Part shown: piece by piece, positions 1 through 64,000 of the stretch
Layout: each line of letters starts with the position of its first letter
How positions within the stretch are numbered: the stretch's first letter is position 1
Assembly: GCA_964562145.1 (NCBI GenBank)
Contig: CAZLSP010000011.1
Location: forward strand, 16,259 to 80,258
Reading direction: 5' to 3'
From: an uncultured Anaerolinea sp.
GTDB lineage: Bacteria; Chloroflexota; Anaerolineae; Anaerolineales; Villigracilaceae
Length of the DNA: 64,000 bases
Notes under the pieces: model-generated
What the model was told of the DNA's origin: nothing
Seen by the model: the letters and a program-made list of their open reading frames with translations, nothing else
Database searches by the model: none
Position numbers and translations under genes: made by a program

Positions 1-851
1 GAGGCGGTGACAAAGGCATCGCACATGGCCAGGTAAGTGGGCAGCTCTTCGTATGCCACGCGGCCCACAAAGTGGATTTTTGCGCCGTAGCCGCTTTCGA
101 GGGCTTGCTCTTCCAGTTTTTCACGTTCCGGGCCATCTCCCACAAGCAGCAGGTTGGCCGTGGGGATGGCCTCTGCTACCCCGCAAAAGGCGCGCAGCAG
201 GAAGGGCAGGTTTTTTTCGGGGGCCAGCCGCCCGGTGTAAACCAGCAAGATGTCTTTGGGGCTTAGCCCATATTTTTCACGACGCGAGAGGGTGTTGGAT
301 TTGAAGAAGCGTTCTAGCTCAACGCCGTTGGGCACGATGGTGATGGGCGCGTTGACCTTGAAGCGGCGCAGCACATCGGCCATGCCCGGCGAAGGTGAAA
401 TAACCCTGTTCACGGCCGAGCAGAAATCGGGCATGTAGGTTTCGAGCAGGGTTTGGCTAATTTCGGGCGGCAGCCCGGGCAGGTAGGTTTGGGCGTAGAT
501 GTCGTAACGGGTATGGTTGGTGAAGATGACCGGGATATTGAGTGGGCGACAGTAGCGCAGCGCCAGCCTTCCACTCAGGAAGGGGTGGTGAACGTGAACG
601 ACATCCATGGTTTGCAGCAGGGCTTTGGCCCGGCGGCTGTAGCGGAAGGACAGGTAATATCCGGTATCGACCAGCGGCAGGCCGGGGGAACGGATGACCC
701 TGGCGTCGTCGTCTTTGTAATCTTCGTCGCCAAAGGTGAAGACATACACATCGTGGCCGGCTTTTTCGAGAAAACGTTTGTTGAGTTCGATGTAGTTGGT
801 AATTCCGCTCATGTGCGGTTTATAAGCATCTGCCATCATGCCAATGCGCAT
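1..851 (-). CDS. Glycosyltransferase, GT-B fold family 4 (N-terminal ~283 aa; 3' end runs off the window)
   Basis: Not in the ORF track because no stop lies in the window. My translation of the minus strand from ATG 851-849 gives MRIGMMADAYKPHMSGITNYIELNKRFLEKAGHDVYVF...ILLVYTGRLAPEKNLPFLL...LLLVGDGPERE, typical GT4 signatures. The plus-strand ORFs here are antisense artefacts. Confidence 0.8.
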   Translation of the reverse strand, partial: MRIGMMADAYKPHMSGITNYIELNKRFLEKAGHDVYVFTFGDEDYKDDDARVIRSPGLPLVDTGYYLSFRYSRRAKALLQTMDVVHVHHPFLSGRLALRYCRPLNIPVIFTNHTRYDIYAQTYLPGLPPEISQTLLETYMPDFCSAVNRVISPSPGMADVLRRFKVNAPITIVPNGVELERFFKSNTLSRREKYGLSPKDILLVYTGRLAPEKNLPFLLRAFCGVAEAIPTANLLLVGDGPEREKLEEQALESGYGAKIHFVGRVAYEELPTYLAMCDAFVTA

Positions 852-942
852 GGAAATCTCCCTGAGGGGAACGAACAGGCCCCTCAGGCGTAGTGTACCA
901 TGAAGGGGATGGAATGCTGCTTAAAAGTGTACGCGGCGGGGG

Positions 943-2022
943 TTAGTGTAAAGCGCCAATCACGGTGTTTTTGCCCTTTTGTTTTCCGCGATAGAGGGCC
1001 TGGTCGGCAGCGATGAGGGCGGAGTTGATGTTTTCGGGCGGCTGGTATTCGCTTACGCCCAGGGTTATGCTGCCGTGTAAAAAATCTCCGTTGCACGGGA
1101 TTTGCAGGGCTTGTACCCGGTTGCGAAGGTTTTCTGCGATTTTGACGGCCTCACGCAGGGGAGTCTCGGGCAGGAAGACCAGGAATTCTTCGCCGCCCCA
1201 GCGCGCCACCTGGTCTTCTGGCCGGATTGTTTCAACCAGGGTGTTGGCGATCTCTACCAGCAGCTTGTCGCCGCAAATGTGGCCAAAGCGGTCGTTGATG
1301 GCTTTGAAGTCGTCGATATCGCACATGATGACTGAAAAGGGCTTGTGGATGGTTTGGGCCAGCCCGACTTCGGTGATGAGGAATTCGAGCATGCTGCGCC
1401 GGTTGAGTAACCCGGTAAGCGGGTCGGTGCGGGCCAGCAGGTCGAGAATGCTGTTCGCTTTTTGCAGGCGTTCTTCGGCGTCGCTGGCGGCCTGACTGTA
1501 GAGGTGTGCCAACGCTACCAGCAGGGAAGTGAAAGCGATCAGGTTGAAGACTTCAAACGCATGCAAGATTTCGTCGGGCAGCAGCATCTCTGGCGGGAGG
1601 CTTTTCATCGAAAAATGCAGCCACATGAAAACGCCCAGGATGCTTATGGTCAGGATGCTTTTGGTCCAGATGCGCCTGGCGGGATGCAAGAAGATGAAAA
1701 CAGGCAGGATAAAAAGATAGTATTGGAACCCGCCTTCTAGCCCGACTGTTTTGACGGCCAGGGTGGCGTGCCCTATCAATTCAAAGATGCATAATAAATA
1801 AGAAACAGGATAGTTTTTATGTTTGGTGCGCAGGATGATGCACCCCAGGTAGATGCTGACGCTCACGAAATTGGCAGTCACCAGGTTGGTGATTTGGAGG
1901 TGGTTAAAAATAAAAATGTAGGCAAAGTGCAAGATGAACGCAACGGCCACAAAAGAGTCGAGAAGCGTCTCAAAGCGTGATTGGGGTGAGTTAATGGCAG
2001 GTACAGGGAAGCCTTTTAGCAT
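943..2022 (-). CDS. Membrane-anchored diguanylate cyclase (polytopic N-terminal domain + GGDEF domain)
   Basis: 359-aa ORF with ATG start. C-terminal half has DPLTGLLNRR, IMCDIDDFKAINDRFGH and the active-site RWGGEEFLVFLP. N-terminal ~170 aa are hydrophobic helices. Confidence 0.88.
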   Translation of the reverse strand: MLKGFPVPAINSPQSRFETLLDSFVAVAFILHFAYIFIFNHLQITNLVTANFVSVSIYLGCIILRTKHKNYPVSYLLCIFELIGHATLAVKTVGLEGGFQYYLFILPVFIFLHPARRIWTKSILTISILGVFMWLHFSMKSLPPEMLLPDEILHAFEVFNLIAFTSLLVALAHLYSQAASDAEERLQKANSILDLLARTDPLTGLLNRRSMLEFLITEVGLAQTIHKPFSVIMCDIDDFKAINDRFGHICGDKLLVEIANTLVETIRPEDQVARWGGEEFLVFLPETPLREAVKIAENLRNRVQALQIPCNGDFLHGSITLGVSEYQPPENINSALIAADQALYRGKQKGKNTVIGALH

Positions 2023-2243
2023 GTGTCTTCAACCCCAATAATTTATTACGCTCGCATTGGGTTTGTGCTGGGTGCTGGTGAGATGGATGGGGCTCTGTGT
2101 AATTAATCACAAAAATTTTATGCTGCTATTTTACTTTTAAACGGTGTGATTACAACGTTTTACAACGAACTGTTGATGGTTTGAAGGTTGTCAGCCATTC
2201 TTTTCTAATTTATACTCGAACCAGATTCCTTAAAGGAGGGCGA

Positions 2244-3500
2244 ATGAACAATGATTCTGCCCAGGTAGCGGTTTTTATCGACTACGATAACATTGAGATC
2301 AGCGTGGCAGATACGCTGGGTAAAGATGCCGAAGTCGAGTGGAATATTATTCTTGAAACAGCCAGCCGAATTGGGCGGACGGTTTTACGTCGCGCCTATG
2401 CAGATTGGTCGCAGCAATCGGGTTCGCAGCGTGAGTTGTTGGGCCTGGGGATTGACCTGGTGCATGTTTCCAGCCGCCGTGGAAAGAACGCGGCTGATAT
2501 TCGCATTGTGATCGATGCCCTGGAGATGATGCACAACGCCAACAGTCGCGTTAGCCATGTGGTGCTTGTTTCAGGGGATGGCGATTTTACAGAACTGGTC
2601 CATCGCTTGCGGGGCGAAGGGAAGATGGTGATTGGGTTGGGTGTGAGCGGCACCAGCGCTGAATACCTGGTCAATGCCTGCGATGAGTTTATCTTTTACG
2701 ATAAGCTGGTGGCCAAACCGGCCCCGGCGCCGCAGCCGCGTGGAAAGAAAGGGATCCCTGAAGAGCAACCGCCCGCGCCATCTTTTGATATCACTGAAGC
2801 CCGGCTCTTACTGCGGCGGGTGTTGGAAGCCTGGGAAGGGGAGTGGATGCCGGCTTCGGAGTTGAAGAAGTCGATGCTGCGCATAAACCCCTCTTTTAAC
2901 GAGCGCAATTACGATTTCTCCAGCTTTAAAGATTTCCTGCAAGCCCAGCAAGAGATGATTACCTTGCGCACCAGCGGCGACCAGCTGGAAGCCCAGTTGA
3001 TTCCTGAAGCGGCCCCTTCGCCTGAGACGGTGCTGGAACAGTACCTGCATATCCTGGGGGGCAACAAAATTCGCATGACGCCGAATGAATATCGCCCGGC
3101 GATTATCTTCAAGTTCCATGAGTATGGCAAAAATGCCAGTTTGACGCTGACCCAGCTTAAGGATCGGGTTCACACCCACTTTGAAGAGAGCGCGCCGCAC
3201 GTAACCGGACAATATATTACCGAAACGGCGCATGAGCTCTTCCACACCTATTGTTTTGTGTTCGAGGAAGCCCCGTCAGAAATCCGGTTGTGGGATCGGC
3301 GGGTGACTTTTGCTACGGATGTCAGCCGTGCCACCGAATTGCTGGACAAATGCGACCGTGGCCTGTTGCAAAAGATTGCCAAAGCGGTTGGGACACCGTC
3401 TAAAATTGATAAAGAAGTGGCCGCCCGCCTGCTGTATGGCAGTTTTCGCGGGCAGAGAATGTTGGACCATGTGGCCCAGTTGATTGCAGGTTTGAAGTAG
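2244..3500 (+). CDS. NYN (LabA-like) domain protein with C-terminal OST-HTH/LOTUS-like region
   Basis: ORF track gives 2181..3500 with a TTG start. I prefer ATG 2244 (MNNDSAQVAVFIDYDNIE) because AAAGGAGGG lies just upstream. VAVFIDYDN...LVSGDGDFTELV is the NYN/LabA signature. Confidence 0.72.
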   Translation: MNNDSAQVAVFIDYDNIEISVADTLGKDAEVEWNIILETASRIGRTVLRRAYADWSQQSGSQRELLGLGIDLVHVSSRRGKNAADIRIVIDALEMMHNANSRVSHVVLVSGDGDFTELVHRLRGEGKMVIGLGVSGTSAEYLVNACDEFIFYDKLVAKPAPAPQPRGKKGIPEEQPPAPSFDITEARLLLRRVLEAWEGEWMPASELKKSMLRINPSFNERNYDFSSFKDFLQAQQEMITLRTSGDQLEAQLIPEAAPSPETVLEQYLHILGGNKIRMTPNEYRPAIIFKFHEYGKNASLTLTQLKDRVHTHFEESAPHVTGQYITETAHELFHTYCFVFEEAPSEIRLWDRRVTFATDVSRATELLDKCDRGLLQKIAKAVGTPSKIDKEVAARLLYGSFRGQRMLDHVAQLIAGLK

Positions 3501-3509
3501 AAACCGCCA

Positions 3510-3545
3510 GCCCCGAAGGAGTAAATCTTTCGGGGCTTTTAATTT
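3510..3545 (+). terminator. Rho-independent terminator after the NYN-domain gene
   Basis: AGCCCCGAA-N11-TTCGGGGCT hairpin followed by TTTAATTT, 10 nt after the stop codon. Confidence 0.7.
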
Positions 3546-3549
3546 GCTG

Positions 3550-3558
3550 TGGTAGAAT
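3550..3558 (+). promoter_or_regulatory. Possible extended -10 promoter element (TGgTAGAAT) for the sulfur-carrier/ttuA operon
   Basis: TGGTAGAAT sits 25 nt upstream of ATG 3583. No convincing -35 was seen. Confidence 0.3.
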
Positions 3559-3582
3559 GGGACGCCCTCAAGGAGTAGTGGT

Positions 3583-3783
3583 ATGACCGTGAAGCTGATT
3601 TTGCGTGACAAGGAATTTGAAGTCAAGCCGGGGATGACCCTGCTCGATTCGCTTAAAAAAATCAATGTGTTGTCTGAGTCGGTGCTGGCGGTTCGGAATG
3701 GTGAGATGATTCTTGACGATGAGATTCTTAAGGATGGCGATACCGTTAAACTGGTGGCGGTCATCTCAGGTGGGGCGCAATGA
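3583..3783 (+). CDS. ThiS/MoaD-family ubiquitin-like sulfur carrier (TtuB-like), ending GG-Ala-Gln
   Basis: 66-aa beta-grasp-like ORF ending ...VKLVAVISGGAQ. Its TGA overlaps the ATG of the downstream PP-loop thiolase (ATGA). Confidence 0.72.
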   Translation: MTVKLILRDKEFEVKPGMTLLDSLKKINVLSESVLAVRNGEMILDDEILKDGDTVKLVAVISGGAQ

Positions 3784-4709
3784 AGTGTCGAACCTGTGGC
3801 CAGAAGGCTATGGTCAACATGCGCCAGCACAAGCTGGCCCTGTGTAAAGAGCACTATCTCGAGTGGATTCCCGAACAAACGGCGCGTTTTATTAAAAAGT
3901 ATCGCATGTTTGGGCCCGATGAGAAAATTCTCGTTGCGGTTTCTGGCGGCAAGGATTCTCTCTCGTTATGGGATATCCTGGTGCGGCTGGGCTACCAGGC
4001 AGATGGCCTGTATATTGGCCTCGGCATCGACGAAGGAATTGCTTATTCGGATGAATCGCAGCGCCTGGCGCAAAAATTTGCCAGTGAGCATGGGCTAACG
4101 CTGCATGTCGTTGATATGCAAAAAGATTATGGGTACAGTATCCCGGTCCTGTCTGAGATGACTCATCGTGGGCAGCACCGGCCTTGCTCGGTTTGCGGCG
4201 TGACCAAACGGCATGAGATGAATCGCATTGCCCGCGACCTGGGCTATGATGTGCTGGCAACCGGTCACAACCTGGATGATGAAGCCGCCACCCTGTTTGG
4301 CAATACCCTGTCGTGGTCCAAGGAATTCTTGTTGCGCCAGGGGCCGGTTTTACCTGAGCATGATGGCCTGGCGCGCAAGGTTAAGCCGTTGTGCCGCTTT
4401 TATGAAAAAGAAATGGCCGCCTATGCCATGCTGCGCGGGATCGAGTACATTTATGAGGAGTGCCCCTTTTCGGTGGGTTCGACCTCCATCTATTACAAGG
4501 AATTGCTCAACAAGCTCGAAACCGACCGTCCCGGCGCAAAACTGACTTTTTACCTGCATTTTCTCGAAGCGCGTGCGAATGGGTTGTTTGTTCAGCCTGA
4601 AGACGCCCCGCGCGAACTCCATCATTGTCCAACCTGCGGCCAGCCAACAGCCTACGAAGGTCAGTGTTCGTTTTGTCGCATGATGGAAAAAGTTTCAACT
4701 GAAAAATGA
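3780..4709 (+). CDS. ttuA: TtuA/Ncs6-type tRNA 2-thiolation PP-loop ATPase
   Basis: 309 aa. N-terminal zinc finger (CRTCGQ...LCKEH), PP-loop VAVSGGKDS, central CSVCG, C-terminal CPTCG...CSFC. Coupled to a ThiS-like carrier gene. Confidence 0.8.
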   Translation: MKCRTCGQKAMVNMRQHKLALCKEHYLEWIPEQTARFIKKYRMFGPDEKILVAVSGGKDSLSLWDILVRLGYQADGLYIGLGIDEGIAYSDESQRLAQKFASEHGLTLHVVDMQKDYGYSIPVLSEMTHRGQHRPCSVCGVTKRHEMNRIARDLGYDVLATGHNLDDEAATLFGNTLSWSKEFLLRQGPVLPEHDGLARKVKPLCRFYEKEMAAYAMLRGIEYIYEECPFSVGSTSIYYKELLNKLETDRPGAKLTFYLHFLEARANGLFVQPEDAPRELHHCPTCGQPTAYEGQCSFCRMMEKVSTEK

Positions 4710-5347
4710 AGCCTGCCATTGACCCAACGATAGATTACAAACGACTTGTAGCCAGAGGGTATGATACCTGCGCCGCCGCCTATGAAAAGGCGCGGCGTAA
4801 TGCTGTCCACCCTGAGATTAAGTGGCTTAAGAATGCCTTGCCTAACCGTGCCCATGTGCTGGATATTGGCTGCGGTACCGGGTTGCCAGTGACCCGCGAA
4901 CTGGCAAAACGTTTCGATGTCACCGGGGTGGATATTTCTGCCGAGCAAATCCGCCGCGCGCGCGAAAACGTTCATCACGCCACCTTCTTGCAAAGCGACA
5001 TTATGGGGCTCGATTTCCCAACCGCCAGTTTTGATGCGGTTGTAGCCCTGTACGCCATCTTTCACCTGCCGCGTGGCGAACATGCCCGCCTGTTTGGCAA
5101 CATCCGCCGCTGGCTCAAGCCGGGCGGCTACTTACTGGCAACCCTGGCGAACGAACCGGAAGAAGGCTACACCGAGGACGATTTCCACGGGGTTGAGATG
5201 TTCTGGAGTCATTTTGGCATGACTGAATATACAGCTATGCTGGCTGAAGCCGGGTTCGAACTGGCTCAAACCAGCAAAATCGGGCATGGGTACACCCGCC
5301 CCGCCCCGGCAGAGTCGCACCCGTTGGTGATTGCCAGGGCGGTCTGA
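4706..5347 (+). CDS. Class I SAM-dependent methyltransferase
   Basis: 213 aa with motif I VLDIGCGTGLPV and a LKPGG post-motif. ATGA overlap with the ttuA stop. Confidence 0.8.
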   Translation: MKPAIDPTIDYKRLVARGYDTCAAAYEKARRNAVHPEIKWLKNALPNRAHVLDIGCGTGLPVTRELAKRFDVTGVDISAEQIRRARENVHHATFLQSDIMGLDFPTASFDAVVALYAIFHLPRGEHARLFGNIRRWLKPGGYLLATLANEPEEGYTEDDFHGVEMFWSHFGMTEYTAMLAEAGFELAQTSKIGHGYTRPAPAESHPLVIARAV

Positions 5348-5361
5348 AAGGAAAGTTCCAC

Positions 5362-5397
5362 GGCGGTCGCAGTTCCCGCCTTATCAAAACACAGGAG
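5362..5397 (+). promoter_or_regulatory. preQ1-I riboswitch (translational, SD-sequestering type)
   Basis: GGCGG-UCGCAGUUC-CCGCC-UUAUCAAAACACAGGAG. Nearly superimposable on the Thermoanaerobacter tengcongensis preQ1-I aptamer as I recall it (CUGGGUCGCAGUAACCCCAGUUAACAAAACAAGG). The 3' tail contains the GGAG Shine-Dalgarno 6 nt before the TTG start of a YhhQ-family gene. Confidence 0.85.
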
Positions 5398-5403
5398 TCG
5401 CAA

Positions 5404-6039
5404 TTGAATACGCACGATGAATCAAACAGCACAGCCGTTATCCCTGGAGCGGCGGTGCTGGTGGTGGCGTCTTACATCGCCGCCCAAATGCTCGCCGATG
5501 TTGCCAGCCTAAAAATAGGGGTTGTCATGGGCCTGGCCGTCGATATGGGGACTTTTATCTACCCGCTTACGTTTACGCTACGCGACGTTGTCCACAAGAC
5601 GTTGGGCAAACGCAATGCCCAGGTGCTGATCCTGGCCGCCGGGGCGCTTAACCTGCTGATGGCTGCTTACCTGATGTGGGCCGCAGCCGTGCCCAGCGAC
5701 CCATCCTGGGGGCTGGGGGCGGAGTTTGCATTGATCCTGGCCCCGGTCTGGCGCATTGTCCTGGCCTCGATTGCCGCCGAAGTGCTAAGCGAACTGCTAG
5801 ATACCGAAGTGTACCAGTGGTTCGTTTCCAGGGTGACGCGTCGCTTCCAGTGGGCTCGGGTGCTGTTGAGCAACGCAGTTAGTGTGCCGATTGATAACCT
5901 GGTTTTTTCAGTCGGCGCATTTGGCTGGAGCCTGCCCTGGGATGTGGTCTGGCAGATTTTCCTGCTGAACCTGTTGGTCAAGTTTGGCATTACCCTGGTC
6001 AGCCTGCCAATGATTTACCTGACCAAAGACCGCGCTTAA
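5404..6039 (+). CDS. yhhQ: Queuosine-precursor transporter (YhhQ / DUF165 family)
   Basis: 211-aa polytopic ORF with TTG start. AAQMLADVASLKIG...GTFIYPLTFTLRDVVHK is typical for the family. Preceded by a preQ1 riboswitch. Confidence 0.85.
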   Translation: MNTHDESNSTAVIPGAAVLVVASYIAAQMLADVASLKIGVVMGLAVDMGTFIYPLTFTLRDVVHKTLGKRNAQVLILAAGALNLLMAAYLMWAAAVPSDPSWGLGAEFALILAPVWRIVLASIAAEVLSELLDTEVYQWFVSRVTRRFQWARVLLSNAVSVPIDNLVFSVGAFGWSLPWDVVWQIFLLNLLVKFGITLVSLPMIYLTKDRA

Positions 6040-6040
6040 A

Positions 6041-6075
6041 ACAGAATGGCGGGCCAGCCTGGCCCGCCATTCTGT
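6041..6075. terminator. Bidirectional terminator hairpin between convergent yhhQ and glnA
   Basis: Near-perfect 15-bp stem ACAGAATGGCGGGCC / GGCCCGCCATTCTGT with a 5-nt loop, flanked by AAA and TTT. Confidence 0.7.
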
Positions 6076-6090
6076 TTCATTCAACCCACG

Positions 6091-7512
6091 TTATGCATCA
6101 AAATATAGGCTCATTTCATAGGGATGCGGGCGCATGCGCATTTCCAGGGCTTCGTGTTTACGTTTGAAGTCAATCCACTGTTCAATCATCTCTTCACTAA
6201 AAACATCGCCCTCGGTCAAAAAGTCATGGTCGAGTTCCAGCGCATCGAGCGCCTCGTCGAGCGAGGTGGGCAGGGCGCGAATGCTGGCGCGTTCGCTGTC
6301 GCTCATGGCAAACAGGTTTTTGTCAAAGGGACCATAGCCTTGCGCTGTGGGGTCAATCTTGTTGCGAATACCATCCAGCCCGGCCATCAGCTGCGCGGCT
6401 AGCGCCAGGTAGATGTTGCAGGTGGCATCGGGCGGGCGGAATTCGAAACGGGCTGTATCAGGCTGGTTGGCATATTTGGGGATGCGAATGGCCGCAGACC
6501 GGTTGCCCAGCGAGAAAAAGGCGTTGACCGGGGCCTCGAAGCCGGGCACCAGTCGCCGGTACGAATTGGTCGATGGATTGGTAAATGCCAGGACCGCCGC
6601 GCCATGCGCCAGTAATCCGCCAATGTAGTAAAGCGCGGTCTGGCTCAGCGCGCCATAGCCTTGCGGGTCGTAAAAGACATTTTTATCCTGTTTGAAAAGG
6701 TGCTGGTGAAAGTGCATGCCGCTGCCAGCTTCGCCGTACAATGGTTTGGGCATGAATGTGGCCGTCTGGCTGCGCCGATGGGCGGTCATCTTGGTCACAT
6801 ACTTAATCTTCATGGTGGCATCCCCGGCGGCCATCAGGCCCATCATCGGTGTTTCAATCTCGCACTGGCCGGGACCGCCCACCTCGTGATGGTGGTATTT
6901 TACAGGCACCCCCATTTTTTCAAGCACAATCGACATTTCGGCGCGCAGGTTGAAGAGTTGGTCCTTGGGCGGGATGGCGTGGTAGCCGCCATGCAGCGGA
7001 ATGTAATGCCCGTGTCCGCCGGTCGCGCTGTTCCAGTCGGCTTCGGCGCTTTGCAGGGCATAACTGGCGCGATTGATGCCGTATTCGTAGCTGACATTGT
7101 CAAAGATATAGAATTCAAACTCCGGTCCCCAGCGGCTTTCGTCGGCCAGGCCGGTTTTGCGCATATAATCTTCGGCTTGTTTGGCAATATTGCGCGGGTC
7201 GTGGGCAAAGATGGCATGCGTGTCGGCCTCGCGGGTATCGGAAATAAAACTCAGGGTGGGGACTTCCCAGAATGGGTCGATGAAGCCGGTGCCCAGGTCG
7301 GGGACGAGCACCATATCGCCCGATTTGACACTCTTCAGCCCAACGGACGAACCGTCGAAGCCGATGCCTTTTTCCATCAAATCAGGCGTGAACTGGCTGG
7401 CAGGGATGGTGAGATGATGCCAGCGGCCCCACAGGTCGGTGAACTTAATATCGACCATCTGGATGGCGTGTTTTTCCACATAATCTTGCGCCTCTTCAAA
7501 ATTTTTGAACAT
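6091..7512 (-). CDS. glnA: Glutamine synthetase, type I
   Basis: ORF track extends to 7644. I call ATG 7512 (MFKNFEEAQDYVEKH...; 473 aa) because a GGAG lies 5 nt upstream and the extension is not GS-like. GS motifs are present throughout (DLWGRWHH, KYHHHEVG.PGQCEI, GSGMHFHQ, NPSTNSYRRLVPG.EAP). Confidence 0.93.
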   Translation of the reverse strand: MFKNFEEAQDYVEKHAIQMVDIKFTDLWGRWHHLTIPASQFTPDLMEKGIGFDGSSVGLKSVKSGDMVLVPDLGTGFIDPFWEVPTLSFISDTREADTHAIFAHDPRNIAKQAEDYMRKTGLADESRWGPEFEFYIFDNVSYEYGINRASYALQSAEADWNSATGGHGHYIPLHGGYHAIPPKDQLFNLRAEMSIVLEKMGVPVKYHHHEVGGPGQCEIETPMMGLMAAGDATMKIKYVTKMTAHRRSQTATFMPKPLYGEAGSGMHFHQHLFKQDKNVFYDPQGYGALSQTALYYIGGLLAHGAAVLAFTNPSTNSYRRLVPGFEAPVNAFFSLGNRSAAIRIPKYANQPDTARFEFRPPDATCNIYLALAAQLMAGLDGIRNKIDPTAQGYGPFDKNLFAMSDSERASIRALPTSLDEALDALELDHDFLTEGDVFSEEMIEQWIDFKRKHEALEMRMRPHPYEMSLYFDA

Positions 7513-7630
7513 GGGATCTCCTGAGAGCAGTGTGGCACGGCAAAAACCGTGTGCTCTCAAAATATCATAGCCTCCCCTGGCGGGGCTAGTGGCTTCCGTC
7601 ACCAGAACCCCTGCGGAACGTAAACAAAAC

Positions 7631-7656
7631 GGCCCCCGGCACATGTGCCGGGGGCC
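7631..7656 (-). terminator. Rho-independent terminator ending the acyl-CoA carboxylase operon
   Basis: 26-nt perfect palindrome GGCCCCCGGCACA/TGTGCCGGGGGCC. On the minus strand it is followed by GTTTTGTTTA, 7 nt after the BCCP stop. Confidence 0.8.
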
Positions 7657-7662
7657 GCGTTT

Positions 7663-8157
7663 TTAGAGAATGCTCAACAGGGTGGCTTTTTGCTCCACGC
7701 TTTCGCCTGCCCTGACCTTGATGCGGTGAACTTTACCGTCCCTGGGGGCCTTCAACTCGTTTTGCATCTTCATCGACTCTAAGATTAGCAAGACCTGGCC
7801 CTTGACCACGTCCTGGCCCTCGCTGACCGGGATGGTGACCACCAGCCCCGGCATGGGCGCGCGCAAGTGGAACTCGCCGCCTTCGGCGACACCCGCCCCG
7901 GTCGATTTAAGCCGTTTCTCGCGCTCATCTTCTACCGAAGCCTGGTACAGGCGTCCATGCAGAAGCACCTGCCAGTCTTTTTCCTCGGGATAAATATAAG
8001 CCTCGTAAGACTTACCGCCAATCAGCATCGAATACACGGGCTGCCCGCTGACCGCCATAAAATCGACTTCCAGCGTGCGTCCGTTAACACGCACATGCTT
8101 TTCGTCGAGGATTTCTACTGCAAATTCTTTACCATCAATGGTTGTGATGTATTTCAT
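7663..8157 (-). CDS. Biotin carboxyl carrier (biotinyl/lipoyl-domain) subunit of acyl-CoA carboxylase
   Basis: 164 aa. C-terminal APMPG.V....V..G..V..GQVLLILESMKMQNEL with the biotinyl-lysine MKM motif. Confidence 0.85.
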   Translation of the reverse strand: MKYITTIDGKEFAVEILDEKHVRVNGRTLEVDFMAVSGQPVYSMLIGGKSYEAYIYPEEKDWQVLLHGRLYQASVEDEREKRLKSTGAGVAEGGEFHLRAPMPGLVVTIPVSEGQDVVKGQVLLILESMKMQNELKAPRDGKVHRIKVRAGESVEQKATLLSIL

Positions 8158-8166
8158 CGCGGCCTC

Positions 8167-9669
8167 CTAGCGGTGCATGCGTTCCCAACGTCCCACCCAC
8201 TTCCAGTTTGACGTGTCGCGCTCGTTGCGCTGGACAAACTGGGCGGCGCGCTGCGCCTGCTGGTGCGAAGCCAGCGCCGCAAAGACCGCCGCAATCTCGG
8301 CCATGCGCGGGTCGTTGTCCTCGCTGATCGAGAAGCGTTCTTCTACAAAACGGGTGTCATACTGGCCGCCCATAAAGCGATGGCTGTCCATCAGGGTCTG
8401 GTGGAAGGGGATATTGGTGCGCACGCCCACAATGCGATACTCTTCCAGCGCGCGGCGCATGCGCAGGATGGCCTGGGCGCGGGTTTCACCCCACACAATC
8501 AGTTTGGAGATCATCGGGTCGTAAAACGGCGTAATCTCAAAACCGGGGTAAACCCCTGTATCCACGCGCACACCGGGGCCGGTGGGTAGCAGGCTGTGCG
8601 TAATCTTGCCGGTGGAGGGCATAAAGTTGTTATACGGGTCCTCGGCATTGATGCGGCACTCAATCGCCGCGCCGTTAATGCGCACATCTTCCTGTTTGTA
8701 TTGCATGGGCCGCCCGCGCGCAATCCGAATCTGCTCTTTGACAATGTCGATGCCCGTGACCATTTCGGTGACCGGGTGCTCCACCTGTAAGCGGGTGTTC
8801 ATCTCAAGGAAGTAGAAATTACGATCCTTGTCCACCAGGAACTCAATGGTTCCGGCATTGACATAATCGACCGCCTGGGCAGCTTTCACCGCCACTGCGC
8901 CCATCTGCTGGCGCAGTTCATCGTCCAGGAAAGAAGACGGCGATTCTTCTACCAGCTTTTGGTGACGGCGCTGGATGGAGCATTCACGCTCATTCAGGTG
9001 GATGACATTGCCGTGGGTATCGGCCAGGACCTGGATCTCGATATGGCGCGCCCCTTCGACCAGCTTTTCCAGGTAGACGTTCCCATCCCCAAAAGCGGAT
9101 TCAGCCTCACGCCGCGCTGATTTCAGCAGTTCTGGCATTTCTTCCAGGCTGCGAACTTCGCGCATGCCTTTGCCGCCGCCGCCCGCCGTGGCTTTTATGA
9201 GCAGCGGGAAACCGATTTGCTGGGCAATGTTGAGCAGGTCTTCGTCGCGCAGGTTGCCCACATCCTCGGTGCCGGGCACAACCGGCACACCCGCCTTGCG
9301 AACGGTTTCACGGGCGGTCATTTTGTCGCCCATTGCCGCAATCGACGAGGGTTTGGGACCAATAAAGATGATGTCATTGTCGGCACAGGCCGCCGAAAAA
9401 TCCTCGCGTTCGGCCAGGAAGCCGTAACCCGGATGGATGGCATCTGCGCCCGATTTTTTGGCGATTTCGATGATTTTATCGCCGCGCAGGTATGACTCGC
9501 GTGAGGGGGCCGGGCCGAGCAGGTAGGCTTCATCGGCCAGGCGCACGTGCAGGGCCTGCCGGTCGGCTTCAGAGAAGACCGCTACGGTCTCAATCCCCAG
9601 TTCACGGCAGGCGCGGATGATGCGAACGGCGATTTCGCCGCGATTGGCGATCAGTACTTTGGTGAACAT
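8167..9669 (-). CDS. accC: Biotin carboxylase subunit (ATP-grasp) of acetyl/propionyl-CoA carboxylase
   Basis: 500 aa. MFTKVLIANRGEIAVRIIRACRELGI, ATAGGGGKGMR, EMNTRLQVEHPVTE. Confidence 0.92.
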   Translation of the reverse strand: MFTKVLIANRGEIAVRIIRACRELGIETVAVFSEADRQALHVRLADEAYLLGPAPSRESYLRGDKIIEIAKKSGADAIHPGYGFLAEREDFSAACADNDIIFIGPKPSSIAAMGDKMTARETVRKAGVPVVPGTEDVGNLRDEDLLNIAQQIGFPLLIKATAGGGGKGMREVRSLEEMPELLKSARREAESAFGDGNVYLEKLVEGARHIEIQVLADTHGNVIHLNERECSIQRRHQKLVEESPSSFLDDELRQQMGAVAVKAAQAVDYVNAGTIEFLVDKDRNFYFLEMNTRLQVEHPVTEMVTGIDIVKEQIRIARGRPMQYKQEDVRINGAAIECRINAEDPYNNFMPSTGKITHSLLPTGPGVRVDTGVYPGFEITPFYDPMISKLIVWGETRAQAILRMRRALEEYRIVGVRTNIPFHQTLMDSHRFMGGQYDTRFVEERFSISEDNDPRMAEIAAVFAALASHQQAQRAAQFVQRNERDTSNWKWVGRWERMHR

Positions 9670-9743
9670 GGTCGCTCCTTTAATTCCACTTCCGGCTTTT
9701 CTCAGGGTGTATAAAGTTGGGTGCCCGGAAAGTGGAAAGCAGA

Positions 9744-11294
9744 TTACAGCGGAATATTGCCGTGTTTTTTGGCCGGGTTGGCATCGCGCTTATTTTGCAG
9801 CATTTCCAGCGCATTAATCAGGCGCGAACGGGTTTCGCGCGGTTCGATAACATCGTCGATGTAGCCGCGTTCAGCCGCCACATACGGGTTGGCGAACTTC
9901 TCGCGGTAGTCGTTGACCAGTTCGGCTTTGCGGCTGACCGGGTCCTCGGCTTTTTCCAATTCTTTCCGGAACACGATGTTTACCGCGCCATCGGGCCCCA
10001 TTACCGCGATTTCGGCCGTAGGCCAGGCCAGGTTGACATCACCGCGAATGTGCTTGGAGGACATGACGCAATATGCGCCGCCGTAAGCCTTGCGGGTGAT
10101 AACCGTCAGCTTGGGCACGGTCGCCTCGCAGTAGGCGTAGAGCAGCTTGGCCCCCGAGCGAATAATCCCGGCGTGTTCCTGGGTGGTACCGGGCATGAAA
10201 CCGGGTACATCTTCAAAAGTGATGATCGGGATGTTGAACGAGTCGCAAAAACGGATGAAGCGCGCTGCTTTTTCGCTGGCATCAATATCCAGCACTCCCG
10301 CCAGGACAGCCGGTTGGTTGGCGATGATGCCAACACTATGGCCGCCCAGGCGAGCAAATCCGACCACCACATTCATGGCGTAGTTTTCGTGGATCTCAAA
10401 GAACTCGCCGTTATCCATCACCAGGCGAATGACTTCCTTGATGTCGTATGGTTTGCCGGGGTCGGCAGGGATCAGGGTGTCGAGGGCTTCGTCCGCGCGC
10501 AGCGGGTCATCGCTGTTGTTGACGTAGGGCGGGTCTTCCATATTATTCTGGGGGATGTACGCCAGCATTTTGCGGATGAGATACAGGGTGTCGGCTTCGC
10601 TATCGGCGGCGACATGGCAAACGCCCGATTTCTCACTGTGGATGCTGGCCCCGCCCAGGTCTTCGAAGGAGACTTCTTCGTGGGTGACGGTTTTGACCAC
10701 TTCTGGCCCGGTGACGAACATGTAGGATGAGCCGCGCACCATGAAGATGAAATCGGTCAGGGCCGGGGAGTAGACCGCGCCACCGGCGCAGGGTCCCATA
10801 ATGGCTGAGATCTGTGGGACAACGCCACTGGCGAGGGTGTTGCGCAGGAAGATGTCGGAGTAACCGGCCAGCGAAACCACACCCTCCTGGATGCGTGCGC
10901 CGCCCGAGTCGTTTAACCCGATGACGGGTGCGCCATTCTTCATCGCCATTTCCATGATTTTGACGATTTTGGCGGCATGAACTTCACCCAGTGACCCGCC
11001 AAAGACCGTGAAATCTTGTGAGTAGACGTATACCAACCGGCCGTCGATGGTGCCCCAGCCGGTGACCACGCTGTCGCCGGTAAATTTTTGTTTGTCGAGA
11101 CCAAAATCGTGGGTGCGGTGGACGACAAATGCATCCACTTCGCGGAAAGAGCCTTTGTCTAGCAGCAGGTCGATGCGTTCACGGGCGGTCAATTTCCCCC
11201 GCTGGTGTTGGGCATCGATGCGTTCTTTGCCGCCACCCAGGTGCGCTTTTGCTTTGCGCTCGCGCAGGACCTTTATTTTCGAGTGTTCGCTCAT
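9744..11294 (-). CDS. Acyl-CoA carboxylase carboxyltransferase subunit (PccB/AccD5/12S family)
   Basis: ORF track starts at GTG 11300. I prefer ATG 11294 ([14 protein letters not shown]...) with AAGGAG 8 nt upstream. Typical GGG..R...[35 protein letters not shown] motifs. Confidence 0.9.
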
Positions 11295-11296
11295 CC

Positions 11297-11695
11297 TCAC
11301 TCCTTGTCGAGATAGGTTTTCGATGCAATTAGACCGATAATGACATATAACAGGTACAGACCGGATACAAAGACGCTAAACAACACGTTCGGAGCCGGTG
11401 CGCTCTGGATGAAAAGCCGGTCCAGCCAGTACCATACAAAGTACAACCCTGAAAGTGCCAATCCGGCGCGGAAGGCGCTGGGGTGCCCGGCCCAGACCCG
11501 GTAAGAGAGCCAAAAACTAGCCACAGCCCAAACTAATCCGCTGATAAAAATATATGCCGGGTTTGCGCCAAATTCTCTCAGGGTGTCCCAGTTTCCTATC
11601 GCGCTCAGGGCGCGCAGCGCATTCCAGACCGTGATACATAACACAAATAACACCAGGAAAGTTACGTGAAGAGGGCGGAGTTTGAAATCGTCCAT
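11297..11695 (-). CDS. Hypothetical 4-TM membrane protein (132 aa)
   Basis: ORF track extends to 11752. ATG 11695 overlaps the TAA of the upstream CPBP gene (TAATG). Its TGA lies 2 nt before the carboxyltransferase ATG. Hydrophobic, no motif recognised. Confidence 0.55.
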
Positions 11696-12510
11696 TAGGT
11701 TTTTTTGTGGTTGAAAGAGAAGATGGGAGATGAAAGGGTTTTGGCTGTCCACACCAACGTTACCATTAAAACTGCCAGGCTGGTCAGGATGGCGGCTGTA
11801 AAGGGGTCGTAGGCCAGGCCGTAGTTGGGGAGAACCAGGCTGCTGAAGTTGGACATGGCATGAAATGTGATTGCCAGGAACAGGCTTTTGCCGGTGTTAT
11901 TGAAAATCCAGACGATGAGCACCCGTGTGGCAATTGTAAACAGGCATTGCCAGATGATCCAGATTGGAGAGTTGTGCCCCTGCGTATACGGGATAATATG
12001 CCAGGTAGCCCAAATTGTCCCCAGGATGAGCCCGGTAGCCAGCGCGCTTCGGCGGGCTTGCAAGGGTTCACAGGCATATCCCTGCCAGCCCAACTCCTCC
12101 GCAATGGCTGCAATGAAAAACGGCACAAAAGAAGCCGCCACTTTCCAGTCTGGGATTTGCAAGTCTGAGACGGGGATGCCGCCAAGTTTCTTTAGCGTAT
12201 ATCCAAGCAGCAGGATGGCGGGCAGCAACAGAAACGCGATCCCAAACCAGTACGGTTCTTTGACGCCTTGGATGTCGAAAACACGTTTGAAAAGGCTCTT
12301 AACGCCGCTTGCGCCGCTTTCACGATGGGTCAGGAACACTGCCGCAACCAGCGGGCAGACGAACATCAGCGCACTAAACGGAAGCTGGATGGGGATGGTT
12401 CCGGGCAAAAAGCGTTCAGCGATGCTGCCTGCCAGCCAGAATGGCACCGATAGACCAAAAACCAGGGCAAAAAAGAGCGTTGGCGATGAGCGTGCTGGAG
12501 TTAACTGCAT
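11695..12510 (-). CDS. CPBP-family (CAAX-type) intramembrane glutamic protease
   Basis: AAIAEELGWQGY (EExxxR-like motif 1) and FHAMSN (motif 3) in a polytopic protein. Start set to ATG 12510 (MQLTPARSS) because the ORF-track GTG 12573 lies inside a terminator hairpin. Confidence 0.7.
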   Translation of the reverse strand: MQLTPARSSPTLFFALVFGLSVPFWLAGSIAERFLPGTIPIQLPFSALMFVCPLVAAVFLTHRESGASGVKSLFKRVFDIQGVKEPYWFGIAFLLLPAILLLGYTLKKLGGIPVSDLQIPDWKVAASFVPFFIAAIAEELGWQGYACEPLQARRSALATGLILGTIWATWHIIPYTQGHNSPIWIIWQCLFTIATRVLIVWIFNNTGKSLFLAITFHAMSNFSSLVLPNYGLAYDPFTAAILTSLAVLMVTLVWTAKTLSSPIFSFNHKKT

Positions 12511-12536
12511 GTTTGGTTGTTCCCGGGCCTTAGTTA

Positions 12537-12586
12537 TAAAAAATCTTTCCTCTCGCGCTTGTTGAAAAGGCACAAGAGGAAAGAGA
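12537..12586 (-). terminator. Rho-independent terminator ending the glycosylation operon
   Basis: Minus strand reads TCTTTCCTCT-N21-AGAGGAAAGA followed by TTTTTTAT, starting 15 nt after the stop at 12601. Confidence 0.6.
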
Positions 12587-12600
12587 GCGCTTCAGTATGA

Positions 12601-14673
12601 TCAGGGTATTGGGGTGAACTTGAGCAGTTCTTTACGCCCGTATTCTGGCGCGCCGACCGGGGTGAACTCCTCCGGCTCAAACTGGTCTACGTAGGGAGCG
12701 GTGACGGTGACAATGTACTGGTTGGCAAAAACGTAGTCCAACCCCATCGCGCTCAGGTATTCGCCGCCTTTCCCGGCTTTCAGGGCCTGAAAATAGGCAT
12801 AAGAATTGATTAAACCGTCCATGTTGACCACGGTGCGGTCACGGATAAAGTACCCGGCGTTGCCGCCGCCGGTCATGCCGATTAGCGAACCGGGTTCGGT
12901 GTAACCTTCGAGGATGGGGAGCATGTCCATGTAGGGCTGCCCGGCCAGCGGGTCGCTCATGGGCATGCGGTTGACGAGGACAATCGCAAAGTTATAGGCC
13001 AGCAGGACGCTGGCCAGCCCGGCACCCCCCCAGGCCGTCAGGCGTACGGTGGGTTTCCACGGCAGCAGGTCGAGTAGTCCACGCAGGCCAATCGCCGCCA
13101 GGAGAACCAGCCCTAGCATTTGCATTACCCAATACCATTCATGGGCTGCGGCATAGGCCATCGCGCCGTACATGAAGGCGTGGATTTCGGCGCTGACCAG
13201 CAGGATGACCAGGCTGGTAGACGCCAGGCGTAGCAGCCCTTTGCGACGGTTAGCGAGCAAAATAGCCAGCCACAGCCCGACAATGAGCGCCATTCCACTC
13301 CAGAACCAGCCGTCGGTGGTCCAGCCGCGATCCGACATTTGGGAGGCCCATGCTTCCAGCGGGTTAAATAACAGGCCCCAGGCGTTGCTGCGCTGCGGGT
13401 CGAGCGCGTACACATCCAGCACCGATTTGGCCCCGCCGCCGTAAACGTCGTAGGGCAGCGAACCCCACCAGCGTTTGATTTGCCCTGAAACGGGCATAAA
13501 TGTCCCAAATAGCAGTTTATTGAGCCCCATGTAACCCAGCAGTCCCACCCCAACGACGCCGTAGTAGGTTAGCGCGTTGGGTAGCCAGTTCAGCAGGGCC
13601 GAAAAACGGGTTTTCACCTGCTGTAGCAGGGTTTGTGTTTCTGTTTTAACTTCGGTGATGTGCAGTGAAAGCGCGCGCAGGCCAAACCGCGAAAGCAGGG
13701 TCAGGGTCAACATTCCGGCCCAATAAATCAGCGGGACTGCACGGGGCATTTCGGCCAGTCCCAGCGCGCCAAGCGCCAACATTACCAGGGTTGCCAGGGC
13801 CATGCTGATTGGCACGGCCAGCAATGTGCGGCGTACAATTTGCCCGGCAGGTTGGCTGCGGGGGTGTTCGTACAGGCCCAACAGGTAAAAAACGATGCTT
13901 TGCAGCACAAATGTGATTGCCGCCATCAGTACCGCCGAATCGGCAAAGACCAGCAGGTAGTACTTCAATTCGGCGCGCTGGATGAAGGCCCCAATGACCA
14001 GGCCAAAAGTCAGCAACAGGTCGATTGGCAGCAGGGTACGGATGGCGGTACGGCGAAAAACCATCCACACGCCCACCAAAAGCACCAGGTAGATGCCATC
14101 CAGGCGGCTGAACAAAACAAACAGCGCGGCCAGGGCCAGTTTCACAAAATCGGTACGGGTCAGGCTGGGGCGGGAGTCCATTTGCTGCAGCAGGTAAAGC
14201 ATCAGCACGACTGAGAGCGCCACAATCCCGGTTTCCATGCCTTGCTGGGTGATGATGCCATGTATTTGCAGGTCCAGCGCCCAAAAGGCGGCGGCCAGCA
14301 TGGCAATGGGTTCCCCGGCCGGTTTTTTGAGCAACCTGAAAAGCAAAATAGCGGTGGCAACACTCAGACCGGCCATCACCACCATCAACACCCGCAAGGG
14401 CAAGATCAGGTCGATGCGCGCCAGCGCAAAAATGGGCACACAGACCAGCATCCATAACGGGTGATAGCCATTGGTGGGGTTGATACCGTCAAACGTCGAG
14501 CCGCGTCCCTCGCTGACATTTTGCGCGACCTTGAAATAATAGTAAGCATCGTCGCGGGTAAACCAGCGCGTCGAAAAATTATGCGGCGCAGAAGTAGCCA
14601 CATAGGTGTGAACGCTCATCACTACGATGATGAGCGCCAGTTCGAACCAGTGAAAACGTTTCAGGAAACTCAA
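12601..14673 (-). CDS. Polytopic membrane protein, probable GT-C-fold glycosyltransferase with C-terminal soluble domain
   Basis: 690 aa with TTG start and GAGG 4 nt upstream. About 14 predicted helices. The first loop after TM1 carries FTRDDAYYYFKVAQNVSEGRG, resembling the acidic DD/DE first-loop motif of GT-C enzymes. Family assignment is from recollection only. Confidence 0.45.
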   Translation of the reverse strand: MSFLKRFHWFELALIIVVMSVHTYVATSAPHNFSTRWFTRDDAYYYFKVAQNVSEGRGSTFDGINPTNGYHPLWMLVCVPIFALARIDLILPLRVLMVVMAGLSVATAILLFRLLKKPAGEPIAMLAAAFWALDLQIHGIITQQGMETGIVALSVVLMLYLLQQMDSRPSLTRTDFVKLALAALFVLFSRLDGIYLVLLVGVWMVFRRTAIRTLLPIDLLLTFGLVIGAFIQRAELKYYLLVFADSAVLMAAITFVLQSIVFYLLGLYEHPRSQPAGQIVRRTLLAVPISMALATLVMLALGALGLAEMPRAVPLIYWAGMLTLTLLSRFGLRALSLHITEVKTETQTLLQQVKTRFSALLNWLPNALTYYGVVGVGLLGYMGLNKLLFGTFMPVSGQIKRWWGSLPYDVYGGGAKSVLDVYALDPQRSNAWGLLFNPLEAWASQMSDRGWTTDGWFWSGMALIVGLWLAILLANRRKGLLRLASTSLVILLVSAEIHAFMYGAMAYAAAHEWYWVMQMLGLVLLAAIGLRGLLDLLPWKPTVRLTAWGGAGLASVLLAYNFAIVLVNRMPMSDPLAGQPYMDMLPILEGYTEPGSLIGMTGGGNAGYFIRDRTVVNMDGLINSYAYFQALKAGKGGEYLSAMGLDYVFANQYIVTVTAPYVDQFEPEEFTPVGAPEYGRKELLKFTPIP

Positions 14674-14688
14674 ATTGGCCTCGGTACT

Positions 14689-15723
14689 TTAAATTTCAAG
14701 TGTTATTTTACCCAATTGTTGGCCGTGTTCCAGTCTTTCGTGGGCGGCGCGGGCCTCTTTGAGCGCAAAAACCTGGTCCATTGCAACAGGCAGCCGCCCG
14801 GCCACGACCAGCGACATGACCTCGGCGAACTCGTCGAGTGTGCTCATGGTTGAACCAAGCAGGCTGAGATGCTTCCCAAATAAAAAGCGGTTATCGATCT
14901 CGAACTTTGCCCCGCCAGTGTTGCCGACGGTCAGGATTCGGCCGCCTTTGCGCGCGGCGCGGAACGAGAGCGGGTACGTCGTACCGACATTATCTACGAC
15001 GACATCTGCGCCCTGTTTAGCGGTGGCCGCATAAACGGCTTTGTGCCACTCTGGTTGCTGGTTGCGGTCGATCAACACATCGGCCCCGAGCCTTTCGGCC
15101 AGTTTCAACTTGGCTTCACCCGCCCCCACGACAATGACCTTCGCTCCGGCATTTTTGGCAATGGCGATGGATGCGGTATTGACCCCGCCCGACGCGCCTA
15201 CAACCAGAACCGTTTCACCGGCTTGCAACCCGCCACGCGTCATCAGCGAATGCCAGGCCGTCTGGTAGACCAATCCGGCCGCGGCGGCGGTATGAAAGTC
15301 GAACCCGGCCGGGAGTTTGAACACCTGGCGCGCCGGGACGCAAATGCTCTCGCAATAAGTTCCGCTAACGGTTTCACCCAGCAAATGCCAGTGATTACAC
15401 AGGTTGTCGCGCCCGGCCAGGCAGTATTCGCATTCGCCGCAGCCCAGGTTGGCGTTGATGACCACCCGGTCACCGACTTGCAAGCCGTGTTCGGGTACGC
15501 CGGGCCCAAGGGCCGTTATCTCCCCGGCCCCATCGGCCCCGGGGATGTGTGGCAGTTCCAACCGGATGCCCGGCCAGCCTGCGCGCACCCACAGGTCAAG
15601 GTGGTTCAGCGCTGCAGCGCGCAGGCGTATCTGCACCTCGCCAACTTTAGGCTGCGGATCGGCGACATCGGCCAGTTCCAGCACCTCGGGGCCGCCAAAT
15701 TGACGGAAGATGACCGCTTTCAT
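14689..15723 (-). CDS. Zinc-type medium-chain dehydrogenase/reductase (quinone oxidoreductase/ADH family)
   Basis: 344 aa. GADGAGEI, CGECEYC structural-zinc loop, VLVVGASGGVN Rossmann motif. ATGA overlap with the upstream gene. Confidence 0.85.
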   Translation of the reverse strand: MKAVIFRQFGGPEVLELADVADPQPKVGEVQIRLRAAALNHLDLWVRAGWPGIRLELPHIPGADGAGEITALGPGVPEHGLQVGDRVVINANLGCGECEYCLAGRDNLCNHWHLLGETVSGTYCESICVPARQVFKLPAGFDFHTAAAAGLVYQTAWHSLMTRGGLQAGETVLVVGASGGVNTASIAIAKNAGAKVIVVGAGEAKLKLAERLGADVLIDRNQQPEWHKAVYAATAKQGADVVVDNVGTTYPLSFRAARKGGRILTVGNTGGAKFEIDNRFLFGKHLSLLGSTMSTLDEFAEVMSLVVAGRLPVAMDQVFALKEARAAHERLEHGQQLGKITLEI

Positions 15724-16721
15724 AGCTCCAGTTCCTTCACCACGTGCGTCTGACCCGCTTCGATCAGCGCCAGCGCCACTTTGAGCGCAATCAGGCTATC
15801 TTCACCGCTGACGGGCACCGGGGTGCCATCTCGTACCGATTGCAGGAAGGCCTGTAATTCGGCTTTGAGCGGCTCGTAACGCGGGAGCGCGAAACGAGTC
15901 ATCGAACCTTCGCTTACGCCCAGGAAGGTTTGCAGCGCCGTCCAGCCGCCTTTGGCGGGCTGGGCGTTCTCGTAAAAATACAGGTCCTGGCTCAGGTCAT
16001 CGACCCGGAACATGCCGCGCTCGCCCAGCACCGTCACTTCGCGCACTTTGGTGGGGGTCAGCCAGTTAATTTCCATCCCGCCTGAGATGTTATCTGGGAA
16101 GCGCAGCAGGCCAAGCAGCAGGTCTTCGTGGTCGGTGTGCAGGCGCTGCTCAATCTCGGCGTAGGCGCGCAAAGGGTTCATTCCGGTCAGGTAACGCATG
16201 ATATCGATATCGTGCGGGGCCAGGTCTACCACCACGCCCACATCCTGGATGCGGCTGGGAAAAGGCCCAATACGGCGGCAATGGATCTGGAAAATGCGCC
16301 CCAGCATTCCATCGGCCAGCCGCTTTTTCAGTTCCTGGATGGCCGGGTTGAAGCGCACAATATGCCCTACCATCAATTGACGATTGGCTTTGCGGGCACA
16401 GTCAATCAGCCGCTGACCGGCTTCGGGGGTCGATGCGATTGGCTTTTCGACCAGGATATGCACTCCCGCTTCGAGCGCCGCTGTAGCGACTTGTTCGTGC
16501 AATGCGGTTGGCACAGCAATGGAGATGGCATCGGGACGTTCTTTGTCTAACATTTCGCGGAAATCGGTATAGGCCCGGGTACCCCAGCGCCGTGCTGCCG
16601 AATCGGCGGCCTGTTGGCGCGAATCGGCCACCGCCACCAGGCGCGCATCTGACATTTCGCTGTAAACACGGGCATGGTTACTGCCCATCGATCCGACACC
16701 GATTACGGCTACTTTGAGCAT
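15720..16721 (-). CDS. Gfo/Idh/MocA-family sugar-nucleotide 3-oxidoreductase (WbpB/WlbA-like)
   Basis: 333 aa. MLKVAVIGVGSMGSNHARVY Rossmann N-terminus and EKP motif (LVEKPIA). Sits between a DegT aminotransferase and an MDR gene. Confidence 0.8.
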   Translation of the reverse strand: MLKVAVIGVGSMGSNHARVYSEMSDARLVAVADSRQQAADSAARRWGTRAYTDFREMLDKERPDAISIAVPTALHEQVATAALEAGVHILVEKPIASTPEAGQRLIDCARKANRQLMVGHIVRFNPAIQELKKRLADGMLGRIFQIHCRRIGPFPSRIQDVGVVVDLAPHDIDIMRYLTGMNPLRAYAEIEQRLHTDHEDLLLGLLRFPDNISGGMEINWLTPTKVREVTVLGERGMFRVDDLSQDLYFYENAQPAKGGWTALQTFLGVSEGSMTRFALPRYEPLKAELQAFLQSVRDGTPVPVSGEDSLIALKVALALIEAGQTHVVKELEL

Positions 16722-16723
16722 GT

Positions 16724-17800
16724 TTACCTGCCCATGAACTGGTTAACGGCCCCGGTGATGGTTTCCAGGTCTGCCTGGCTCAACCCCGGGTGGATGGGCA
16801 ACGAAAGCACTTGCTGCGCCGCCTGTTCTGAGACGGGTAGCGAGACTTCGTAACCCAGGTTCCTGTAAACTGCCTGCTGGTGTACCGGGACAGGATAATA
16901 CACTTCGGACCCAACCCCATTTTCTTGCAGGTAAGCGCGCAGGGCATCCCGTTTACCGTCAGGGACCAGCACGGTGTACTGGTGATAAACATGCTCGTAG
17001 CCTTCAGGGACATAGGGGACGGTGACCCCCTGCAGGGTATCGTTCAAGAAACGGGCATTGGCTTGCCGGGCAGCGTTGAAGCGCGCCAGTTTTTGTAGTT
17101 GGGCCAGGCCAATGGCGGCATGGACATCGGTCATGCGGAAATTGAAACCAATTTCGTCATGGTAATAACGGCGGCGCATGCCGTGCTGGCGAATGACGCG
17201 TGCTTTTTCGGCCACGCTGTCATCGTCTGTGGTGACCATGCCGCCTTCAGCAGAGGTCATGTTTTTGGTGGGATAAAGCGAAAAGGTTCCAGTGCCAAAA
17301 GCCCCGGCCCGTTTCCCGTCGATGGCGGCGGCGTGGCTCTGGCAGGCATCCTCCACCACCACGAGCCCGTGCCGTTTCGCAATCTCCAGGATGGCGGGCA
17401 TGTCACATACCAACCCGAACAGGTGTACCGGCAAGATGGCCCGGGTTTTGGGGGTGATAGCCGCCTCGATTTTCCCCGGGTCGAGGTTGAGTGTGCGCGG
17501 GTCGATATCGACAAAGACCGGGTGCGCGCCGGTATACAGAACACTGTTGGCCGAAGCAATAAAAGTAAATGGACTGGTAATCACCTCGTCGCCGGGGCCA
17601 ATGCCGTGGGCCAGCAAAGCCACATGCAGGGCGGTGGTTCCCGACGAGGTGGCGATGGCATGTTTCGTTCCGCACAGGGCTGCAAAGGCGTCTTCAAAAG
17701 CGCGAGTCCGCGGCCCCTGCGCCAGGATGCCCGAATCGAGCACTTCCAGGACAGCCTGTTTTTCTTCCTCGCCGATGAGCGGTTTTGCCATATTAATCAT
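16724..17800 (-). CDS. DegT/DnrJ/EryC1/StrS-family PLP sugar aminotransferase (WbpE/WlbC-like)
   Basis: Start set to ATG 17800, which overlaps the acetyltransferase TGA (ATGA) with GGGAGAG upstream. MAKPLIGEEEKQAV, SGTTALH, FSLYPTKNMTSAEGG (PLP-lysine region). Confidence 0.88.
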   Translation of the reverse strand: MINMAKPLIGEEEKQAVLEVLDSGILAQGPRTRAFEDAFAALCGTKHAIATSSGTTALHVALLAHGIGPGDEVITSPFTFIASANSVLYTGAHPVFVDIDPRTLNLDPGKIEAAITPKTRAILPVHLFGLVCDMPAILEIAKRHGLVVVEDACQSHAAAIDGKRAGAFGTGTFSLYPTKNMTSAEGGMVTTDDDSVAEKARVIRQHGMRRRYYHDEIGFNFRMTDVHAAIGLAQLQKLARFNAARQANARFLNDTLQGVTVPYVPEGYEHVYHQYTVLVPDGKRDALRAYLQENGVGSEVYYPVPVHQQAVYRNLGYEVSLPVSEQAAQQVLSLPIHPGLSQADLETITGAVNQFMGR

Positions 17801-18402
17801 CTTACACTCTCCCATACATCAAGCGGAATCTCAACCGTGCGGCCGCATTCCGGGCATTCGGCCAGCATTCTCGCAGCGTCGCTTTGTTTGCCTTTCAGGT
17901 GTGCGCCGCACGGGCAAACAAACCCATGCAGGCGCGCAGGGTTGCCATACACCAGGCCGTGGTCGGGCACATCGCGGGTGACCACACTGCCTGACCCTAC
18001 CATTGCCCATTCACCGATGATTGTGCCGCACACAATGGTTGAATTCGCCCCCAGTGCAGCGCCTTTTTTGACCAGGGTTGGGCTCAAGACCCAGTCATCG
18101 GCCGCTTTTAGCGACCCATCGGGGTTGATGGCGCGCGGCTTTAAGTCATTTGTAAAGCAAACGTGCGGGCCAACGAACACCCCGTCTTGCAGGGTGACTC
18201 CGTGAAAGACCGACACATAGTTTTGAATCTTAACATGCTCCCCAATTGACACACCAGTATCGACATAAACACCTTTCCCTAAAATACAGCCAGCGCCAAT
18301 TTGCGCGCCTTCGCGCACCTGGCAGTGATGCCAGATGCTGGTGCCTTCTCCGATTTGTGCATGGGGGGAAACGTCCGCGGTAGGGTGAATCCGAACTGCC
18401 AA
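17797..18402 (-). CDS. Left-handed beta-helix (hexapeptide) N-acetyltransferase (WbpD/WlbB-like) with C-terminal Cys4 ribbon
   Basis: 201 aa with TTG start. IHPTADVSPHAQIGEGTSIWHHCQV... hexapeptide repeats. C-terminus CPCG...CPECG. Confidence 0.82.
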   Translation of the reverse strand: MAVRIHPTADVSPHAQIGEGTSIWHHCQVREGAQIGAGCILGKGVYVDTGVSIGEHVKIQNYVSVFHGVTLQDGVFVGPHVCFTNDLKPRAINPDGSLKAADDWVLSPTLVKKGAALGANSTIVCGTIIGEWAMVGSGSVVTRDVPDHGLVYGNPARLHGFVCPCGAHLKGKQSDAARMLAECPECGRTVEIPLDVWESVR

Positions 18403-18414
18403 AGAGACCTCTTC

Positions 18415-19146
18415 TCAGGCCTGGCGTTTGCGGGAGGCCGCTTCGGGGCCCAGCCAGACCCATTTGAGCCAGAAGCGGAAAATGTCGCGCACGGTCAATA
18501 GGATCAGCCGCAGTTTGGCGCCGGTTGCTTTGCCCGAGACCCTGGGGGCATATTTAATCTCGGCTTCGGCCAATCGCTTGCCCAGCGCGCCTGCCTTAAC
18601 GATAATCTCAGCCAGGAAAAACGCGCTTCCGGCATACTCAATTTCCATCTCGCGCAGCACCTCCATGCGGTACAGGCTGATGTACTGAAACTGGCGAATA
18701 TGCGAGCCAAACAAGATTTGGATCAGGTGGATGTTGAAAAACGAGACAACTTTGCGGGCGAGTGTGTAGTCGCTGCGGTCAGAACGCAACCCTACCACCA
18801 CGTCAGCGCCGGGGGCGGCTTCGAAATAACGATCAATCTCATTCGGTTCCAGCGCCAGGTCGGCGGGGATCAGGATCAACCACTCGCCGCGCGCTTCCTG
18901 GCAGGCAGTCAAAAAAGCCTGACCGATCCCGCCGTTTTTTTTGTGGTGGATAACGCGAATAGACGAATCTTGCGCCGCCAGTTGGTCGGCCACGGCCCCG
19001 GTCTGATCCTGGCTGCCATCGTCCACGATCAATACCTCAGCCGTAACGCCGATTTCGAGCATTTTCTTCCCGATGACTTCTGCACAATGCCGCAAGTTGT
19101 GTTCTTCATTGTACGCCGGCACAAAAACGGTCAACTGCGGGTTCAT
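18415..19146 (-). CDS. GT2 glycosyltransferase, polyprenyl-phosphate sugar synthase type (DPM1/GtrB/CsbB-like)
   Basis: 243 aa. VFVPAYNEEHNL, IVDDGSQD, C-terminal amphipathic/basic tail. ATGA overlap with the upstream giant gene. Confidence 0.82.
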   Translation of the reverse strand: MNPQLTVFVPAYNEEHNLRHCAEVIGKKMLEIGVTAEVLIVDDGSQDQTGAVADQLAAQDSSIRVIHHKKNGGIGQAFLTACQEARGEWLILIPADLALEPNEIDRYFEAAPGADVVVGLRSDRSDYTLARKVVSFFNIHLIQILFGSHIRQFQYISLYRMEVLREMEIEYAGSAFFLAEIIVKAGALGKRLAEAEIKYAPRVSGKATGAKLRLILLTVRDIFRFWLKWVWLGPEAASRKRQA

Positions 19147-22100
19147 GGCAAAAATTTTAGGCCACGGATGTGTATATTGGCAGAGTCGAGCGGTAATAAC
19201 AGGTTGTGCACCAGGATTTTAACGCGGGCCACTTTTTCAGGGCCTTTGTCAAAGGCGATATCCACATGGAAGTCGATATTGACGTTTTGTTCTTCGGCCA
19301 CATATGTGACAGGGGTGTCGCTCCCTGGGGCGTACAGCTCAATGGTAATTTTGTAATCAAAAGCTGAGAAATCGCCCTGGAAGCCTTGCAGGGTGCGGGG
19401 CTCAGGGAAAGAAAAATCGAGCATAAAGGGATTTGCTTCCTGGCCGCGCATCAGTGTTCCCAGGTCATCGTCAAATGCATCGGCCAGGCTGCCGGCATCG
19501 AGCCGGGAATGTGAAACAGTGACTTCCTGGTCGCCGATCTGAAGGGTATCCACTACAGGCACCAGGCGGGCCAGCCGTTCAGCCTCGAAGATTTCTTCAA
19601 CATTGCTGGCGTATGCCAGCCGCACAAAATAAAAGCCCGGTTCACCATCGGGATAATACAGGATTTTCTCTACCTGGATCGGGTCAAATTTCTGGCTTGC
19701 AACCGCTTCCTGGTATTCAGGTGTCGGGAGCACAAAGATATCGTTTGGCTCGATAGGCGTGTAATTATTCATGTAGGTCAAGATCCCTGCCATGAATACC
19801 CGCCCTTGATCTTCGCGTGGCACAAAGAACTGGATAAAGTTGTCAGTGCCATTGGCCCAGGAAGATGATACCAGGAAGCGAGCGGTGGGGTCTTTTTGCA
19901 GGTATTCAGGGATGGTATCGACAAAAATCTGTTTGGCGCCCCACTGCATCCCATACAGACCGTAATCCCGATCCCATAGCGGCCCTTCTACTAAGGCTGT
20001 TCGTAGCAACCCCAGGCTTGCGGCTGTAAAGATGACAAACACTGCCACATGAATGCTGGCTTCGGAAAAGCGCTGCCAGTATTTCTTGGTCCATTCAAAG
20101 ATTGCTTCAATTCCAAGCACCGTCAGGATGCTGGCCGGGATGATGAACATTAACACACGAGTAATGCTGGCTTGCAGCATCGCCCCGCCAATGGGAGTCG
20201 CCAGCATCGCCAGGACAACCGCCCGATACATCGGTTCTTTAAACTTTCGCAGGGCAATTACGAGGCCAATCAGAATGAATGGCAGCGTCCACAGTTGAAT
20301 GTGCCCCAGGCTATCCATTTTGTGGCGTGGCAAATCCACGTTGTTGGGAATAACCCAGTATTGAGGGCTGAGGCCATACAGGTATTGGCTGGCGAAAATG
20401 CGCAGTTTTTCGGTGACAGGCAGATCCTGGAACCAGTAAGAGTTTACTGCTTCCAGATGGCGAGTCAGGCCATCCGGTTGTTTTAATTCGAAATTAATAA
20501 TGGGGGATGCCAGGATAACCGCCAGGGCCAGCCCGTATAACAAGGTGGTCCGGTTTTGCCAGTGATATTTCCAGTCGGAAACAAATAAAAGCAATCCGGC
20601 GGTAGCCATTACCAATTGTGCGTTGGAATAAGAGTAAAAGGTAAGCGCAGCAAAGACCAACGCAACATATAAAAAGCGCGGATTGTGGTATCGGTACAAT
20701 AAATAAGAGAACAGGAACGCGCCAAAGAAACTGGTACTCATGGCGGTTTCGAAGGCAGTGCGTGAGTGTAAGAACCAGGCCGGGATAATCGCGGCTACTA
20801 ATACCCCAGCCCACCAAAACTTATTCTTAAAAACCAGTTTCAGGCTTAGGCCAATTGAGACAACTGCCAGCAGGGTAACGAAAACCGAAGTGGCGCGCGT
20901 GACTAGCAGTGACTTTCCAAAGAGCAAAATTGAAATAGCGTGAAAGTACATTGGAATGAGCGGCGTCCAACGATTAGGCGCTGCCTCTACATAAATGGGG
21001 ATGCCCATGCCGTTGGCATCTAAAAACCGATTTTCGATCAACCGCTCGGCGTAAATGGATTGGACAGCTTCATCCCCAAAGAAATAGATCGGGAAATATT
21101 GCAAGCTATACAGACGGGTAAAAAGGTACACACCGAGTGCGAGCAGGAATAGGATGGTCCCCAGGGTCAGGTTTCGCTGCCCAAGGTAGGTTTTTGTCTT
21201 TTCCCAGATCGGCTGTAAAGCTTTTACTTGCGCAGGCATAGTGAGCTTGGGGAATTTCCAAGCCATTGACCTGGCTGCGGCATTCGATTGGGGCAGGGTG
21301 GGTTTCCCCGCCGTTTGGCCTGTGCTCACATTAACGACTTTTTGGGGTTGTTCAGGATTCTGCCCGTCGAATTCATACGCTTCAATGGTGAACTTGACTC
21401 CTGTCGCTGCGGGGAGTTTCAGACCAATTTCAATGTCGATTGGCTCCCCTGCTGGGCTGGTAATTTTGACGGTCTGGTGCGAGTTTAGCGGGCTGCTGGA
21501 GCAGACATCAATTTTCTGGATCGTGGACATTGAAGTTTCTTTCAGCGATTCACCAGGCGGGGCGGGTGCTACGAGGGCTGGCGTGGGTGGGGTGTTGGTT
21601 ACAAAAAGCTGTGCCGCGGGGGCTTCTAATACAACGGGCTCGTGCGTTGCTTGCGGAGCAGGGGTCCTTAACCTGGAACGCAGGCTGGCGGGCCAGTTTT
21701 TGGCAGCCGATTGCGCCAGAGTCAGGATTTTCCCTTCGCTTACAAGGTAAGCAAAGATGAACAGGGCTATCAGGGTGAGCAGGAGACCGTAATAAAAACT
21801 GGGGGGGCGATAAGTAAAGGTATACCGATGAAAGCCCGGTTCAGCGGTGACGCCCATGTATCCGCTAACATTTAATAATTTGGCCGGGAAACCGTCAATT
21901 TCGACTACCCATCCGGGATAGTACCCGACCAGGGTTACCAGTGTTGTTGGAGTTTCGCCGGTACTGACGTTTAAGGCCAGTTGATTGGGCCCTTTGGTGA
22001 TCGCCGTCTCTTCTAGAACTTCTGCTGGCTGCAGCGTCTGATCCGGGCTCATCATCAAGGTCTCAGTGGGGACTGTAAAAGCAAAAGGCAAACTGTCTTC

Positions 22101-23768
22101 CAACTGGAAAACCGCGTATGCGCCTGTAATCGGCAGGCGGGTGGTGTTTTCGGGGGTCTCTGTTTCAGCAGGCAGGATGCGATATTTGGGCGCGGCCATA
22201 AACCCGCGCCGGTTGATCATGCCCGTGTAATCGGTACGGTCCCCAGCGGCCCACCACGCATCCCAGTAACGCATTCCATAATTGATGGTGTATTCATGCC
22301 AGTTGGGCGGCGCGCTAATGTAATAGGTGCCAGGATCCATAGTGCGCAAATCTGAGAGTACCTGGTCGGGTTCGGTGGGGTATGCGGTTGGACCGGTAAG
22401 GTTCCCGTTGGTTTTATATAAATCGGCGACGGAGGCGATCATGAAAAATGCCAGGCCTAGCAGTAGCAGGTTGGCTCCAATGAGTTGCCATGTCGCGGCC
22501 TTGTTTTGCCGATATTGCAACAGGTATTTCCAGATTGCGTCGAGTCCAACGCCGCTCAGGTGGACAAGCGACAGGGTACCGAGAACCAGGATGCGGGTTG
22601 GTGCGCGAAATTGATAAAGCAGGGGGATGCGCAGGTAGATTTCGCGCCACGGCATATCGCGAATGTCCATCCACAGAAGGGTGAATATAAAGAGTGTGGC
22701 TGTGAAAACGATAAGGCCGGTTTGTTTTGTTTTGCGAAACGCGAAGGGTAAGCCAAGCAGACCGATAAAAGGCCACCAACCAAGGTAGGCGTAAAATTCT
22801 TCAGGAGGCAGGATGTTGATTGCGTCGGGGCGGTACAAATCTTTAGAAGTGTAGTTGAGCAAGATTTGTCCGAGAGTATGTGAATCGGTAAATTCAAGGT
22901 TGATGGCCTTGTTGATATAAGGCGAAAACTGGATTAATGGAACCAGCTGGATGGCTACCAGGCCAAAGACAAGCGTCCCTGTCAGGAGCAAGTTGATTAA
23001 TGGCTGGTAATTTATAAGCACGCGGGGACGGTTGGGCTGGATTTGGATGGAGAAAACAAGCAGTGCTAATCCGCCTACAAAAACCATGTAGTACGAATAG
23101 TATAAGCTGCCGCACAGGTAGAGCCAGGCCAAGATCATGGCTGAGATGCCAATGTTGCGCATGCCGCCAAAGCGCAAAACCCGAATGAGCGCAATAACCC
23201 CTAACGGCAGCCAGCCGTAACTAATGGGTAATAGATATTGTCCTTGGATGAACCGAACAGTCAGAACGCCTGCAAAAATGTACATTAATGCAGTCCACAC
23301 CCGCCCGGCGCTCCCTAGCCCTGACCAGCGAGCCAGCCACCACATTCCATAAGCCCCGAGCAAGATGGAGAAAAAGACTGCGAATATAAATCCCTTCACA
23401 TACCCGAACACGAGCATGGGTAGACTGATGAAAGGATTGTAAATATACATTCCCGGGTCCCCACTGTAGGGAAAACCGGTACTGACGTAGGGATTCCATA
23501 GCGGAAAATACCCCTCTGACAGGCTCGATGCCAGGATTTGGCCAAAAGAAAGGACGGTTGGGGCTTCGTTCCCTGGCAGCCGAAACTGTTCTATTGGCAT
23601 GCTGAGATAGCTGCCAAAGTACATCCATGCTGCCACAAAAATCAACGCCCATTCTGCGATGCGTATCCATAAAGGAATGTCATCCAGAGGGGCTTGTTTT
23701 TCTGTGGTTCTGGTGAACCCTATATTTTGGCGAATGGCAGCAAAGATCTGGGTTAAGGAGGGGCGCAT
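19143..23768 (-). CDS. 1541-aa fusion of two GT-C-type membrane glycosyltransferase modules plus C-terminal beta-rich (CBM/discoidin-like) domain
   Basis: Single uninterrupted ORF. aa 1-~700 are polytopic with a FPLWNPYVSTGFPYSG loop (YfhO-like, from memory). A Pro-rich linker follows (TPAPQATHEP...TPPTPALVAPAPPG) with a beta domain. The second polytopic module starts at ~aa 860 with FFGDEAVQSIYAERLIEN (the DE first-loop motif of ArnT/PMT GT39/83-type enzymes). The last ~330 aa are soluble. Confidence 0.6.
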   Translation of the reverse strand: MRPSLTQIFAAIRQNIGFTRTTEKQAPLDDIPLWIRIAEWALIFVAAWMYFGSYLSMPIEQFRLPGNEAPTVLSFGQILASSLSEGYFPLWNPYVSTGFPYSGDPGMYIYNPFISLPMLVFGYVKGFIFAVFFSILLGAYGMWWLARWSGLGSAGRVWTALMYIFAGVLTVRFIQGQYLLPISYGWLPLGVIALIRVLRFGGMRNIGISAMILAWLYLCGSLYYSYYMVFVGGLALLVFSIQIQPNRPRVLINYQPLINLLLTGTLVFGLVAIQLVPLIQFSPYINKAINLEFTDSHTLGQILLNYTSKDLYRPDAINILPPEEFYAYLGWWPFIGLLGLPFAFRKTKQTGLIVFTATLFIFTLLWMDIRDMPWREIYLRIPLLYQFRAPTRILVLGTLSLVHLSGVGLDAIWKYLLQYRQNKAATWQLIGANLLLLGLAFFMIASVADLYKTNGNLTGPTAYPTEPDQVLSDLRTMDPGTYYISAPPNWHEYTINYGMRYWDAWWAAGDRTDYTGMINRRGFMAAPKYRILPAETETPENTTRLPITGAYAVFQLEDSLPFAFTVPTETLMMSPDQTLQPAEVLEETAITKGPNQLALNVSTGETPTTLVTLVGYYPGWVVEIDGFPAKLLNVSGYMGVTAEPGFHRYTFTYRPPSFYYGLLLTLIALFIFAYLVSEGKILTLAQSAAKNWPASLRSRLRTPAPQATHEPVVLEAPAAQLFVTNTPPTPALVAPAPPGESLKETSMSTIQKIDVCSSSPLNSHQTVKITSPAGEPIDIEIGLKLPAATGVKFTIEAYEFDGQNPEQPQKVVNVSTGQTAGKPTLPQSNAAARSMAWKFPKLTMPAQVKALQPIWEKTKTYLGQRNLTLGTILFLLALGVYLFTRLYSLQYFPIYFFGDEAVQSIYAERLIENRFLDANGMGIPIYVEAAPNRWTPLIPMYFHAISILLFGKSLLVTRATSVFVTLLAVVSIGLSLKLVFKNKFWWAGVLVAAIIPAWFLHSRTAFETAMSTSFFGAFLFSYLLYRYHNPRFLYVALVFAALTFYSYSNAQLVMATAGLLLFVSDWKYHWQNRTTLLYGLALAVILASPIINFELKQPDGLTRHLEAVNSYWFQDLPVTEKLRIFASQYLYGLSPQYWVIPNNVDLPRHKMDSLGHIQLWTLPFILIGLVIALRKFKEPMYRAVVLAMLATPIGGAMLQASITRVLMFIIPASILTVLGIEAIFEWTKKYWQRFSEASIHVAVFVIFTAASLGLLRTALVEGPLWDRDYGLYGMQWGAKQIFVDTIPEYLQKDPTARFLVSSSWANGTDNFIQFFVPREDQGRVFMAGILTYMNNYTPIEPNDIFVLPTPEYQEAVASQKFDPIQVEKILYYPDGEPGFYFVRLAYASNVEEIFEAERLARLVPVVDTLQIGDQEVTVSHSRLDAGSLADAFDDDLGTLMRGQEANPFMLDFSFPEPRTLQGFQGDFSAFDYKITIELYAPGSDTPVTYVAEEQNVNIDFHVDIAFDKGPEKVARVKILVHNLLLPLDSANIHIRGLKFLP

Positions 23769-23817
23769 TCTTTTGACAATCCAATTCGAACAAGCAGCCG
23801 GGCGTTAGCCTGAGGCG

Positions 23818-24987
23818 CTATTTCAGGTTTAACTCGCTGCGAGAAATTACCAGCCGCTGGATTTCGCTGGTTCCTTCATAAATTTCGGTGATTTTGGCGT
23901 CACGAAAGTAGCGTTCGACGGGGAGTTCTTTGCTGTAGCCCATGCCACCGTGGATTTGCACAGCCTGGTGCGTGACAAACATGGCAGTTTCGGAAGCATA
24001 TAATTTAGCCATTGCCGCTTCGAGGCTAAAGCGCCCGCCGCTGGTTTTGGCGCGTTCTTTTGCCAGCGCGGCATTGTAGATTAAAAGGCGCGAGGCCTCG
24101 ATGCGTGTTTTCATATCCGCGATTTTGAACCCGGTGCCCTGGAAGGCCCCAATGGGTTGACCAAACGCTTCGCGCTGTCCCGCATAGTCTCTGGCGGCTT
24201 CGTAAGCGGCTTCGGCAATTCCCAGCGCCTGGGCTGCGATCCCAATGCGGCCCGCATCCAACACGGTCATGGCAATTTTGAAGCCCTCGCCCTCCGCGCC
24301 CAGCCGGTTTTCGACCGGGACGCGCACATTGTCGAAGATCAGTTCACTGGTGGCAGAAGCGCGGATGCCCAGTTTGGGTTCCTTTTTGCCACGCACGAAG
24401 CCAGGGGTGCTGGCTTCAACCAAAAAGGCAGAGACCCCTTTCTGCTTTTTCTCGGGATCGGTCATCATAAAGACCACCACGTAATCGGCGACAGGCCCGC
24501 TGGTGACCCATGATTTGCGCCCGTTGAGCAGGTAAAAATCACCATCGCGTGTGGCGCGGCTTTTCATTGTTCCGGCGTCTGAACCGCTCATGGGCTCGGT
24601 CAGTGAATAAGCGCCGATGGATTTGCCCGAAGCGACCGGGACCAGGAATTTTTTCTTTTGTTCCTCGCTGCCGAACTTGAGCAGGCCGTTGGCGTAAAGC
24701 GAGTTGTTGACCGACATGATGACACCGTGGGCGGCGTCTGCCTTGCAGATTTCCTCCAGCGCCAGCACGTAGGCCAGGGTATCCATACCGGCCCCGCCGT
24801 ACTGCTCTGGCACTTCGATGCCCATGAAGCCCATTTCGCCCATCTTTTTGATGGTTTTGTGGGGGAATTCGCCGCTTTCGTCGAATTCGGCGGCGATGGG
24901 CGCAATTTCGTTGCGGGCAAAGTCGCGAGCTGCGTCACGCAGCATCTTGTGTTCGTCGCTCAAGGGGAAAATCGCAAGGTCGCTCAT
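23818..24987 (-). CDS. Acyl-CoA dehydrogenase (short/medium-chain, butyryl-CoA dehydrogenase-like)
   Basis: 389 aa. GAYSLTEPMSGSDAG, QIHGGMGYSKELPVERYFRDAKITEIYEGTSEIQ. Confidence 0.9.
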   Translation of the reverse strand: MSDLAIFPLSDEHKMLRDAARDFARNEIAPIAAEFDESGEFPHKTIKKMGEMGFMGIEVPEQYGGAGMDTLAYVLALEEICKADAAHGVIMSVNNSLYANGLLKFGSEEQKKKFLVPVASGKSIGAYSLTEPMSGSDAGTMKSRATRDGDFYLLNGRKSWVTSGPVADYVVVFMMTDPEKKQKGVSAFLVEASTPGFVRGKKEPKLGIRASATSELIFDNVRVPVENRLGAEGEGFKIAMTVLDAGRIGIAAQALGIAEAAYEAARDYAGQREAFGQPIGAFQGTGFKIADMKTRIEASRLLIYNAALAKERAKTSGGRFSLEAAMAKLYASETAMFVTHQAVQIHGGMGYSKELPVERYFRDAKITEIYEGTSEIQRLVISRSELNLK

Positions 24988-25020
24988 CGGGTCTCCTTTG
25001 GGTTTGAACGTTACGCGATG

Positions 25021-25049
25021 ATTATACTGCCTTGCGTGAGCTTCGTCAC
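25021..25049 (-). promoter_or_regulatory. Candidate sigma70-type promoter for the acyl-CoA dehydrogenase gene
   Basis: Minus strand reads GTGACG-17 nt-TATAAT, about 30 nt upstream of the AGGAG/ATG. Confidence 0.35.
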
Positions 25050-25068
25050 AGCTTTTTTGACCTGCCCT

Positions 25069-26472
25069 TTAGTCCTGTGCGCCCACCATGGCCGGGATAA
25101 GCGGGGCGGCTTCATCTACCGATTTTGTCAGGGCCGCTTCGGTGCCTGCCAGGGCGGTTTTGCGCATCAGGTAATACATTACCGCAGTGAAAATGCTATA
25201 GAGTAAGGTAAACCCGGAAAGGCTGACCAGCACCATGGGAACGGTCAGGTTGGGGGAGATGGCCTGCTGGGTGGTGAGCAGACCCTGTACCACCCAGGGC
25301 TGGCGGCCCATTTCGGTGGTGACCCAACCTGCGATGCCAGCGATAAAGGGCATGGCAATCGACCAGGGCATCCATTTGAGCCAGGGGATCCATTTTTCAG
25401 GCCAGTTGCGCATAATGATGAAGAGCGCAAATAGTGAGATGCCCATCATCATAAATCCGAGCGCCATCATAATGCGGAAGCCCCAATAGGTGAAAACCAT
25501 CAGCGGAATGTAGTCGCCGGGGCCATAAAGCGCCTCATATTCTGCCTGCAGGTCGTTAACCCCGCGCACTTCACAGTCGAAGTTGTTGCAGGCCAGGAAG
25601 CTCATTACATATGGAATGCGAATAGACCAGACCTCGCGTTTGCCGCTCAGGTCGCCAATAGTGAGCAGCGAGAAGGAAGCGGGCTGCTCGGTTTCCCAAA
25701 CCGCTTCGATGGCGGCCAGTTTCATGGGCTGGTACAGGCGCATTTCCTGGCCCTGGGTGTGACCGCTCATGATCAGGTTGAAGGAGGCAATCACGCCCAG
25801 GATGGCCCCAAGCGCAAAGGAAGGTCTGAAGACCTCCGGCTCACGGTTGCGCACCAGGTACCAGGCGCTGACACCTAGTAACAGGAAGGCAGCCGCGGCG
25901 AACCCGGCTGAAATGGCGTGCCAGAATAGCAGCCAGCCTTTCCAGTTGGTGAGCAGGGCAAAGAAATCGACCAGTTGGGCGTTGCCCGTGACCGGGTTGA
26001 TGATGTGCCCGACCGGGTGCTGCATCCAGCCATTGGCCAGCAAAATCCAGATCGAGGAGAAAAGGCTGCCGATGGCGGCCATCCAAATTGAAAGCAGGTG
26101 TACCCGCTTGGGGACCCGGTTTTCGCCGAAAATCCAGATGCCCAGGAAAACCGATTCCATGAAAAAGGCCACCAGTGCCTCGATGGCGAGCAGCGAACCA
26201 AAAACATCACCGACAAAGCGCGAATATTCAGACCAGTTCATGCCAAACTGGAATTCCTGCACGATACCGGTGACAATGCCCATCCCAAAGTTGATCAGGA
26301 ATAGTTTGCCCCAGAATTTTGCCATGCGCCGGTAGCGTTCCTCGCCAGTGCGGTAGTATTGGGTCTGGAAGATGGCTACAACCCATACCAGCCCGAGGGT
26401 GAGTGGCACAAACAGGAAGTGGAAAATGGTGGTGACTGCAAACTGTAAACGCGATAGGCTAACAATGTCCAT
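25069..26472 (-). CDS. cydA: Cytochrome bd-type quinol oxidase subunit I
   Basis: 467 aa. MDIVSLSRLQFAVTTIFHFLFVPLTLGL, FFMESVFLGIW, GWVTTEMGRQPWVVQG. No cydB follows. Confidence 0.9.
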   Translation of the reverse strand: MDIVSLSRLQFAVTTIFHFLFVPLTLGLVWVVAIFQTQYYRTGEERYRRMAKFWGKLFLINFGMGIVTGIVQEFQFGMNWSEYSRFVGDVFGSLLAIEALVAFFMESVFLGIWIFGENRVPKRVHLLSIWMAAIGSLFSSIWILLANGWMQHPVGHIINPVTGNAQLVDFFALLTNWKGWLLFWHAISAGFAAAAFLLLGVSAWYLVRNREPEVFRPSFALGAILGVIASFNLIMSGHTQGQEMRLYQPMKLAAIEAVWETEQPASFSLLTIGDLSGKREVWSIRIPYVMSFLACNNFDCEVRGVNDLQAEYEALYGPGDYIPLMVFTYWGFRIMMALGFMMMGISLFALFIIMRNWPEKWIPWLKWMPWSIAMPFIAGIAGWVTTEMGRQPWVVQGLLTTQQAISPNLTVPMVLVSLSGFTLLYSIFTAVMYYLMRKTALAGTEAALTKSVDEAAPLIPAMVGAQD

Positions 26473-26485
26473 GGGAACCTCTAAG

Positions 26486-26503
26486 TTGTGATAATTTTCA
26501 CTT
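26486..26503. promoter_or_regulatory. Rex-type (or CRP/FNR-type) operator upstream of cydA
   Basis: TTGTGAT-AATT-TTCACTT versus Rex consensus TTGTGAA-N4-TTCACAA. Lies 13 nt upstream of the cydA ATG and abuts its AGAGG SD. Confidence 0.5.
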
Positions 26504-26575
26504 TTTTTGAATTTTAATGGGGGTAATTAAATTGGATATTAATTGTCCATAAATGTGTTCTCATGCAGGAGTGAT

Positions 26576-26611
26576 AAAAACATCACCCCGTCTAGCCAAG
26601 ACGGGGTGATG
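26576..26611 (-). terminator. Rho-independent terminator after the MFS transporter gene
   Basis: CATCACCCCGT-N9-ACGGGGTGATG, followed on the minus strand by TTTTTAT. Confidence 0.75.
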
Positions 26612-26633
26612 TTGGTGTTTGAGGGGCAATGGG

Positions 26634-27878
26634 TCAGTCGGCAGATGTGGTTGCCGGGGAGGGTTCGTGACCGTCGAAGTTGCGCAGGATCGGCCATTTG
26701 AGCATGATCAGGAGGGCCGCCAGGATGGTTCCGACCCCGCCGCTGATAATGGCAAAGGGCACGCCAAAGGCCGAAGCCACCAGCCCCGATTCCACTTCGC
26801 CAAGCTGCGGCCCGCCCTGGAAGAAGATCTGGTTGATGCTGGTCATGCGTCCGCGCATGTGGTCGGGGGTTTGCAGCTGGCGGATGGTGTTGCGGATGAT
26901 GGTGCTGACGGCATCTGCCGCGCCGATGAACAACAGCGCTACAAAGGCCAGCTCGAAGCTGCCAGCCAGCCCAAAAACGATGGTTGCCAGCCCAAAAATC
27001 ATCACTGAAACCAGGAAGGTGGGGCCTTGTTTGCGCACAGCCGGAATTTGGGAAACCACCAGCCCGGCGGCAACTGAGCCCATGCTTTGTGCCGAAACCA
27101 ACCACCCGTAACCAACTTCACCGACCTGTAAGAAGTCTCGGGCGACGATTGGCATCATGGTGTTGGCCGAGGCAAAGAAGGTGGCAAAAAAGTCCATTAC
27201 CATGGTTGACAGGATGATTTTGCGCGAGAAGATAAAGCGGATGCCATCGCCGATGGCGCTGAAGCTGATTCCGCTGGCTTTTTTCAGGTCTTGGGCGATA
27301 TCACCGATTAACAGCAGGGCGATGATGACGGCCAGGAAGGAGACGGCGTTGAAAAGATAGGTGTAGCCCTGTCCAAGCGTGGCAATGACCAGACCGCTGA
27401 GCACCGGGCCGAGGATGGCCCCGGTGTTGAAGGCGATGGAGGTCATGCTAAAGGCGTTTGGCAGGTCTTTGGTGGGAACCAGGTTGGGGACCAGCGCCTG
27501 GCGCGCAGGGCCGTCGAAGGCCACGGCTGCGGCCTGGATGGCCGTGAGGGCGTAGATGTGCCAGATTTGGATGTTCCCGGCAAAGGTCAGCCAGGTCAGG
27601 CCCAGGGCGGTGAAGGCCATCAGGGTCTGGGTGATGTAGAGGATGATGCGCCGGTTGAAGTTATCGGCCATCACGCCGCCAAAGAGCGAAAAGACGATGA
27701 CAGGCAGGATGCGCGCCAGGCCGATCCCGCCCAGTGCCAGCGGGTCTGGGGTGCCGGTCAGTTCACGGATGTGCCAGTGGATGGCGGCGCTTTGCATTTG
27801 GGTTCCGGCGATGGAAATCATCAATCCGAGCCAGAGCAGGAAAAAACGGCGATGCTTGAGAGCGGGGGGAATGTGCAT
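26634..27878 (-). CDS. MFS transporter (MFS_3 / EntS-like subfamily)
   Basis: 414 aa with 12 predicted helices. FFLLWLGLMISIAGTQMQ N-terminus and GGVMADNFNRRII loop 2-3 motif. Confidence 0.8.
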   Translation of the reverse strand: MHIPPALKHRRFFLLWLGLMISIAGTQMQSAAIHWHIRELTGTPDPLALGGIGLARILPVIVFSLFGGVMADNFNRRIILYITQTLMAFTALGLTWLTFAGNIQIWHIYALTAIQAAAVAFDGPARQALVPNLVPTKDLPNAFSMTSIAFNTGAILGPVLSGLVIATLGQGYTYLFNAVSFLAVIIALLLIGDIAQDLKKASGISFSAIGDGIRFIFSRKIILSTMVMDFFATFFASANTMMPIVARDFLQVGEVGYGWLVSAQSMGSVAAGLVVSQIPAVRKQGPTFLVSVMIFGLATIVFGLAGSFELAFVALLFIGAADAVSTIIRNTIRQLQTPDHMRGRMTSINQIFFQGGPQLGEVESGLVASAFGVPFAIISGGVGTILAALLIMLKWPILRNFDGHEPSPATTSAD

Positions 27879-27936
27879 TTTGGGTTCCAGTAAGCAGGGT
27901 TAGGGAAGAGCTTGGGCGGGTCGGATGCGCAGAGTC

Positions 27937-27963
27937 AAAAATCAGTGAACAGGGTTTTCACTG
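27937..27963 (-). terminator. Possible terminator after nadE
   Basis: CAGTGAA-N7-TTCACTG hairpin, followed on the minus strand by ATTTTTG. Short stem. Confidence 0.4.
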
Positions 27964-27995
27964 CTCACTGATGACGGTTTGCTCATCACCGGGTT

Positions 27996-28820
27996 TTATG
28001 TGCCCCAGTCGCGCAAATACAGGAAATCGTAGCCTACGGTGCGGGTGGTGATCTTGGCTACAACGGGCATAACACGCTTGAAGTGGTTGCGGCGAATACG
28101 ACGGACGACGGTTTCGACAAACTTGGGGTCGAACCCGTCGGCGATACATTCTTCGGGCGAATAGCGCTGGTCTACCAGCAAGTAGAGCAGTTTGTCGGCT
28201 TCTTCGTAGGTAAAACCCAGTTCTTGTTCGTCGGTTTGGCCTTCCCACAGGTCGGCAGACGGGGGTTTGTCGATGATGGGCGCCGGGACGCCGACCGCGC
28301 GTGAGAGTTGCCGCACCTGGGCCTTGTACAGGTCGCCGATTGGGTTGAGGGCGTGCGCGCCATCTCCGTACAGGGTGGAATAGCCCAGCAGGATTTCGGT
28401 CTTGTTGCCGGTGCCGATGACCAGCCCTTTGAAATCTTCAGACTGGTCGTAAAGCGTGACCATGCGGCAGCGCGCCATGATGTTGCCTTTGCGCATGTTG
28501 GGCATTTGCGGGAATTTATCGATCAGCCCATCGGCCATTTCGGTGATGGGAATTGTCAGGTGCGGGATGCCCAGGTCGTTGATGACCAGCAGGGCGTGGT
28601 CGAGTGAATCTTGCGAGGAGGTCTTATAGGGCATGCGCACCCCGAGCACGTTCTCTTTGCCCAGCGCTTCAACGGCCAGGTAGGCTACCAGGGCCGAGTC
28701 GATGCCACCAGAAACGCCGAGCACGGCGCGGGTCAGGCCGGTGCGGGTGATTTCAGAGCGGATAAAGCGCGCCAGCAGTTCGCGCACCAGGGTGGTATTT
28801 ATCGAAAGGTCAATTTTCAT
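27996..28820 (-). CDS. nadE: NAD+ synthetase, synthetase (PP-loop) subunit
   Basis: 274 aa. AVLGVSGGIDSALVAYLA PP-loop and GTGNKTEILLGYSTLYGDG. Confidence 0.9.
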   Translation of the reverse strand: MKIDLSINTTLVRELLARFIRSEITRTGLTRAVLGVSGGIDSALVAYLAVEALGKENVLGVRMPYKTSSQDSLDHALLVINDLGIPHLTIPITEMADGLIDKFPQMPNMRKGNIMARCRMVTLYDQSEDFKGLVIGTGNKTEILLGYSTLYGDGAHALNPIGDLYKAQVRQLSRAVGVPAPIIDKPPSADLWEGQTDEQELGFTYEEADKLLYLLVDQRYSPEECIADGFDPKFVETVVRRIRRNHFKRVMPVVAKITTRTVGYDFLYLRDWGT

Positions 28821-29667
28821 TGGGTTTACCCAGGATACGGTTCAATTCTTTTTGGATCAGTTCCGGGCGTTCATCGCGTAGCAGCGGCAGGCGGGTGCGG
28901 GTGCGGCGCAATTGGTTGAGATCCAGTTCGGCCAGGGTCAGGCCTTCATCGTTGAAGGGGGCTTGCGCTACCATGCGCCCATCCGGGTCGAAGAGTGTTG
29001 AGCCGCCAAAGAAGTTCAGGCCGTCTTCGAACCCGACCCGGTTGGCGTGCGCAAAGAAGGAAGTGAACAACCCGGAGTAGGCGCGGTTGACATCCTGTAC
29101 CCATTGCGCCGAGCCAATCACCTCGTCTGTGACGCCTCGCCCCGGCGAGGCCGAGGTGAGCAAGAACAGGTCTGCGCCATCCAGCCATAACGTGTATGGC
29201 GAGGATACATGCCAGAAGTCTTCGCAGATCAAGATTCCGGCGCGCCCAAAGCGGGTTTGGAAGGAGCGAAAGGTGTCGCCGGCCGCAAAGTAGCGCCGTT
29301 CATCAAAGATGCCATAGGTGGGCGGATGCACCTTGCGGTGGACGTGCAGCACCTGTCCGGCCGAAAGGTAGGCCGCCGAAATATAGGTACGATAACGCGC
29401 ATCCTCCTCCACAAAACCGACCACCATATCCACTTCGGTAGAAGCGTGGAGCAGCTTGCGAAAAACCGGGTCTTCGGGGGTGGGGCGGCGGGCCACGCTT
29501 GCGGCAATATCTTGCAAGACGTAGCCAGTAAGTGAAAGTTCGGGGAAAACCACCAGTTCGGCGCCGTGTTTCCAGGCGTCATTGGCCATCGCCAGGTGTT
29601 TTTCCAGGTTGGCTTCCACGTCACCCAGGCGGGTATTTATTTGGGCCAGTGCCAGCGTAAGTTTCAT
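28810..29667 (-). CDS. Carbon-nitrogen hydrolase (nitrilase superfamily), probable glutaminase partner of NadE
   Basis: Start set to ATG 29667 (MKLTLALAQINTRLGD). Catalytic E (VVFPELSL), K and C (ILICEDFWH) motifs are present. The 3' end overlaps the nadE start by 11 nt. Confidence 0.8.
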   Translation of the reverse strand: MKLTLALAQINTRLGDVEANLEKHLAMANDAWKHGAELVVFPELSLTGYVLQDIAASVARRPTPEDPVFRKLLHASTEVDMVVGFVEEDARYRTYISAAYLSAGQVLHVHRKVHPPTYGIFDERRYFAAGDTFRSFQTRFGRAGILICEDFWHVSSPYTLWLDGADLFLLTSASPGRGVTDEVIGSAQWVQDVNRAYSGLFTSFFAHANRVGFEDGLNFFGGSTLFDPDGRMVAQAPFNDEGLTLAELDLNQLRRTRTRLPLLRDERPELIQKELNRILGKPNEN

Positions 29668-29899
29668 GTGATTTCCATTGGTGTAAGAATGACGATAACT
29701 CACCTATTAATCTTACCATAATCGTCTGAGATAAAATAAGCATTTTGACCCCCTGCTTTTTGCGTAATCGTTAAAGCGCTCCTGGAAACCATAAACGGCG
29801 TTTATAGAATTGGTTATTATCATCATTAAATCCTGTTATTCTTGCTTTTAAAGCAGAAAAACCGGTAAAAATTTGATGTATATTCATAGCCTGGGAGAC

Positions 29900-29927
29900 T
29901 TGACACAGGGGCAATCTGATAGATAAT
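29900..29927 (+). promoter_or_regulatory. Candidate sigma70 promoter for speH-speE
   Basis: TTGACA (29900-29905), 16 nt, GATAAT (29922-29927), inside a 260-bp AT-rich gap and 37 nt before the GTG start. Confidence 0.5.
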
Positions 29928-29963
29928 GCGTTTCCGTTATTAAAATCCAAACCTGGAGGTAGA

Positions 29964-30377
29964 GTGAACACGTCTCTGAAACTTGGAGAGCATTACATTG
30001 CAGACCTCTCCAACTGCAACCGCGAACTGCTCATGGATAGTGAGCGCGCATATTCCATCTTCTCACGCGCCGTCCGCGATAGCGGGCTTACGGTTGTGGA
30101 CGAGGGCTTTTTCAAGTTTAGCCCGCATGGCTTTACTTGCTTTTTGCTTCTCGCAGAGTCACATGCAAGTTTACATGCCTGGCCCGAATACGGCTATTGT
30201 GCAATCGACTTGTTTACCTGCGCAATTGGCAAGGATCTCCTGCCTCTCATCCAGCAGATCCGCGACTTGTTGGGGGCCACGCACTTCAGCATTCGCAAAC
30301 TTGACCGCGATACGGAGCTAACCGGCCTGCCACTTTCCTTTGCTGCCGCTCAACAGCATCTCAGCGAGGCCGCATGA
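29964..30377 (+). CDS. speH: S-adenosylmethionine decarboxylase proenzyme, small (class 1, SpeH-type)
   Basis: 137 aa with GTG start after GGAGG. LLAESHASLHAWPEYGY contains the E-S self-cleavage site and HTWPE-like motif. Confidence 0.85.
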   Translation: MNTSLKLGEHYIADLSNCNRELLMDSERAYSIFSRAVRDSGLTVVDEGFFKFSPHGFTCFLLLAESHASLHAWPEYGYCAIDLFTCAIGKDLLPLIQQIRDLLGATHFSIRKLDRDTELTGLPLSFAAAQQHLSEAA

Positions 30378-31201
30378 GTACCTGGTTTACCGAAGAGCTG
30401 CATCCCTATTATCGCAAGGCCCTGCGGGTTAAGCGCATCCTGGTCGACGAACAAACCCAGTACCAGCATTTACAGGTGCTCGAAACCGAATTTTTTGGCA
30501 ACGCCCTGGTGCTCGACGGCATCATCCAGCTCACCGAGCAAGACAATATGGGCTATCACGAGATGATTGTGCATGTACCCATGCTGGCAGTTGGCGCGCC
30601 CAAGCGCGTACTGATTGTGGGCGGCGGCGATGGCGGCTCCCTCAAACAGGCCTTACGCTACCCATCGGTAGAACAGGTGGTAGTCTGCGAGCTGGACCAA
30701 AAAGTGGTCGACTATTCGCGTCAATATTTCCCAAAATTTGGCGACCCCTGGGCCGACCCGCGCGCCAGCCTGCTGGTTCGTGATGCCTTTGGGTATCTCG
30801 AAGAAAACCCCGGTCAGTTCGATGTCATCATCTCCGATACCACCGACCCCATTGGCATGGCCGAGCGGCTGTTCAGCGACGAGTTCTACCAGTTAATGGT
30901 GCGCGCCCTGGCTCCCGGCGGTGCCGCGGCCACCCAGTGTGAGCAGCCCTACTTTGACACATCGCTCATCAAAGCCATTTACCAGTCGGCTCGCGCCCTG
31001 AGCAAAAACCCGGCCTATTACTATGCCCAAATCCCCACCTATCCCGGTGGCGGCATCGGCTTCATGTATGTTTCAGATACACCCTGGACGAAGGGTCTTA
31101 GCATGCCCCTCCCGCCCGGCCAGAACGAATATATCAACCCCGAGGTCCATCGCGCGGCATTTGCCCTGCCTGAGTTCTTTCGCCGCGAATTGTACGGATA
31201 A
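30374..31201 (+). CDS. speE: Spermidine synthase (aminopropyltransferase)
   Basis: 275 aa. QHLQVLET..FGN.LVLDG, VLIVGGGDGG, DVIISDTTDP. ATGA overlap with speH. Confidence 0.92.
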   Translation: MSTWFTEELHPYYRKALRVKRILVDEQTQYQHLQVLETEFFGNALVLDGIIQLTEQDNMGYHEMIVHVPMLAVGAPKRVLIVGGGDGGSLKQALRYPSVEQVVVCELDQKVVDYSRQYFPKFGDPWADPRASLLVRDAFGYLEENPGQFDVIISDTTDPIGMAERLFSDEFYQLMVRALAPGGAAATQCEQPYFDTSLIKAIYQSARALSKNPAYYYAQIPTYPGGGIGFMYVSDTPWTKGLSMPLPPGQNEYINPEVHRAAFALPEFFRRELYG

Positions 31202-31216
31202 TTTTTTTGGGAAAAG

Positions 31217-31246
31217 AAGAGACGCCGCACCCTTGCGGCGTCTCTT
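31217..31246. terminator. Terminator hairpin after speE (between convergent genes)
   Basis: AAGAGACGCCGCA-CCCT-TGCGGCGTCTCTT, a 13-bp perfect stem followed by GCTTT. Confidence 0.7.
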
Positions 31247-31336
31247 GCTTTAAGATGATTTTACTGCCCTGGGGCAAATTCCTGTCCTTGTCGCCCCGTA
31301 TCCGTTTGACCCGAACCGACACGCGGGCGCCTGCCC

Positions 31337-31762
31337 TTAGCCGCTGCTTGTGCGCTGGTTGGCGATGCCCTTGCCCTGGAAATTCCCCAACACGTTGGGA
31401 AGTTTCAACGGATTTTCGCGTTTTTGTTTGCCCTGAATCTTGAGATGCTTAAGGAAGCTTTTGCGCAGCGAAATCCGTTTGGCAAAAGAGGCAGAGACCT
31501 TTTTATAAGCCTCCGCCGGACCCTTCCACCATGCGCGGAACAGCGTAATCAGGGCAATCCCTACCCAGGCGGCGTTGACACCTACCGATGGGTAGGCTTT
31601 GAGATAAATGGAATTCACCACCAGCATCCCTGCGCCCACAATATTGAGAACCTGGTAACTGGTTGAATCTGCTTCGAGGTAGCGTGCAGAGGCCAGCACA
31701 TAAGCCACCAGCACCAGCACAACACCTGCCCAGCCAACAATGTCTATCATCCATGCAGTCAT
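31337..31762 (-). CDS. Small membrane protein (three N-terminal helices, basic C-terminal tail)
   Basis: 141 aa. MTAWMIDIVGWAGVVLVLVAYVL...YQVLNIVGAGMLVVNSIYL resembles the CBU_0592-type membrane protein family from memory. Function unknown. Confidence 0.5.
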   Translation of the reverse strand: MTAWMIDIVGWAGVVLVLVAYVLASARYLEADSTSYQVLNIVGAGMLVVNSIYLKAYPSVGVNAAWVGIALITLFRAWWKGPAEAYKKVSASFAKRISLRKSFLKHLKIQGKQKRENPLKLPNVLGNFQGKGIANQRTSSG

Positions 31763-31837
31763 AAGCTTAACTATACCCGTTTTACATGACAGTAAAATGA
31801 ATACAACGCTCCTTGGTTAGTTTTTTGGAGCGCAATT

Positions 31838-32350
31838 TTACCACCTGTTCCAGTGCACAACTTCATCCAACGAATGGCGGCCGCCTTTTTTGGGAGGGGC
31901 GGCCAGTTTGTGTTCATCCAGTGGGTAGCCAAAAGATAGCACGATTCGCAAATGCCATTCGGCCGGGAAGCCCAGGATGTTGCGTGCTTTTTCAGCCTCG
32001 TAAATTGAAGCCGGGCACGAACCCACACCCAGCTCCCAGGCGGCTAACTGCATAAAGGCCGCTGCCTGACCGGCATCGAACATTGTCTGGAATTTTTGCG
32101 TCGGTTCCGGGGTCAAGATGGCGACCGCCAGCGCTGCCCCGGCGATGTGCCCGGCCCATTCACCGCATGTGGCAAGCTGCCCGAGAATCTCCCGCTCGCG
32201 GATGGCGATAAATTGCCAGGCCTGGCCGTTTTTTGAAGACTGAGACCTGCGCCCGGCATTCAGGATGGCACGGACCACTGTTTCGGGCAAGGGGGTTTCT
32301 TTAAATTGGCGCACAGCGCGCTTGGTGCGAATCGCGTCTGAAACGTTCAT
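31838..32350 (-). CDS. Nitroreductase-family flavoprotein
   Basis: 170 aa. AIRTKRAVRQFKETPLPETVVRAILNAGRRSQSSKNGQAWQFI. Confidence 0.82.
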   Translation of the reverse strand: MNVSDAIRTKRAVRQFKETPLPETVVRAILNAGRRSQSSKNGQAWQFIAIREREILGQLATCGEWAGHIAGAALAVAILTPEPTQKFQTMFDAGQAAAFMQLAAWELGVGSCPASIYEAEKARNILGFPAEWHLRIVLSFGYPLDEHKLAAPPKKGGRHSLDEVVHWNRW

Positions 32351-32359
32351 TTTTCCTCT

Positions 32360-33112
32360 TTACTCCGGGGTGTTGGGGATGAAACCAAAATGATGCAGCC
32401 CATCCAGCACGCCCCGGGCGGCCGGGTAAGGGCTGTGATAATGCCAGGGCTGGCAGGCCAGCACTTTGAGCTCGTCGAGCCCATTGGCGGGAACAATGCC
32501 CCTGAATTCGGTTTCGAACATCTGGCGGTCGTTGCCCGCATCGCCAGCCATAACCACCTGTAACGGTGGAAGGCCGAGCTGCTGTTGCAAGAATCGGACC
32601 GCGTTCCCTTTCCCCGCCCTTTTGGGAAGTACGTCGATGTAGGTATCGTAGCTGGCCTGGATATAAACCTGCCCGTGGTAGCGGGCAAGGCGCTCTTTAA
32701 ACGCCAGCAAAGTTTCAGGGCGGGCATCCCAGTTGAACCCGGCCTGGAAATCGGGTTGGTGGACGCCAAAATCCTGGCGGGTGACGCCTTCCCCAACTCC
32801 CAGCCGGTAAATTTCTTCCAGGTTCCAATCGGTTGCGGCGAGCCTGGCGTAAGCCTTGCCAATTTGGTTGGAAGCCTCCTCCAGGTCGAGGATTTCTGTG
32901 CCCACATTCCCACAAATAAAGCGCGGGCGCGGCAGGCGACCCGCCTCGATCAGTTCGAGCACGGACCACTGATAGCGCCCGGTGATATAGGCCAGGGTGC
33001 AGGTTGTGGCGTGGCTGGCTGCAAACTGGGCAAAGAGCTTTTCGCCGGGTTCATCCCCGAGCAGGGTTCCGTCCAGGTCGCTGGCCAGCAGGAAGGGAGT
33101 CGTAGGTTGCAA
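32360..33112 (-). CDS. HAD-IIB hydrolase (sucrose-phosphate/mannosyl-phosphoglycerate phosphatase-like)
   Basis: 250 aa with TTG start after GGAGG. LLASDLDGTLLGD (motif I), YITGR (motif II), GDAGNDRQMF (motif IV). Confidence 0.78.
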   Translation of the reverse strand: MQPTTPFLLASDLDGTLLGDEPGEKLFAQFAASHATTCTLAYITGRYQWSVLELIEAGRLPRPRFICGNVGTEILDLEEASNQIGKAYARLAATDWNLEEIYRLGVGEGVTRQDFGVHQPDFQAGFNWDARPETLLAFKERLARYHGQVYIQASYDTYIDVLPKRAGKGNAVRFLQQQLGLPPLQVVMAGDAGNDRQMFETEFRGIVPANGLDELKVLACQPWHYHSPYPAARGVLDGLHHFGFIPNTPE

Positions 33113-33142
33113 AGGATACCTCCGACCGGGGCAAAGGTTGGT

Positions 33143-33778
33143 TTACCCCAGGCGTTTGAGAGTTTCGGTTCCGAGTGTGTTAAACCCGCCCAACGCCCAG
33201 GTGGCGGAGAGCTGGTTGGGGTTGGATGGGTCGAGAAGGTAGTCGAGAAAGGCCAATTGGCGGAGATCCGGGTACCAGCCAAGTGCCAGCCCCGTAGCGG
33301 TAGCCAGCCCCAGCCCGGTAAAATGGACGCTTTCCCCTTTTTGCCAGGTCACTTCAAAGAGGTCGCCCACTTCCTGAATGTGGAGTTCCCATTCGCCGTG
33401 CAAACGTCCGTCGGGCAGGGAAAACTGTAAGCGATGAGTTCCCACAAAAGAGCCGCTAAATTCCGAGAGAAAACGGCCGGTGCCAATGGCCCCTTGCAGT
33501 TCTGGTGTGCTCCATTGGGCTGTGATTTGTCGATTGGGTTGGTGGTGAAGCAGTGCAATGCCCAATCCGGCGTACTGTTCGCCGCAGCTCACGAAAACAT
33601 GCCCGGAGGCAGCCAGCCCAAGGCCCACATAGCGACCGGCGCTGATTTCCCAGGTTAGCTCAAAGATATCTTGCCGGGGCTCAACGCGGATGACGCCGGT
33701 GTAAGCGTTTTCGCCGTTGGGGAGTGTGGCCTGTAAAACGTCCCAGGCTCCGAGAAAATGCGCACAGTGCTTATCCAT
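33143..33778 (-). CDS. Hypothetical protein built from two ~95-aa internal repeats
   Basis: 211 aa. Repeat 1 is ...FELTWEISAGRYVGLGLAASG...ITAQWSTPELQGAIGTGRF. Repeat 2 is ...FEVTWQKGESVHFTGLGLATATG...LSATWALGGFNTLGTETL. No known motif recognised. Confidence 0.55.
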   Translation of the reverse strand: MDKHCAHFLGAWDVLQATLPNGENAYTGVIRVEPRQDIFELTWEISAGRYVGLGLAASGHVFVSCGEQYAGLGIALLHHQPNRQITAQWSTPELQGAIGTGRFLSEFSGSFVGTHRLQFSLPDGRLHGEWELHIQEVGDLFEVTWQKGESVHFTGLGLATATGLALGWYPDLRQLAFLDYLLDPSNPNQLSATWALGGFNTLGTETLKRLG

Positions 33779-33804
33779 AGGTCCAGTTCCTTTTCAGCGC
33801 ATTT

Positions 33805-34176
33805 TCAGACGCAAATGGCGTTATCCGATTCCAGTGTGGCTTTTAGCAGGCTTTCCACGACTACAAAATCGATTTTTTCGGGTTTGGAATAGCGGATGCA
33901 GCCTTTGCCCAGGCTGACACCTTTGACTTTGAGCCGGTCTTGGTGGGCAGCCATTACGTCGGTTTTTAAGATGTATAGCGCAATGAAATGTTTTTGGCTG
34001 GCAAAGCCGACTTCAACTTCACCGTTGCGGGCATAGCCAGGCATGCCATAGGTCATGGCTTCGTCGAAGCCTGTCAGCGTTTTGCGGCACAAATCGCGCA
34101 GTTGGGTGAGCGCAGCCTGCCTTTCAGCGGGGACTTCTTGCAGGTAATCGTTCACGGTTTTTGCGGAGCTTTGCAT
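33805..34176 (-). CDS. DUF1801 (YdhG-like) domain protein
   Basis: 123 aa. TVNDYLQEVPAERQAALTQLRDLCRKTL...MTYGMPGY...QKHFIALYI. Confidence 0.7.
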   Translation of the reverse strand: MQSSAKTVNDYLQEVPAERQAALTQLRDLCRKTLTGFDEAMTYGMPGYARNGEVEVGFASQKHFIALYILKTDVMAAHQDRLKVKGVSLGKGCIRYSKPEKIDFVVVESLLKATLESDNAICV

Positions 34177-34206
34177 AAGCGCCTCCTGCGGGGTTGGGAG
34201 TATTCG

Positions 34207-35322
34207 TTAATCCTGTCCCCGGCTGCCAAGCGGGGTGGGATTGGAAAGGATTACGGTCTCAGCCTCGGTTTGCATAAATTGCCCGTACTCGCGTGCTGCC
34301 TGTTCGATTTTTGCCCGGGTTGCGGCATCGGGCGGTTTGAACAGGTTGGCCTCTACAGACACCCGGTCTTTTTTGAACGCCCTTTTCCAAATGCCGCAGA
34401 CTTGCCCGTTGATGACGACAACCGGCCTGAAAATGCCGTTGGATGAAATCATCTTGTTCTGGTATTCGACAGGCAGCGAGGCGCCGCGATCTTTATAGCT
34501 GATGATAAATTCGTCGAAGGCCGGCAACAGGTAGACTTTTTCTGCGTCGAAAGTGGGCGGAACCAGGGAGGTGGTAAACCAGTAGGTTTGAGCGCCTATA
34601 TTTTCAGCCACAAATTCAGATTTGACCATTTCCAGAGCTTGCCTGGCATCCCTGGCGGGTAGGCCGGACCACCAGGCGAAGTCTTGCAGGGTGGCGGGCG
34701 CGTGGCTGGAAAAATAGCGCCGGGCAAGGGTTGCCAGCCCTTCTTCACGAACCAAATATGGGGGTTTGGGAACCAGTTTTTCGAGCAGGGCATACGTATG
34801 TTTGTTTTCGATGGTTGCGCCACTGCACAGGATTCCTGCCAACTCTGCGTGCATTAACAGGTGCGAGGCGCGGTTTTCGTCGGTGGCAATGCCGTTTTTT
34901 GTGAGCTGCGCAACCAGCTCCTCGCGGGATAGGAACGGGCGCTCACTGAAGGCATTCTCAAGGATCGAATTGCTCTGGGCAACCAGGCTGTCTGAAAGCT
35001 CTTTGTCGCGTTGCGCCGCGCGGAGGAGGGCGCGAATGTGCGGGGCGGTTAGCGCCAGCAGCCAGTGGATGTCGCTGGCTGCAACCAGGTGCCAGGTGGG
35101 GCGCAGGAGGTGGGTGCGCAGGATTTCGCCGCGCTGGATGGCGGTTTCGACCGTTGCAAGGTTTGAGTCTAGCAGCCGCAGGCCAAGCGCCCACTTGACC
35201 ATGGCGTAATCCTGGGCTTGCAGCGCGCCCATCCACCCTGCCAGGTCACTGGCGGTATTGAATTGGGTTGCTGCAATTTGCTGGTTGAAAAGCCGAAGCA
35301 GGGCAATCTGTTGCGGGTCCAT
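34207..35322 (-). CDS. Winged-helix DNA-binding protein, YcaQ/AlkZ (DUF1006) family, putative DNA glycosylase
   Basis: Start set to ATG 35322 (MDPQQIALLRLFNQQI...; 371 aa). Family call rests on overall resemblance (RLFNQ..., ALQAQDY, LLRPTWHLV). Moderate certainty. Confidence 0.6.
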   Translation of the reverse strand: MDPQQIALLRLFNQQIAATQFNTASDLAGWMGALQAQDYAMVKWALGLRLLDSNLATVETAIQRGEILRTHLLRPTWHLVAASDIHWLLALTAPHIRALLRAAQRDKELSDSLVAQSNSILENAFSERPFLSREELVAQLTKNGIATDENRASHLLMHAELAGILCSGATIENKHTYALLEKLVPKPPYLVREEGLATLARRYFSSHAPATLQDFAWWSGLPARDARQALEMVKSEFVAENIGAQTYWFTTSLVPPTFDAEKVYLLPAFDEFIISYKDRGASLPVEYQNKMISSNGIFRPVVVINGQVCGIWKRAFKKDRVSVEANLFKPPDAATRAKIEQAAREYGQFMQTEAETVILSNPTPLGSRGQD

Positions 35323-35422
35323 AGGCGTGTTGGGAGTGTAGCACGAAATGAAAGCGCGGCAGGGGTGAGTACAAGATACATCCCATTGTATTTTAGGAAA
35401 CAAATCTATACAATATTAATTG

Positions 35423-35438
35423 ATAAGACTTGTCTTAT
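35423..35438. promoter_or_regulatory. Perfect 7-bp inverted repeat ATAAGAC-TT-GTCTTAT in the divergent promoter region
   Basis: Lies 33 nt upstream of ATG 35471, next to TACAAT/TATTAAT -10-like hexamers. Confidence 0.3.
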
Positions 35439-35470
35439 TTGGTTTTTCCTGGCTTAGAGGGAGTGGAGCA

Positions 35471-38284
35471 ATGGCCGAGACGATTTATTTCCAATGGCAG
35501 AACGATGTTTTGTTGCGCACTATTTACCCTCTGCGTGAGATGAAACTGCGTGATTTCCTGGTTTTTTTCCAGGAGATTGACCTGTGGGCGGCTTACAAAG
35601 ACAAAGCGCTGACGGAGATTGAAGATGACATCCTGATCTATCGCGAAGAGCAGGCCCAACGGATTGCCGAGGCTGTTTCAGCTTATACGTCTTTGCGCGA
35701 TTATTTCCTTTCGGAGCAGGCGGAACAGGAATATCGCAAGAAGTTTGCACAGGTCTCGCCTGAAGAAATTGTTACGATTGGCAATATGCATCGCACTTTT
35801 CGCATCTATTTCCCGCGCCTGGGCGATGTGCGCAAGGAAAAATATTTTATTGCCCAGCAAGTTTACGGTTGGGAAGCGCACCGTAAAGAGATCCAGCAGC
35901 GTGTGGTCCAGCGCCAGCGCCGGTATAGCAACATGCAGGCCAATCATCCGGGGCGGGCTGCCTTACAGGCGGAGATCGAGTTATTGAAAACGGTCACCCA
36001 GCCGATGATCGAGGAAGAGTTATCCCGTTTGTATGCGTTCCTGTCTTCTTATAACAAGATCGAGAACCAGAAGAAGGAATTGTCCAAATCCAAACAGAAT
36101 GCCCTGGCCCGCCAGAAGGAATTGACGCTTAAATTGCAGCAAAGCCGGCCGCGGATTACGCCGCTGGAGACGCGCTACAAGGAACTGGAGAACGAGCTCG
36201 GCCGCCTGAAGGATCGCCCCGACCTGGGCAAGCTCGAACAATATTTTTCTGACCCTGATATTTCAGACCTGGTGCAGACCCAGTTCCCGCTCGCCAGCCG
36301 GGCTTTGCTGGATACGCTCAAAGGGTTGCATCGCGACCTGAGCCAGGCCCTGCGCTTTACCAAGGAAATTTCTGGCAAGGCTGGCGGGGTGCAGAACCAG
36401 ATTTATAAGCTAAAGGCCTACCGCCGCACGGTGGAGATGCAAATTACCCAGGCTGAAACCAAATTGCGTTCGATGCCTGCCGCCTGGACGCATCGCGGCG
36501 AACAGGAAGCGCTGTTGGTCAACCTGCGTACCGTCAGCCTGCCCGTGATCGACCTGGAATTGGACCATCTGCAAGATTTCCAGGCCGGTTTACTGGCTTC
36601 GCAGCGTACCGAAGCGCAACTTGCCCAGATGCTTGCGGCCAAAGAACAGGAGAAAGCCGGGCTGGTCAGTTCGCTTGAAAGCCTTACCCGGCAGGCGCGC
36701 GAGTGGCAGGAAGAGCTCCTGGCGATCCAGGCCCTGCTCGACGCAGATGAAGACCAGAACCTGGCTCGCGCTGTCTCCACCCGCCCTGTGACCGTCCGCG
36801 ATATTGTGGCCGGGAAAATTGAGTCGTACAAGGCGGCGCTTTCACGAATGACCCACCGTGAGTTGATGGAAGAAGTCTGCGGGCGCTTCTTGCAACAACC
36901 TGAACGTTACCCGCTCTGGTTGCAGTACATGGTGATCCATTTTTCCGGGATGCGCTACCAGAGCGCGCATGGTTCGTGGGCCGATCCCAAAGACTTGCTG
37001 GTCAACCTGCGTATGTCGGCGCTGGAACGGGAATTTAAGACCCTCGATGATGCCGCGATCGATGACCTGTGCCTCGAAAAGATTATCACCTACGAGCCGG
37101 TCAATGAACAGGCGGCCACCCTGCTCCCCGGTTTGGTGCGCAAAAGCCCCAGGCTGGCCAACGCCACCGACGCCAAATCACGCGACAAGGTCAGGCACCA
37201 CCTGCGCGGACTCAAATCTCCCACCCTGTACCAACGCCGCAAGGCGCTCTTCGACCTGTTGCTGGACGAGGAAAGCTACGAAGTGGAAATGATGACCGGG
37301 CTGGAGGCTCGGGATGCGCTTGAGTCGATCAAAGACGAATTGCCCGATTGGATGTGGAAAGAAATTGTCAAACTGACCGACCTGCGCCTGAGTGAAGTTC
37401 ATGATTCGAACTGGGAAAATCTCACCGATGAAGAGCAGGAAGAACGCAATGCGCCCCAGTGGGAACAGTACCGCCTGATTATGAACAAGTGGAAACAGGA
37501 TCACCTGACCGGCTGGCGCGAAGAACACGACCGCACCAACCGCCTGATTGTTACGCGCGCGGTGTGTAACGAAACCGCCGAACATATCCAGCACCTGCGT
37601 GGCCATTCACCGCCTGGCGGCCTGACTGCCAAACCAGCCTGGTACCTGGCCCGCGAACGTGAGTTTGAGCGCAAAACAAATCAATCGCCCACCGAGCCGC
37701 AGCCTTACTTTGTGAAACCCACCCAGCTTAAGGATTTTACGGCTGGGGCCAGCATCCTGTGGCTGCGCTTTGTTCGTGATTATCCCAATCCGTGGCGGAT
37801 TGCCGTGCCGCTCAAACTCAACAACGGCGACGATTTGCTCCCCAGGGCCCTCTTTGCTGTTCGCCCGGCCAGCCCCGGCGTGTGGGACTATGACGAAGGC
37901 AATGCCATTAAGCGCACCCGCACCGTGATGAACGGCAAGCAAATGACCCGCGAAGAGCAATGGCTGCGCTGGATGCATGAAGCCACCGTTGTTACCACCG
38001 GCGAATCCTTTGAAGGCCCGGTCATCTTGACCTTTGAAACCGCCCTACCCTATGAAGACAAGCGCCTTGCCACCATTGGCGTTTTCAAACACACCCTTGG
38101 CAGCCTGCGTCACCTGATTTCGGGCGATACGTTCAATGGCACCTACGTTGGGTTTGTGCCCGAGGCCCAGCTCCCGGTCGATGACCTGGCATTTATGCTC
38201 GACTGGAACAAGATCCTGTTGCGCCAGGTGATGTCCCCGGCCGATTTGGAAGCGCACCAGCGCAAATACATCTACAAATCCTGA
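35471..38284 (+). CDS. Large hypothetical protein (937 aa), coiled-coil-rich N-terminal half, globular C-terminal half
   Basis: ORF track 35420..38284. ATG 35471 (MAETIYFQWQ) follows AGAGGGAGTGGAG. Long heptad-like, charged stretches at aa ~150-470. No catalytic or binding motif I recognise, and no TM segment. Confidence 0.7.
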   Translation: MAETIYFQWQNDVLLRTIYPLREMKLRDFLVFFQEIDLWAAYKDKALTEIEDDILIYREEQAQRIAEAVSAYTSLRDYFLSEQAEQEYRKKFAQVSPEEIVTIGNMHRTFRIYFPRLGDVRKEKYFIAQQVYGWEAHRKEIQQRVVQRQRRYSNMQANHPGRAALQAEIELLKTVTQPMIEEELSRLYAFLSSYNKIENQKKELSKSKQNALARQKELTLKLQQSRPRITPLETRYKELENELGRLKDRPDLGKLEQYFSDPDISDLVQTQFPLASRALLDTLKGLHRDLSQALRFTKEISGKAGGVQNQIYKLKAYRRTVEMQITQAETKLRSMPAAWTHRGEQEALLVNLRTVSLPVIDLELDHLQDFQAGLLASQRTEAQLAQMLAAKEQEKAGLVSSLESLTRQAREWQEELLAIQALLDADEDQNLARAVSTRPVTVRDIVAGKIESYKAALSRMTHRELMEEVCGRFLQQPERYPLWLQYMVIHFSGMRYQSAHGSWADPKDLLVNLRMSALEREFKTLDDAAIDDLCLEKIITYEPVNEQAATLLPGLVRKSPRLANATDAKSRDKVRHHLRGLKSPTLYQRRKALFDLLLDEESYEVEMMTGLEARDALESIKDELPDWMWKEIVKLTDLRLSEVHDSNWENLTDEEQEERNAPQWEQYRLIMNKWKQDHLTGWREEHDRTNRLIVTRAVCNETAEHIQHLRGHSPPGGLTAKPAWYLAREREFERKTNQSPTEPQPYFVKPTQLKDFTAGASILWLRFVRDYPNPWRIAVPLKLNNGDDLLPRALFAVRPASPGVWDYDEGNAIKRTRTVMNGKQMTREEQWLRWMHEATVVTTGESFEGPVILTFETALPYEDKRLATIGVFKHTLGSLRHLISGDTFNGTYVGFVPEAQLPVDDLAFMLDWNKILLRQVMSPADLEAHQRKYIYKS

Positions 38285-38320
38285 CCATCCCGGTTGGCGG
38301 GCTGCGTTATAATTTGACTC

Positions 38321-38737
38321 ATGGATGAAAAACCCTCCTTCCGCCCGTTCATTTTCCCTACCGTTCTGCTTAGCCTGGGCGGATGGGCCGGTTTGCTGGC
38401 CCTGCTATACTTTACCCAGCCCACCTTGTGGCCGCGCTGGGGTCTTTTTGCGCTGGTCATCCTGGCTGGCACCGGAACCACCCTGCCCATCTCGTTTGGG
38501 CTCAACACCCTGCTGCCTTCCACCCCGCCGGCTGCGGCGGGCGTAATCTTGCGCCAATCGTTATGGGTGGGTGTCTACCTTGCCGTGCTCACCTGGCTCC
38601 AGATCGGACGCATCCTGAACTTCTCGCTTGGCCTGTGGCTGGCGATGGGTCTGATTACCATTGAGGCCCTGCTGCGCTGGCGCGAGACTTCTGCCAGGAC
38701 CCCCGCTGATGTCCCTCCGCAACCTCCCCTCCGTTGA
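38321..38737 (+). CDS. Hypothetical 4-TM membrane protein (138 aa)
   Basis: ATG start 37 nt after the previous stop. Hydrophobic throughout. The 3' end overlaps the selA start by 29 nt. Confidence 0.5.
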   Translation: MDEKPSFRPFIFPTVLLSLGGWAGLLALLYFTQPTLWPRWGLFALVILAGTGTTLPISFGLNTLLPSTPPAAAGVILRQSLWVGVYLAVLTWLQIGRILNFSLGLWLAMGLITIEALLRWRETSARTPADVPPQPPLR

Positions 38738-40082
38738 CCAACTAATCCAGGCCTCCGCCGCATGGATCGGCGTCTATGGCCGTCCGCTCACCCTGCACGC
38801 CATCCGGCAGACGCTCGAAGAGATTCGGGCGGAGGTTCGCGCCGGGGGCAGCGTACCGTCAAACGAAACCATCCTGGCTTTCGTTCATTCCCATTTAATG
38901 GCCTGGACAAAACCCACGCTCGAGCCGGTCATCAACGCCACGGGCGTGATTCTGCATACCAACCTGGGGCGCGCACCCCTGAGCCGCTCCGCCATCGAAG
39001 CCATGCTGGCCGCCTCCACCGGGTATACCAACCTGGAGTTTGACCTGCAAACTGGAAAACGCGGCTCGCGCCTGATTCATGCTGAAAGCTTGCTGCAAAA
39101 ACTGACCGGGGCCGAGGCGGCTGTAGTGGTCAACAATTGCGCCTCCGCCGTGTTGCTGGTGCTTTCAGCGCTCGCCAAAGGAAAGCGGGTCATCATCCCG
39201 CGCTCACAACTGGTTGAAATCGGCGGCGGGTTTCGCGTGCCCGATGTGATGAAGCAAAGCGGCGCAAAATTGGTCGAGATTGGCACCACCAACAAAGTGC
39301 GCCTGGCCGATTTCGAAGAAGCCCTCCTCGACAACCTCCGCTTATCCGCTTCAGTATCCGCTTTGCCATCCGCTGCCCTGGTCATGCGCGCACATCGCTC
39401 CAACTTCAAGATTATTGGCTTTACAGAAGAGCCAGAATTGGAAGAAATTGCCGGGGTTGCGCATAAGCACAATGTTATCCTGGTCGATGACCTTGGCTCA
39501 GGTACTTTCATCGATGTGGCCCGTTACGGCATGACGCATGAGCCCATGATTCAGGAATCGCTGGCTGCCGGGGCCGATGTGGTCATGTTCTCCGGTGATA
39601 AACTGCTCGGTGGGCCGCAGGCAGGCATCATTCTTGGGCGCAAAGTCCTGCTCGAGAAGATTAAAAAACACCCGCTGGCGCGGGCAGTGCGCGCCGATAA
39701 AGTTCGCCTGGCGGCGCTGAATGCTACCCTGCTGCACTATCTCAAAGACGAGGCTGAACAGGAAATTCCCATCTGGCGCATGATTGCGCAAACGCCCGAG
39801 AGTCTTCGGGGCCGGGCCGAGGCCTGGCAACGGGAGACCGGCTGCGGTGAGGTGGTGGCGGCCGAATCAACCGTCGGCGGGGGTAGCTTGCCGGGTGAGA
39901 GTCTGCCCACGTTTGTGTTGAGCCTCCCGGTCAAATCCCCCGATAAATTCCTGGCAAAACTCAGGAAACAGGCCCCGCCCATCATTGCTCGCACCGAAAA
40001 CGACCGGATTTTGCTAGACCCGCGCACGGTGCTGCCCGAACAGGAACCCATTTTATTGTTGACCCTGAAAAAGATTTTATAA
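38709..40082 (+). CDS. selA: L-seryl-tRNA(Sec) selenium transferase
   Basis: Start set to ATG 38709 (MSLRNLPSVDQLIQ; 457 aa). Contains NATGVILHTNLGRAPL and the PLP-lysine motif FSGDKLLGGPQAGII. Confidence 0.88.
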   Translation: MSLRNLPSVDQLIQASAAWIGVYGRPLTLHAIRQTLEEIRAEVRAGGSVPSNETILAFVHSHLMAWTKPTLEPVINATGVILHTNLGRAPLSRSAIEAMLAASTGYTNLEFDLQTGKRGSRLIHAESLLQKLTGAEAAVVVNNCASAVLLVLSALAKGKRVIIPRSQLVEIGGGFRVPDVMKQSGAKLVEIGTTNKVRLADFEEALLDNLRLSASVSALPSAALVMRAHRSNFKIIGFTEEPELEEIAGVAHKHNVILVDDLGSGTFIDVARYGMTHEPMIQESLAAGADVVMFSGDKLLGGPQAGIILGRKVLLEKIKKHPLARAVRADKVRLAALNATLLHYLKDEAEQEIPIWRMIAQTPESLRGRAEAWQRETGCGEVVAAESTVGGGSLPGESLPTFVLSLPVKSPDKFLAKLRKQAPPIIARTENDRILLDPRTVLPEQEPILLLTLKKIL

Positions 40083-40097
40083 GTAACCGGAGGTTGG

Positions 40098-40691
40098 ATG
40101 GCAACGAAAATCGAACTCCCGATCCAGGCCAAGCGCAAACCACCCCAATTAATTTTCCCACAGCGCTGCGTTAATTGCGGCCAACCTCCTGAAGACCAGT
40201 TAAATCTTGCGCTCCAGGTGAATTACAGCAAAAACAAACCCCTGGTGGTCAAGCTAGACCTGCCGATGTGCAAAACATGCGCCGCGCGTGAGCGCCAGGT
40301 GACTCTGGTGACACTGATCCCGTTTACGGTGGGGGGGCTGCTGGCCGGGATTATCGCTTTCATCCCGACCTGGTTGCTGGCCCCCGAAGGCTCAACCCCG
40401 CAAACCTATATGTTTCCCTATTTCTTGGGGCTATTCGTTGCGTTGCTGGTCGGGATTCCGGCCGGGTCGTTGGTAGAGGCCTTGGTGAAGGTATTGGCGG
40501 TGCCATTTTTTGGCAGCCAGCTTTACAAACGTCCCCTGACGGCGCTGGCAATTTTTTCGGATACCGAGAATGTGCTTGGCTTGCAGGCCAGGTTGACCCA
40601 ACAGCGAAAGATGATCGAGTTGTTTTTTGAACGTGATGATATTGCGCAGGAGTTTCTCAGCCTGAATCCGCCTATGAAACCAGGAGATTGA
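40098..40691 (+). CDS. Hypothetical membrane protein with N-terminal Cys4 zinc-ribbon
   Basis: 197 aa. CVNCG...MCKTC followed by two or three TM helices. The stop abuts the next ATG. Confidence 0.5.
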   Translation: MATKIELPIQAKRKPPQLIFPQRCVNCGQPPEDQLNLALQVNYSKNKPLVVKLDLPMCKTCAARERQVTLVTLIPFTVGGLLAGIIAFIPTWLLAPEGSTPQTYMFPYFLGLFVALLVGIPAGSLVEALVKVLAVPFFGSQLYKRPLTALAIFSDTENVLGLQARLTQQRKMIELFFERDDIAQEFLSLNPPMKPGD

Positions 40692-41939
40692 ATGAAATCT
40701 GACCTTGATGTTTTGATGCAAACCAAAAACTTTGACGCCATCCTTGTGCTTGGCAATGCCGAAAACAACCCGCCCATGACCTACATGACCGGTGGCGGGC
40801 ATGTCAGCGGGGCGACCTTGATTAAAAAACGCGGCGAGGCAGCCATCCTGTTCTGCAATGCCATGGAACGCGACGAAGCCGCCAAAAGCGGGTTGACCAT
40901 CCGGCTGTATGATGAATATCCCTGGCAGGAGTTGCTTAAGGATGCGGGCGGCGATACCGCACTGATGGCGGCAATGCGCCTGAAACGCATGTTTGCCGAC
41001 CTGGGTATCACCGGCCGGGTAGGCCTGTATGGTTTTACCGACTTGAGCAGCTCTTTTGCGGTGCTGACACGTGCCATGCGCATCATGCCGGAAGTTGAGT
41101 TTGTCGGTGAGCCGCGCGAAAATTCGTTGTTTATGTATGCCATGGAGACCAAGGACGAGTCTGAAGTGGCGCGTATCCGCCGCATGGGCAAGGTCACTAC
41201 CGAAGTGGTGGGCCTGGCAGCAGAATACCTGACCAGCCGGGAAGTGCGCGAGGATGAAGTGCTGCTCAAAGAGGACGGTTCTCCGTTGACAATTGGGGAT
41301 ATGAAGGCGCGCATTAATCTGTGGCTGGCCGAACGCAGTGCAGAACCTCGCGAGGGCTTTATCTTTGCTATTGGACGCGATGCCGGAGTCCCGCATTCTG
41401 CTGGCACTCCCTCCGACCTGATGCGCCTGGGGCAGACCATCGTCTTCGATATCTACCCGGCCGAACAGGGCGGCGGTTATTTTTATGATTTCACCCGCAC
41501 CTGGAGCCTGGGCTATGCCACTCCCGAAACGCAAAAACTCTACGACCAGGTGAAGAATGCCTACGACAAAGTCGTTGAAAACCTGGACCTGAATGCCAAG
41601 TTTAAAGATTACCAGACCCTGACCTGCGAGTTGTTCGAAAAAGACGGCCACAAAACCCCGCGCACCGATAAGTCTCCGTTGGAAGGTTATGTGCACTCAC
41701 TGGGGCATGGGGTCGGCCTGAATATTCATGAACGCCCGTGGAGCGGGTTAACCGCCGAAGACAACAATATCCTCAAGCCGGGCGTTATCATCACCATTGA
41801 ACCGGGGCTGTACTATCCCGAACAAGGGATGGGATTCCGCATCGAAGATACCTACTGGGTGCGCCCGGATGGCAAAATGGAGATGCTGGCCGAATATCCA
41901 TACGACTTTGTGTTGCCAATGAAGAAGTGGAAGAAGTAA
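40692..41939 (+). CDS. M24-family metallopeptidase (Xaa-Pro aminopeptidase/dipeptidase)
   Basis: 415 aa. IVFDIYP...YFYDFTRTW and HSLGHGVGLNIHERP, GVIITIEPGLY, FRIEDTY metal-ligand motifs. Confidence 0.87.
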   Translation: MKSDLDVLMQTKNFDAILVLGNAENNPPMTYMTGGGHVSGATLIKKRGEAAILFCNAMERDEAAKSGLTIRLYDEYPWQELLKDAGGDTALMAAMRLKRMFADLGITGRVGLYGFTDLSSSFAVLTRAMRIMPEVEFVGEPRENSLFMYAMETKDESEVARIRRMGKVTTEVVGLAAEYLTSREVREDEVLLKEDGSPLTIGDMKARINLWLAERSAEPREGFIFAIGRDAGVPHSAGTPSDLMRLGQTIVFDIYPAEQGGGYFYDFTRTWSLGYATPETQKLYDQVKNAYDKVVENLDLNAKFKDYQTLTCELFEKDGHKTPRTDKSPLEGYVHSLGHGVGLNIHERPWSGLTAEDNNILKPGVIITIEPGLYYPEQGMGFRIEDTYWVRPDGKMEMLAEYPYDFVLPMKKWKK

Positions 41940-41955
41940 GCCATTTGGTTCGATG

Positions 41956-41995
41956 AAAAGGACGCCGCCCCCAATCTTCGGTGCGGCGTCCTTTT
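41956..41995. terminator. Terminator hairpin between convergent M24 and M23 genes
   Basis: AAAAGGACGCCGC-N14-GCGGCGTCCTTTT followed by ATTTTTTTTG. Confidence 0.75.
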
Positions 41996-42016
41996 ATTTT
42001 TTTGTTGCCCAAACGT

Positions 42017-43480
42017 TTATTCCTCGCGCCGAATGAGACTCTTCATCTCCGACTTGGACGAGGCGGTAACGGTTTGGGAGAAGCGCGTCAGCGTGCCCTT
42101 ATACGGGGCCGGGCCATCATGGACGACCCAGCCTTCCATGTCAAAAGGAATCGGACTGTCGGCCAGCATCCACTCGCCGTTGTACTTGCGGGCGATGTGC
42201 ACATGGGTGCCGGTGGTTTCGCCGCCTTCGCAGGAGGCATGCCCAATGCGGTCCCCGGCTTTAAGGGTGGCCCCGGCCGCGATACGGTTTTCGCTGGCCA
42301 GGTGCAGGTAAAACAATACCCAACCGGTTTGTTCGTTGCCATCACCATCCAGGTCGAGCATAATCTCGCCGGGTACGGAGCGTGCCACAATCCCGTCAGC
42401 CATGGCCGTGACCCATTCGCCGGTGGCGTTGCAATCTGAGACGCCGGTGGGAGCAAAGTCGATGGCGGCAAACGGCTCGCCTTTGCCCCAGCCGGTGTGC
42501 GGGCCGCCGGTGTAGTTCCAGGCGGTATCGCCTTCAAAGGGCAGCAAAAGCGCGGGTTGTTGCAGGCTTCCCGGCAGGTGGGGCTCGACACCGGTCCACG
42601 GGTCGCCGAATAGGGCCGTGTAAGCCTGGGCCAGGCCGCCCGGTCCCACCATCTGGTCGTAGAGTGGCGATGAGTACAGGCGTGAAAAAGTGTATTGAAT
42701 TGCCACCGAAGCCGCATTTTGCCACGGGTCGGGGCGCACCAGGCGGCCGTCGGGATGCTCAAATTCGGTCAGTGTGCCGCGCCGCCAGGCATAGTAACCA
42801 TTGTTGAGGGTGTTCGCCATCCAGACCAGTTGCAGGTAGACACCGTGATACGACTGGTTGTAGTAGTTAAAGACGTATTCTGTATCGGGCGGGTCAGGCT
42901 GGGTCAGCGCGCCGCTGTGATATTCGAGCATAGCCAGTAGCAGGCGCGGGCTGACGCTGAAATTGGTGGCAACAATCCGCACCAGGTCGGCGCCTGAATG
43001 AGGCCCGTCGGCGATTTGTTCGCGGTAATCTTTGAACCAGCCGGGCTGCGCCTGGACAAAGGCTTCAATATCAAAGCCCACCTGGGCCGGGCCGTTGATG
43101 AACAAGCTATCGGGGATGATCTGGTAGGGGGTGCCCCACAACGGCTCGTAGTAGATGGGAATCTGCATGGGGAAGCCGGGCGGCATGGTGGTGGCGTCTT
43201 GCGGGATGATGGGGTTGGCGCTGCGGATTTCAGCTTCGGTGGTGTTGAAACGCACCGCCAGCGCCGGGAGCGTGTCGCCGGTTTGGGCAATGTACTCGAC
43301 CAGTTCGCCGGGTTGGAAGGATGGCCGGGTGGGCAGGGGCGTGAAGACCGCTGCCGGGGTGGGCAGCTGTGGGGTTGGCGGCGAATCGGGCTGGAGCGTG
43401 GGGATGGCCGGGGCAGCGCACGAGGCGAGCAACAGGCCAGGGAGCACGAACAGGTTCAGGATGGGTAAAAGTCGCTTCAT
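42017..43480 (-). CDS. LysM + M23 metallopeptidase lipoprotein, paralogue 1
   Basis: Start set to ATG 43480 (MKRLLPILNLFVLPGLLLASC, lipobox). LysM is YIAQTGDTLPALAVRFNTTEAEIRSANP. C-terminal M23 is GGPHTGW...AIDFAP...YLHL...GTHVHIARKYNGEW. Confidence 0.85.
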   Translation of the reverse strand: MKRLLPILNLFVLPGLLLASCAAPAIPTLQPDSPPTPQLPTPAAVFTPLPTRPSFQPGELVEYIAQTGDTLPALAVRFNTTEAEIRSANPIIPQDATTMPPGFPMQIPIYYEPLWGTPYQIIPDSLFINGPAQVGFDIEAFVQAQPGWFKDYREQIADGPHSGADLVRIVATNFSVSPRLLLAMLEYHSGALTQPDPPDTEYVFNYYNQSYHGVYLQLVWMANTLNNGYYAWRRGTLTEFEHPDGRLVRPDPWQNAASVAIQYTFSRLYSSPLYDQMVGPGGLAQAYTALFGDPWTGVEPHLPGSLQQPALLLPFEGDTAWNYTGGPHTGWGKGEPFAAIDFAPTGVSDCNATGEWVTAMADGIVARSVPGEIMLDLDGDGNEQTGWVLFYLHLASENRIAAGATLKAGDRIGHASCEGGETTGTHVHIARKYNGEWMLADSPIPFDMEGWVVHDGPAPYKGTLTRFSQTVTASSKSEMKSLIRREE

Positions 43481-43515
43481 TTTTTCCAAACAGCACAATA
43501 AAAACTTGCGCTGTT

Positions 43516-45129
43516 TTATTTTTTCTTTTCGCGGATGATGCGGGTTTCAAATGCGCCGCTGGTGCTGGCTTCGATGACGACATCGCCTTTGGTGAGGGTG
43601 CCTTTGTAGGGGGCAATGCCGTTGCGCGAGATCCAGCCTGCCAGGTCGAAGGGGATGGGGCCGTCGGCCAGGATCCACTCGCCGTTATATTTGCGAGCCA
43701 TGTGCAGGTGCGTGCCGGTAGAGACGCCGCCCTCGCAGGAGGGGTGGCCGATTTTATCGTCTTTTTTGAGGAAGTCGCCGGTTTTGACTTTGCCCTGGGT
43801 GGCAACATGCAGGAAAAGGATGTTCCAGCCGGTTTGTTCGCTGCCATCGCCGTCCAGGTCGAGGATGACGACGCCTTCGGCGGTGCGCACAACCACTCCG
43901 GAGGCTGGAGCCAGGATCCAGTTTTCAGATTTGGCGCAGCCTTGTTCCACCGAGCCGGGTGCAAAGTCGAGGGCAGCCATCGCGCCTTTTTCTTCCCAGG
44001 CGGAATGCGGGCCGCCGGAGAAGGCCCAGATTTTTCCGGGTTCAAAGGGCAGGTCGAGCACGGGCTGGCGCAGGCCGTCGGGGATGGTGGGCTCGTAATT
44101 TTGGGCGCGTTCCCAGGCGGGGCCGAACATATCGGTGTACAGGGCCGGGAAGCCCGTCGGGGCTACAATTTGCTCCCACTGGGCGCGGTCGTGGGTTTGG
44201 GCAAAATAGTATTGAATGGCGGCGGTTCCGGCGTTCAGGTCGGGGTTGAGGCGCTGGGTGCTGCCGTCGCGGAAGGTGATTTCGGTCAGTTTGCCCGAGC
44301 GCCAGCCGTAGTAGCCTTCGGAGAGGGTTCCGGCTGCCCACATGAGCTGGCGGAACAGGCCGCGATAGTGATAGTCGACATGGCCCAGCGGGTATTCGTC
44401 CTGGGCCAGGTTGGTGGGCTGGCCGCGTACCCAGCGGCTTTCGTATTCGATGATAGCCAGGATGATGCGCGGGTTGAGCGAGTTTTCGTTGGCAATGCGC
44501 TGAACGGCTTGCCCGCCGGTGGTCCAGCCGCCGCTCAGGATGTACTCTTTGTAGGTGGCGAGGAATCCGTTTTGGCCGTCGACATAGGCCTGGGCGCTGA
44601 AGTCGGCGGCGGAGGGGCCATAAACGACTTCGCTGTCGGGGATGGAGCGTTCACGCGGGCCGCGCAGGTCTTCAGGCAGGATTTTGGGGATGAGCAAGGT
44701 TGTGCCTGACGGGATGAGCGCTTCGGCGGGCGGCAAGACGACATCAGAGATAACGTCGGCGGGGCTGACTGCAAAGCGGGTGGCGACAATGTTGAGTGTG
44801 TCGCCGCCCTGGCTGATGTACAGGTCCATAGGCCCGGCGGTGTTGATGGGGGGCAGGGTGGCTGTGGGCGCACCGGCCTCGGCCGGGTCGGTGGGGGTCT
44901 GGTTGCCGGGGGTCGGTGTTCCGGGCAGCGGCAGGACCTTGAGCGGGGTCAGGCTGGGGGTGGGTTGCAGGCCCGGTGCGCTGGTGGTCGGAAGCGGAAG
45001 AAGGCCCAGGCCAAATTCTGCAGAAGGGGTGGGGGTCATGGGTGCGCCCCACAGGCCAGCATTGCCGCTGCAGCCAGCCAGGAGTGCAATCATCGTCAAA
45101 ACCAGGAAGAAACGATAAAGTTTTAGCAT
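43516..45129 (-). CDS. LysM + M23 metallopeptidase lipoprotein, paralogue 2
   Basis: 537 aa. MLKLYRFFLVLTMIALLAGC lipobox, YISQGGDTLNIVATRFAVSPADV LysM, GGPHSAW...ALDFAP...FLHV...GTHLHMARKYNGEW. Confidence 0.85.
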   Translation of the reverse strand: MLKLYRFFLVLTMIALLAGCSGNAGLWGAPMTPTPSAEFGLGLLPLPTTSAPGLQPTPSLTPLKVLPLPGTPTPGNQTPTDPAEAGAPTATLPPINTAGPMDLYISQGGDTLNIVATRFAVSPADVISDVVLPPAEALIPSGTTLLIPKILPEDLRGPRERSIPDSEVVYGPSAADFSAQAYVDGQNGFLATYKEYILSGGWTTGGQAVQRIANENSLNPRIILAIIEYESRWVRGQPTNLAQDEYPLGHVDYHYRGLFRQLMWAAGTLSEGYYGWRSGKLTEITFRDGSTQRLNPDLNAGTAAIQYYFAQTHDRAQWEQIVAPTGFPALYTDMFGPAWERAQNYEPTIPDGLRQPVLDLPFEPGKIWAFSGGPHSAWEEKGAMAALDFAPGSVEQGCAKSENWILAPASGVVVRTAEGVVILDLDGDGSEQTGWNILFLHVATQGKVKTGDFLKKDDKIGHPSCEGGVSTGTHLHMARKYNGEWILADGPIPFDLAGWISRNGIAPYKGTLTKGDVVIEASTSGAFETRIIREKKK

Positions 45130-45183
45130 ACGTCCGCGAAGGATTATACCAGTGAGAATTTTGGCCTTCTTTTGGATGAACTG

Positions 45184-46785
45184 TTAGCGGGAGATTTCGT
45201 TGATCGGGTTGCGGCCGTCCCAGGCTTCTACGGTGATTCCGTTACGGCTCAACCAGCCATCGTATTCCACGCCGTTGCCCGATGCCACCCAGCCATCCAT
45301 CACAAAGGGCAGGGCCGGGTCATCGGCGGGGACCCAAATGCCGTTGTAGCGGCGCGCAATATGCAGGTGGGTGGCGTTGGAGAGCCCGCCCTCGCAAGAG
45401 GGATGCCCGATTCGGTCGCCGGTATTGACGGTGGTTCCGGGGGCGACCCGGTCGCGTTCTTCAATGTGCATATACAGGATTACCCAGCCGGTTTGTTCCA
45501 GCCCGTCGTTGTCGAGTTCCTGGATGACAGCCCCGTTTTTGGCGCGCAGGATGGTTCCGGGGGCCACGGCGGTTACCCAGGCGTCGGTGCTGCCACAACC
45601 GATGGGTTCACCGGGCGGGGCAAAGTCGAGCGCGGACCAGCCGGAGCCGGTATCCCAGCCGCCGTGTGGACCGCCGGTATATTGCCAGACCTCGCCAGGC
45701 ACGAAGGGCAGGGTGAGCGCGGGTTGGCTCAGGTTCGCGGGCAGGACCGGGTCAATCCCCCAGTCGAAGGGGTAGCCAAACATATTTGTGTAGGTGGCGT
45801 ACAGTCCGTTGGGGCCGGTGTCGATGTGCCAGGTGGCGCCACCATCGAGATTGGCAAACAGGTTTTGGATGGCGGCTGTGCCGGGGTTGATGCCGGGCTG
45901 GGGAACAATCTCGGAGCCATCGAGCAGGTACCAGCTTTGGATTTTTCCCTCCCGCCAGCGGTAAAAACCGGCATTGAGCTGGTCGGCGCTCCAGGTTAGC
46001 TGGCGATAGAGTCCCTGGTGGAAATCATCGACATAGCCAATGGGGTTGTAAGTGGTGGAGGCTGCCGGGTTGGGGTTGGTAACCCACTGGGCGCGATATT
46101 CTAGCAGGGCCAGCAGCAGTCGCGGGTTGACCGAGTAGTTGCGGGCCACTTTTTCTACAATCTGCCCACCCGAAAGGGTTTCCCCTTCCACTTCCTGGGT
46201 GTAATAGGCCAGGTATCCGCCCTGGCGCTGGACAAAATCTTGCACGTTGAGCAGGGCGCTCAGCGGGCCATAGACCAGTTCAGAGTCGGGGATAATCTTG
46301 AAATAATCGGCGGTGGCAAATTGTGGGGCTGCGCCAGCCACTTCTGCGGCTGGCGGGGCGACAGTGACCGGGATGAGCAATACATCGCCGGGGTAGATGA
46401 CGGCGTCGTACCCCAGGTTATTGGCGGCCAGGAGTTCCTCGACCGTGATGCCATACTGACCGGCAATCGAGGCCGGGTAATCGCCGCCCTGGACGGTGTA
46501 AGAAACCGGTCCGGGCGTAGGACTTTCGACCATTACGGCCTGTACACCGGCAATGGGCGTAAATGTTGGCAAGATTTGCGGGACATTGGGGGTGGGTGTG
46601 CCAAGCAGGGTGCCGGGCATGCGCGTAGGCGGCAAGTAGGTCATAACAGCCGGGACGCCAGTGGGCAGGGCCGGGTTTTGGATGGGTGCGGGTGGGGTGT
46701 AGCTGGTGTCTACCCGCGCAGCGCGAGTGCAGGCGACGAGCAAGGATGCGGTGAGCAGGAAGATGGGGATCGATTTCAGGCGCAT
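45184..46785 (-). CDS. LysM + M23 metallopeptidase lipoprotein, paralogue 3
   Basis: Start set to ATG 46785 (MRLKSIPIFLLTASLLVAC, lipobox). YTVQGGDYPASIAGQYGITVEELLAAN LysM, GGPHGGW...ALDFAP...YMHI...ATHLHIARRYNGIW. Confidence 0.85.
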   Translation of the reverse strand: MRLKSIPIFLLTASLLVACTRAARVDTSYTPPAPIQNPALPTGVPAVMTYLPPTRMPGTLLGTPTPNVPQILPTFTPIAGVQAVMVESPTPGPVSYTVQGGDYPASIAGQYGITVEELLAANNLGYDAVIYPGDVLLIPVTVAPPAAEVAGAAPQFATADYFKIIPDSELVYGPLSALLNVQDFVQRQGGYLAYYTQEVEGETLSGGQIVEKVARNYSVNPRLLLALLEYRAQWVTNPNPAASTTYNPIGYVDDFHQGLYRQLTWSADQLNAGFYRWREGKIQSWYLLDGSEIVPQPGINPGTAAIQNLFANLDGGATWHIDTGPNGLYATYTNMFGYPFDWGIDPVLPANLSQPALTLPFVPGEVWQYTGGPHGGWDTGSGWSALDFAPPGEPIGCGSTDAWVTAVAPGTILRAKNGAVIQELDNDGLEQTGWVILYMHIEERDRVAPGTTVNTGDRIGHPSCEGGLSNATHLHIARRYNGIWVPADDPALPFVMDGWVASGNGVEYDGWLSRNGITVEAWDGRNPINEISR

Positions 46786-46859
46786 AACAACGATTGTACC
46801 AAAAGCGCAAGGTCGATATCGAATCAAAAACCCGACAATTTGCCGGGTTTTTGAACGAA

Positions 46860-48146
46860 TTAGCATTCCGCTTTAAGCCATTGCTGCCAGAGCCGGTCGA
46901 ATTCTTCGAAAGAGATACCAAACGCTTCTTGAACTGCTTCCCTAAAGTCGCCGGTGGAGTCTAATTTGTCAGCCAATTTCCAGAATCCATCCAATCCGCC
47001 ATGCTTTTTGACCACATAAGTGACCAGGGCGTGTGAGTAGGAATAACCCAACCCCACATCGGTGTCCAGTTGGGTCATGTGCATCAGGTCTTGTTTGTAC
47101 ACAGCGCCGCTTTCATCCAGGATGGGGATGTATGTGTCGGTGCGGTACGCATAGCAGGCTTGCCCAAAACTGCCCTCGGGTTGCGAAACGTATTCAGCCA
47201 GGCCCTCGCTCATCCAATCGGCCAGGCGCCCGGCCGAGTTGAAGCTGCGGTTGTGGACCATGTGTGTGAATTCGTGGGTCAGGGTCGTTTGTAAGGTTCC
47301 ATCCCAGCCCAGGGTTGGGTCGTAATAGGAATAGGCAAAAGAATTGGGCGAGTAGATGTGGATCAGGTCGTTCCCATCCGGACCGCCGCCGGGGGAATAC
47401 CAGGCGATTGCGCCCATCGAGCCGTAAGGGTCGATGCCATAAATGGGCACGATGCGCACGGTGGCCTTATCCTGGGGGGCCTTCCCTAATTTTGCAAGCG
47501 CTTCCTCGCGGGCGGTGGACATCATATCCATAATCTGCTGGTTGACATCCTCGTTCCAGGGGTAAGTGATGAAGTTGAAATACTCGCCCTCTACCGTCAC
47601 CGGTTCGCCAATCTGTTCGACACCTGGTTCGGTCAGCACCCAGCGCCCTTCGGTGTAGCGGAAAGGCCAGTCGGCATACCAGCCGCCCTCGTCTTCAAAA
47701 TGGGCGATGACATAGCCCATTTCGCGGCGCTGGATGCCAAGCAGGGTGTTCTGGAAATCGATTTGCCCGGCCAGGTACGACTGCTGGAAGGAGTCGAAGC
47801 GGCTGCGCACAATACGCCGGAAAGGTTTGTTTTCCTGGTCGACCACCTCGTCGAGCAGTTTGGGGTCGTTCTCGGTATAGGCCTGGGCATACAGGTCCAG
47901 GGCCAGTTGGATGCCTGCGCTGATTTCGTCATCACTCATGGCCGGGACCGGGTCTTGCGTGGCTTGCGGCGAAGGCCCAGGGGCGGCAGTGACGACGATG
48001 ATTTGCGGGGTGGCGGTCACGCGCACAACGACCGGTTCGGGTGTCGATGGGTCAAGGGCGCGCGTGACGGTTTTGCAGGCAAGCTGGCTAAACAGCAAGG
48101 CCAGGAGCGCGAGTATGGGCAGGAAGGGTTTAAGGGTGGGTTTCAT
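46860..48146 (-). CDS. Secreted HExxH zinc-metalloprotease-like protein
   Basis: Start set to ATG 48146 (MKPTLKPFLPILALLALLFSQLAC signal). Single LTHEFTHMVH zincin motif with a downstream E (MSEGLAEY). Family not recognised. Confidence 0.6.
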   Translation of the reverse strand: MKPTLKPFLPILALLALLFSQLACKTVTRALDPSTPEPVVVRVTATPQIIVVTAAPGPSPQATQDPVPAMSDDEISAGIQLALDLYAQAYTENDPKLLDEVVDQENKPFRRIVRSRFDSFQQSYLAGQIDFQNTLLGIQRREMGYVIAHFEDEGGWYADWPFRYTEGRWVLTEPGVEQIGEPVTVEGEYFNFITYPWNEDVNQQIMDMMSTAREEALAKLGKAPQDKATVRIVPIYGIDPYGSMGAIAWYSPGGGPDGNDLIHIYSPNSFAYSYYDPTLGWDGTLQTTLTHEFTHMVHNRSFNSAGRLADWMSEGLAEYVSQPEGSFGQACYAYRTDTYIPILDESGAVYKQDLMHMTQLDTDVGLGYSYSHALVTYVVKKHGGLDGFWKLADKLDSTGDFREAVQEAFGISFEEFDRLWQQWLKAEC

Positions 48147-48315
48147 TGCGGGTATCCAATAAGATTGTTTGTGCCGTTGCTGCGGCCTCGTGCGGGTGGT
48201 CGACCTCCAGGTGCATGCCAAACGGGAATTGCGGCATCAGCAACCTGGTGATGGTCGATTTCCGGGCCTTGGGTGGGCCGCTTAAAATGTAAACGGGTGC
48301 AGGCTGAACAGTCAT
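48130..48315 (-). pseudogene. Possible remnant of a P-loop kinase/ATPase gene (61-aa ORF with degenerate Walker A)
   Basis: MTVQPAPVYILSGPPKARKSTITRLL resembles the N-terminus of small P-loop NTPases, but GxxGxGKST reads GPPKARKST. The ORF stops after 61 aa and overlaps the next gene start. Confidence 0.3.
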
Positions 48316-48355
48316 TCCCCAATTCTACCGGTAAAGTTTGTAGATTTTGATGAAT

Positions 48356-48859
48356 TTATTTTTCCAGCCACCGGGCGACCAGCCCCACTGCTTCAGGCAG
48401 CAGGGCGCGGGTTCGTTCTGAGAGCTCACGCGAGAACTCGAACTGATAACCACGCACCGAAAGGAGCGCGGCATCGGGCTTTTTGTTATACAGGGTTTCG
48501 CACATGGAAACCAGCGATTGCGCGGTCAGGTGGTGGGTGAACGGCGAACGCTGGAATTCGCTTTCCACCGCAATCATGCGCACCGGAACGGGGATATCGC
48601 CGGTATGGGCATCTACAAAGCAGACGCGGTCATAGGCGGCGATATCCTCGGCCATTTCGGGAGTCAATTGTAAGGTAAAAGCAAAATCCAGTTGTGCGCC
48701 CCGCACGTTCCAACGCGGGTCATCGACAGGAAACTCTTCCTCATAGCTGTTAGGGGCGGGCAGGCCCAATTCAAGCGCCAGCGCCCGCAAAACATGCCAG
48801 GCTACGCCATCGTCCTCGCGGTCTGGATTTCCATACCCGTGAATCAATATTCGCTTCAA
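48356..48859 (-). CDS. NiFe-hydrogenase maturation endopeptidase (HoxW/HycI/HyaD family)
   Basis: 167 aa with TTG start. ILIHGYGNPDREDDGVAWHV (GxGNxxxxDDGxG) and VDAHTGD motifs. Confidence 0.85.
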   Translation of the reverse strand: MKRILIHGYGNPDREDDGVAWHVLRALALELGLPAPNSYEEEFPVDDPRWNVRGAQLDFAFTLQLTPEMAEDIAAYDRVCFVDAHTGDIPVPVRMIAVESEFQRSPFTHHLTAQSLVSMCETLYNKKPDAALLSVRGYQFEFSRELSERTRALLPEAVGLVARWLEK

Positions 48860-48862
48860 ATC

Positions 48863-49309
48863 TTATCTTCCGTAACCTGTTCCTAAGATGTAGTTCTCGA
48901 GCTCAGTAATCATGCCTTTATGATCGGCCAGGAGACCCTCTGCCAGGCCGCGGATGGAGACCATGCCAACGACTTTATCGCCATCGAGCACCGGCAGGTG
49001 GCGCACATGATATTTGCGCATCAGCCCGGCGGCCTCTTCCAGGGTGGTTTCGGGTTTGATGAGTACCATCTGGCTGGTCATCACATCTTTAATGATGGTA
49101 TCGCGGGCCAGCCGACCTTTGACTTCGCCTTCGCGGGCGTAATCGCGCTCGGTGAAAATACCGACAATCTTGTTGTCGTCGATCACCAGCACTGCGCCGG
49201 TATTGCCCTCGTTCATGGTTTGCAGGGCATGGAACACAGTATCGGTAGCGGCAACGGTGTAGATGCGTGAATCGGGCTTGGCTTCAATCAATTTACGAAC
49301 TGTCGTCAT
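48863..49309 (-). CDS. CBS-pair domain protein
   Basis: 148 aa, two CBS repeats (GAVLVIDDNKIVGIFTERD; HLPVLDGDKVVGMVSIRG). Confidence 0.85.
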   Translation of the reverse strand: MTTVRKLIEAKPDSRIYTVAATDTVFHALQTMNEGNTGAVLVIDDNKIVGIFTERDYAREGEVKGRLARDTIIKDVMTSQMVLIKPETTLEEAAGLMRKYHVRHLPVLDGDKVVGMVSIRGLAEGLLADHKGMITELENYILGTGYGR

Positions 49310-49425
49310 GGCTGAACTCCTTGGGTAGATGGGTTAAACAGCATTGGACAACGACAGTACCTCTAAAAGGCAAACTCAGATACCCTTATTTTACGTCCAA
49401 TTTTTAGGAACAGTAGTTTTTTTGA

Positions 49426-49465
49426 AACATTGCCTGGAACCCATGCAAGAATTCCAGGCAATGTT
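49426..49465. repeat. 14-bp perfect inverted repeat with 12-nt spacer in the large-subunit/CBS intergenic gap
   Basis: AACATTGCCTGGAA-N12-TTCCAGGCAATGTT. The T- and A-tracts sit on the wrong sides for an intrinsic terminator on either strand. Confidence 0.6.
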
Positions 49466-49517
49466 GGTGAAAAACGGCATCCGAAACCGGCGTGATTTGG
49501 ATGTTCAGGCGGGCAAA

Positions 49518-50945
49518 TTAATCGCGTTTCAAGGTCTGGCGCAGGCTGCCATCCGGGTTGATGATATCTAACTGGATGGGCATCTGGCCGACGGCATGGG
49601 TGGAGCACGAAAGGCAGGGGTCGTAGGCGCGGATGGCGGCTTCGACGCGATTGAGCATCCCTTCGGTTACATCCGGGCCCTTGACATAGGTCTTGGCAAC
49701 GCTATCGACGGCATTGCTCATGGCCCAGTTGTTGTGCCCGGTGGAGACAATCAAATTAACCTTGAGCAGTTTGCCGTTTTCGTCAGCAGTATAGTCGTGA
49801 ATCAGCGTGCCGCGCGGGGCTTCGATGATGCCCACACCGTGACCGGTGTAATTCTTGCGGGTGTTCAAGATATCGGTGCTCAAGATGTCCTTGTCTTCGA
49901 GGAGCACGCGCACGCGTTCGGTTGCGAACAGGGCCTCGACCAGGCGCGCATAGTGATAGTACAAGGTATTTTCGACCGGTTTTCCGCCGTTGAGCGTTTT
50001 GAAAACTTTGAGTTCTTCATTCGCCAGCGGGGTGTCGATTTTCTCGGAGATGTTCAGGCGGCCCAGCGGACCTACGCGGTAAACGCCATCGGGGTAACCC
50101 ATCTTTTTGTAGAACGGGAACTTGAGATACGACCACGGTTCAACATGTTCCTGGATGTAGTCGAGATAATTCGCGCCGTCAAATTTTTCGAGCTGCGCGC
50201 CTTCGCGGTTGATCAGGCGGATGTTGCCATCGTAGAGTTCCAGGCCGTTTTCGGGGGTGACGAGGCCAAAGTAGCCGGTGGGGAAGACCGCAAACTTGTT
50301 GATGTCTTCCATGTTGGCGGCGGCCCAATCTTTCATGATTTGCAGCCCGATTTTGAGCGTGGCAATGGCTTCATCCACACCCTTTAGGATGGAATCGCGT
50401 TCTTCGACCTTGAGCGATTTGTTGACGCCGCCAGGCACGGCAAAAACGGGGTGAATGCGGCGACCGCCCAGGGTTTTGATGATTTCCTGGCCGAACTTGC
50501 GCAGCATAACCGCTTTAACAGTCAGTTCGGGGTTGGCGCCGATCAAGCCGACGACATTGCGCATTTCAGGGGCGGCATCGAAGCCCAGCAACAGGTCCGG
50601 TCCGGCCAGTTCAAAGAAGTGCATGCCGTGGCTCTGGATGATCTGGCCCATGTGCATTAATTCGCGCAGCAGGCTGGCAGGGCGCGGCGGGGTCTGGCCG
50701 GTGAGGGCGTCGCCAGCTTTGGCAGCGGCCAGGTGATGGCTGACGGGGCAGATGCCGCAGATGCGCGGGGTGATTTGGGGCATTTCAAAGTACAGGCGGC
50801 CTTCGCAGAATTTTTCAAATCCACGAAACTCGTTGACGTGCATGAAAGCGCGTTCAACGGTATTGTCTTCCTTCATGCGGATCGTGACCTTGGCATGCCC
50901 CTCGATACGGGTAACGGGTTCAATCGTAATTTTCTGTGTGCTCAT
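49518..50945 (-). CDS. [NiFe]-hydrogenase large subunit, group 3 (HoxH/HydL-like)
   Basis: 475 aa. [21 protein letters not shown] (L1) and C-terminal DPCLSCSTH (L2), followed by a 26-aa tail of the kind removed by the endopeptidase. Confidence 0.92.
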
Positions 50946-51021
50946 TATGACCTCTGGTAAGGATGAATGCAGGCGGTGAAAAGATGAAATAAAAACGTTT
51001 TACATCCATCCTTCAATGTTT

Positions 51022-51564
51022 TTAGTGCCAGTGCAGCAATTCGTCTTTGAGTTCCGGTTTGCGGCCCTGGGCAAGTTCGGCCAGGACGTGGAAGATTACA
51101 TCCGCATCAGGCGGGCAGCCGGGGACGTTGTAATCGACCGGAACCACTTCGTGAATGGCGCGGGTTTTGGTCATGGTCGCCAGTTCGGGGTCGTTGGGGA
51201 CCTGGCTGCCGGGTTCGTTGCTCTCGGCTTCCACATAAGCGCGCTGCAGGGCGGCTTCTACCCCGCAGAAATTGCGCATGGCCGGGACGCCGCCAAAAAC
51301 GGCGCAGTCGCCGAGCGCAACCAGGATTTTTGCGCGCTTGCGGAACATATGGGCAACTTCTTCGCTGGCTGTGTTGTTGACGCCGCCTTCGAGCACACCC
51401 ACATCCACGCCGCTTTCATCGGGGTGTTTCAGGTCTGTAATTGGGGTGGAGCGCAGGTCGGCCAGTTCGGCGACTTGCAGGATGCGTTCGTCCATGTCGA
51501 GCAGCGACATGTGGCAGCCAGCGCAGCCGCACATCCAATCTGAAGCAATTTTCGGTTTAGCCAT
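51022..51564 (-). CDS. [NiFe]-hydrogenase small subunit, group 3 (HoxY/HydS-like)
   Basis: 180 aa. CGCAGCHMSLLD, ALGDCAVFGG, VPGCPP cluster ligands. Confidence 0.9.
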   Translation of the reverse strand: MAKPKIASDWMCGCAGCHMSLLDMDERILQVAELADLRSTPITDLKHPDESGVDVGVLEGGVNNTASEEVAHMFRKRAKILVALGDCAVFGGVPAMRNFCGVEAALQRAYVEAESNEPGSQVPNDPELATMTKTRAIHEVVPVDYNVPGCPPDADVIFHVLAELAQGRKPELKDELLHWH

Positions 51565-51580
51565 AATTCTCTCCTTACCT

Positions 51581-53572
51581 TTAATTCAGCACCACGCTCG
51601 ACTTGCGCTCGTGGATGGAAGTTTTCCAATCAGTTTTCACCGGCATATTCATGCGCATGGCAATCTCGCTCAACACCACGGTATTGGCGCGCACACCTTC
51701 GGGCGCTTCGAGGGCTTTTTCGGCCTTTTGGACACGCCCGTCCATGCTCACATAGTGGCCTTCTTGCTCAGACCACGCGGTCACGGGCAGGACGACATCT
51801 GCCTGGGCGGTGAGTTTGGATTCGTAAGTGGCTTGCACCACCAGGTAGGGGGCTTTCGACAGGCGTTCGACCAGCCATTTGGAAGCGTAGTCATCACCAA
51901 TCGCCGCATAAACGGCTTTCTGGCCGTTGAGCGCAAATTCGCCATCCAGATGGAGTTGGGCGGCGGCCACGCTGTTGGCTTCACCCTTGACGGACAGCAA
52001 TCCCATCCGTTCCTGGTCCACTGCCCCGACGAGTTTCGCCAGCCCGAGCAGGGCTTCAACGATCTTCTCGTCGCGTTTGGCGGTAATGCCCTTGCCGTAC
52101 AGGATAACCGGGCTAATGGCGTGCGCCAGCATGCGGGCAGCACTGGTCAGCGCTTCGAGGCTCAGGCCGGTCTGTTGGATAGCTTCGGCAATGACCTTGT
52201 CGGCGTTGGGTACTGGCAGCGGGGTGCGGCCCAGGTTTTCTTTGACAACGATGGCTTTCAGGCCTTCAATTAGCGCCAGGTCGGAACCCGGTTTGTTTTT
52301 GAGCGAGACATCGGCCAGGTCGTTGAAATCTTCAGCTTCGGGGTCGATATTGATCAGGCGCATGCCTTTGGGCAGGGCGCGTTTGACCATAAAACCGGCC
52401 ACCATGTGGCTGCGAGCCAGGTTCGCGCCGATGCACAGCACGGTATCGGCATTTTTGAGCGTGCCGAGCTGGCCTTCAAAAGCGCCATTCTTCTCGGCCA
52501 CGGCATTGACGGCGGCGGTTGTCATGCCCTCTTCGGTGCTGGTGACCATTTCGGCCTTAAGTGAACCGGCGAACAATTCGCGGAACATGGCCAGGGCTTC
52601 GGCGGGCAGGCGGGTAGAAGCGATGGCAGCCACACCGTTATGGGCATCGCCAGCCAGCGGTTTGAGTTTATCGGCAACGGCGCCCAGGGCTTCATCCCAT
52701 GAGACAGGGGTCAGTTGGCCGTCTTTACGCATCAGCGGGGTGGTGATGCGCTGGCGGGATTCGGTCATCGGGTCGTAGCGGCCGTGTTCGCAGAGCACGC
52801 CACGGTTCACGATTCCGTCCCAATCACCCTCGATGCGCACAATGCGGTTGTCACGCACGATGAGTTTGACCGCACAACCGACCGAGCAGCCGACACACAC
52901 CGATTTGACCTCGGTCATGTTTTCGTCGTGACCCTGGTAGGCGCTGGTGCGGTCAATCAGGGCGCCGGTGGGGCAAACCTGTACGCAGGAGCCGCATTTG
53001 ATACAGGTGCTCTCGCCCAGCGGGACATTGGTATCAGCTACGATGATGCTCGAAGCGCCGCGTTCGGCGACCGATAAGGTGAAGTTCCCGGCCATTTCGC
53101 CGCAGGCGCGCACACAGCGGCGGCACAGGATGCAGCGGTTGTTGTCGAGGATGAAGTAGGGGTGCGATGAGTCAACCACAAAGTTGTTCCAGCCGGGCTG
53201 CATGGGCCAGTGGGTCATTTCTTCGCGGTAGGCGGCGTTTTGCAGGTCGCAATCGCCACCGCTCACCTGGCAGAAGGGGCAGAAGTGGTTGCGCTCGCTA
53301 AAGAGCATCGACAGGATGAACTTGCGCGATTTCTTGAGCGATTCGGTTTCAGTGTTGACGACCATGTTGGGGCTGACAGGCAGCGTGCACGAGGCAATTG
53401 GCACGCGGAAACCCTGCACCTCGACGATGCACAGGCGGCAGCCGCCATACGGCGTCAGTTCTTTGTGATCGCACAGGGTCGGGATGTGAATGCCGGCTTT
53501 TTCCGCTGCGCGCAGCACAGTTGTCCCTTCGGGGACTTCGATTTGTTTTCCGTTGATAGTCAGTTGAACCAT
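51581..53572 (-). CDS. NuoG/HoxU-like Fe-S subunit with C-terminal molybdopterin-oxidoreductase-like domain (no H-cluster)
   Basis: 663 aa. N-terminal 2Fe-2S (CDHKELTPYGGCRLC...SC), HFCPFCQVSGGDC, CILCRRCVRAC, CIKCGSCVQVCP, CVGCSVGCAV, then a ~400-aa MopB-like domain. TSCCP/MPC..K/E.MAC.GGC motifs are absent. Confidence 0.82.
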   Translation of the reverse strand: MVQLTINGKQIEVPEGTTVLRAAEKAGIHIPTLCDHKELTPYGGCRLCIVEVQGFRVPIASCTLPVSPNMVVNTETESLKKSRKFILSMLFSERNHFCPFCQVSGGDCDLQNAAYREEMTHWPMQPGWNNFVVDSSHPYFILDNNRCILCRRCVRACGEMAGNFTLSVAERGASSIIVADTNVPLGESTCIKCGSCVQVCPTGALIDRTSAYQGHDENMTEVKSVCVGCSVGCAVKLIVRDNRIVRIEGDWDGIVNRGVLCEHGRYDPMTESRQRITTPLMRKDGQLTPVSWDEALGAVADKLKPLAGDAHNGVAAIASTRLPAEALAMFRELFAGSLKAEMVTSTEEGMTTAAVNAVAEKNGAFEGQLGTLKNADTVLCIGANLARSHMVAGFMVKRALPKGMRLINIDPEAEDFNDLADVSLKNKPGSDLALIEGLKAIVVKENLGRTPLPVPNADKVIAEAIQQTGLSLEALTSAARMLAHAISPVILYGKGITAKRDEKIVEALLGLAKLVGAVDQERMGLLSVKGEANSVAAAQLHLDGEFALNGQKAVYAAIGDDYASKWLVERLSKAPYLVVQATYESKLTAQADVVLPVTAWSEQEGHYVSMDGRVQKAEKALEAPEGVRANTVVLSEIAMRMNMPVKTDWKTSIHERKSSVVLN

Positions 53573-53599
53573 AAGTTCCTCGGTAAGATTCTTTGCTCT

Positions 53600-53635
53600 A
53601 CTTTCACCTTCTATTAATCAATAGCAGGTGAAAGT
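53600..53635 (-). other. Intercistronic stem-loop (NuoF-like / NuoG-like junction)
   Basis: ACTTTCACCT...AGGTGAAAGT (10 bp perfect) with an inner CTATT/AATAG extension. Lies between the stop at 53644 and the GAGGAA SD of the next gene. Confidence 0.55.
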
Positions 53636-53643
53636 GGGAAGTT

Positions 53644-55281
53644 TTAGGCTTTTTCCAGAACCGCGGCCATTTCGCAAATCCCTGTGGGGCAAACCCCCAG
53701 ACGAATATGCGCTTCGACTTCGGCGCGGAAATATTTCAGGGTGTCACGGATCGGCACGGCGGCGGTTTGTCCGAGGCCGCAGTTGGAAGCAATTTCCAGC
53801 TCTTCGGCCAGTTTGGTCAGCGTGTCGAGGTCTTCCAGTTTGGCGGTATTGTTGCCAATGGCGCTCAAGATGCGCAAGGCGCGTTCGGTGCCAACCCGGC
53901 AGGGGGTGCATTTCCCGCACGATTCGAACTTGAAGAACTTCATCAGCGTTGTTGCCAGGTCGACCACGCAGGTATTTTCGTCGCAAATCAGCAGTGCGCC
54001 TGAGCCGAGCGAAACACCCGCCTTGCGGAAAGATTCAAAATCCATGGGGGTGTCTTGCAGGCTGGCCGGGATGATCGAACCGCTGGAGCCGCCGGTTTGC
54101 GCCATTTTGAAGGTTGCGCCGTCTTTCATGCCCTGGCCGTAAATATTGATAATTTCACGCAGGGTGATACCCATCGGCACTTCGATCAGGCCTTTGAAGT
54201 TGACGTTGCCCAGGATGGTGTAGGTCTTGGTGCCAGGGCTGGAGGGTGTTCCAAAGGAGCGATACCACTCAGCGCCGTTCAGGATAATGGGCGGGACGTT
54301 TGCCAGGGTTTCGACGTTGTTGACCAGTGTCGGTTTGCCCCACAGGCCGTGGGTTGTTGGGTACGGGGGCCGCGCGCGTGGTTCGCCGCGTTTGCCTTCG
54401 ATCGATTCGAGCAGGGCGGTTTCTTCGCCGCATACATATGCGCCCGCGCCGCTATGGACATGAATGTCAAAATTGAAACCCGAATCAAGAATGTTATTGC
54501 CAAGCAGGCCGAAATCACGCGCCTGTACAATCGCTTTTTCGAGACGGCGCTGGGCCAACTGATATTCGCCGCGCACGTAGACGTAACCTTCGTCTGCGCC
54601 GACGCAGTAGGCCGCAATTGCCATCGCTTCGATGATGCTGTGCGGGTCGCCTTCCAGGATGACACGATCTTTGAAGGTTCCCGGTTCGCTTTCGTCGGCA
54701 TTACAGACCACATACTTTTTGGACGATTTTGTTCCGGCCACAAAGCGCCACTTGCGCCCGGTGGGGAACCCTGCCCCGCCGCGACCTTGCAGGCCCGATT
54801 GTTCCAATTCGGAGACGACCTGCATTCGTTCTTGCCCCAGGGCTTTTGCCAGCGCCTGGTAACCATCTTCGGCGATGTAATCTTCGATGTTTTCAGGGTC
54901 AATGCGACCTGTGCGGCGCGTTACAATCCGTTTTTCCATCGGGTTGGCGCCTTTGCGGGCCTTAAGCCAGCCAATACGGCCGGAAAGTTCCTTTACCGGG
55001 GCCAGCAGTTCTTCGGCAATGCGGCCTTTGTAGAGATGTTCTTCGACAATGCGATCAACATCGGTGACGGTAACCGGGCCGTAGGCGGCCGCTTCGGGGT
55101 AGACAATGACCAGCGGAAGGGCGTCATGCCGCCCTGCATCTGCAATTTGCGAAAGGGAGACTTCCTCGCTCAAGCCAAATTCGGCCAGCTTTTCTTCAAA
55201 GCGGCGGTACACATCCACTGCGCCACGGCGCAGGCTGTCAGGGTCGTTTGAAACCAGGATCATTGAACGGGCAAATTTCAT
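53644..55281 (-). CDS. NuoF/HoxF-like NAD(H)- and FMN-binding subunit (no C-terminal ferredoxin domain; Cys-less Trx-like N-domain)
   Basis: Start set to ATG 55281 (MKFARSMILVSNDP; 545 aa) with GAGAGG upstream. GRGGAGFPTGRKW, CNADESEPGTFKDR, ESCGKCTPCRVG, SNCGLGQTA. Confidence 0.88.
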   Translation of the reverse strand: MKFARSMILVSNDPDSLRRGAVDVYRRFEEKLAEFGLSEEVSLSQIADAGRHDALPLVIVYPEAAAYGPVTVTDVDRIVEEHLYKGRIAEELLAPVKELSGRIGWLKARKGANPMEKRIVTRRTGRIDPENIEDYIAEDGYQALAKALGQERMQVVSELEQSGLQGRGGAGFPTGRKWRFVAGTKSSKKYVVCNADESEPGTFKDRVILEGDPHSIIEAMAIAAYCVGADEGYVYVRGEYQLAQRRLEKAIVQARDFGLLGNNILDSGFNFDIHVHSGAGAYVCGEETALLESIEGKRGEPRARPPYPTTHGLWGKPTLVNNVETLANVPPIILNGAEWYRSFGTPSSPGTKTYTILGNVNFKGLIEVPMGITLREIINIYGQGMKDGATFKMAQTGGSSGSIIPASLQDTPMDFESFRKAGVSLGSGALLICDENTCVVDLATTLMKFFKFESCGKCTPCRVGTERALRILSAIGNNTAKLEDLDTLTKLAEELEIASNCGLGQTAAVPIRDTLKYFRAEVEAHIRLGVCPTGICEMAAVLEKA

Positions 55282-55291
55282 TGTTCGCCTC

Positions 55292-55810
55292 TCATTCATA
55301 TTTGGCGAAAATGCCGGCCAGTTGTTCTGGCGTGACATTGCCATAGACATCGTCATCCACCAGCATTACTGGGCCAACGCCGCAAATGCCCAGGCAGCTC
55401 ACGGTTTTGAGCGTGAAACGTCCTTCGGGGTCGGTTTGACCGGCTTTAAGCTTAAGAGTTTGCTGAATGGCCTTCCACAGTTCGCGTCCGCCTTCCACAT
55501 GGCAAGGCGCCGATTCGCAGAACTGCACCACATGCCGGCCCACCTCTTGGGTGTTGAGCATGTGATAGAACGAAGCCAGTCCGTACAATTGACCTTCCGA
55601 GACCAGGACATGCTCTTCGGGTTGGTGCAGCAGCTTGCGTGCCAGCCGAATAGCCCGGGCCGGGATATAACCGTACTCGTGGTTGATTTCCAGCAAGATC
55701 GGGATGAAGGCGTCGGCGTGGGCGCCATGTCTCTCGACCGCAGTTTCCACAATGCCGGTCAGGTCTTTCTCTTGTCCCGCCTGGAGCGGGGCTTCCGCAA
55801 CTTTGAACAT
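55292..55810 (-). CDS. NuoE/HoxE-like [2Fe-2S] subunit
   Basis: 172 aa. FCESAPCHVEGG ... VSCLGICGVGPVMLV. Confidence 0.88.
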   Translation of the reverse strand: MFKVAEAPLQAGQEKDLTGIVETAVERHGAHADAFIPILLEINHEYGYIPARAIRLARKLLHQPEEHVLVSEGQLYGLASFYHMLNTQEVGRHVVQFCESAPCHVEGGRELWKAIQQTLKLKAGQTDPEGRFTLKTVSCLGICGVGPVMLVDDDVYGNVTPEQLAGIFAKYE

Positions 55811-55833
55811 CCTGCCTCCTAAAAACCTTTTTA

Positions 55834-55856
55834 CCCTCTCCCGTGGCGGGAGAGGG
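55834..55856 (-). other. GC-rich intercistronic hairpin between the two flavoprotein modules (possible partial terminator)
   Basis: CCCTCTCCC-N5-GGGAGAGGG. On the minus strand it is followed by TAAAAAGGTTTTTAGGAGG and the next ATG. Confidence 0.5.
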
Positions 55857-55867
55857 CAGGGTGAGGG

Positions 55868-57655
55868 TTAACTCAAAACGCTGATTGCGTTGAAGTTACA
55901 AACCTGGACACAGATACCGCAGCGGATGCATTTGTCCACATCGATAAGGTGCGCTTGCCGTCGTTCGCCTGTGATGGCTTCGACCGGGCAGTTGCGCGAA
56001 CACACCGTACAACCTGTGCAGGCCGGGGCCTGGATTTCGTAACGGATGAGCGCGCGGCACACCTTCGCCGGACATTTCTTTTCGTAAATATGGGCTTCAT
56101 ACTCAGCCCGGAAGTGCTTCAACATGCTGATGACGGGGTTGGGTGCACCCTGGCCAAGACCGCACAGCGAATTCTTGGTAATCTCAACGCACAAGTCTTC
56201 CAGCAGGGCCAGGTCACTGGGTTCGCCCTTGCCTTCGCAAATTTTTTCGTGAATTTCGAGCAGGCGGCGTGTTCCCACGCGGCAGGGAGTGCATTTGCCA
56301 CACGACTCTTCCTGGGTGAATTCCATGAAGAAGCGCGCCATATCGACCATGCAGGTTTCGTCATCCATGATGATCAGGCCGCCGGAGCCCATCATCGATC
56401 CAGCCGCGGTCAGGGCCTCGTAATCAAGTGGCAGGTCGAGGTGTTCTTCCACCAGACAGCCGCCCATCGGGCCGCCCGTCTGAATCGCCTTGAACTGTTT
56501 GCCGTCTTTGATGCCGCCGCCCACGTCGAAGATGACTTCGCGCAGGGTAATGCCGAACGGCACTTCAATCAGCCCGGTATTAACCACGTCACCGGCGATG
56601 GCGAAGGTCTTGGTGCCTTTGCTCTTCTCGGTACCCATACCGGCGTACCAATCTGCGCCATTCAAGACAATCTGCGGGACAACGGCATACGTTTCGACGT
56701 TGTTGTTATTGGTGGGTTTGCCCCACACCCCTTTAACCGCCGGGAAGGGCGGGCGCGGGCGGGGTTCGCCACGTTTGCCTTCGATGGAAGCGATTAGGGC
56801 GGTTTCTTCACCGCAGACGAAAGCGCCTGCGCCCATGCGCACTTCCAGGTCAAAGGAAAAATCGGTGCCGAACACATTTTTGCCAAGGAAGCCAAATTCG
56901 CGCGCCTGGGCAATGGCAATGTTCAGGTTTTGAACCGCAATTGGGTACTCTGCGCGGCAGTAAATGTAACCCATGCTCGCGCCGATAGCGTACGCGGCGA
57001 TAATCATGCCTTCTACCACCGAATGCGGGTCGCTTTCGAGCACGCGGCGGTTCATAAACGCGCCGGGATCACCTTCGTCTGCGTTGCAGGTCAGGTATTT
57101 GGGGTTATCAGGCACCTGGCGGCAGAGTTGCCACTTGCGCGCGGCCGGGAAACCCGCGCCGCCGCGCCCGCGCAACCCAGATTTCATCACTTCGTCGATA
57201 ACCTGTTCCGGTTTCATCTCGGTGATGACCTTGGCCAGCGCTGAATAGCCATCTTCGGCGATGTAGTCTTCAATGTTGTGCGGGTCGATCTTGCCGCAGT
57301 TGCGCAATACAATGCGAACTTCTTTGGGCTTGGGCGCGCCGAGCTCTTCGTCGGTAATCGCCTTTTCCTGGGCGCGGAATTTTTCGACCACGCGGCCCTT
57401 GAGGAAGTGCTCTTCAACCAGGTAGGGGATGTCGTCCACGCTCAGGCTGGCGTAGTGAACATTTTCCGGGTAAACGAGCATGTCGGGGCCGAAGCGGTGC
57501 GGGTCGCCAATGCGCGACGTTTCCAGCACTTGCACTTCATCATTCAAGCCCTGCGCGATCAATTCGTCGTTCAGGGCGTCAATCACTTCGTGCGCCCCGC
57601 GAGACAGGCACTCAGGATCTACAGATACTAGGATGTGTGAACGATAAAAAGCCAT
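55868..57655 (-). CDS. NuoF/HydB-like flavoprotein with C-terminal 2x[4Fe-4S] ferredoxin domain (bifurcating-HydB architecture; Cys-poor Trx-like N-domain)
   Basis: Start set to ATG 57655 (MAFYRSHILVSVDP; 595 aa). GRGGAGFPAARKW, CNADEGDPGAFMNR, ESCGKCTPCRVG, C-terminal CTGCTVCSRNCP ... CIRCGICVQVC. Confidence 0.88.
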   Translation of the reverse strand: MAFYRSHILVSVDPECLSRGAHEVIDALNDELIAQGLNDEVQVLETSRIGDPHRFGPDMLVYPENVHYASLSVDDIPYLVEEHFLKGRVVEKFRAQEKAITDEELGAPKPKEVRIVLRNCGKIDPHNIEDYIAEDGYSALAKVITEMKPEQVIDEVMKSGLRGRGGAGFPAARKWQLCRQVPDNPKYLTCNADEGDPGAFMNRRVLESDPHSVVEGMIIAAYAIGASMGYIYCRAEYPIAVQNLNIAIAQAREFGFLGKNVFGTDFSFDLEVRMGAGAFVCGEETALIASIEGKRGEPRPRPPFPAVKGVWGKPTNNNNVETYAVVPQIVLNGADWYAGMGTEKSKGTKTFAIAGDVVNTGLIEVPFGITLREVIFDVGGGIKDGKQFKAIQTGGPMGGCLVEEHLDLPLDYEALTAAGSMMGSGGLIIMDDETCMVDMARFFMEFTQEESCGKCTPCRVGTRRLLEIHEKICEGKGEPSDLALLEDLCVEITKNSLCGLGQGAPNPVISMLKHFRAEYEAHIYEKKCPAKVCRALIRYEIQAPACTGCTVCSRNCPVEAITGERRQAHLIDVDKCIRCGICVQVCNFNAISVLS

Positions 57656-57676
57656 AATTAAGAACCTTTGCTTGGC

Positions 57677-57706
57677 GTCATTGCCCAAAATTGGGGGAGC
57701 AATGAC
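57677..57706 (-). other. Intercistronic stem-loop (Trx-like / NuoF-like junction)
   Basis: GTCATTGC...GCAATGAC (8 bp) with an inner CCAA/TTGG pairing. Confidence 0.45.
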
Positions 57707-57718
57707 CCTTCTTTGGGA

Positions 57719-58087
57719 TTACGCCGGGACGACGTAGTCGTTGACGACCTTGCCGCCCTGGACATGCTGTTCCATAATCTGCTGTGCCACAAACGGGGTT
57801 ACTTTTCCATAGGTTACCGGGGCGGCCTCGCCAATAATGACCTGCACAATCGGTTCCCACGAATCCATGCCGATGTTACCGGTCTGGCGGACGGTGATAT
57901 TCGCCAGGTTTTTCTCTTCGATGATTCCCAGGATCTCTTTCAGGGTTTCGCGCGCGCCTGCGGCAATGCCCGGTGTCCCCATCCCAACAACAATCTGGAT
58001 GCTGCCCGGTGCCGATTTGATATCACGCTTTTTGAGGGCTTCTTCGCGAATTTTTTTCAGGTCTTCCAGTGATTTTACGGTAGGCAT
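57719..58087 (-). CDS. Thioredoxin-like [2Fe-2S]-ferredoxin-fold protein (HydD-like) lacking all cysteines
   Basis: 122 aa. IQIVVGMGTPGIAAGARETL ... RQTGNIGMDSWEPIVQV matches the Trx-like ferredoxin pattern, with the four Cys positions replaced. No Cys anywhere in the ORF. Confidence 0.7.
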   Translation of the reverse strand: MPTVKSLEDLKKIREEALKKRDIKSAPGSIQIVVGMGTPGIAAGARETLKEILGIIEEKNLANITVRQTGNIGMDSWEPIVQVIIGEAAPVTYGKVTPFVAQQIMEQHVQGGKVVNDYVVPA

Positions 58088-58143
58088 ATTCTCTCCTTGT
58101 TCCAGTTTCCCTTCTTCCGATGAAGGCAGAAGGCCGGTGAGGG

Positions 58144-58707
58144 TTAATTCAAAACCTTTTGGGCCTCACCGATCCCATCCTCGAGCATCCCACGCAGGTA
58201 GGTGAGCACTTCGGGGTGGGTGATGGGCAGGCCATCCAGGGTTTCTTTGATCGGCTCGTCATCGTATTCGAAGGCTTCTTCCGAACCGTTTTTGCGGGCC
58301 GTATAGTTAAAGATCCAATGAATATCGGGATGGGCGACTGACAGGCCCAAAAAGGTGGTGGGCAAGTTCCCGAGCGGCATCCGGTCGATGTGCGAATGCT
58401 GGAAGGTCACTTCTACCCGTGTGCCGACTCCCGGCTGCGAGGCAATCTTCAGCCCGCCGTTGGTTTCTTCTGCGGCTCCCTTAAGCAGCGGAATTCCGAG
58501 ACCTACCTTGCGGGTGGTGCGGCTGGTGTAAAACGGGTCTGTCACTTTGCGGACGGTTTCTGCGTCCATCCCGCGCCCATCATCTTCAATGCTGGCTGTC
58601 AATACATCAGTGTTCAGGTCTTCGCAAATGGTGATTTTCACCGTCTGCGCACCCGCAGAGACGCTATTTTCGGCCAGGTCGAGGAGATGAAGGGCAATTT
58701 CTTTCAT
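58144..58707 (-). CDS. Small HATPase_c (histidine-kinase-like ATPase) protein
   Basis: 187 aa. HLLDLAENSVSAGA (N box), IEDDGRGMD (G1), GLGIPLLK (G2). Confidence 0.8.
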   Translation of the reverse strand: MKEIALHLLDLAENSVSAGAQTVKITICEDLNTDVLTASIEDDGRGMDAETVRKVTDPFYTSRTTRKVGLGIPLLKGAAEETNGGLKIASQPGVGTRVEVTFQHSHIDRMPLGNLPTTFLGLSVAHPDIHWIFNYTARKNGSEEAFEYDDEPIKETLDGLPITHPEVLTYLRGMLEDGIGEAQKVLN

Positions 58708-58742
58708 ACTTGCTCACAGGGAAGGGCGAAACGCCTTCGCGA

Positions 58743-59243
58743 TTAACCTTCCAGCAGCTTTTTGATAAGTTGCGGGAACTTGTTGGGCTTAATACGCCCG
58801 ACAACTTCTTCGTCAACCGTTACGACTGGCGCCTGTGAACAGGCCCCCACGCAGCGGCAGATTTCCATTGTCAGGTTGCCATCGGGGGTTGTTTGACCAA
58901 TATCGGTACCAGTCAGTTGTTTGGCTTTTTCAATCAACTGCGGAACCCCACCTACATAACAGGCGGTTCCCATGCAGAACTTCATGGTGTGTTTGCCGCG
59001 AGCCTGGGTGGTGAAAAAGGAATAAAAAGTGACAACGCCATGCACTGCGCTGACCGGCACACGCATTTTCTTGGCGATGTAAGCCTGCATTGGTTCTGAG
59101 ACATAACCTACCTGGCTTTGGGTGTTGTTCAAGACGACCATCAGAGCGCCCGGGCGGTCTTTGTTTTCGGCGATGATCTGGTCGAGGATGGCGCGTTTGT
59201 TATCGCATAATCCATCAGTATGGGTGGGTGTTGCTTCTTCCAT
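58743..59243 (-). CDS. NuoE/HydC-like [2Fe-2S] subunit
   Basis: 166 aa. KFCMGTACYVGG ... EICRCVGACSQAPVV. Confidence 0.88.
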   Translation of the reverse strand: MEEATPTHTDGLCDNKRAILDQIIAENKDRPGALMVVLNNTQSQVGYVSEPMQAYIAKKMRVPVSAVHGVVTFYSFFTTQARGKHTMKFCMGTACYVGGVPQLIEKAKQLTGTDIGQTTPDGNLTMEICRCVGACSQAPVVTVDEEVVGRIKPNKFPQLIKKLLEG

Positions 59244-59267
59244 GCTAAACTCCGTGTTATGGATAAT

Positions 59268-59285
59268 ATGTGAAAAATTTCACAA
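59268..59285. promoter_or_regulatory. Rex-type operator in front of the NuoE/HATPase/Trx/NuoF unit
   Basis: ATGTGAA-AAAT-TTCACAA matches 13 of the 14 specified positions of TTGTGAA-N4-TTCACAA. Lies 25 nt upstream of ATG 59243 and just downstream of a TTGACA-17-TAAACT promoter. Confidence 0.6.
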
Positions 59286-59293
59286 TCAACCCT

Positions 59294-59322
59294 AGTTTAC
59301 TCGCTCATTTGCTGGATGTCAA
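59294..59322 (-). promoter_or_regulatory. Candidate internal sigma70 promoter
   Basis: Minus strand reads TTGACA (59322-59317), 17 nt, TAAACT (59299-59294). Confidence 0.4.
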
Positions 59323-59419
59323 ATAACAAATGTCATATTGTAGGGTGAAGGTTATCTATCCCTGATCACCCGTTGGAATGGCGTGACAGGGATGGGCGTG
59401 ACGGTCGCCCCGGTGGGGA

Positions 59420-60154
59420 TTAAGCTTGCAGGTGGAGCTGGCGTCCACCTTGGCTGGAAAGTGCCAGGCGGATTTCGGCGATGCTCGGGGCGGCCAGGGT
59501 CAACCTGGTGGAGCCCAGGAAGCCATCGAGCAGGTGTACATCACCGCTCTGGAAGAGCGGGTAGCCGCGCAGCTGCGGGAATTTTTGCCGGGCCGCATCG
59601 GGTTGGATATGGCGGGAGATTTCAAGCGCCTCGAACCCGGGTGGGACCAGCCCCAAGATTTCGATTAGCCCGTTGGCTTTACGGTCTACATGGGCCGGGA
59701 TGGCCAGCCCGCCCAGGGCATTTACCTGCGCGGCAGCTTCTTCTAGCCCGATCTCGGCTGAGTTGATCAGCAAACGCTCCTCGCGGCGGATAAATTCGCC
59801 GCTGGCATCGACCACGAATTGTTCGCCGAAATATTCAATGTTATTGGGAATATTGGGGAGGCGTTGATCGACCGTTTTTTGCCAGTCGGCGACCTGTGCG
59901 AGTGTGTCGAACAGGCACAGCAGGTGGACTTCTTCGCGAGTCTGGAGTTCCATGCCGGGCAATACCACCAGGTCGGTCCCCTGTGCGGCTTCCATGACGG
60001 CGGAAATGTTGGCGCTGGCGTTGTGGTCTGTAATGGCCAGCAGGCCGATGCCGCGCTCAAGCGCTTCTTGCACAATTAACGGGGGAATCATCTCTACTGC
60101 CGCGCAGGGCGAGAGCACCGTATGAACGTGCAATTCGGCGCGGTAGGTTTTCAT
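59420..60154 (-). CDS. PHP-domain metal-dependent phosphoesterase
   Basis: Start set to ATG 60154 (MKTYRAELHVHTVLSPCA; 244 aa), 1 nt after the upstream stop. HVHT, ITDHN, PAHVDR motifs. Confidence 0.82.
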   Translation of the reverse strand: MKTYRAELHVHTVLSPCAAVEMIPPLIVQEALERGIGLLAITDHNASANISAVMEAAQGTDLVVLPGMELQTREEVHLLCLFDTLAQVADWQKTVDQRLPNIPNNIEYFGEQFVVDASGEFIRREERLLINSAEIGLEEAAAQVNALGGLAIPAHVDRKANGLIEILGLVPPGFEALEISRHIQPDAARQKFPQLRGYPLFQSGDVHLLDGFLGSTRLTLAAPSIAEIRLALSSQGGRQLHLQA

Positions 60155-60155
60155 T

Positions 60156-60500
60156 TTAGGCCTGTTTAATGCCCATACCCCATAGTTGCCCGACCACTTC
60201 ATACGTCGATTTGGTGGTCCCAAATAGATTAACGCCCTGGGCATTGGCTTTTTCAATGACAGCGGGTTCGGGCAGGCCGCCTTCGGTAATGATGATTGCC
60301 GCTATATCGTTTAGTGAGGCCACCGCAACAATGTTGACATGCGCCTGGATGGTGACCCAGATGTTACCGGGCTTGGCTCCAGCCATGACACAGCTTAGTA
60401 AATCGGATGCGTACCCGCCGCTGGGCCGCATGGCAGAAAAGTCTTGGGGTTCAGTGAAAACCGTCAGGTTAAAGTAAGCGATCACATCTTCCAGGTTCAT
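60156..60500 (-). CDS. DRTGG-domain protein
   Basis: Start set to ATG 60500 (MNLEDVIAYF; 114 aa). GGYASDLLSCVMAGAKPGNIWVTIQAH...IIITEG. Confidence 0.75.
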   Translation of the reverse strand: MNLEDVIAYFNLTVFTEPQDFSAMRPSGGYASDLLSCVMAGAKPGNIWVTIQAHVNIVAVASLNDIAAIIITEGGLPEPAVIEKANAQGVNLFGTTKSTYEVVGQLWGMGIKQA

Positions 60501-60501
60501 T

Positions 60502-61524
60502 TCAGGCTCCGTTGTTTTCAGGTGCAGATTCAGGGGGTTCGCTTTCTTTGAAGCGCTCATCGGGGCGCAGGTAAATTTCCATGAGCAGTTTGGTGCCCTT
60601 CCCAGGCGTGGAGTCGAGATCCATCCGGTCGACGCAGCGGCGGATGTTGACCAGCCCCATGCCCGCGCCAAAGCCCATATCGCGCACTTCCTGGGTGGCG
60701 GTTGACCAGCCGGGGGTTAGCGCCTGTTCGACATTGGCAATGCCGGGGCCGTCGTCGGTGGTTTGCATCAGGATGCGATGCGGTTCAATTTGCACCCGCA
60801 TGATGCCGCCGTGATCGGTATGGATGATCAGGTTCATTTCGGCTTCGTAAATGGCAATCCCGCACTGGCGCGCCAGTTGTGGGTTGGCGCCCAGGCGCAG
60901 CAGCGCGCGTTTGATGTGGCTGGACGCCTGCCCACCATTGACATAGTCGCGGGCTTTGATGTTGTAGCGCAAGATCAGGCTGGTGCGGTCAGAAGTGATG
61001 TCTTCAAAGAGGTGGCTGGCGCGGTAACGGCGCAGTTCTTCTTCTTTATAATCTTTTTGCAGGGCGGTCAGGATGCCGCGCGTGATATCGCCTTTGGTGA
61101 TGATGCCAACCAGTTTGTCGGTCTCATCGACCACCGGCAGGCGGCCAACGCGATATTCACTAAAGGTCTCAAGGGCTTTGACAACCGAATCGTAGGCGTT
61201 GACGCTGACAACGGTGTTGCTCATGTACTGGCTGACCGGCATGGAAAGCTCATTCTTTTCCATGGCGCGGACGATGTCCTCGATGCTTAAAATTCCCACC
61301 AGGTTGCCGTTGGTGATGACCGGGACACCAGAAATGCGCCCGATGCGTAAGATTTCGAGCACTTCCGAAACCTTCATCGCGGGGGTGACGCTTCTGACTT
61401 CACGCGTCATGACCTCGTTGATTTTCAGGTCATACGAAAGTTCTTCCACGCGGCTGATGTCGCGGGCATCGCGGTCGGTGATCGGGCGGCCTTTGCGGCC
61501 GTAAAGCTCCTGGAGGCTAGACAT
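60502..61524 (-). CDS. CBS-pair + HATPase_c (anti-sigma-factor-type serine kinase-like) protein
   Basis: Start set to ATG 61524 (MSSLQELYGRK; 340 aa), overlapping the upstream TAG by 8 nt. Two CBS repeats, then AIYEAEMNLIIH...TDDGPGI...GFGAGMGL. Confidence 0.8.
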   Translation of the reverse strand: MSSLQELYGRKGRPITDRDARDISRVEELSYDLKINEVMTREVRSVTPAMKVSEVLEILRIGRISGVPVITNGNLVGILSIEDIVRAMEKNELSMPVSQYMSNTVVSVNAYDSVVKALETFSEYRVGRLPVVDETDKLVGIITKGDITRGILTALQKDYKEEELRRYRASHLFEDITSDRTSLILRYNIKARDYVNGGQASSHIKRALLRLGANPQLARQCGIAIYEAEMNLIIHTDHGGIMRVQIEPHRILMQTTDDGPGIANVEQALTPGWSTATQEVRDMGFGAGMGLVNIRRCVDRMDLDSTPGKGTKLLMEIYLRPDERFKESEPPESAPENNGA

Positions 61525-61888
61525 CGTCGTGGTTGGGGAGGGTCGATTCGAAGCTGTGCAGCCCGGCTTCGTACAACCTGCCGCACAATTCGAACATCCC
61601 GTAGGGGCTGGTGATGAGCGGGATGTTTTCCTGGGCGGCCAGTTCGATGGTTTCGGGCTGGGGAATTTTCCCGCGTACAAAGACAATCGCGCGCACATCC
61701 GCCATCTGGGCTGTGCGTACCACCTGCACATTGCACAATCCGGTCAGTAGAACGGCATCCGGTTTAATGGAGGCCAGTACATCGCTCATTAAGTCGGCCC
61801 CGCACCCGCCGCGAATTTCGCGGTTAAGGGATACGTTGGGTGTTAACAGCGTCCCACTCACTACTTTAATAAGGCTTTTGACGTCCAT
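61517..61888 (-). CDS. DRTGG-domain protein
   Basis: 123 aa. GGCGADLMSDVLASIKPDAVLLTGLCNVQVVRTA...IVFVRG. Confidence 0.75.
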   Translation of the reverse strand: MDVKSLIKVVSGTLLTPNVSLNREIRGGCGADLMSDVLASIKPDAVLLTGLCNVQVVRTAQMADVRAIVFVRGKIPQPETIELAAQENIPLITSPYGMFELCGRLYEAGLHSFESTLPNHDDV

Positions 61889-61916
61889 AAGATAAAAATA
61901 ACTCCTTGCTTGAGCA

Positions 61917-62438
61917 TTATTCCTGAATATGTAAATCTTTTAACACCGCACCCTGCGTTAAGGCGTGCTTAAGCGTTTCTTCCTCTATCCGCGCACCGGT
62001 CAGGTCGGCGCCGCCCAGGTTGGCTTCTTCCAGGATGGCTCCGGTCAGGTTCGATTCGCGCATCATTGCCCCGCGCAGGTCGGCGTAGGAGAGATTGGCC
62101 TCGTGCAGGTTGGCGCGGAAAAGGCGGGCGTCGGTAAGGAAAGCGCCGGTCAGGTCGGCCTGGGTCAGGTTTGTGCACGAAAGTTCCAGGTCAATATCGT
62201 CCAGGTTAGGATCGATGATGTTATCGTGCGCAATCCCCAGGTGGGCGCGGTTGAGCAGCGCCCCGCGCAGGCTGGCCCTAAACAGGCTGGCTCCGCCCAA
62301 ATCGGCTTCGCGCAGGTCGGCGCCATTGAAGATGATTCCGTTTAGGTGAGCGCCGCGCAGGTTGACTTTTTCCAGTTTTTCACCCGAAAAGTCGATGCGC
62401 CCGGCGTGGAAAGCAGCGAGTAGTTCGTATCCATTCAT
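61917..62438 (-). CDS. Pentapeptide-repeat protein
   Basis: 173 aa of A(D/N)LxX repeats (ANLSYADLRGAMMRESNLTGAILEEANLGGADLTGARI). Only 28 nt from the next gene. Confidence 0.9.
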   Translation of the reverse strand: MNGYELLAAFHAGRIDFSGEKLEKVNLRGAHLNGIIFNGADLREADLGGASLFRASLRGALLNRAHLGIAHDNIIDPNLDDIDLELSCTNLTQADLTGAFLTDARLFRANLHEANLSYADLRGAMMRESNLTGAILEEANLGGADLTGARIEEETLKHALTQGAVLKDLHIQE

Positions 62439-62497
62439 AGGCTTGCCTGATAACAGTCCTTCACGTTACAGTTTACTGCAATTCACAAACCCTCGTA

Positions 62498-62515
62498 TTG
62501 TGATAAAAATCACAA
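62498..62515. promoter_or_regulatory. Rex-type operator, perfect 7-4-7 palindrome, at the head of the hydrogenase locus
   Basis: TTGTGAT-AAAA-ATCACAA lies 60 nt upstream of the pentapeptide ATG and 128 nt upstream of the divergent hydrolase gene. An extra half-site TTCACAA is at 62482-62488. Confidence 0.55.
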
Positions 62516-62642
62516 ATAAGTATATCCTTTTGTATGGATTTGGCAAGGGCCGGACACCCTGCAAGGCTGGGCCGCATTAAAAAAGTGATGTTTATCCGGT
62601 TGTCGTCATGACAGCAAGTAGGGTAAGCTCAAAGCAGAAACT

Positions 62643-64000
62643 ATGGACGCTCGCACCCAAACCTCCCTTCAAACTGCCTATCAATTGCTTAAAGCTGGCC
62701 AAAAGCAAGATGCGCTGGCCTTGCTGGCCCCGCTGGTAAAAGCCAACCCAAACCTGGCTGAAGCCTGGTACCTGCTCGGGTTTGCGGTTAGCGAACCCGA
62801 AAAGCGCATGTACGCCTTCCAGCAGGTTTTGCGCGTCAACCCCAATCACGAAGCTGCGCGCAAGCAGGTCGCTAAACTGGTTGCCGAGAAATATGCCACC
62901 ACGCCCGAACCCCAAAAACCGCTTGAAGCGGCGCCTCGCCCGGCGGCTGTGCCCCCGCCTGTGACCCCAACCCAAAAAGCCCCCGCAAAGAAGAAGAAAC
63001 CTTCCCCGCTTGTCTTATGGGCGGGGATCGGCGCTATTCTCCTGTGTCTGGTTTTTATGGCGATTGGGATTTGGGCCGCATCGACCGGGGTGATTGCCAA
63101 TCTCTTTACCCCGCCGATAGCAGCTCCTGCGACCAGTGTGGCGGCCCTGCCCGCTGCGGCGACCCTCCCGCCAGCCACACCGACCCTGGCGCTTTCACCT
63201 ACGCCCGCTTTTATCCCTGTTTTTCGCGGAACCGCCTGCCCGTTTGACTTGCCGCTCGGAACCAGGGTACGCTGCGGGGTGGTTAGCGTCCCCCAAGACC
63301 GCACCAAAAACTTCACCGACCTGATCGACATCCCGGTGGTGATTTACCAGAGCGTCAAACCCAATACTGAAGTGCTGATTTACCTGCAAGGTGGCCCCGG
63401 TTCAGAAAGCCTGGATTGGTCGTTGGCGCTGTTTGACGATTATGTAGCCCCGGTGCTTGACGAGTACGACATGGTCTTCTTCGACCCGCGCGGAACCGGG
63501 CGCTCCTCCCCGCGCCTCGAATGCCCGGAATTGAACACCGTTTTTGTCGAAGCTTATTTTGAAGCTCGCTCTGAGAGCGAAGCCTACGGCCTCTTTAACG
63601 AAGCCTGGTCTAAATGCCGCGATCGCTTTGCCCGCGATGGAATTGATCCGGGAGCTTTCAACACCACCCAAAGCGCCGCAGATGTGCACGATATTGCCGT
63701 GGCCCTGGGGTATGAAAAAGTCAACCTGATTGGCATTTCCTACGGCACGCGCCTGGCGTTGACTATCATGCGCGATTTCCCCGAGATTGTCCGCTCCGCC
63801 ATCCTGGACTCGGTGGTGCCGATGGAATCGAAGATGTTCAACCGCCGCGCCACCGACGTGCAATATGCGCTCGACAAAGTCTTTGATGATTGTGCCAGCA
63901 GCCCGCGCTGTAACAGCGCCTATCCCGACCTGCGCAATACATTTAATTCATTAATAGAACGCTTCGACCGTGACCCGGCCAGGGTAAAGGTTTACGATCT
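62643..64000 (+). CDS. Membrane-anchored alpha/beta hydrolase (S33 prolyl/tripeptidyl aminopeptidase-like), 3' end beyond the window
   Basis: Not in the ORF track because no stop lies in the window. My translation from ATG 62643 is MDARTQTSLQTAYQLLKAGQKQDALALL (TPR-like), Pro/Lys linker, TM helix LVLWAGIGAILLCLVFMAIGIW, then LIYLQGGPGSES, FFDPRGTGRS, NLIGISYGT (GxSxG nucleophile). The minus-strand ORFs here are artefacts. Confidence 0.75.
   Translation, partial: MDARTQTSLQTAYQLLKAGQKQDALALLAPLVKANPNLAEAWYLLGFAVSEPEKRMYAFQQVLRVNPNHEAARKQVAKLVAEKYATTPEPQKPLEAAPRPAAVPPPVTPTQKAPAKKKKPSPLVLWAGIGAILLCLVFMAIGIWAASTGVIANLFTPPIAAPATSVAALPAAATLPPATPTLALSPTPAFIPVFRGTACPFDLPLGTRVRCGVVSVPQDRTKNFTDLIDIPVVIYQSVKPNTEVLIYLQGGPGSESLDWSLALFDDYVAPVLDEYDMVFFDPRGTGRSSPRLECPELNTVFVEAYFEARSESEAYGLFNEAWSKCRDRFARDGIDPGAFNTTQSAADVHDIAVALGYEKVNLIGISYGTRLALTIMRDFPEIVRSAILDSVVPMESKMFNRRATDVQYALDKVFDDCASSPRCNSAYPDLRNTFNSLIERFDRDPARVKVYD

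Follow-up and report, generated by a model that had tools for sequence, protein, structure and literature searches.

A candidate NiFe-HydABCSL-type hydrogenase operon with two NAD(H)-flavoprotein pairs in an uncultured member of the Anaerolineae

Gene content of the locus and the Acetomicrobium mobile operon

The NiFe-HydABCSL hydrogenase of Acetomicrobium mobile has been purified and its structure solved, and it is encoded by an operon with the gene order hydC-hisK-hydD-hydB-hydA-hydS-hydL-hydP (PMC8880783). This operon includes a gene designated HisK, whose position between hydC and hydB we infer from the locus-tag numbering (PMC8880783). Here, we analyzed a 64-kb stretch of DNA (the window) from an uncultured member of the Anaerolineae (Chloroflexota), in which an earlier note had described a one-direction, minus-strand gene string at 62438-48356. 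All 16 genes were confirmed, and their Pfam and NCBIfam domain content agreed with that description (Table 1). Several of the listed open reading frames started too far upstream, and the likely true starts lie further in, at 57655 for NuoF1, 55281 for NuoF2, 61524 for the CBS-HATPase protein, where the start overlaps the stop of the first DRTGG gene, 60500 for the second DRTGG protein and 60154 for the PHP protein. The exact 545-aa NuoF2 is recorded on public contigs, whereas no record of a 570-aa version was found there.

Table 1. Features of the gene string, in the direction of transcription
Feature	Coordinates	Strand	Length	Domains, motifs or remarks
Promoter-like site plus operator, upstream of the pentapeptide gene	62498..62546	-		TTGCCA-16-TATACT, 62546-62519
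Rex-like operator	62498-62515	-		TTGTGATTTTTATCACAA, directly after the preceding site
Pentapeptide-repeat protein, first of the string	61917..62438	-	173 aa	PF00805, E=1.8e-29
DRTGG-domain protein 1	61517..61888	-	123 aa	PF07085
CBS-pair + HATPase_c_2 protein (anti-sigma-type Ser kinase-like)	60502..61524	-	340 aa	PF00571 x2, PF02518, PF13581
DRTGG-domain protein 2	60156..60500	-	114 aa	PF07085, slightly under cut-off
PHP-domain phosphoesterase-like protein, closes the sensor cassette	59420..60154	-	244 aa	PF02811
Promoter-like site plus operator, in the 176-nt gap before hydC1	59268..59322	-		TTGACA-17-TAAACT, 59322-59294
Rex-like operator	59268-59285	-		TTGTGAAATTTTTCACAT, 8 nt after the preceding site
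HydC1 (NuoE1), [2Fe-2S] subunit, bifurcating-type pair	58743..59243	-		PF01257, E=9e-44
'HisK', HATPase_c only	58144..58707	-	187 aa	PF02518
'HydD', Trx-like ferredoxin-fold protein	57719..58087	-	122 aa	weak NF041612 match (2Fe-2S ferredoxin)
HydB1 (NuoF1), bifurcating type	55868..57655	-	595 aa	Complex1_51K, NADH_4Fe-4S, C-terminal Fer4 dicluster
GC-rich hairpin between hydB1 and nuoE2	55834..55856	-		CCCTCTCCC-GCCAC-GGGAGAGGG
NuoE2 (HydC2), [2Fe-2S] subunit of the second pair	55292..55810	-	172 aa	PF01257, E=3.7e-40
NuoF2 (HydB2), non-bifurcating type by motifs	53644..55281	-	545 aa	
HydA, H-cluster-less NuoG/FdhA-like Fe-S subunit	51581..53572	-	663 aa	Fer2_4, NADH-G_4Fe-4S_3, 2xFer4, Molybdop_Fe4S4, Molybdopterin
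HydS, NiFe small subunit	51022..51564	-	180 aa	PF01058 (Oxidored_q6)
HydL, NiFe large subunit (NiFeSe_Hases)	49518..50945	-	475 aa	RICGIC at residue 61, DPCLSCSTH at residue 442
CBS-pair protein, after a 208-nt gap	48863..49309	-	148 aa	PF00571
HydP, hydrogenase maturation endopeptidase	48356..48859	-	167 aa	TTG start; TIGR00072, 54.7 bits vs cut-off 47.45

Eight of the window genes share the A. mobile order, and so the claim that no characterised enzyme has this composition does not hold (PMC8880783); with that operon known, the supposedly FeFe-style HisK/HydD/HydB prelude before a NiFe dimer was also known already. In agreement, the A. mobile chains were the best, full-length PDB matches of HydL (575 bits to 7T2R_D vs 423 to MvhA and 419 to HoxH), HydA (310 bits to 7T2R_A, residues 2-644 vs 4-665) and NuoF1 (822 bits to 7T2R_B). 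HydA carries sites for a [2Fe-2S], a His-ligated [4Fe-4S], two [4Fe-4S] and a Molybdop_Fe4S4 cluster, along with a pterin-like domain in which the Molydop_binding domain is absent. The slot held to be without HydA is therefore occupied by an H-cluster-less HydA that aligns end-to-end with its A. mobile counterpart. The absence of an H-cluster was borne out: profile searches with PF02906 and PF02256 gave no matches in the gene string, TSC[CS]P, MPC..K and E.MAC..GC were absent from all six frames of the region, and TSC[CS]P and E.MAC..GC were absent from every frame of the whole window. HydL has a C-terminal extension after DPCLSCSTH, HydS is 64-91% identical in orthologous loci, and the CBS-pair gene between hydL and hydP was also found in five other loci.

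The pentapeptide gene has orthologues at the same position in two other loci, DRTGG protein 1 is kept in orthologous loci, and DRTGG protein 2 has orthologues in many; the CBS-HATPase protein is a putative nucleotide or energy-charge sensor. The DRTGG/CBS-HATPase/DRTGG/PHP cassette had been taken for a prelude to FeFe hydrogenases. This view proved too narrow, since in the surveyed loci it stands before bifurcating-type HydC/HydB with FeFe HydA, NiFe HydSL or formate dehydrogenase.

The two flavoprotein pairs

The unusual part of the locus is an extra pair relative to the A. mobile kind of operon: NuoE2/NuoF2, which is inserted after hydB and before hydA. The top four PDB matches of HydC1 were all bifurcating-family HydC/NfnC (135-112 bits), with complex I NuoE at about 70-79 bits, and the scores of NuoE2 lay close together (108 bits to HydC vs 97 bits to E. 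coli NuoE). Between hydC1 and hydB1, 'HisK' is devoid of a HisKA domain and 'HydD' is predicted to be cluster-less because its sequence contains zero cysteines. The flavoproteins were classed with the published bifurcating and non-bifurcating motifs of Losey 2020 (PMC7311640), which have been reused for cyanobacterial Hox. NuoF1 displayed the bifurcating set (A..M, F and GGPMG), together with a B1 4Cys site, a B2 Cys4His site (CCHCC) and a C-terminal 2x[4Fe-4S] domain. Its N-terminal [2Fe-2S] ligands are lost (S-C-R-P), unlike in the bifurcating family, where they are conserved (Schut et al. 2022), and this counts against our preferred reading of the locus.

NuoF2 carries all three non-bifurcating motifs (T..K, Y and GGSSG), and both the C-terminal ferredoxin domain (Fer4) and the N-terminal Cys cluster ligands are absent. 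The FMN/NADH loops, the N3-type cluster ligands and the B1 4Cys site are intact. The B2 site retains C438, H525, C531 and C536, with Gly in place of C476; as non-bifurcating homologues are said to lack this B2/Zn Cys3His site, the class of NuoF2 is a prediction from motifs only. In neighbour-joining trees of about 430 columns, all AM/F-type proteins were split with 99% bootstrap from the NuoF2 type and E. coli NuoF, placing NuoF2 outside the bifurcating clade. Moreover, the two flavoproteins are only 54% identical, indicating that NuoF2 is not a recent duplicate.

As a whole, the locus is best explained, at about even confidence, as a cytoplasmic hydrogenase operon of the NiFe-HydABCSL type (Bfu family) in which two NAD(H)-flavoprotein modules serve one catalytic core, HydA-HydS-HydL. 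Judged from the sequence, the core would most likely be served by the bifurcating and the NADH-only module as alternatives.

Recurrence of the double pair in other loci

NuoF2 orthologues grouped at 90% identity gave 55 non-redundant groups, 48 of which had judgeable upstream DNA. The NuoF1-NuoE2-NuoF2 order recurred in 41 of these 48, indicating that the arrangement is not due to chance. It was followed by NiFe HydASL in 18 groups, formate dehydrogenase FdhA in 8 and both in 2, and NuoF1 was missing in 7 groups. Similar double pairs, with one AM/F-motif and one non-bifurcating-motif NuoF, precede a genuine FeFe HydA in Caldisericota, Elusimicrobia and Verrucomicrobiota; there, the AM/F-motif NuoF is tail-less or has a long C-terminal extension, whereas NuoF1 of the window has a 2x[4Fe-4S] tail.

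Some of these loci point to two tandem enzymes, a possible reading that we regard as less probable than a shared core. NuoE2-NuoF2-HydA-HydS-HydL would then constitute a complete NiFe hydrogenase, NADH-dependent and non-bifurcating, and HydC1-HisK-HydD-HydB1 a separate unit juxtaposed by co-regulation only, i.e., a bifurcating core that lacks an A subunit ('type 4' Bfu) with its partner elsewhere or a regulatory or sensing role. A-less bifurcating BC cores have been described (PMC9304861), and two loci (L006 and L098) contain E2-F2-HydA-S-L without NuoF1, suggesting that NuoF2 alone suffices for the window type of HydA. This type (47-80% identical among orthologues) adjoins NuoF2 in every case, and the HydA proteins beside a NuoF1-type gene, in L009 and L064, share only 38-41% identity with it, so NuoF2 alone may be the native partner. 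In L049, each pair has a separate FeFe HydA, which also counts against one shared core. On the other side, the pairs are adjacent in the 41 groups, often 1-10 nt apart; where the double pair stands before FdhA, or before FeFe HydA in other phyla, it is always accompanied by one A-type subunit; and the cluster has no alternative third-substrate module. In L009, moreover, the order is permuted to E2-F2-E1-HisK-HydD-F1-HydA, with NuoF1 immediately before HydA, which argues that either pair can adjoin this subunit.

The hairpin between hydB1 and nuoE2 splits the gene string into two halves in this organism, an observation that agrees with tandem enzymes and counts against a shared core. The 58-nt spacer has a folding energy of -27.3 kcal/mol; AGGAGG follows the hairpin, an adjacent U-run is absent, and the hairpin was not among the calls of the terminator scan. 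In many orthologues this spacer is 1-10 nt.

It is also conceivable, though we consider it unlikely, that both pairs are held at once in an obligate super-complex in which the two FMN sites cooperate rather than alternate, using, e.g., different pyridine nucleotides or a second NAD(P)H site that feeds the bifurcating core. The 1:1 gene pairing in one operon is strictly conserved, A. mobile HydABCSL and Hox both form dimers of pentamers, making mixed assemblies sterically conceivable, and in some orthologues NuoF1 is fused to an NAD(P)H domain resembling GltD/NfnB, suggesting that extra nucleotide sites are tolerated. However, the 7 groups without NuoF1 keep the rest, which argues that the second pair does not need the first to work, and two B subunits per A are not known from any structure of the bifurcating family.

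The displacement of HydA by a NiFe cassette, offered in the earlier note, may describe the history of the locus, but leaves the retention of the double pair unexplained. As a full account, an evolutionary leftover in which a NiFe or formate-dehydrogenase-like cassette displaced HydA and one pair is redundant or decaying appears very improbable. It would fit the frequency of the cassette and the HydC-HisK-HydD-HydB prelude before FeFe HydA, and the loss of the Trx-like [2Fe-2S] ligands in NuoF1, NuoF2 and HydD. Yet both pairs are intact, with 65-91% identity over dozens of independent contigs and every ligand for FMN, NADH and the clusters retained, and the independent gene orders (window vs L009) and catalytic partners argue for selection on both pairs.

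Candidate regulation, proposed function and comparison with Hox

Two matches to TTGTGAANNNNTTCACAA were found in the window, against 0.31 expected by chance; each of the two units has one, placed just after its promoter-like -10 box. Rex-like boxes also occupy equivalent positions in other loci: L008 has them 81 nt ahead of DRTGG1 and 22 nt ahead of NuoE1, and L009 has one 14 nt ahead of NuoE1. The Hyd operons of C. bescii are repressed by Rex (PMC6391272). No rex gene is present in the window; the NADH/NAD+ sensor Rex probably represses transcription of both units here. Further, nucleotide-dependent control is probably contributed by the DRTGG/CBS-HATPase/DRTGG/PHP cassette together with the HATPase-only 'HisK'.

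With a shared core, HydC1/HydB1 and HydASL would, like the A. mobile enzyme, couple NADH together with reduced ferredoxin to H2; the flavin-site signature, A-F-M / F / GGPxG, and the ferredoxin-like tail with its 2x[4Fe-4S] suggest this bifurcating type. NuoE2/NuoF2, where the ferredoxin-entry domain is absent at both ends and the signature is T-F-K / Y / GGSSG, would couple NADH alone to H2 through the same HydASL, a reaction favourable at low H2 pressure only. Both modules would dock on the same HydA, and the cell would make two isoforms or mixed dimers. The choice of isoform would shift H2 production between ferredoxin-assisted and NADH-only modes, and in relatives with formate dehydrogenase the same choice would govern formate production. 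If so, one NiFe hydrogenase core may run in two energetic modes.

A NiFe enzyme with two non-equivalent flavin modules was also the first option of the earlier note and is our preferred reading; the two pairs are indeed non-equivalent, one of bifurcating-HydB architecture and one without it. The second module had been called Hox-like, and this does not fit. Cyanobacterial Hox is tail-less, retains AFM/F/GGPSG and bifurcates; its HoxF keeps both these motifs and the N-terminal [2Fe-2S] ligands, whereas NuoF2 has neither, and the partner of the second pair is the 663-aa HydA, compared with the ~240-aa HoxU in Hox.

Gene content of the operon and its hydrogenase class

Annotation with Pfam and NCBIfam bore out what the earlier note had read from the sequence, i.e., a string of 16 co-directional genes with the domains it had named. 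Some of the listed ORFs started too early; with revised starts for NuoF1, CBS-HATPase, DRTGG2 and PHP, the genes of the sensor cassette (DRTGG1, CBS-HATPase, DRTGG2 and PHP) abut or overlap by a few bases. For the second flavoprotein, NuoF2, an upstream ATG that would give 570 aa was rejected, because that form is not on record and the 545-aa form is present on five public contigs. The Rfam search of the whole window gave no match. Directly 3' of hydP, the maturation endopeptidase gene, three M23/LysM peptidase-like genes in a run and a Peptidase_MA_2 gene were observed, and the same LysM/M23 genes also trail the hydrogenase cluster in three comparison loci from public genomes and metagenomes (L008, L089 and L092). 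Between hydL and the CBS gene lies a 208-nt gap in which a 10-bp inverted repeat, TTGCCTGGAA...TTCCAGGCAA, precedes GTTTCAAAAAAA. This repeat may be a weak or bidirectional terminator, and therefore the CBS gene and hydP may form a unit of their own.

Coordinates of the features discussed, in the window and in the comparison loci
DNA	Feature	Coordinates	Strand	Remarks
Window	Operon of 16 genes	62438-48356	-	rows in gene order below
Window	Operon, genes in order		-	pentapeptide repeats, DRTGG, CBS pair + HATPase_c_2, DRTGG, PHP
Window	Operon, continued		-	NuoE-type 2Fe-2S_thioredx, HATPase_c-only protein, small Trx-like protein
Window	Operon, continued		-	NuoF with C-terminal Fer4 dicluster, second NuoE, second NuoF without Fer4
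Window	Operon, continued		-	663-aa NuoG-like Fe-S protein, NiFe small and large subunits, CBS pair, maturation protease
Window	Revised start, CBS-HATPase	61524	-
Window	Revised start, DRTGG2	60500	-
Window	Revised start, PHP	60154	-
Window	Revised start, NuoF1	57655	-
Window	Start, NuoF2 (545 aa)	55281	-
Window	HydD	57719-58087	-	cluster cysteines missing
Window	NuoF1 N-terminal domain	57500-57655	-	cluster cysteines missing
Window	NuoF2 N-terminal domain	55130-55281	-	cluster cysteines missing
Window	Sigma-70-like promoter	62546-62519	-
Window	Rex-like box	62498-62515	-	2 mismatches
Window	Sigma-70-like promoter	59322-59294	-
Window	Rex-like box	59268-59285	-	1 mismatch
Window	Hairpin, hydB1/nuoE2 spacer	55834-55856
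Window	hydL/CBS gap	49310-49517
Window	M23/LysM and Peptidase_MA_2 genes	42017-48221	-
Window	Selenocysteine synthase SelA	38661-40082	+	PF03841, E=1e-127
Window	Cytochrome bd oxidase subunit I	25069-26472	-	PF01654, E=2e-159
Window	954-aa ORF	35420-38284	+
Window	690-aa ORF	12601-14673	-
Window	1541-aa ORF	19143-23768	-
L091	Split FdhA	16387-19164
L092	Split FdhA	11686-14454
L013	FeFe cluster	7904-11644
L024	FeFe cluster	7925-11590
L041	FeFe cluster	7904-11641
L049	Two FeFe sets in tandem	6614-16697
L122	Fused first NuoF	6215-9358

The lack of an H-cluster was confirmed, as PF02906 was found in no ORF and the motifs TSCCP, MPC..K and E.MAC..GC in no searched frame. The NiFe large subunit, HydL (PF00374), has RICGIC at residue 61 and DPCLSCSTH at residue 442, in accordance with the group 3 motifs RxCGxC and DPCxxCxxH, and it is accompanied by a single-cluster small subunit, HydS (PF01058). 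In the PDB, the best match of HydL was chain D of the A. mobile NiFe-HydABCSL (7T2R_D), at full length with 575 bits and E=1.6e-171; MvhA and HoxH scored 423 and 419 bits, respectively. Residues 2-644 of the NuoG-like protein matched chain A of the same enzyme (7T2R_A, 310 bits), and the next-best matches were alpha subunits of NAD-dependent formate dehydrogenases (231-241 bits). Its domains (Fer2_4, NADH-G_4Fe-4S_3, a Fer4 dicluster, Molybdop_Fe4S4 and Molybdopterin, with no PF02906) give the Fe-S N-terminus and pterin-like C-terminal domain, holding a fifth cluster, of an H-cluster-less HydA. NuoF1 aligned end to end with chain B (822 bits; 66.5% identity over 421 core columns), and NuoE1 (PF01257) contains the four Cys of the HydC [2Fe-2S] cluster, its best PDB matches being bifurcating-family HydC/NfnC throughout.

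The A. mobile enzyme has been purified (PDB 7T2R/7T30), and its operon comprises five structural genes (Anamo_1675-1678 and 1681) plus HydD, HydP and HisK (Feng et al. 2022, PMC8880783); it corresponds to the 'type 3 NiFe-Bfu' of the bifurcating enzyme family (Schut et al. 2022, PMC9304861). Since HydL, HydA and NuoF1 match the A. mobile chains best and the gene set agrees, the operon core belongs to this known class. The idea that an FeFe prelude had been joined to a NiFe dimer had to be abandoned, as hydC-hisK-hydD-hydB-hydA-hydS-hydL-hydP is the already characterised A. mobile arrangement, and the HydA thought to be missing is there in its H-cluster-less form.

The two NADH-flavoprotein pairs

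Both NuoFs were aligned with A. mobile HydB, and ligand numbering was taken from Feng et al. NuoF1 keeps the four Cys of site B1, the CCHCC ligands of B2 (C438, C476, H525, C531 and C536), the eight Cys of the C-terminal 2x[4Fe-4S] domain and the bifurcating flavin-site motifs A..M, F and GGPMG, the last with one substitution, as is characteristic of the HydB of NiFe-HydABCSL. One of the five clusters described as conserved in BfuB, the N-terminal Trx-like [2Fe-2S] (Schut et al. 2022, PMC9304861), is lost, with S-C-R-P versus C-C-C-C in A. mobile. In NuoF2, B1 is retained, and of the five B2 ligands only C476 is replaced, by Gly; C438, H525, C531 and C536 are invariant in 11 orthologues. NuoF2 ends nine residues past C536, with no ferredoxin-like domain, and its N-terminal Trx-like domain has no Cys. 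NuoF2 has intact FMN/NADH loops and an intact N3-type cluster, and its flavin site reads T..K, Y and GGSSG. HydD has zero Cys.

Non-bifurcating beta subunits have been described as having T/S and K/S/A at positions 232 and 234 of T. maritima HydB, Y at 367, no GGPSG at 427-431 and, further, none of the Fe-S sites B2-B5 of bifurcating HydB (Losey 2020, PMC7311640). NuoF2 shows T and K, Y and no GGPSG, and T, K and Y are also found in all 12 'second NuoF' proteins from other loci. Regarding B2-B5, the C-terminal dicluster and N-terminal ligands are gone, and the B2/Zn site is partly kept. The absence of the tail was rejected as a sufficient sign of a non-bifurcating protein, since cyanobacterial HoxF, tail-less but with AFM, F, GGPSG and the N-terminal cluster, has been reported to bifurcate (2026 preprint). 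The flavin-site motifs are, for this reason, more telling than the tail, and NuoF classes were assigned by the three motifs. Classified in this way, NuoF2 bears an NADH-only signature and is predicted to lack every candidate ferredoxin entry site.

In a neighbour-joining tree with E. coli NuoF as root and 200 bootstraps, all A..M/F-type proteins, among them NuoF1 and the HydB of A. mobile, were separated from the NuoF2 type and E. coli NuoF with 99% support; the Anaerolineae/Moduliflexus NuoF2 group had 98%. This split, along with the 54% identity between NuoF1 and NuoF2, led us to reject a recent duplication, and the sequences indicate that NuoF2 is an old lineage separate from NuoF1. The PDB scores of NuoE2 were about equal for HydC and complex I NuoE.

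Conservation and control of the double pair

At 69% identity or above, NuoF2 has over 120 cluster representatives, all about 545 aa. A profile search of genome contigs with the NuoF2 alignment relied on the universal motifs Y[VI][VI]CNADE and SEPGTFKD, and the matches listed were mostly generic FeFe HydB loci, with L009 and L048 as the only near relatives among the matches listed. These served as the comparison set, and close orthologues came from an exact-protein contig look-up and a metagenome scan, which added 80 loci. All loci were annotated against the window proteins, and NuoF2 was collapsed at 90% identity into 55 groups. The order NuoF1-NuoE2-NuoF2 was present in 41 of these, NuoF1 was absent in seven (mostly HydD-E2-F2-...), and seven were not judgeable; metagenome contigs may over-sample some habitats. 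Ca. Villigracilis affinis and further loci share the order of 15-16 genes, which answers the proposal to look for the same synteny. In dozens of Anaerolineae populations, sampled as metagenomes from sludge, sediment and wetland, the double pair is kept, and a decaying relic, the displacement option of the earlier note, seems to us very improbable.

On the 3' side of the double pair, HydA-HydS-HydL was found in 18 groups, FdhA in eight and both in two. This FdhA is either about 930 aa long, with Molydop_binding, or split into ORFs of about 365-370 and 545-555 aa (as in L091 and L092), the pattern expected for an in-frame UGA read through as a selenocysteine codon. The window also encodes SelA. 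In other phyla, an A..M/F/GGPSG NuoF and a T..K/Y NuoF precede a genuine FeFe HydA (Caldisericota L013 and L041, Elusimicrobia L024, Verrucomicrobiota L040), and their A..M/F NuoF is either tail-less or about 1,000 aa long with a C-terminal extension. In L013, L024 and L041 both NuoFs are tail-less. As in cyanobacterial HoxF, AM/F/GGPSG and the N-terminal Cys are retained in the first; the second is of the T..K/Y type and has no N-terminal Cys. Both NuoF types also occur together with NiFe in a Bipolaricaulota locus. The deltaproteobacterial L049 carries two complete FeFe sets, one of HisK-HydD-NuoE-NuoF-HydA with non-bifurcating motifs in its NuoF, the other of NuoE-NuoF-HydA with a NuoF of about 1,019 aa that has bifurcating motifs and a C-terminal extension. 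In some orthologous clusters (L122, L126, L149 and L151), the first, bifurcating-type NuoF is about 1,040-1,058 aa long; that of L122 is fused to a GltD/NfnB-like Fer4_20 plus Pyr_redox_2 portion, a third pyridine-nucleotide site beside the two NuoFs.

The upstream genes had been called an FeFe-style prelude. The same genes in the same order, with HisK and HydD, do occur in about 20 of the fetched loci, taken as FeFe HydABC clusters (L012, L016, L019, L020 and L034 among them, with FeFe HydA confirmed for L012 and L013), but the cassette is not FeFe-specific, because it accompanies the bifurcating-type module with NiFe (L026), formate dehydrogenase (L030 and L092) or FeFe partners. It belongs to the bifurcating flavoprotein module, not to FeFe HydA.

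Only two sizeable intergenic gaps were found at unit starts, and each contains a sigma-70-like promoter followed about 2-8 nt later by a Rex-operator match. The operator was searched as the 18-bp palindrome TTGTGAANNNNTTCACAA, a consensus documented for Caldicellulosiruptor together with Rex repression of Hyd operons (PMC6391272), and the window contained two matches versus 0.31 expected by chance, in keeping with a Rex regulon. Rex-like boxes lie at the same two places in L008, and one lies directly 5' of NuoE1 in L009; no rex gene was present among the window ORFs scanned. From the sequence we infer that Rex binds both boxes and that the cassette has a regulatory role. The hairpin between hydB1 and nuoE2 is real, with a spacer folding energy of -27.3 kcal/mol. 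It was rejected as a conserved terminator, as it has no adjacent U-run, the terminator scan made no call, and the spacer is 1-10 nt long in many orthologues. Because the closest relatives have unrelated GC-rich hairpins at this place and the spacer is often that short, co-transcription of the two operon halves is probably the ancestral state. In the window organism, the hairpin may tune the ratio of the two halves.

One core, two modules and comparison with known systems

The best explanation, in which we place about even confidence, is one HydA-HydS-HydL core with alternative modules. On this core, NuoE1/NuoF1 would give a ferredoxin-coupled bifurcating isoform and NuoE2/NuoF2 an NADH-only isoform. 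This reading is favoured because each double pair, whether in a NiFe, Fdh or FeFe context, is accompanied by a single A-type subunit, because L009 (Anaerolineaceae) has a permuted order (cassette-E2-F2-E1-HisK-HydD-F1-HydA-S-L-P), and because NuoF2 alone suffices in L006, with its stand-alone NuoE2-NuoF2-HydA-HydS-HydL, and in L098. The window-type HydA always adjoins NuoF2, and the HydA beside NuoF1-type genes in L009 and L064 is only 38-41% identical, which leaves room for the upstream pair being an A-less bifurcating core with another role; the single A-type subunit per double pair and the L009 permutation speak against this rather unlikely alternative. By gene count, two B and two C subunits are encoded per A subunit, and an obligate double-flavin super-complex, to our judgement improbable, is, like the relic, less likely than alternative modules on one core.

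Extending the one-core reading, we tentatively suggest a 'two-gear' system, short of even confidence, where the core would swap its ferredoxin-coupled bifurcating module for a plain NADH module, or mix both in dimers. The core would be NiFe here, formate dehydrogenase in relatives and FeFe in other phyla, and how H2 or formate production is coupled energetically would depend on the docked flavoprotein pair, under control of NADH/NAD+ through Rex and of the nucleotide-sensing CBS/HATPase/PHP cassette. Cultured Anaerolineae have a fermentative, partly syntrophic lifestyle, and NADH-only H2 production at low H2 pressure would fit it. The genome looks fermentative in other respects, and the cytochrome bd oxidase subunit I gene also present in the window points to O2 tolerance or microaerobic respiration. 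Elsewhere in the window, the 954-aa and 690-aa ORFs had no Pfam match at E<=1e-5, and a further large ORF encodes 1541 aa.

Bifurcating and non-bifurcating NADH hydrogenases are regarded as distinct enzymes from distinct operons, and the kind used by a fermenter or syntroph decides the H2 pressure tolerated and the energy saved. Here, both kinds of NADH module appear side by side for one catalytic core, an arrangement reused for formate dehydrogenase. If both dock on it, the arrangement would amount to a simple natural switch from one mode to the other and, because the two NuoF paralogues could be compared on the same partner, a defined system for what makes a NuoF-type flavoprotein bifurcate. 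The range of NiFe-HydABCSL-type enzymes, previously a handful of Synergistetes, now takes in a phylum that is abundant in the environment, and motif-based classification must check every NuoF in a cluster, beyond the first. The open-access papers searched gave no relevant description of a double HydB/HydC, of NiFe-Bfu in Chloroflexota or of DRTGG cassettes, an absence that is weak evidence; the candidate T. maritima pair, TM1420-1422, was rejected as it is a sensory FeFe hydrogenase (PMC3561251). The enzyme class is known, its presence in this phylum is new, and that literature contains no description of a bifurcating and a non-bifurcating module paired for one core.

NuoF2 has in common with the beta subunits of Syntrophomonas wolfei Hyd1ABC and Syntrophus aciditrophicus HydAB the signature T/S..K, Y and no GGPSG, and the absence of the C-terminal 2x[4Fe-4S] domain. 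Those are FeFe enzymes with a single flavoprotein module (Losey et al. 2017, 2020; PMC7311640), whereas NuoF2 is paired with a NiFe dimer or FdhA, stands beside a bifurcating-type module and retains the Cys3His B2/Zn site. The FdsG-FdsB-FdsA layout of FdsABG (Rhodobacter capsulatus, PDB 6TG9) and Fdh-Bfu equals NuoE2-NuoF2-HydA, and a true FdhA follows NuoF2 in 8-10 orthologue groups; in the window, however, there is no FdhA, and HydA lacks Molydop_binding and is followed by NiFe HydSL. HoxEFUYH (group 3d NiFe) resembles the enzyme of the operon in being soluble, NAD-linked and NiFe-based and in having a single-cluster small subunit and a diaphorase of the NuoE/NuoF kind, and JGI labels the large subunit 'NAD-reducing hydrogenase large subunit'. 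The second pair is nevertheless not Hox-like, contrary to what the earlier note had supposed: HoxU is about 240 aa versus 663 aa for HydA with its pterin-like domain, HoxF has the N-terminal [2Fe-2S] and AFM/F/GGPSG whereas NuoF2 has neither (TFK/Y/GGSSG, no N-terminal Cys), and HydL is closer to A. mobile HydL than to HoxH. FeFe HydABC clusters differ in having an H-cluster. With A. mobile NiFe-HydABCSL, finally, the operon shares a pterin-domain HydA without H-cluster, a tailed HydB, HydC, a single-cluster HydS, HydL, the accessory HisK, HydD and HydP, and an identical gene order. It differs by the lack of the four N-terminal [2Fe-2S] cysteines in HydB1, the CBS gene 5' of hydP, the upstream cassette and pentapeptide gene, its host, a member of the Chloroflexota (NiFe-Bfu had hitherto been reported only from Synergistetes and Halorhabdus), and the additional NuoE2/NuoF2 pair between hydB and hydA.
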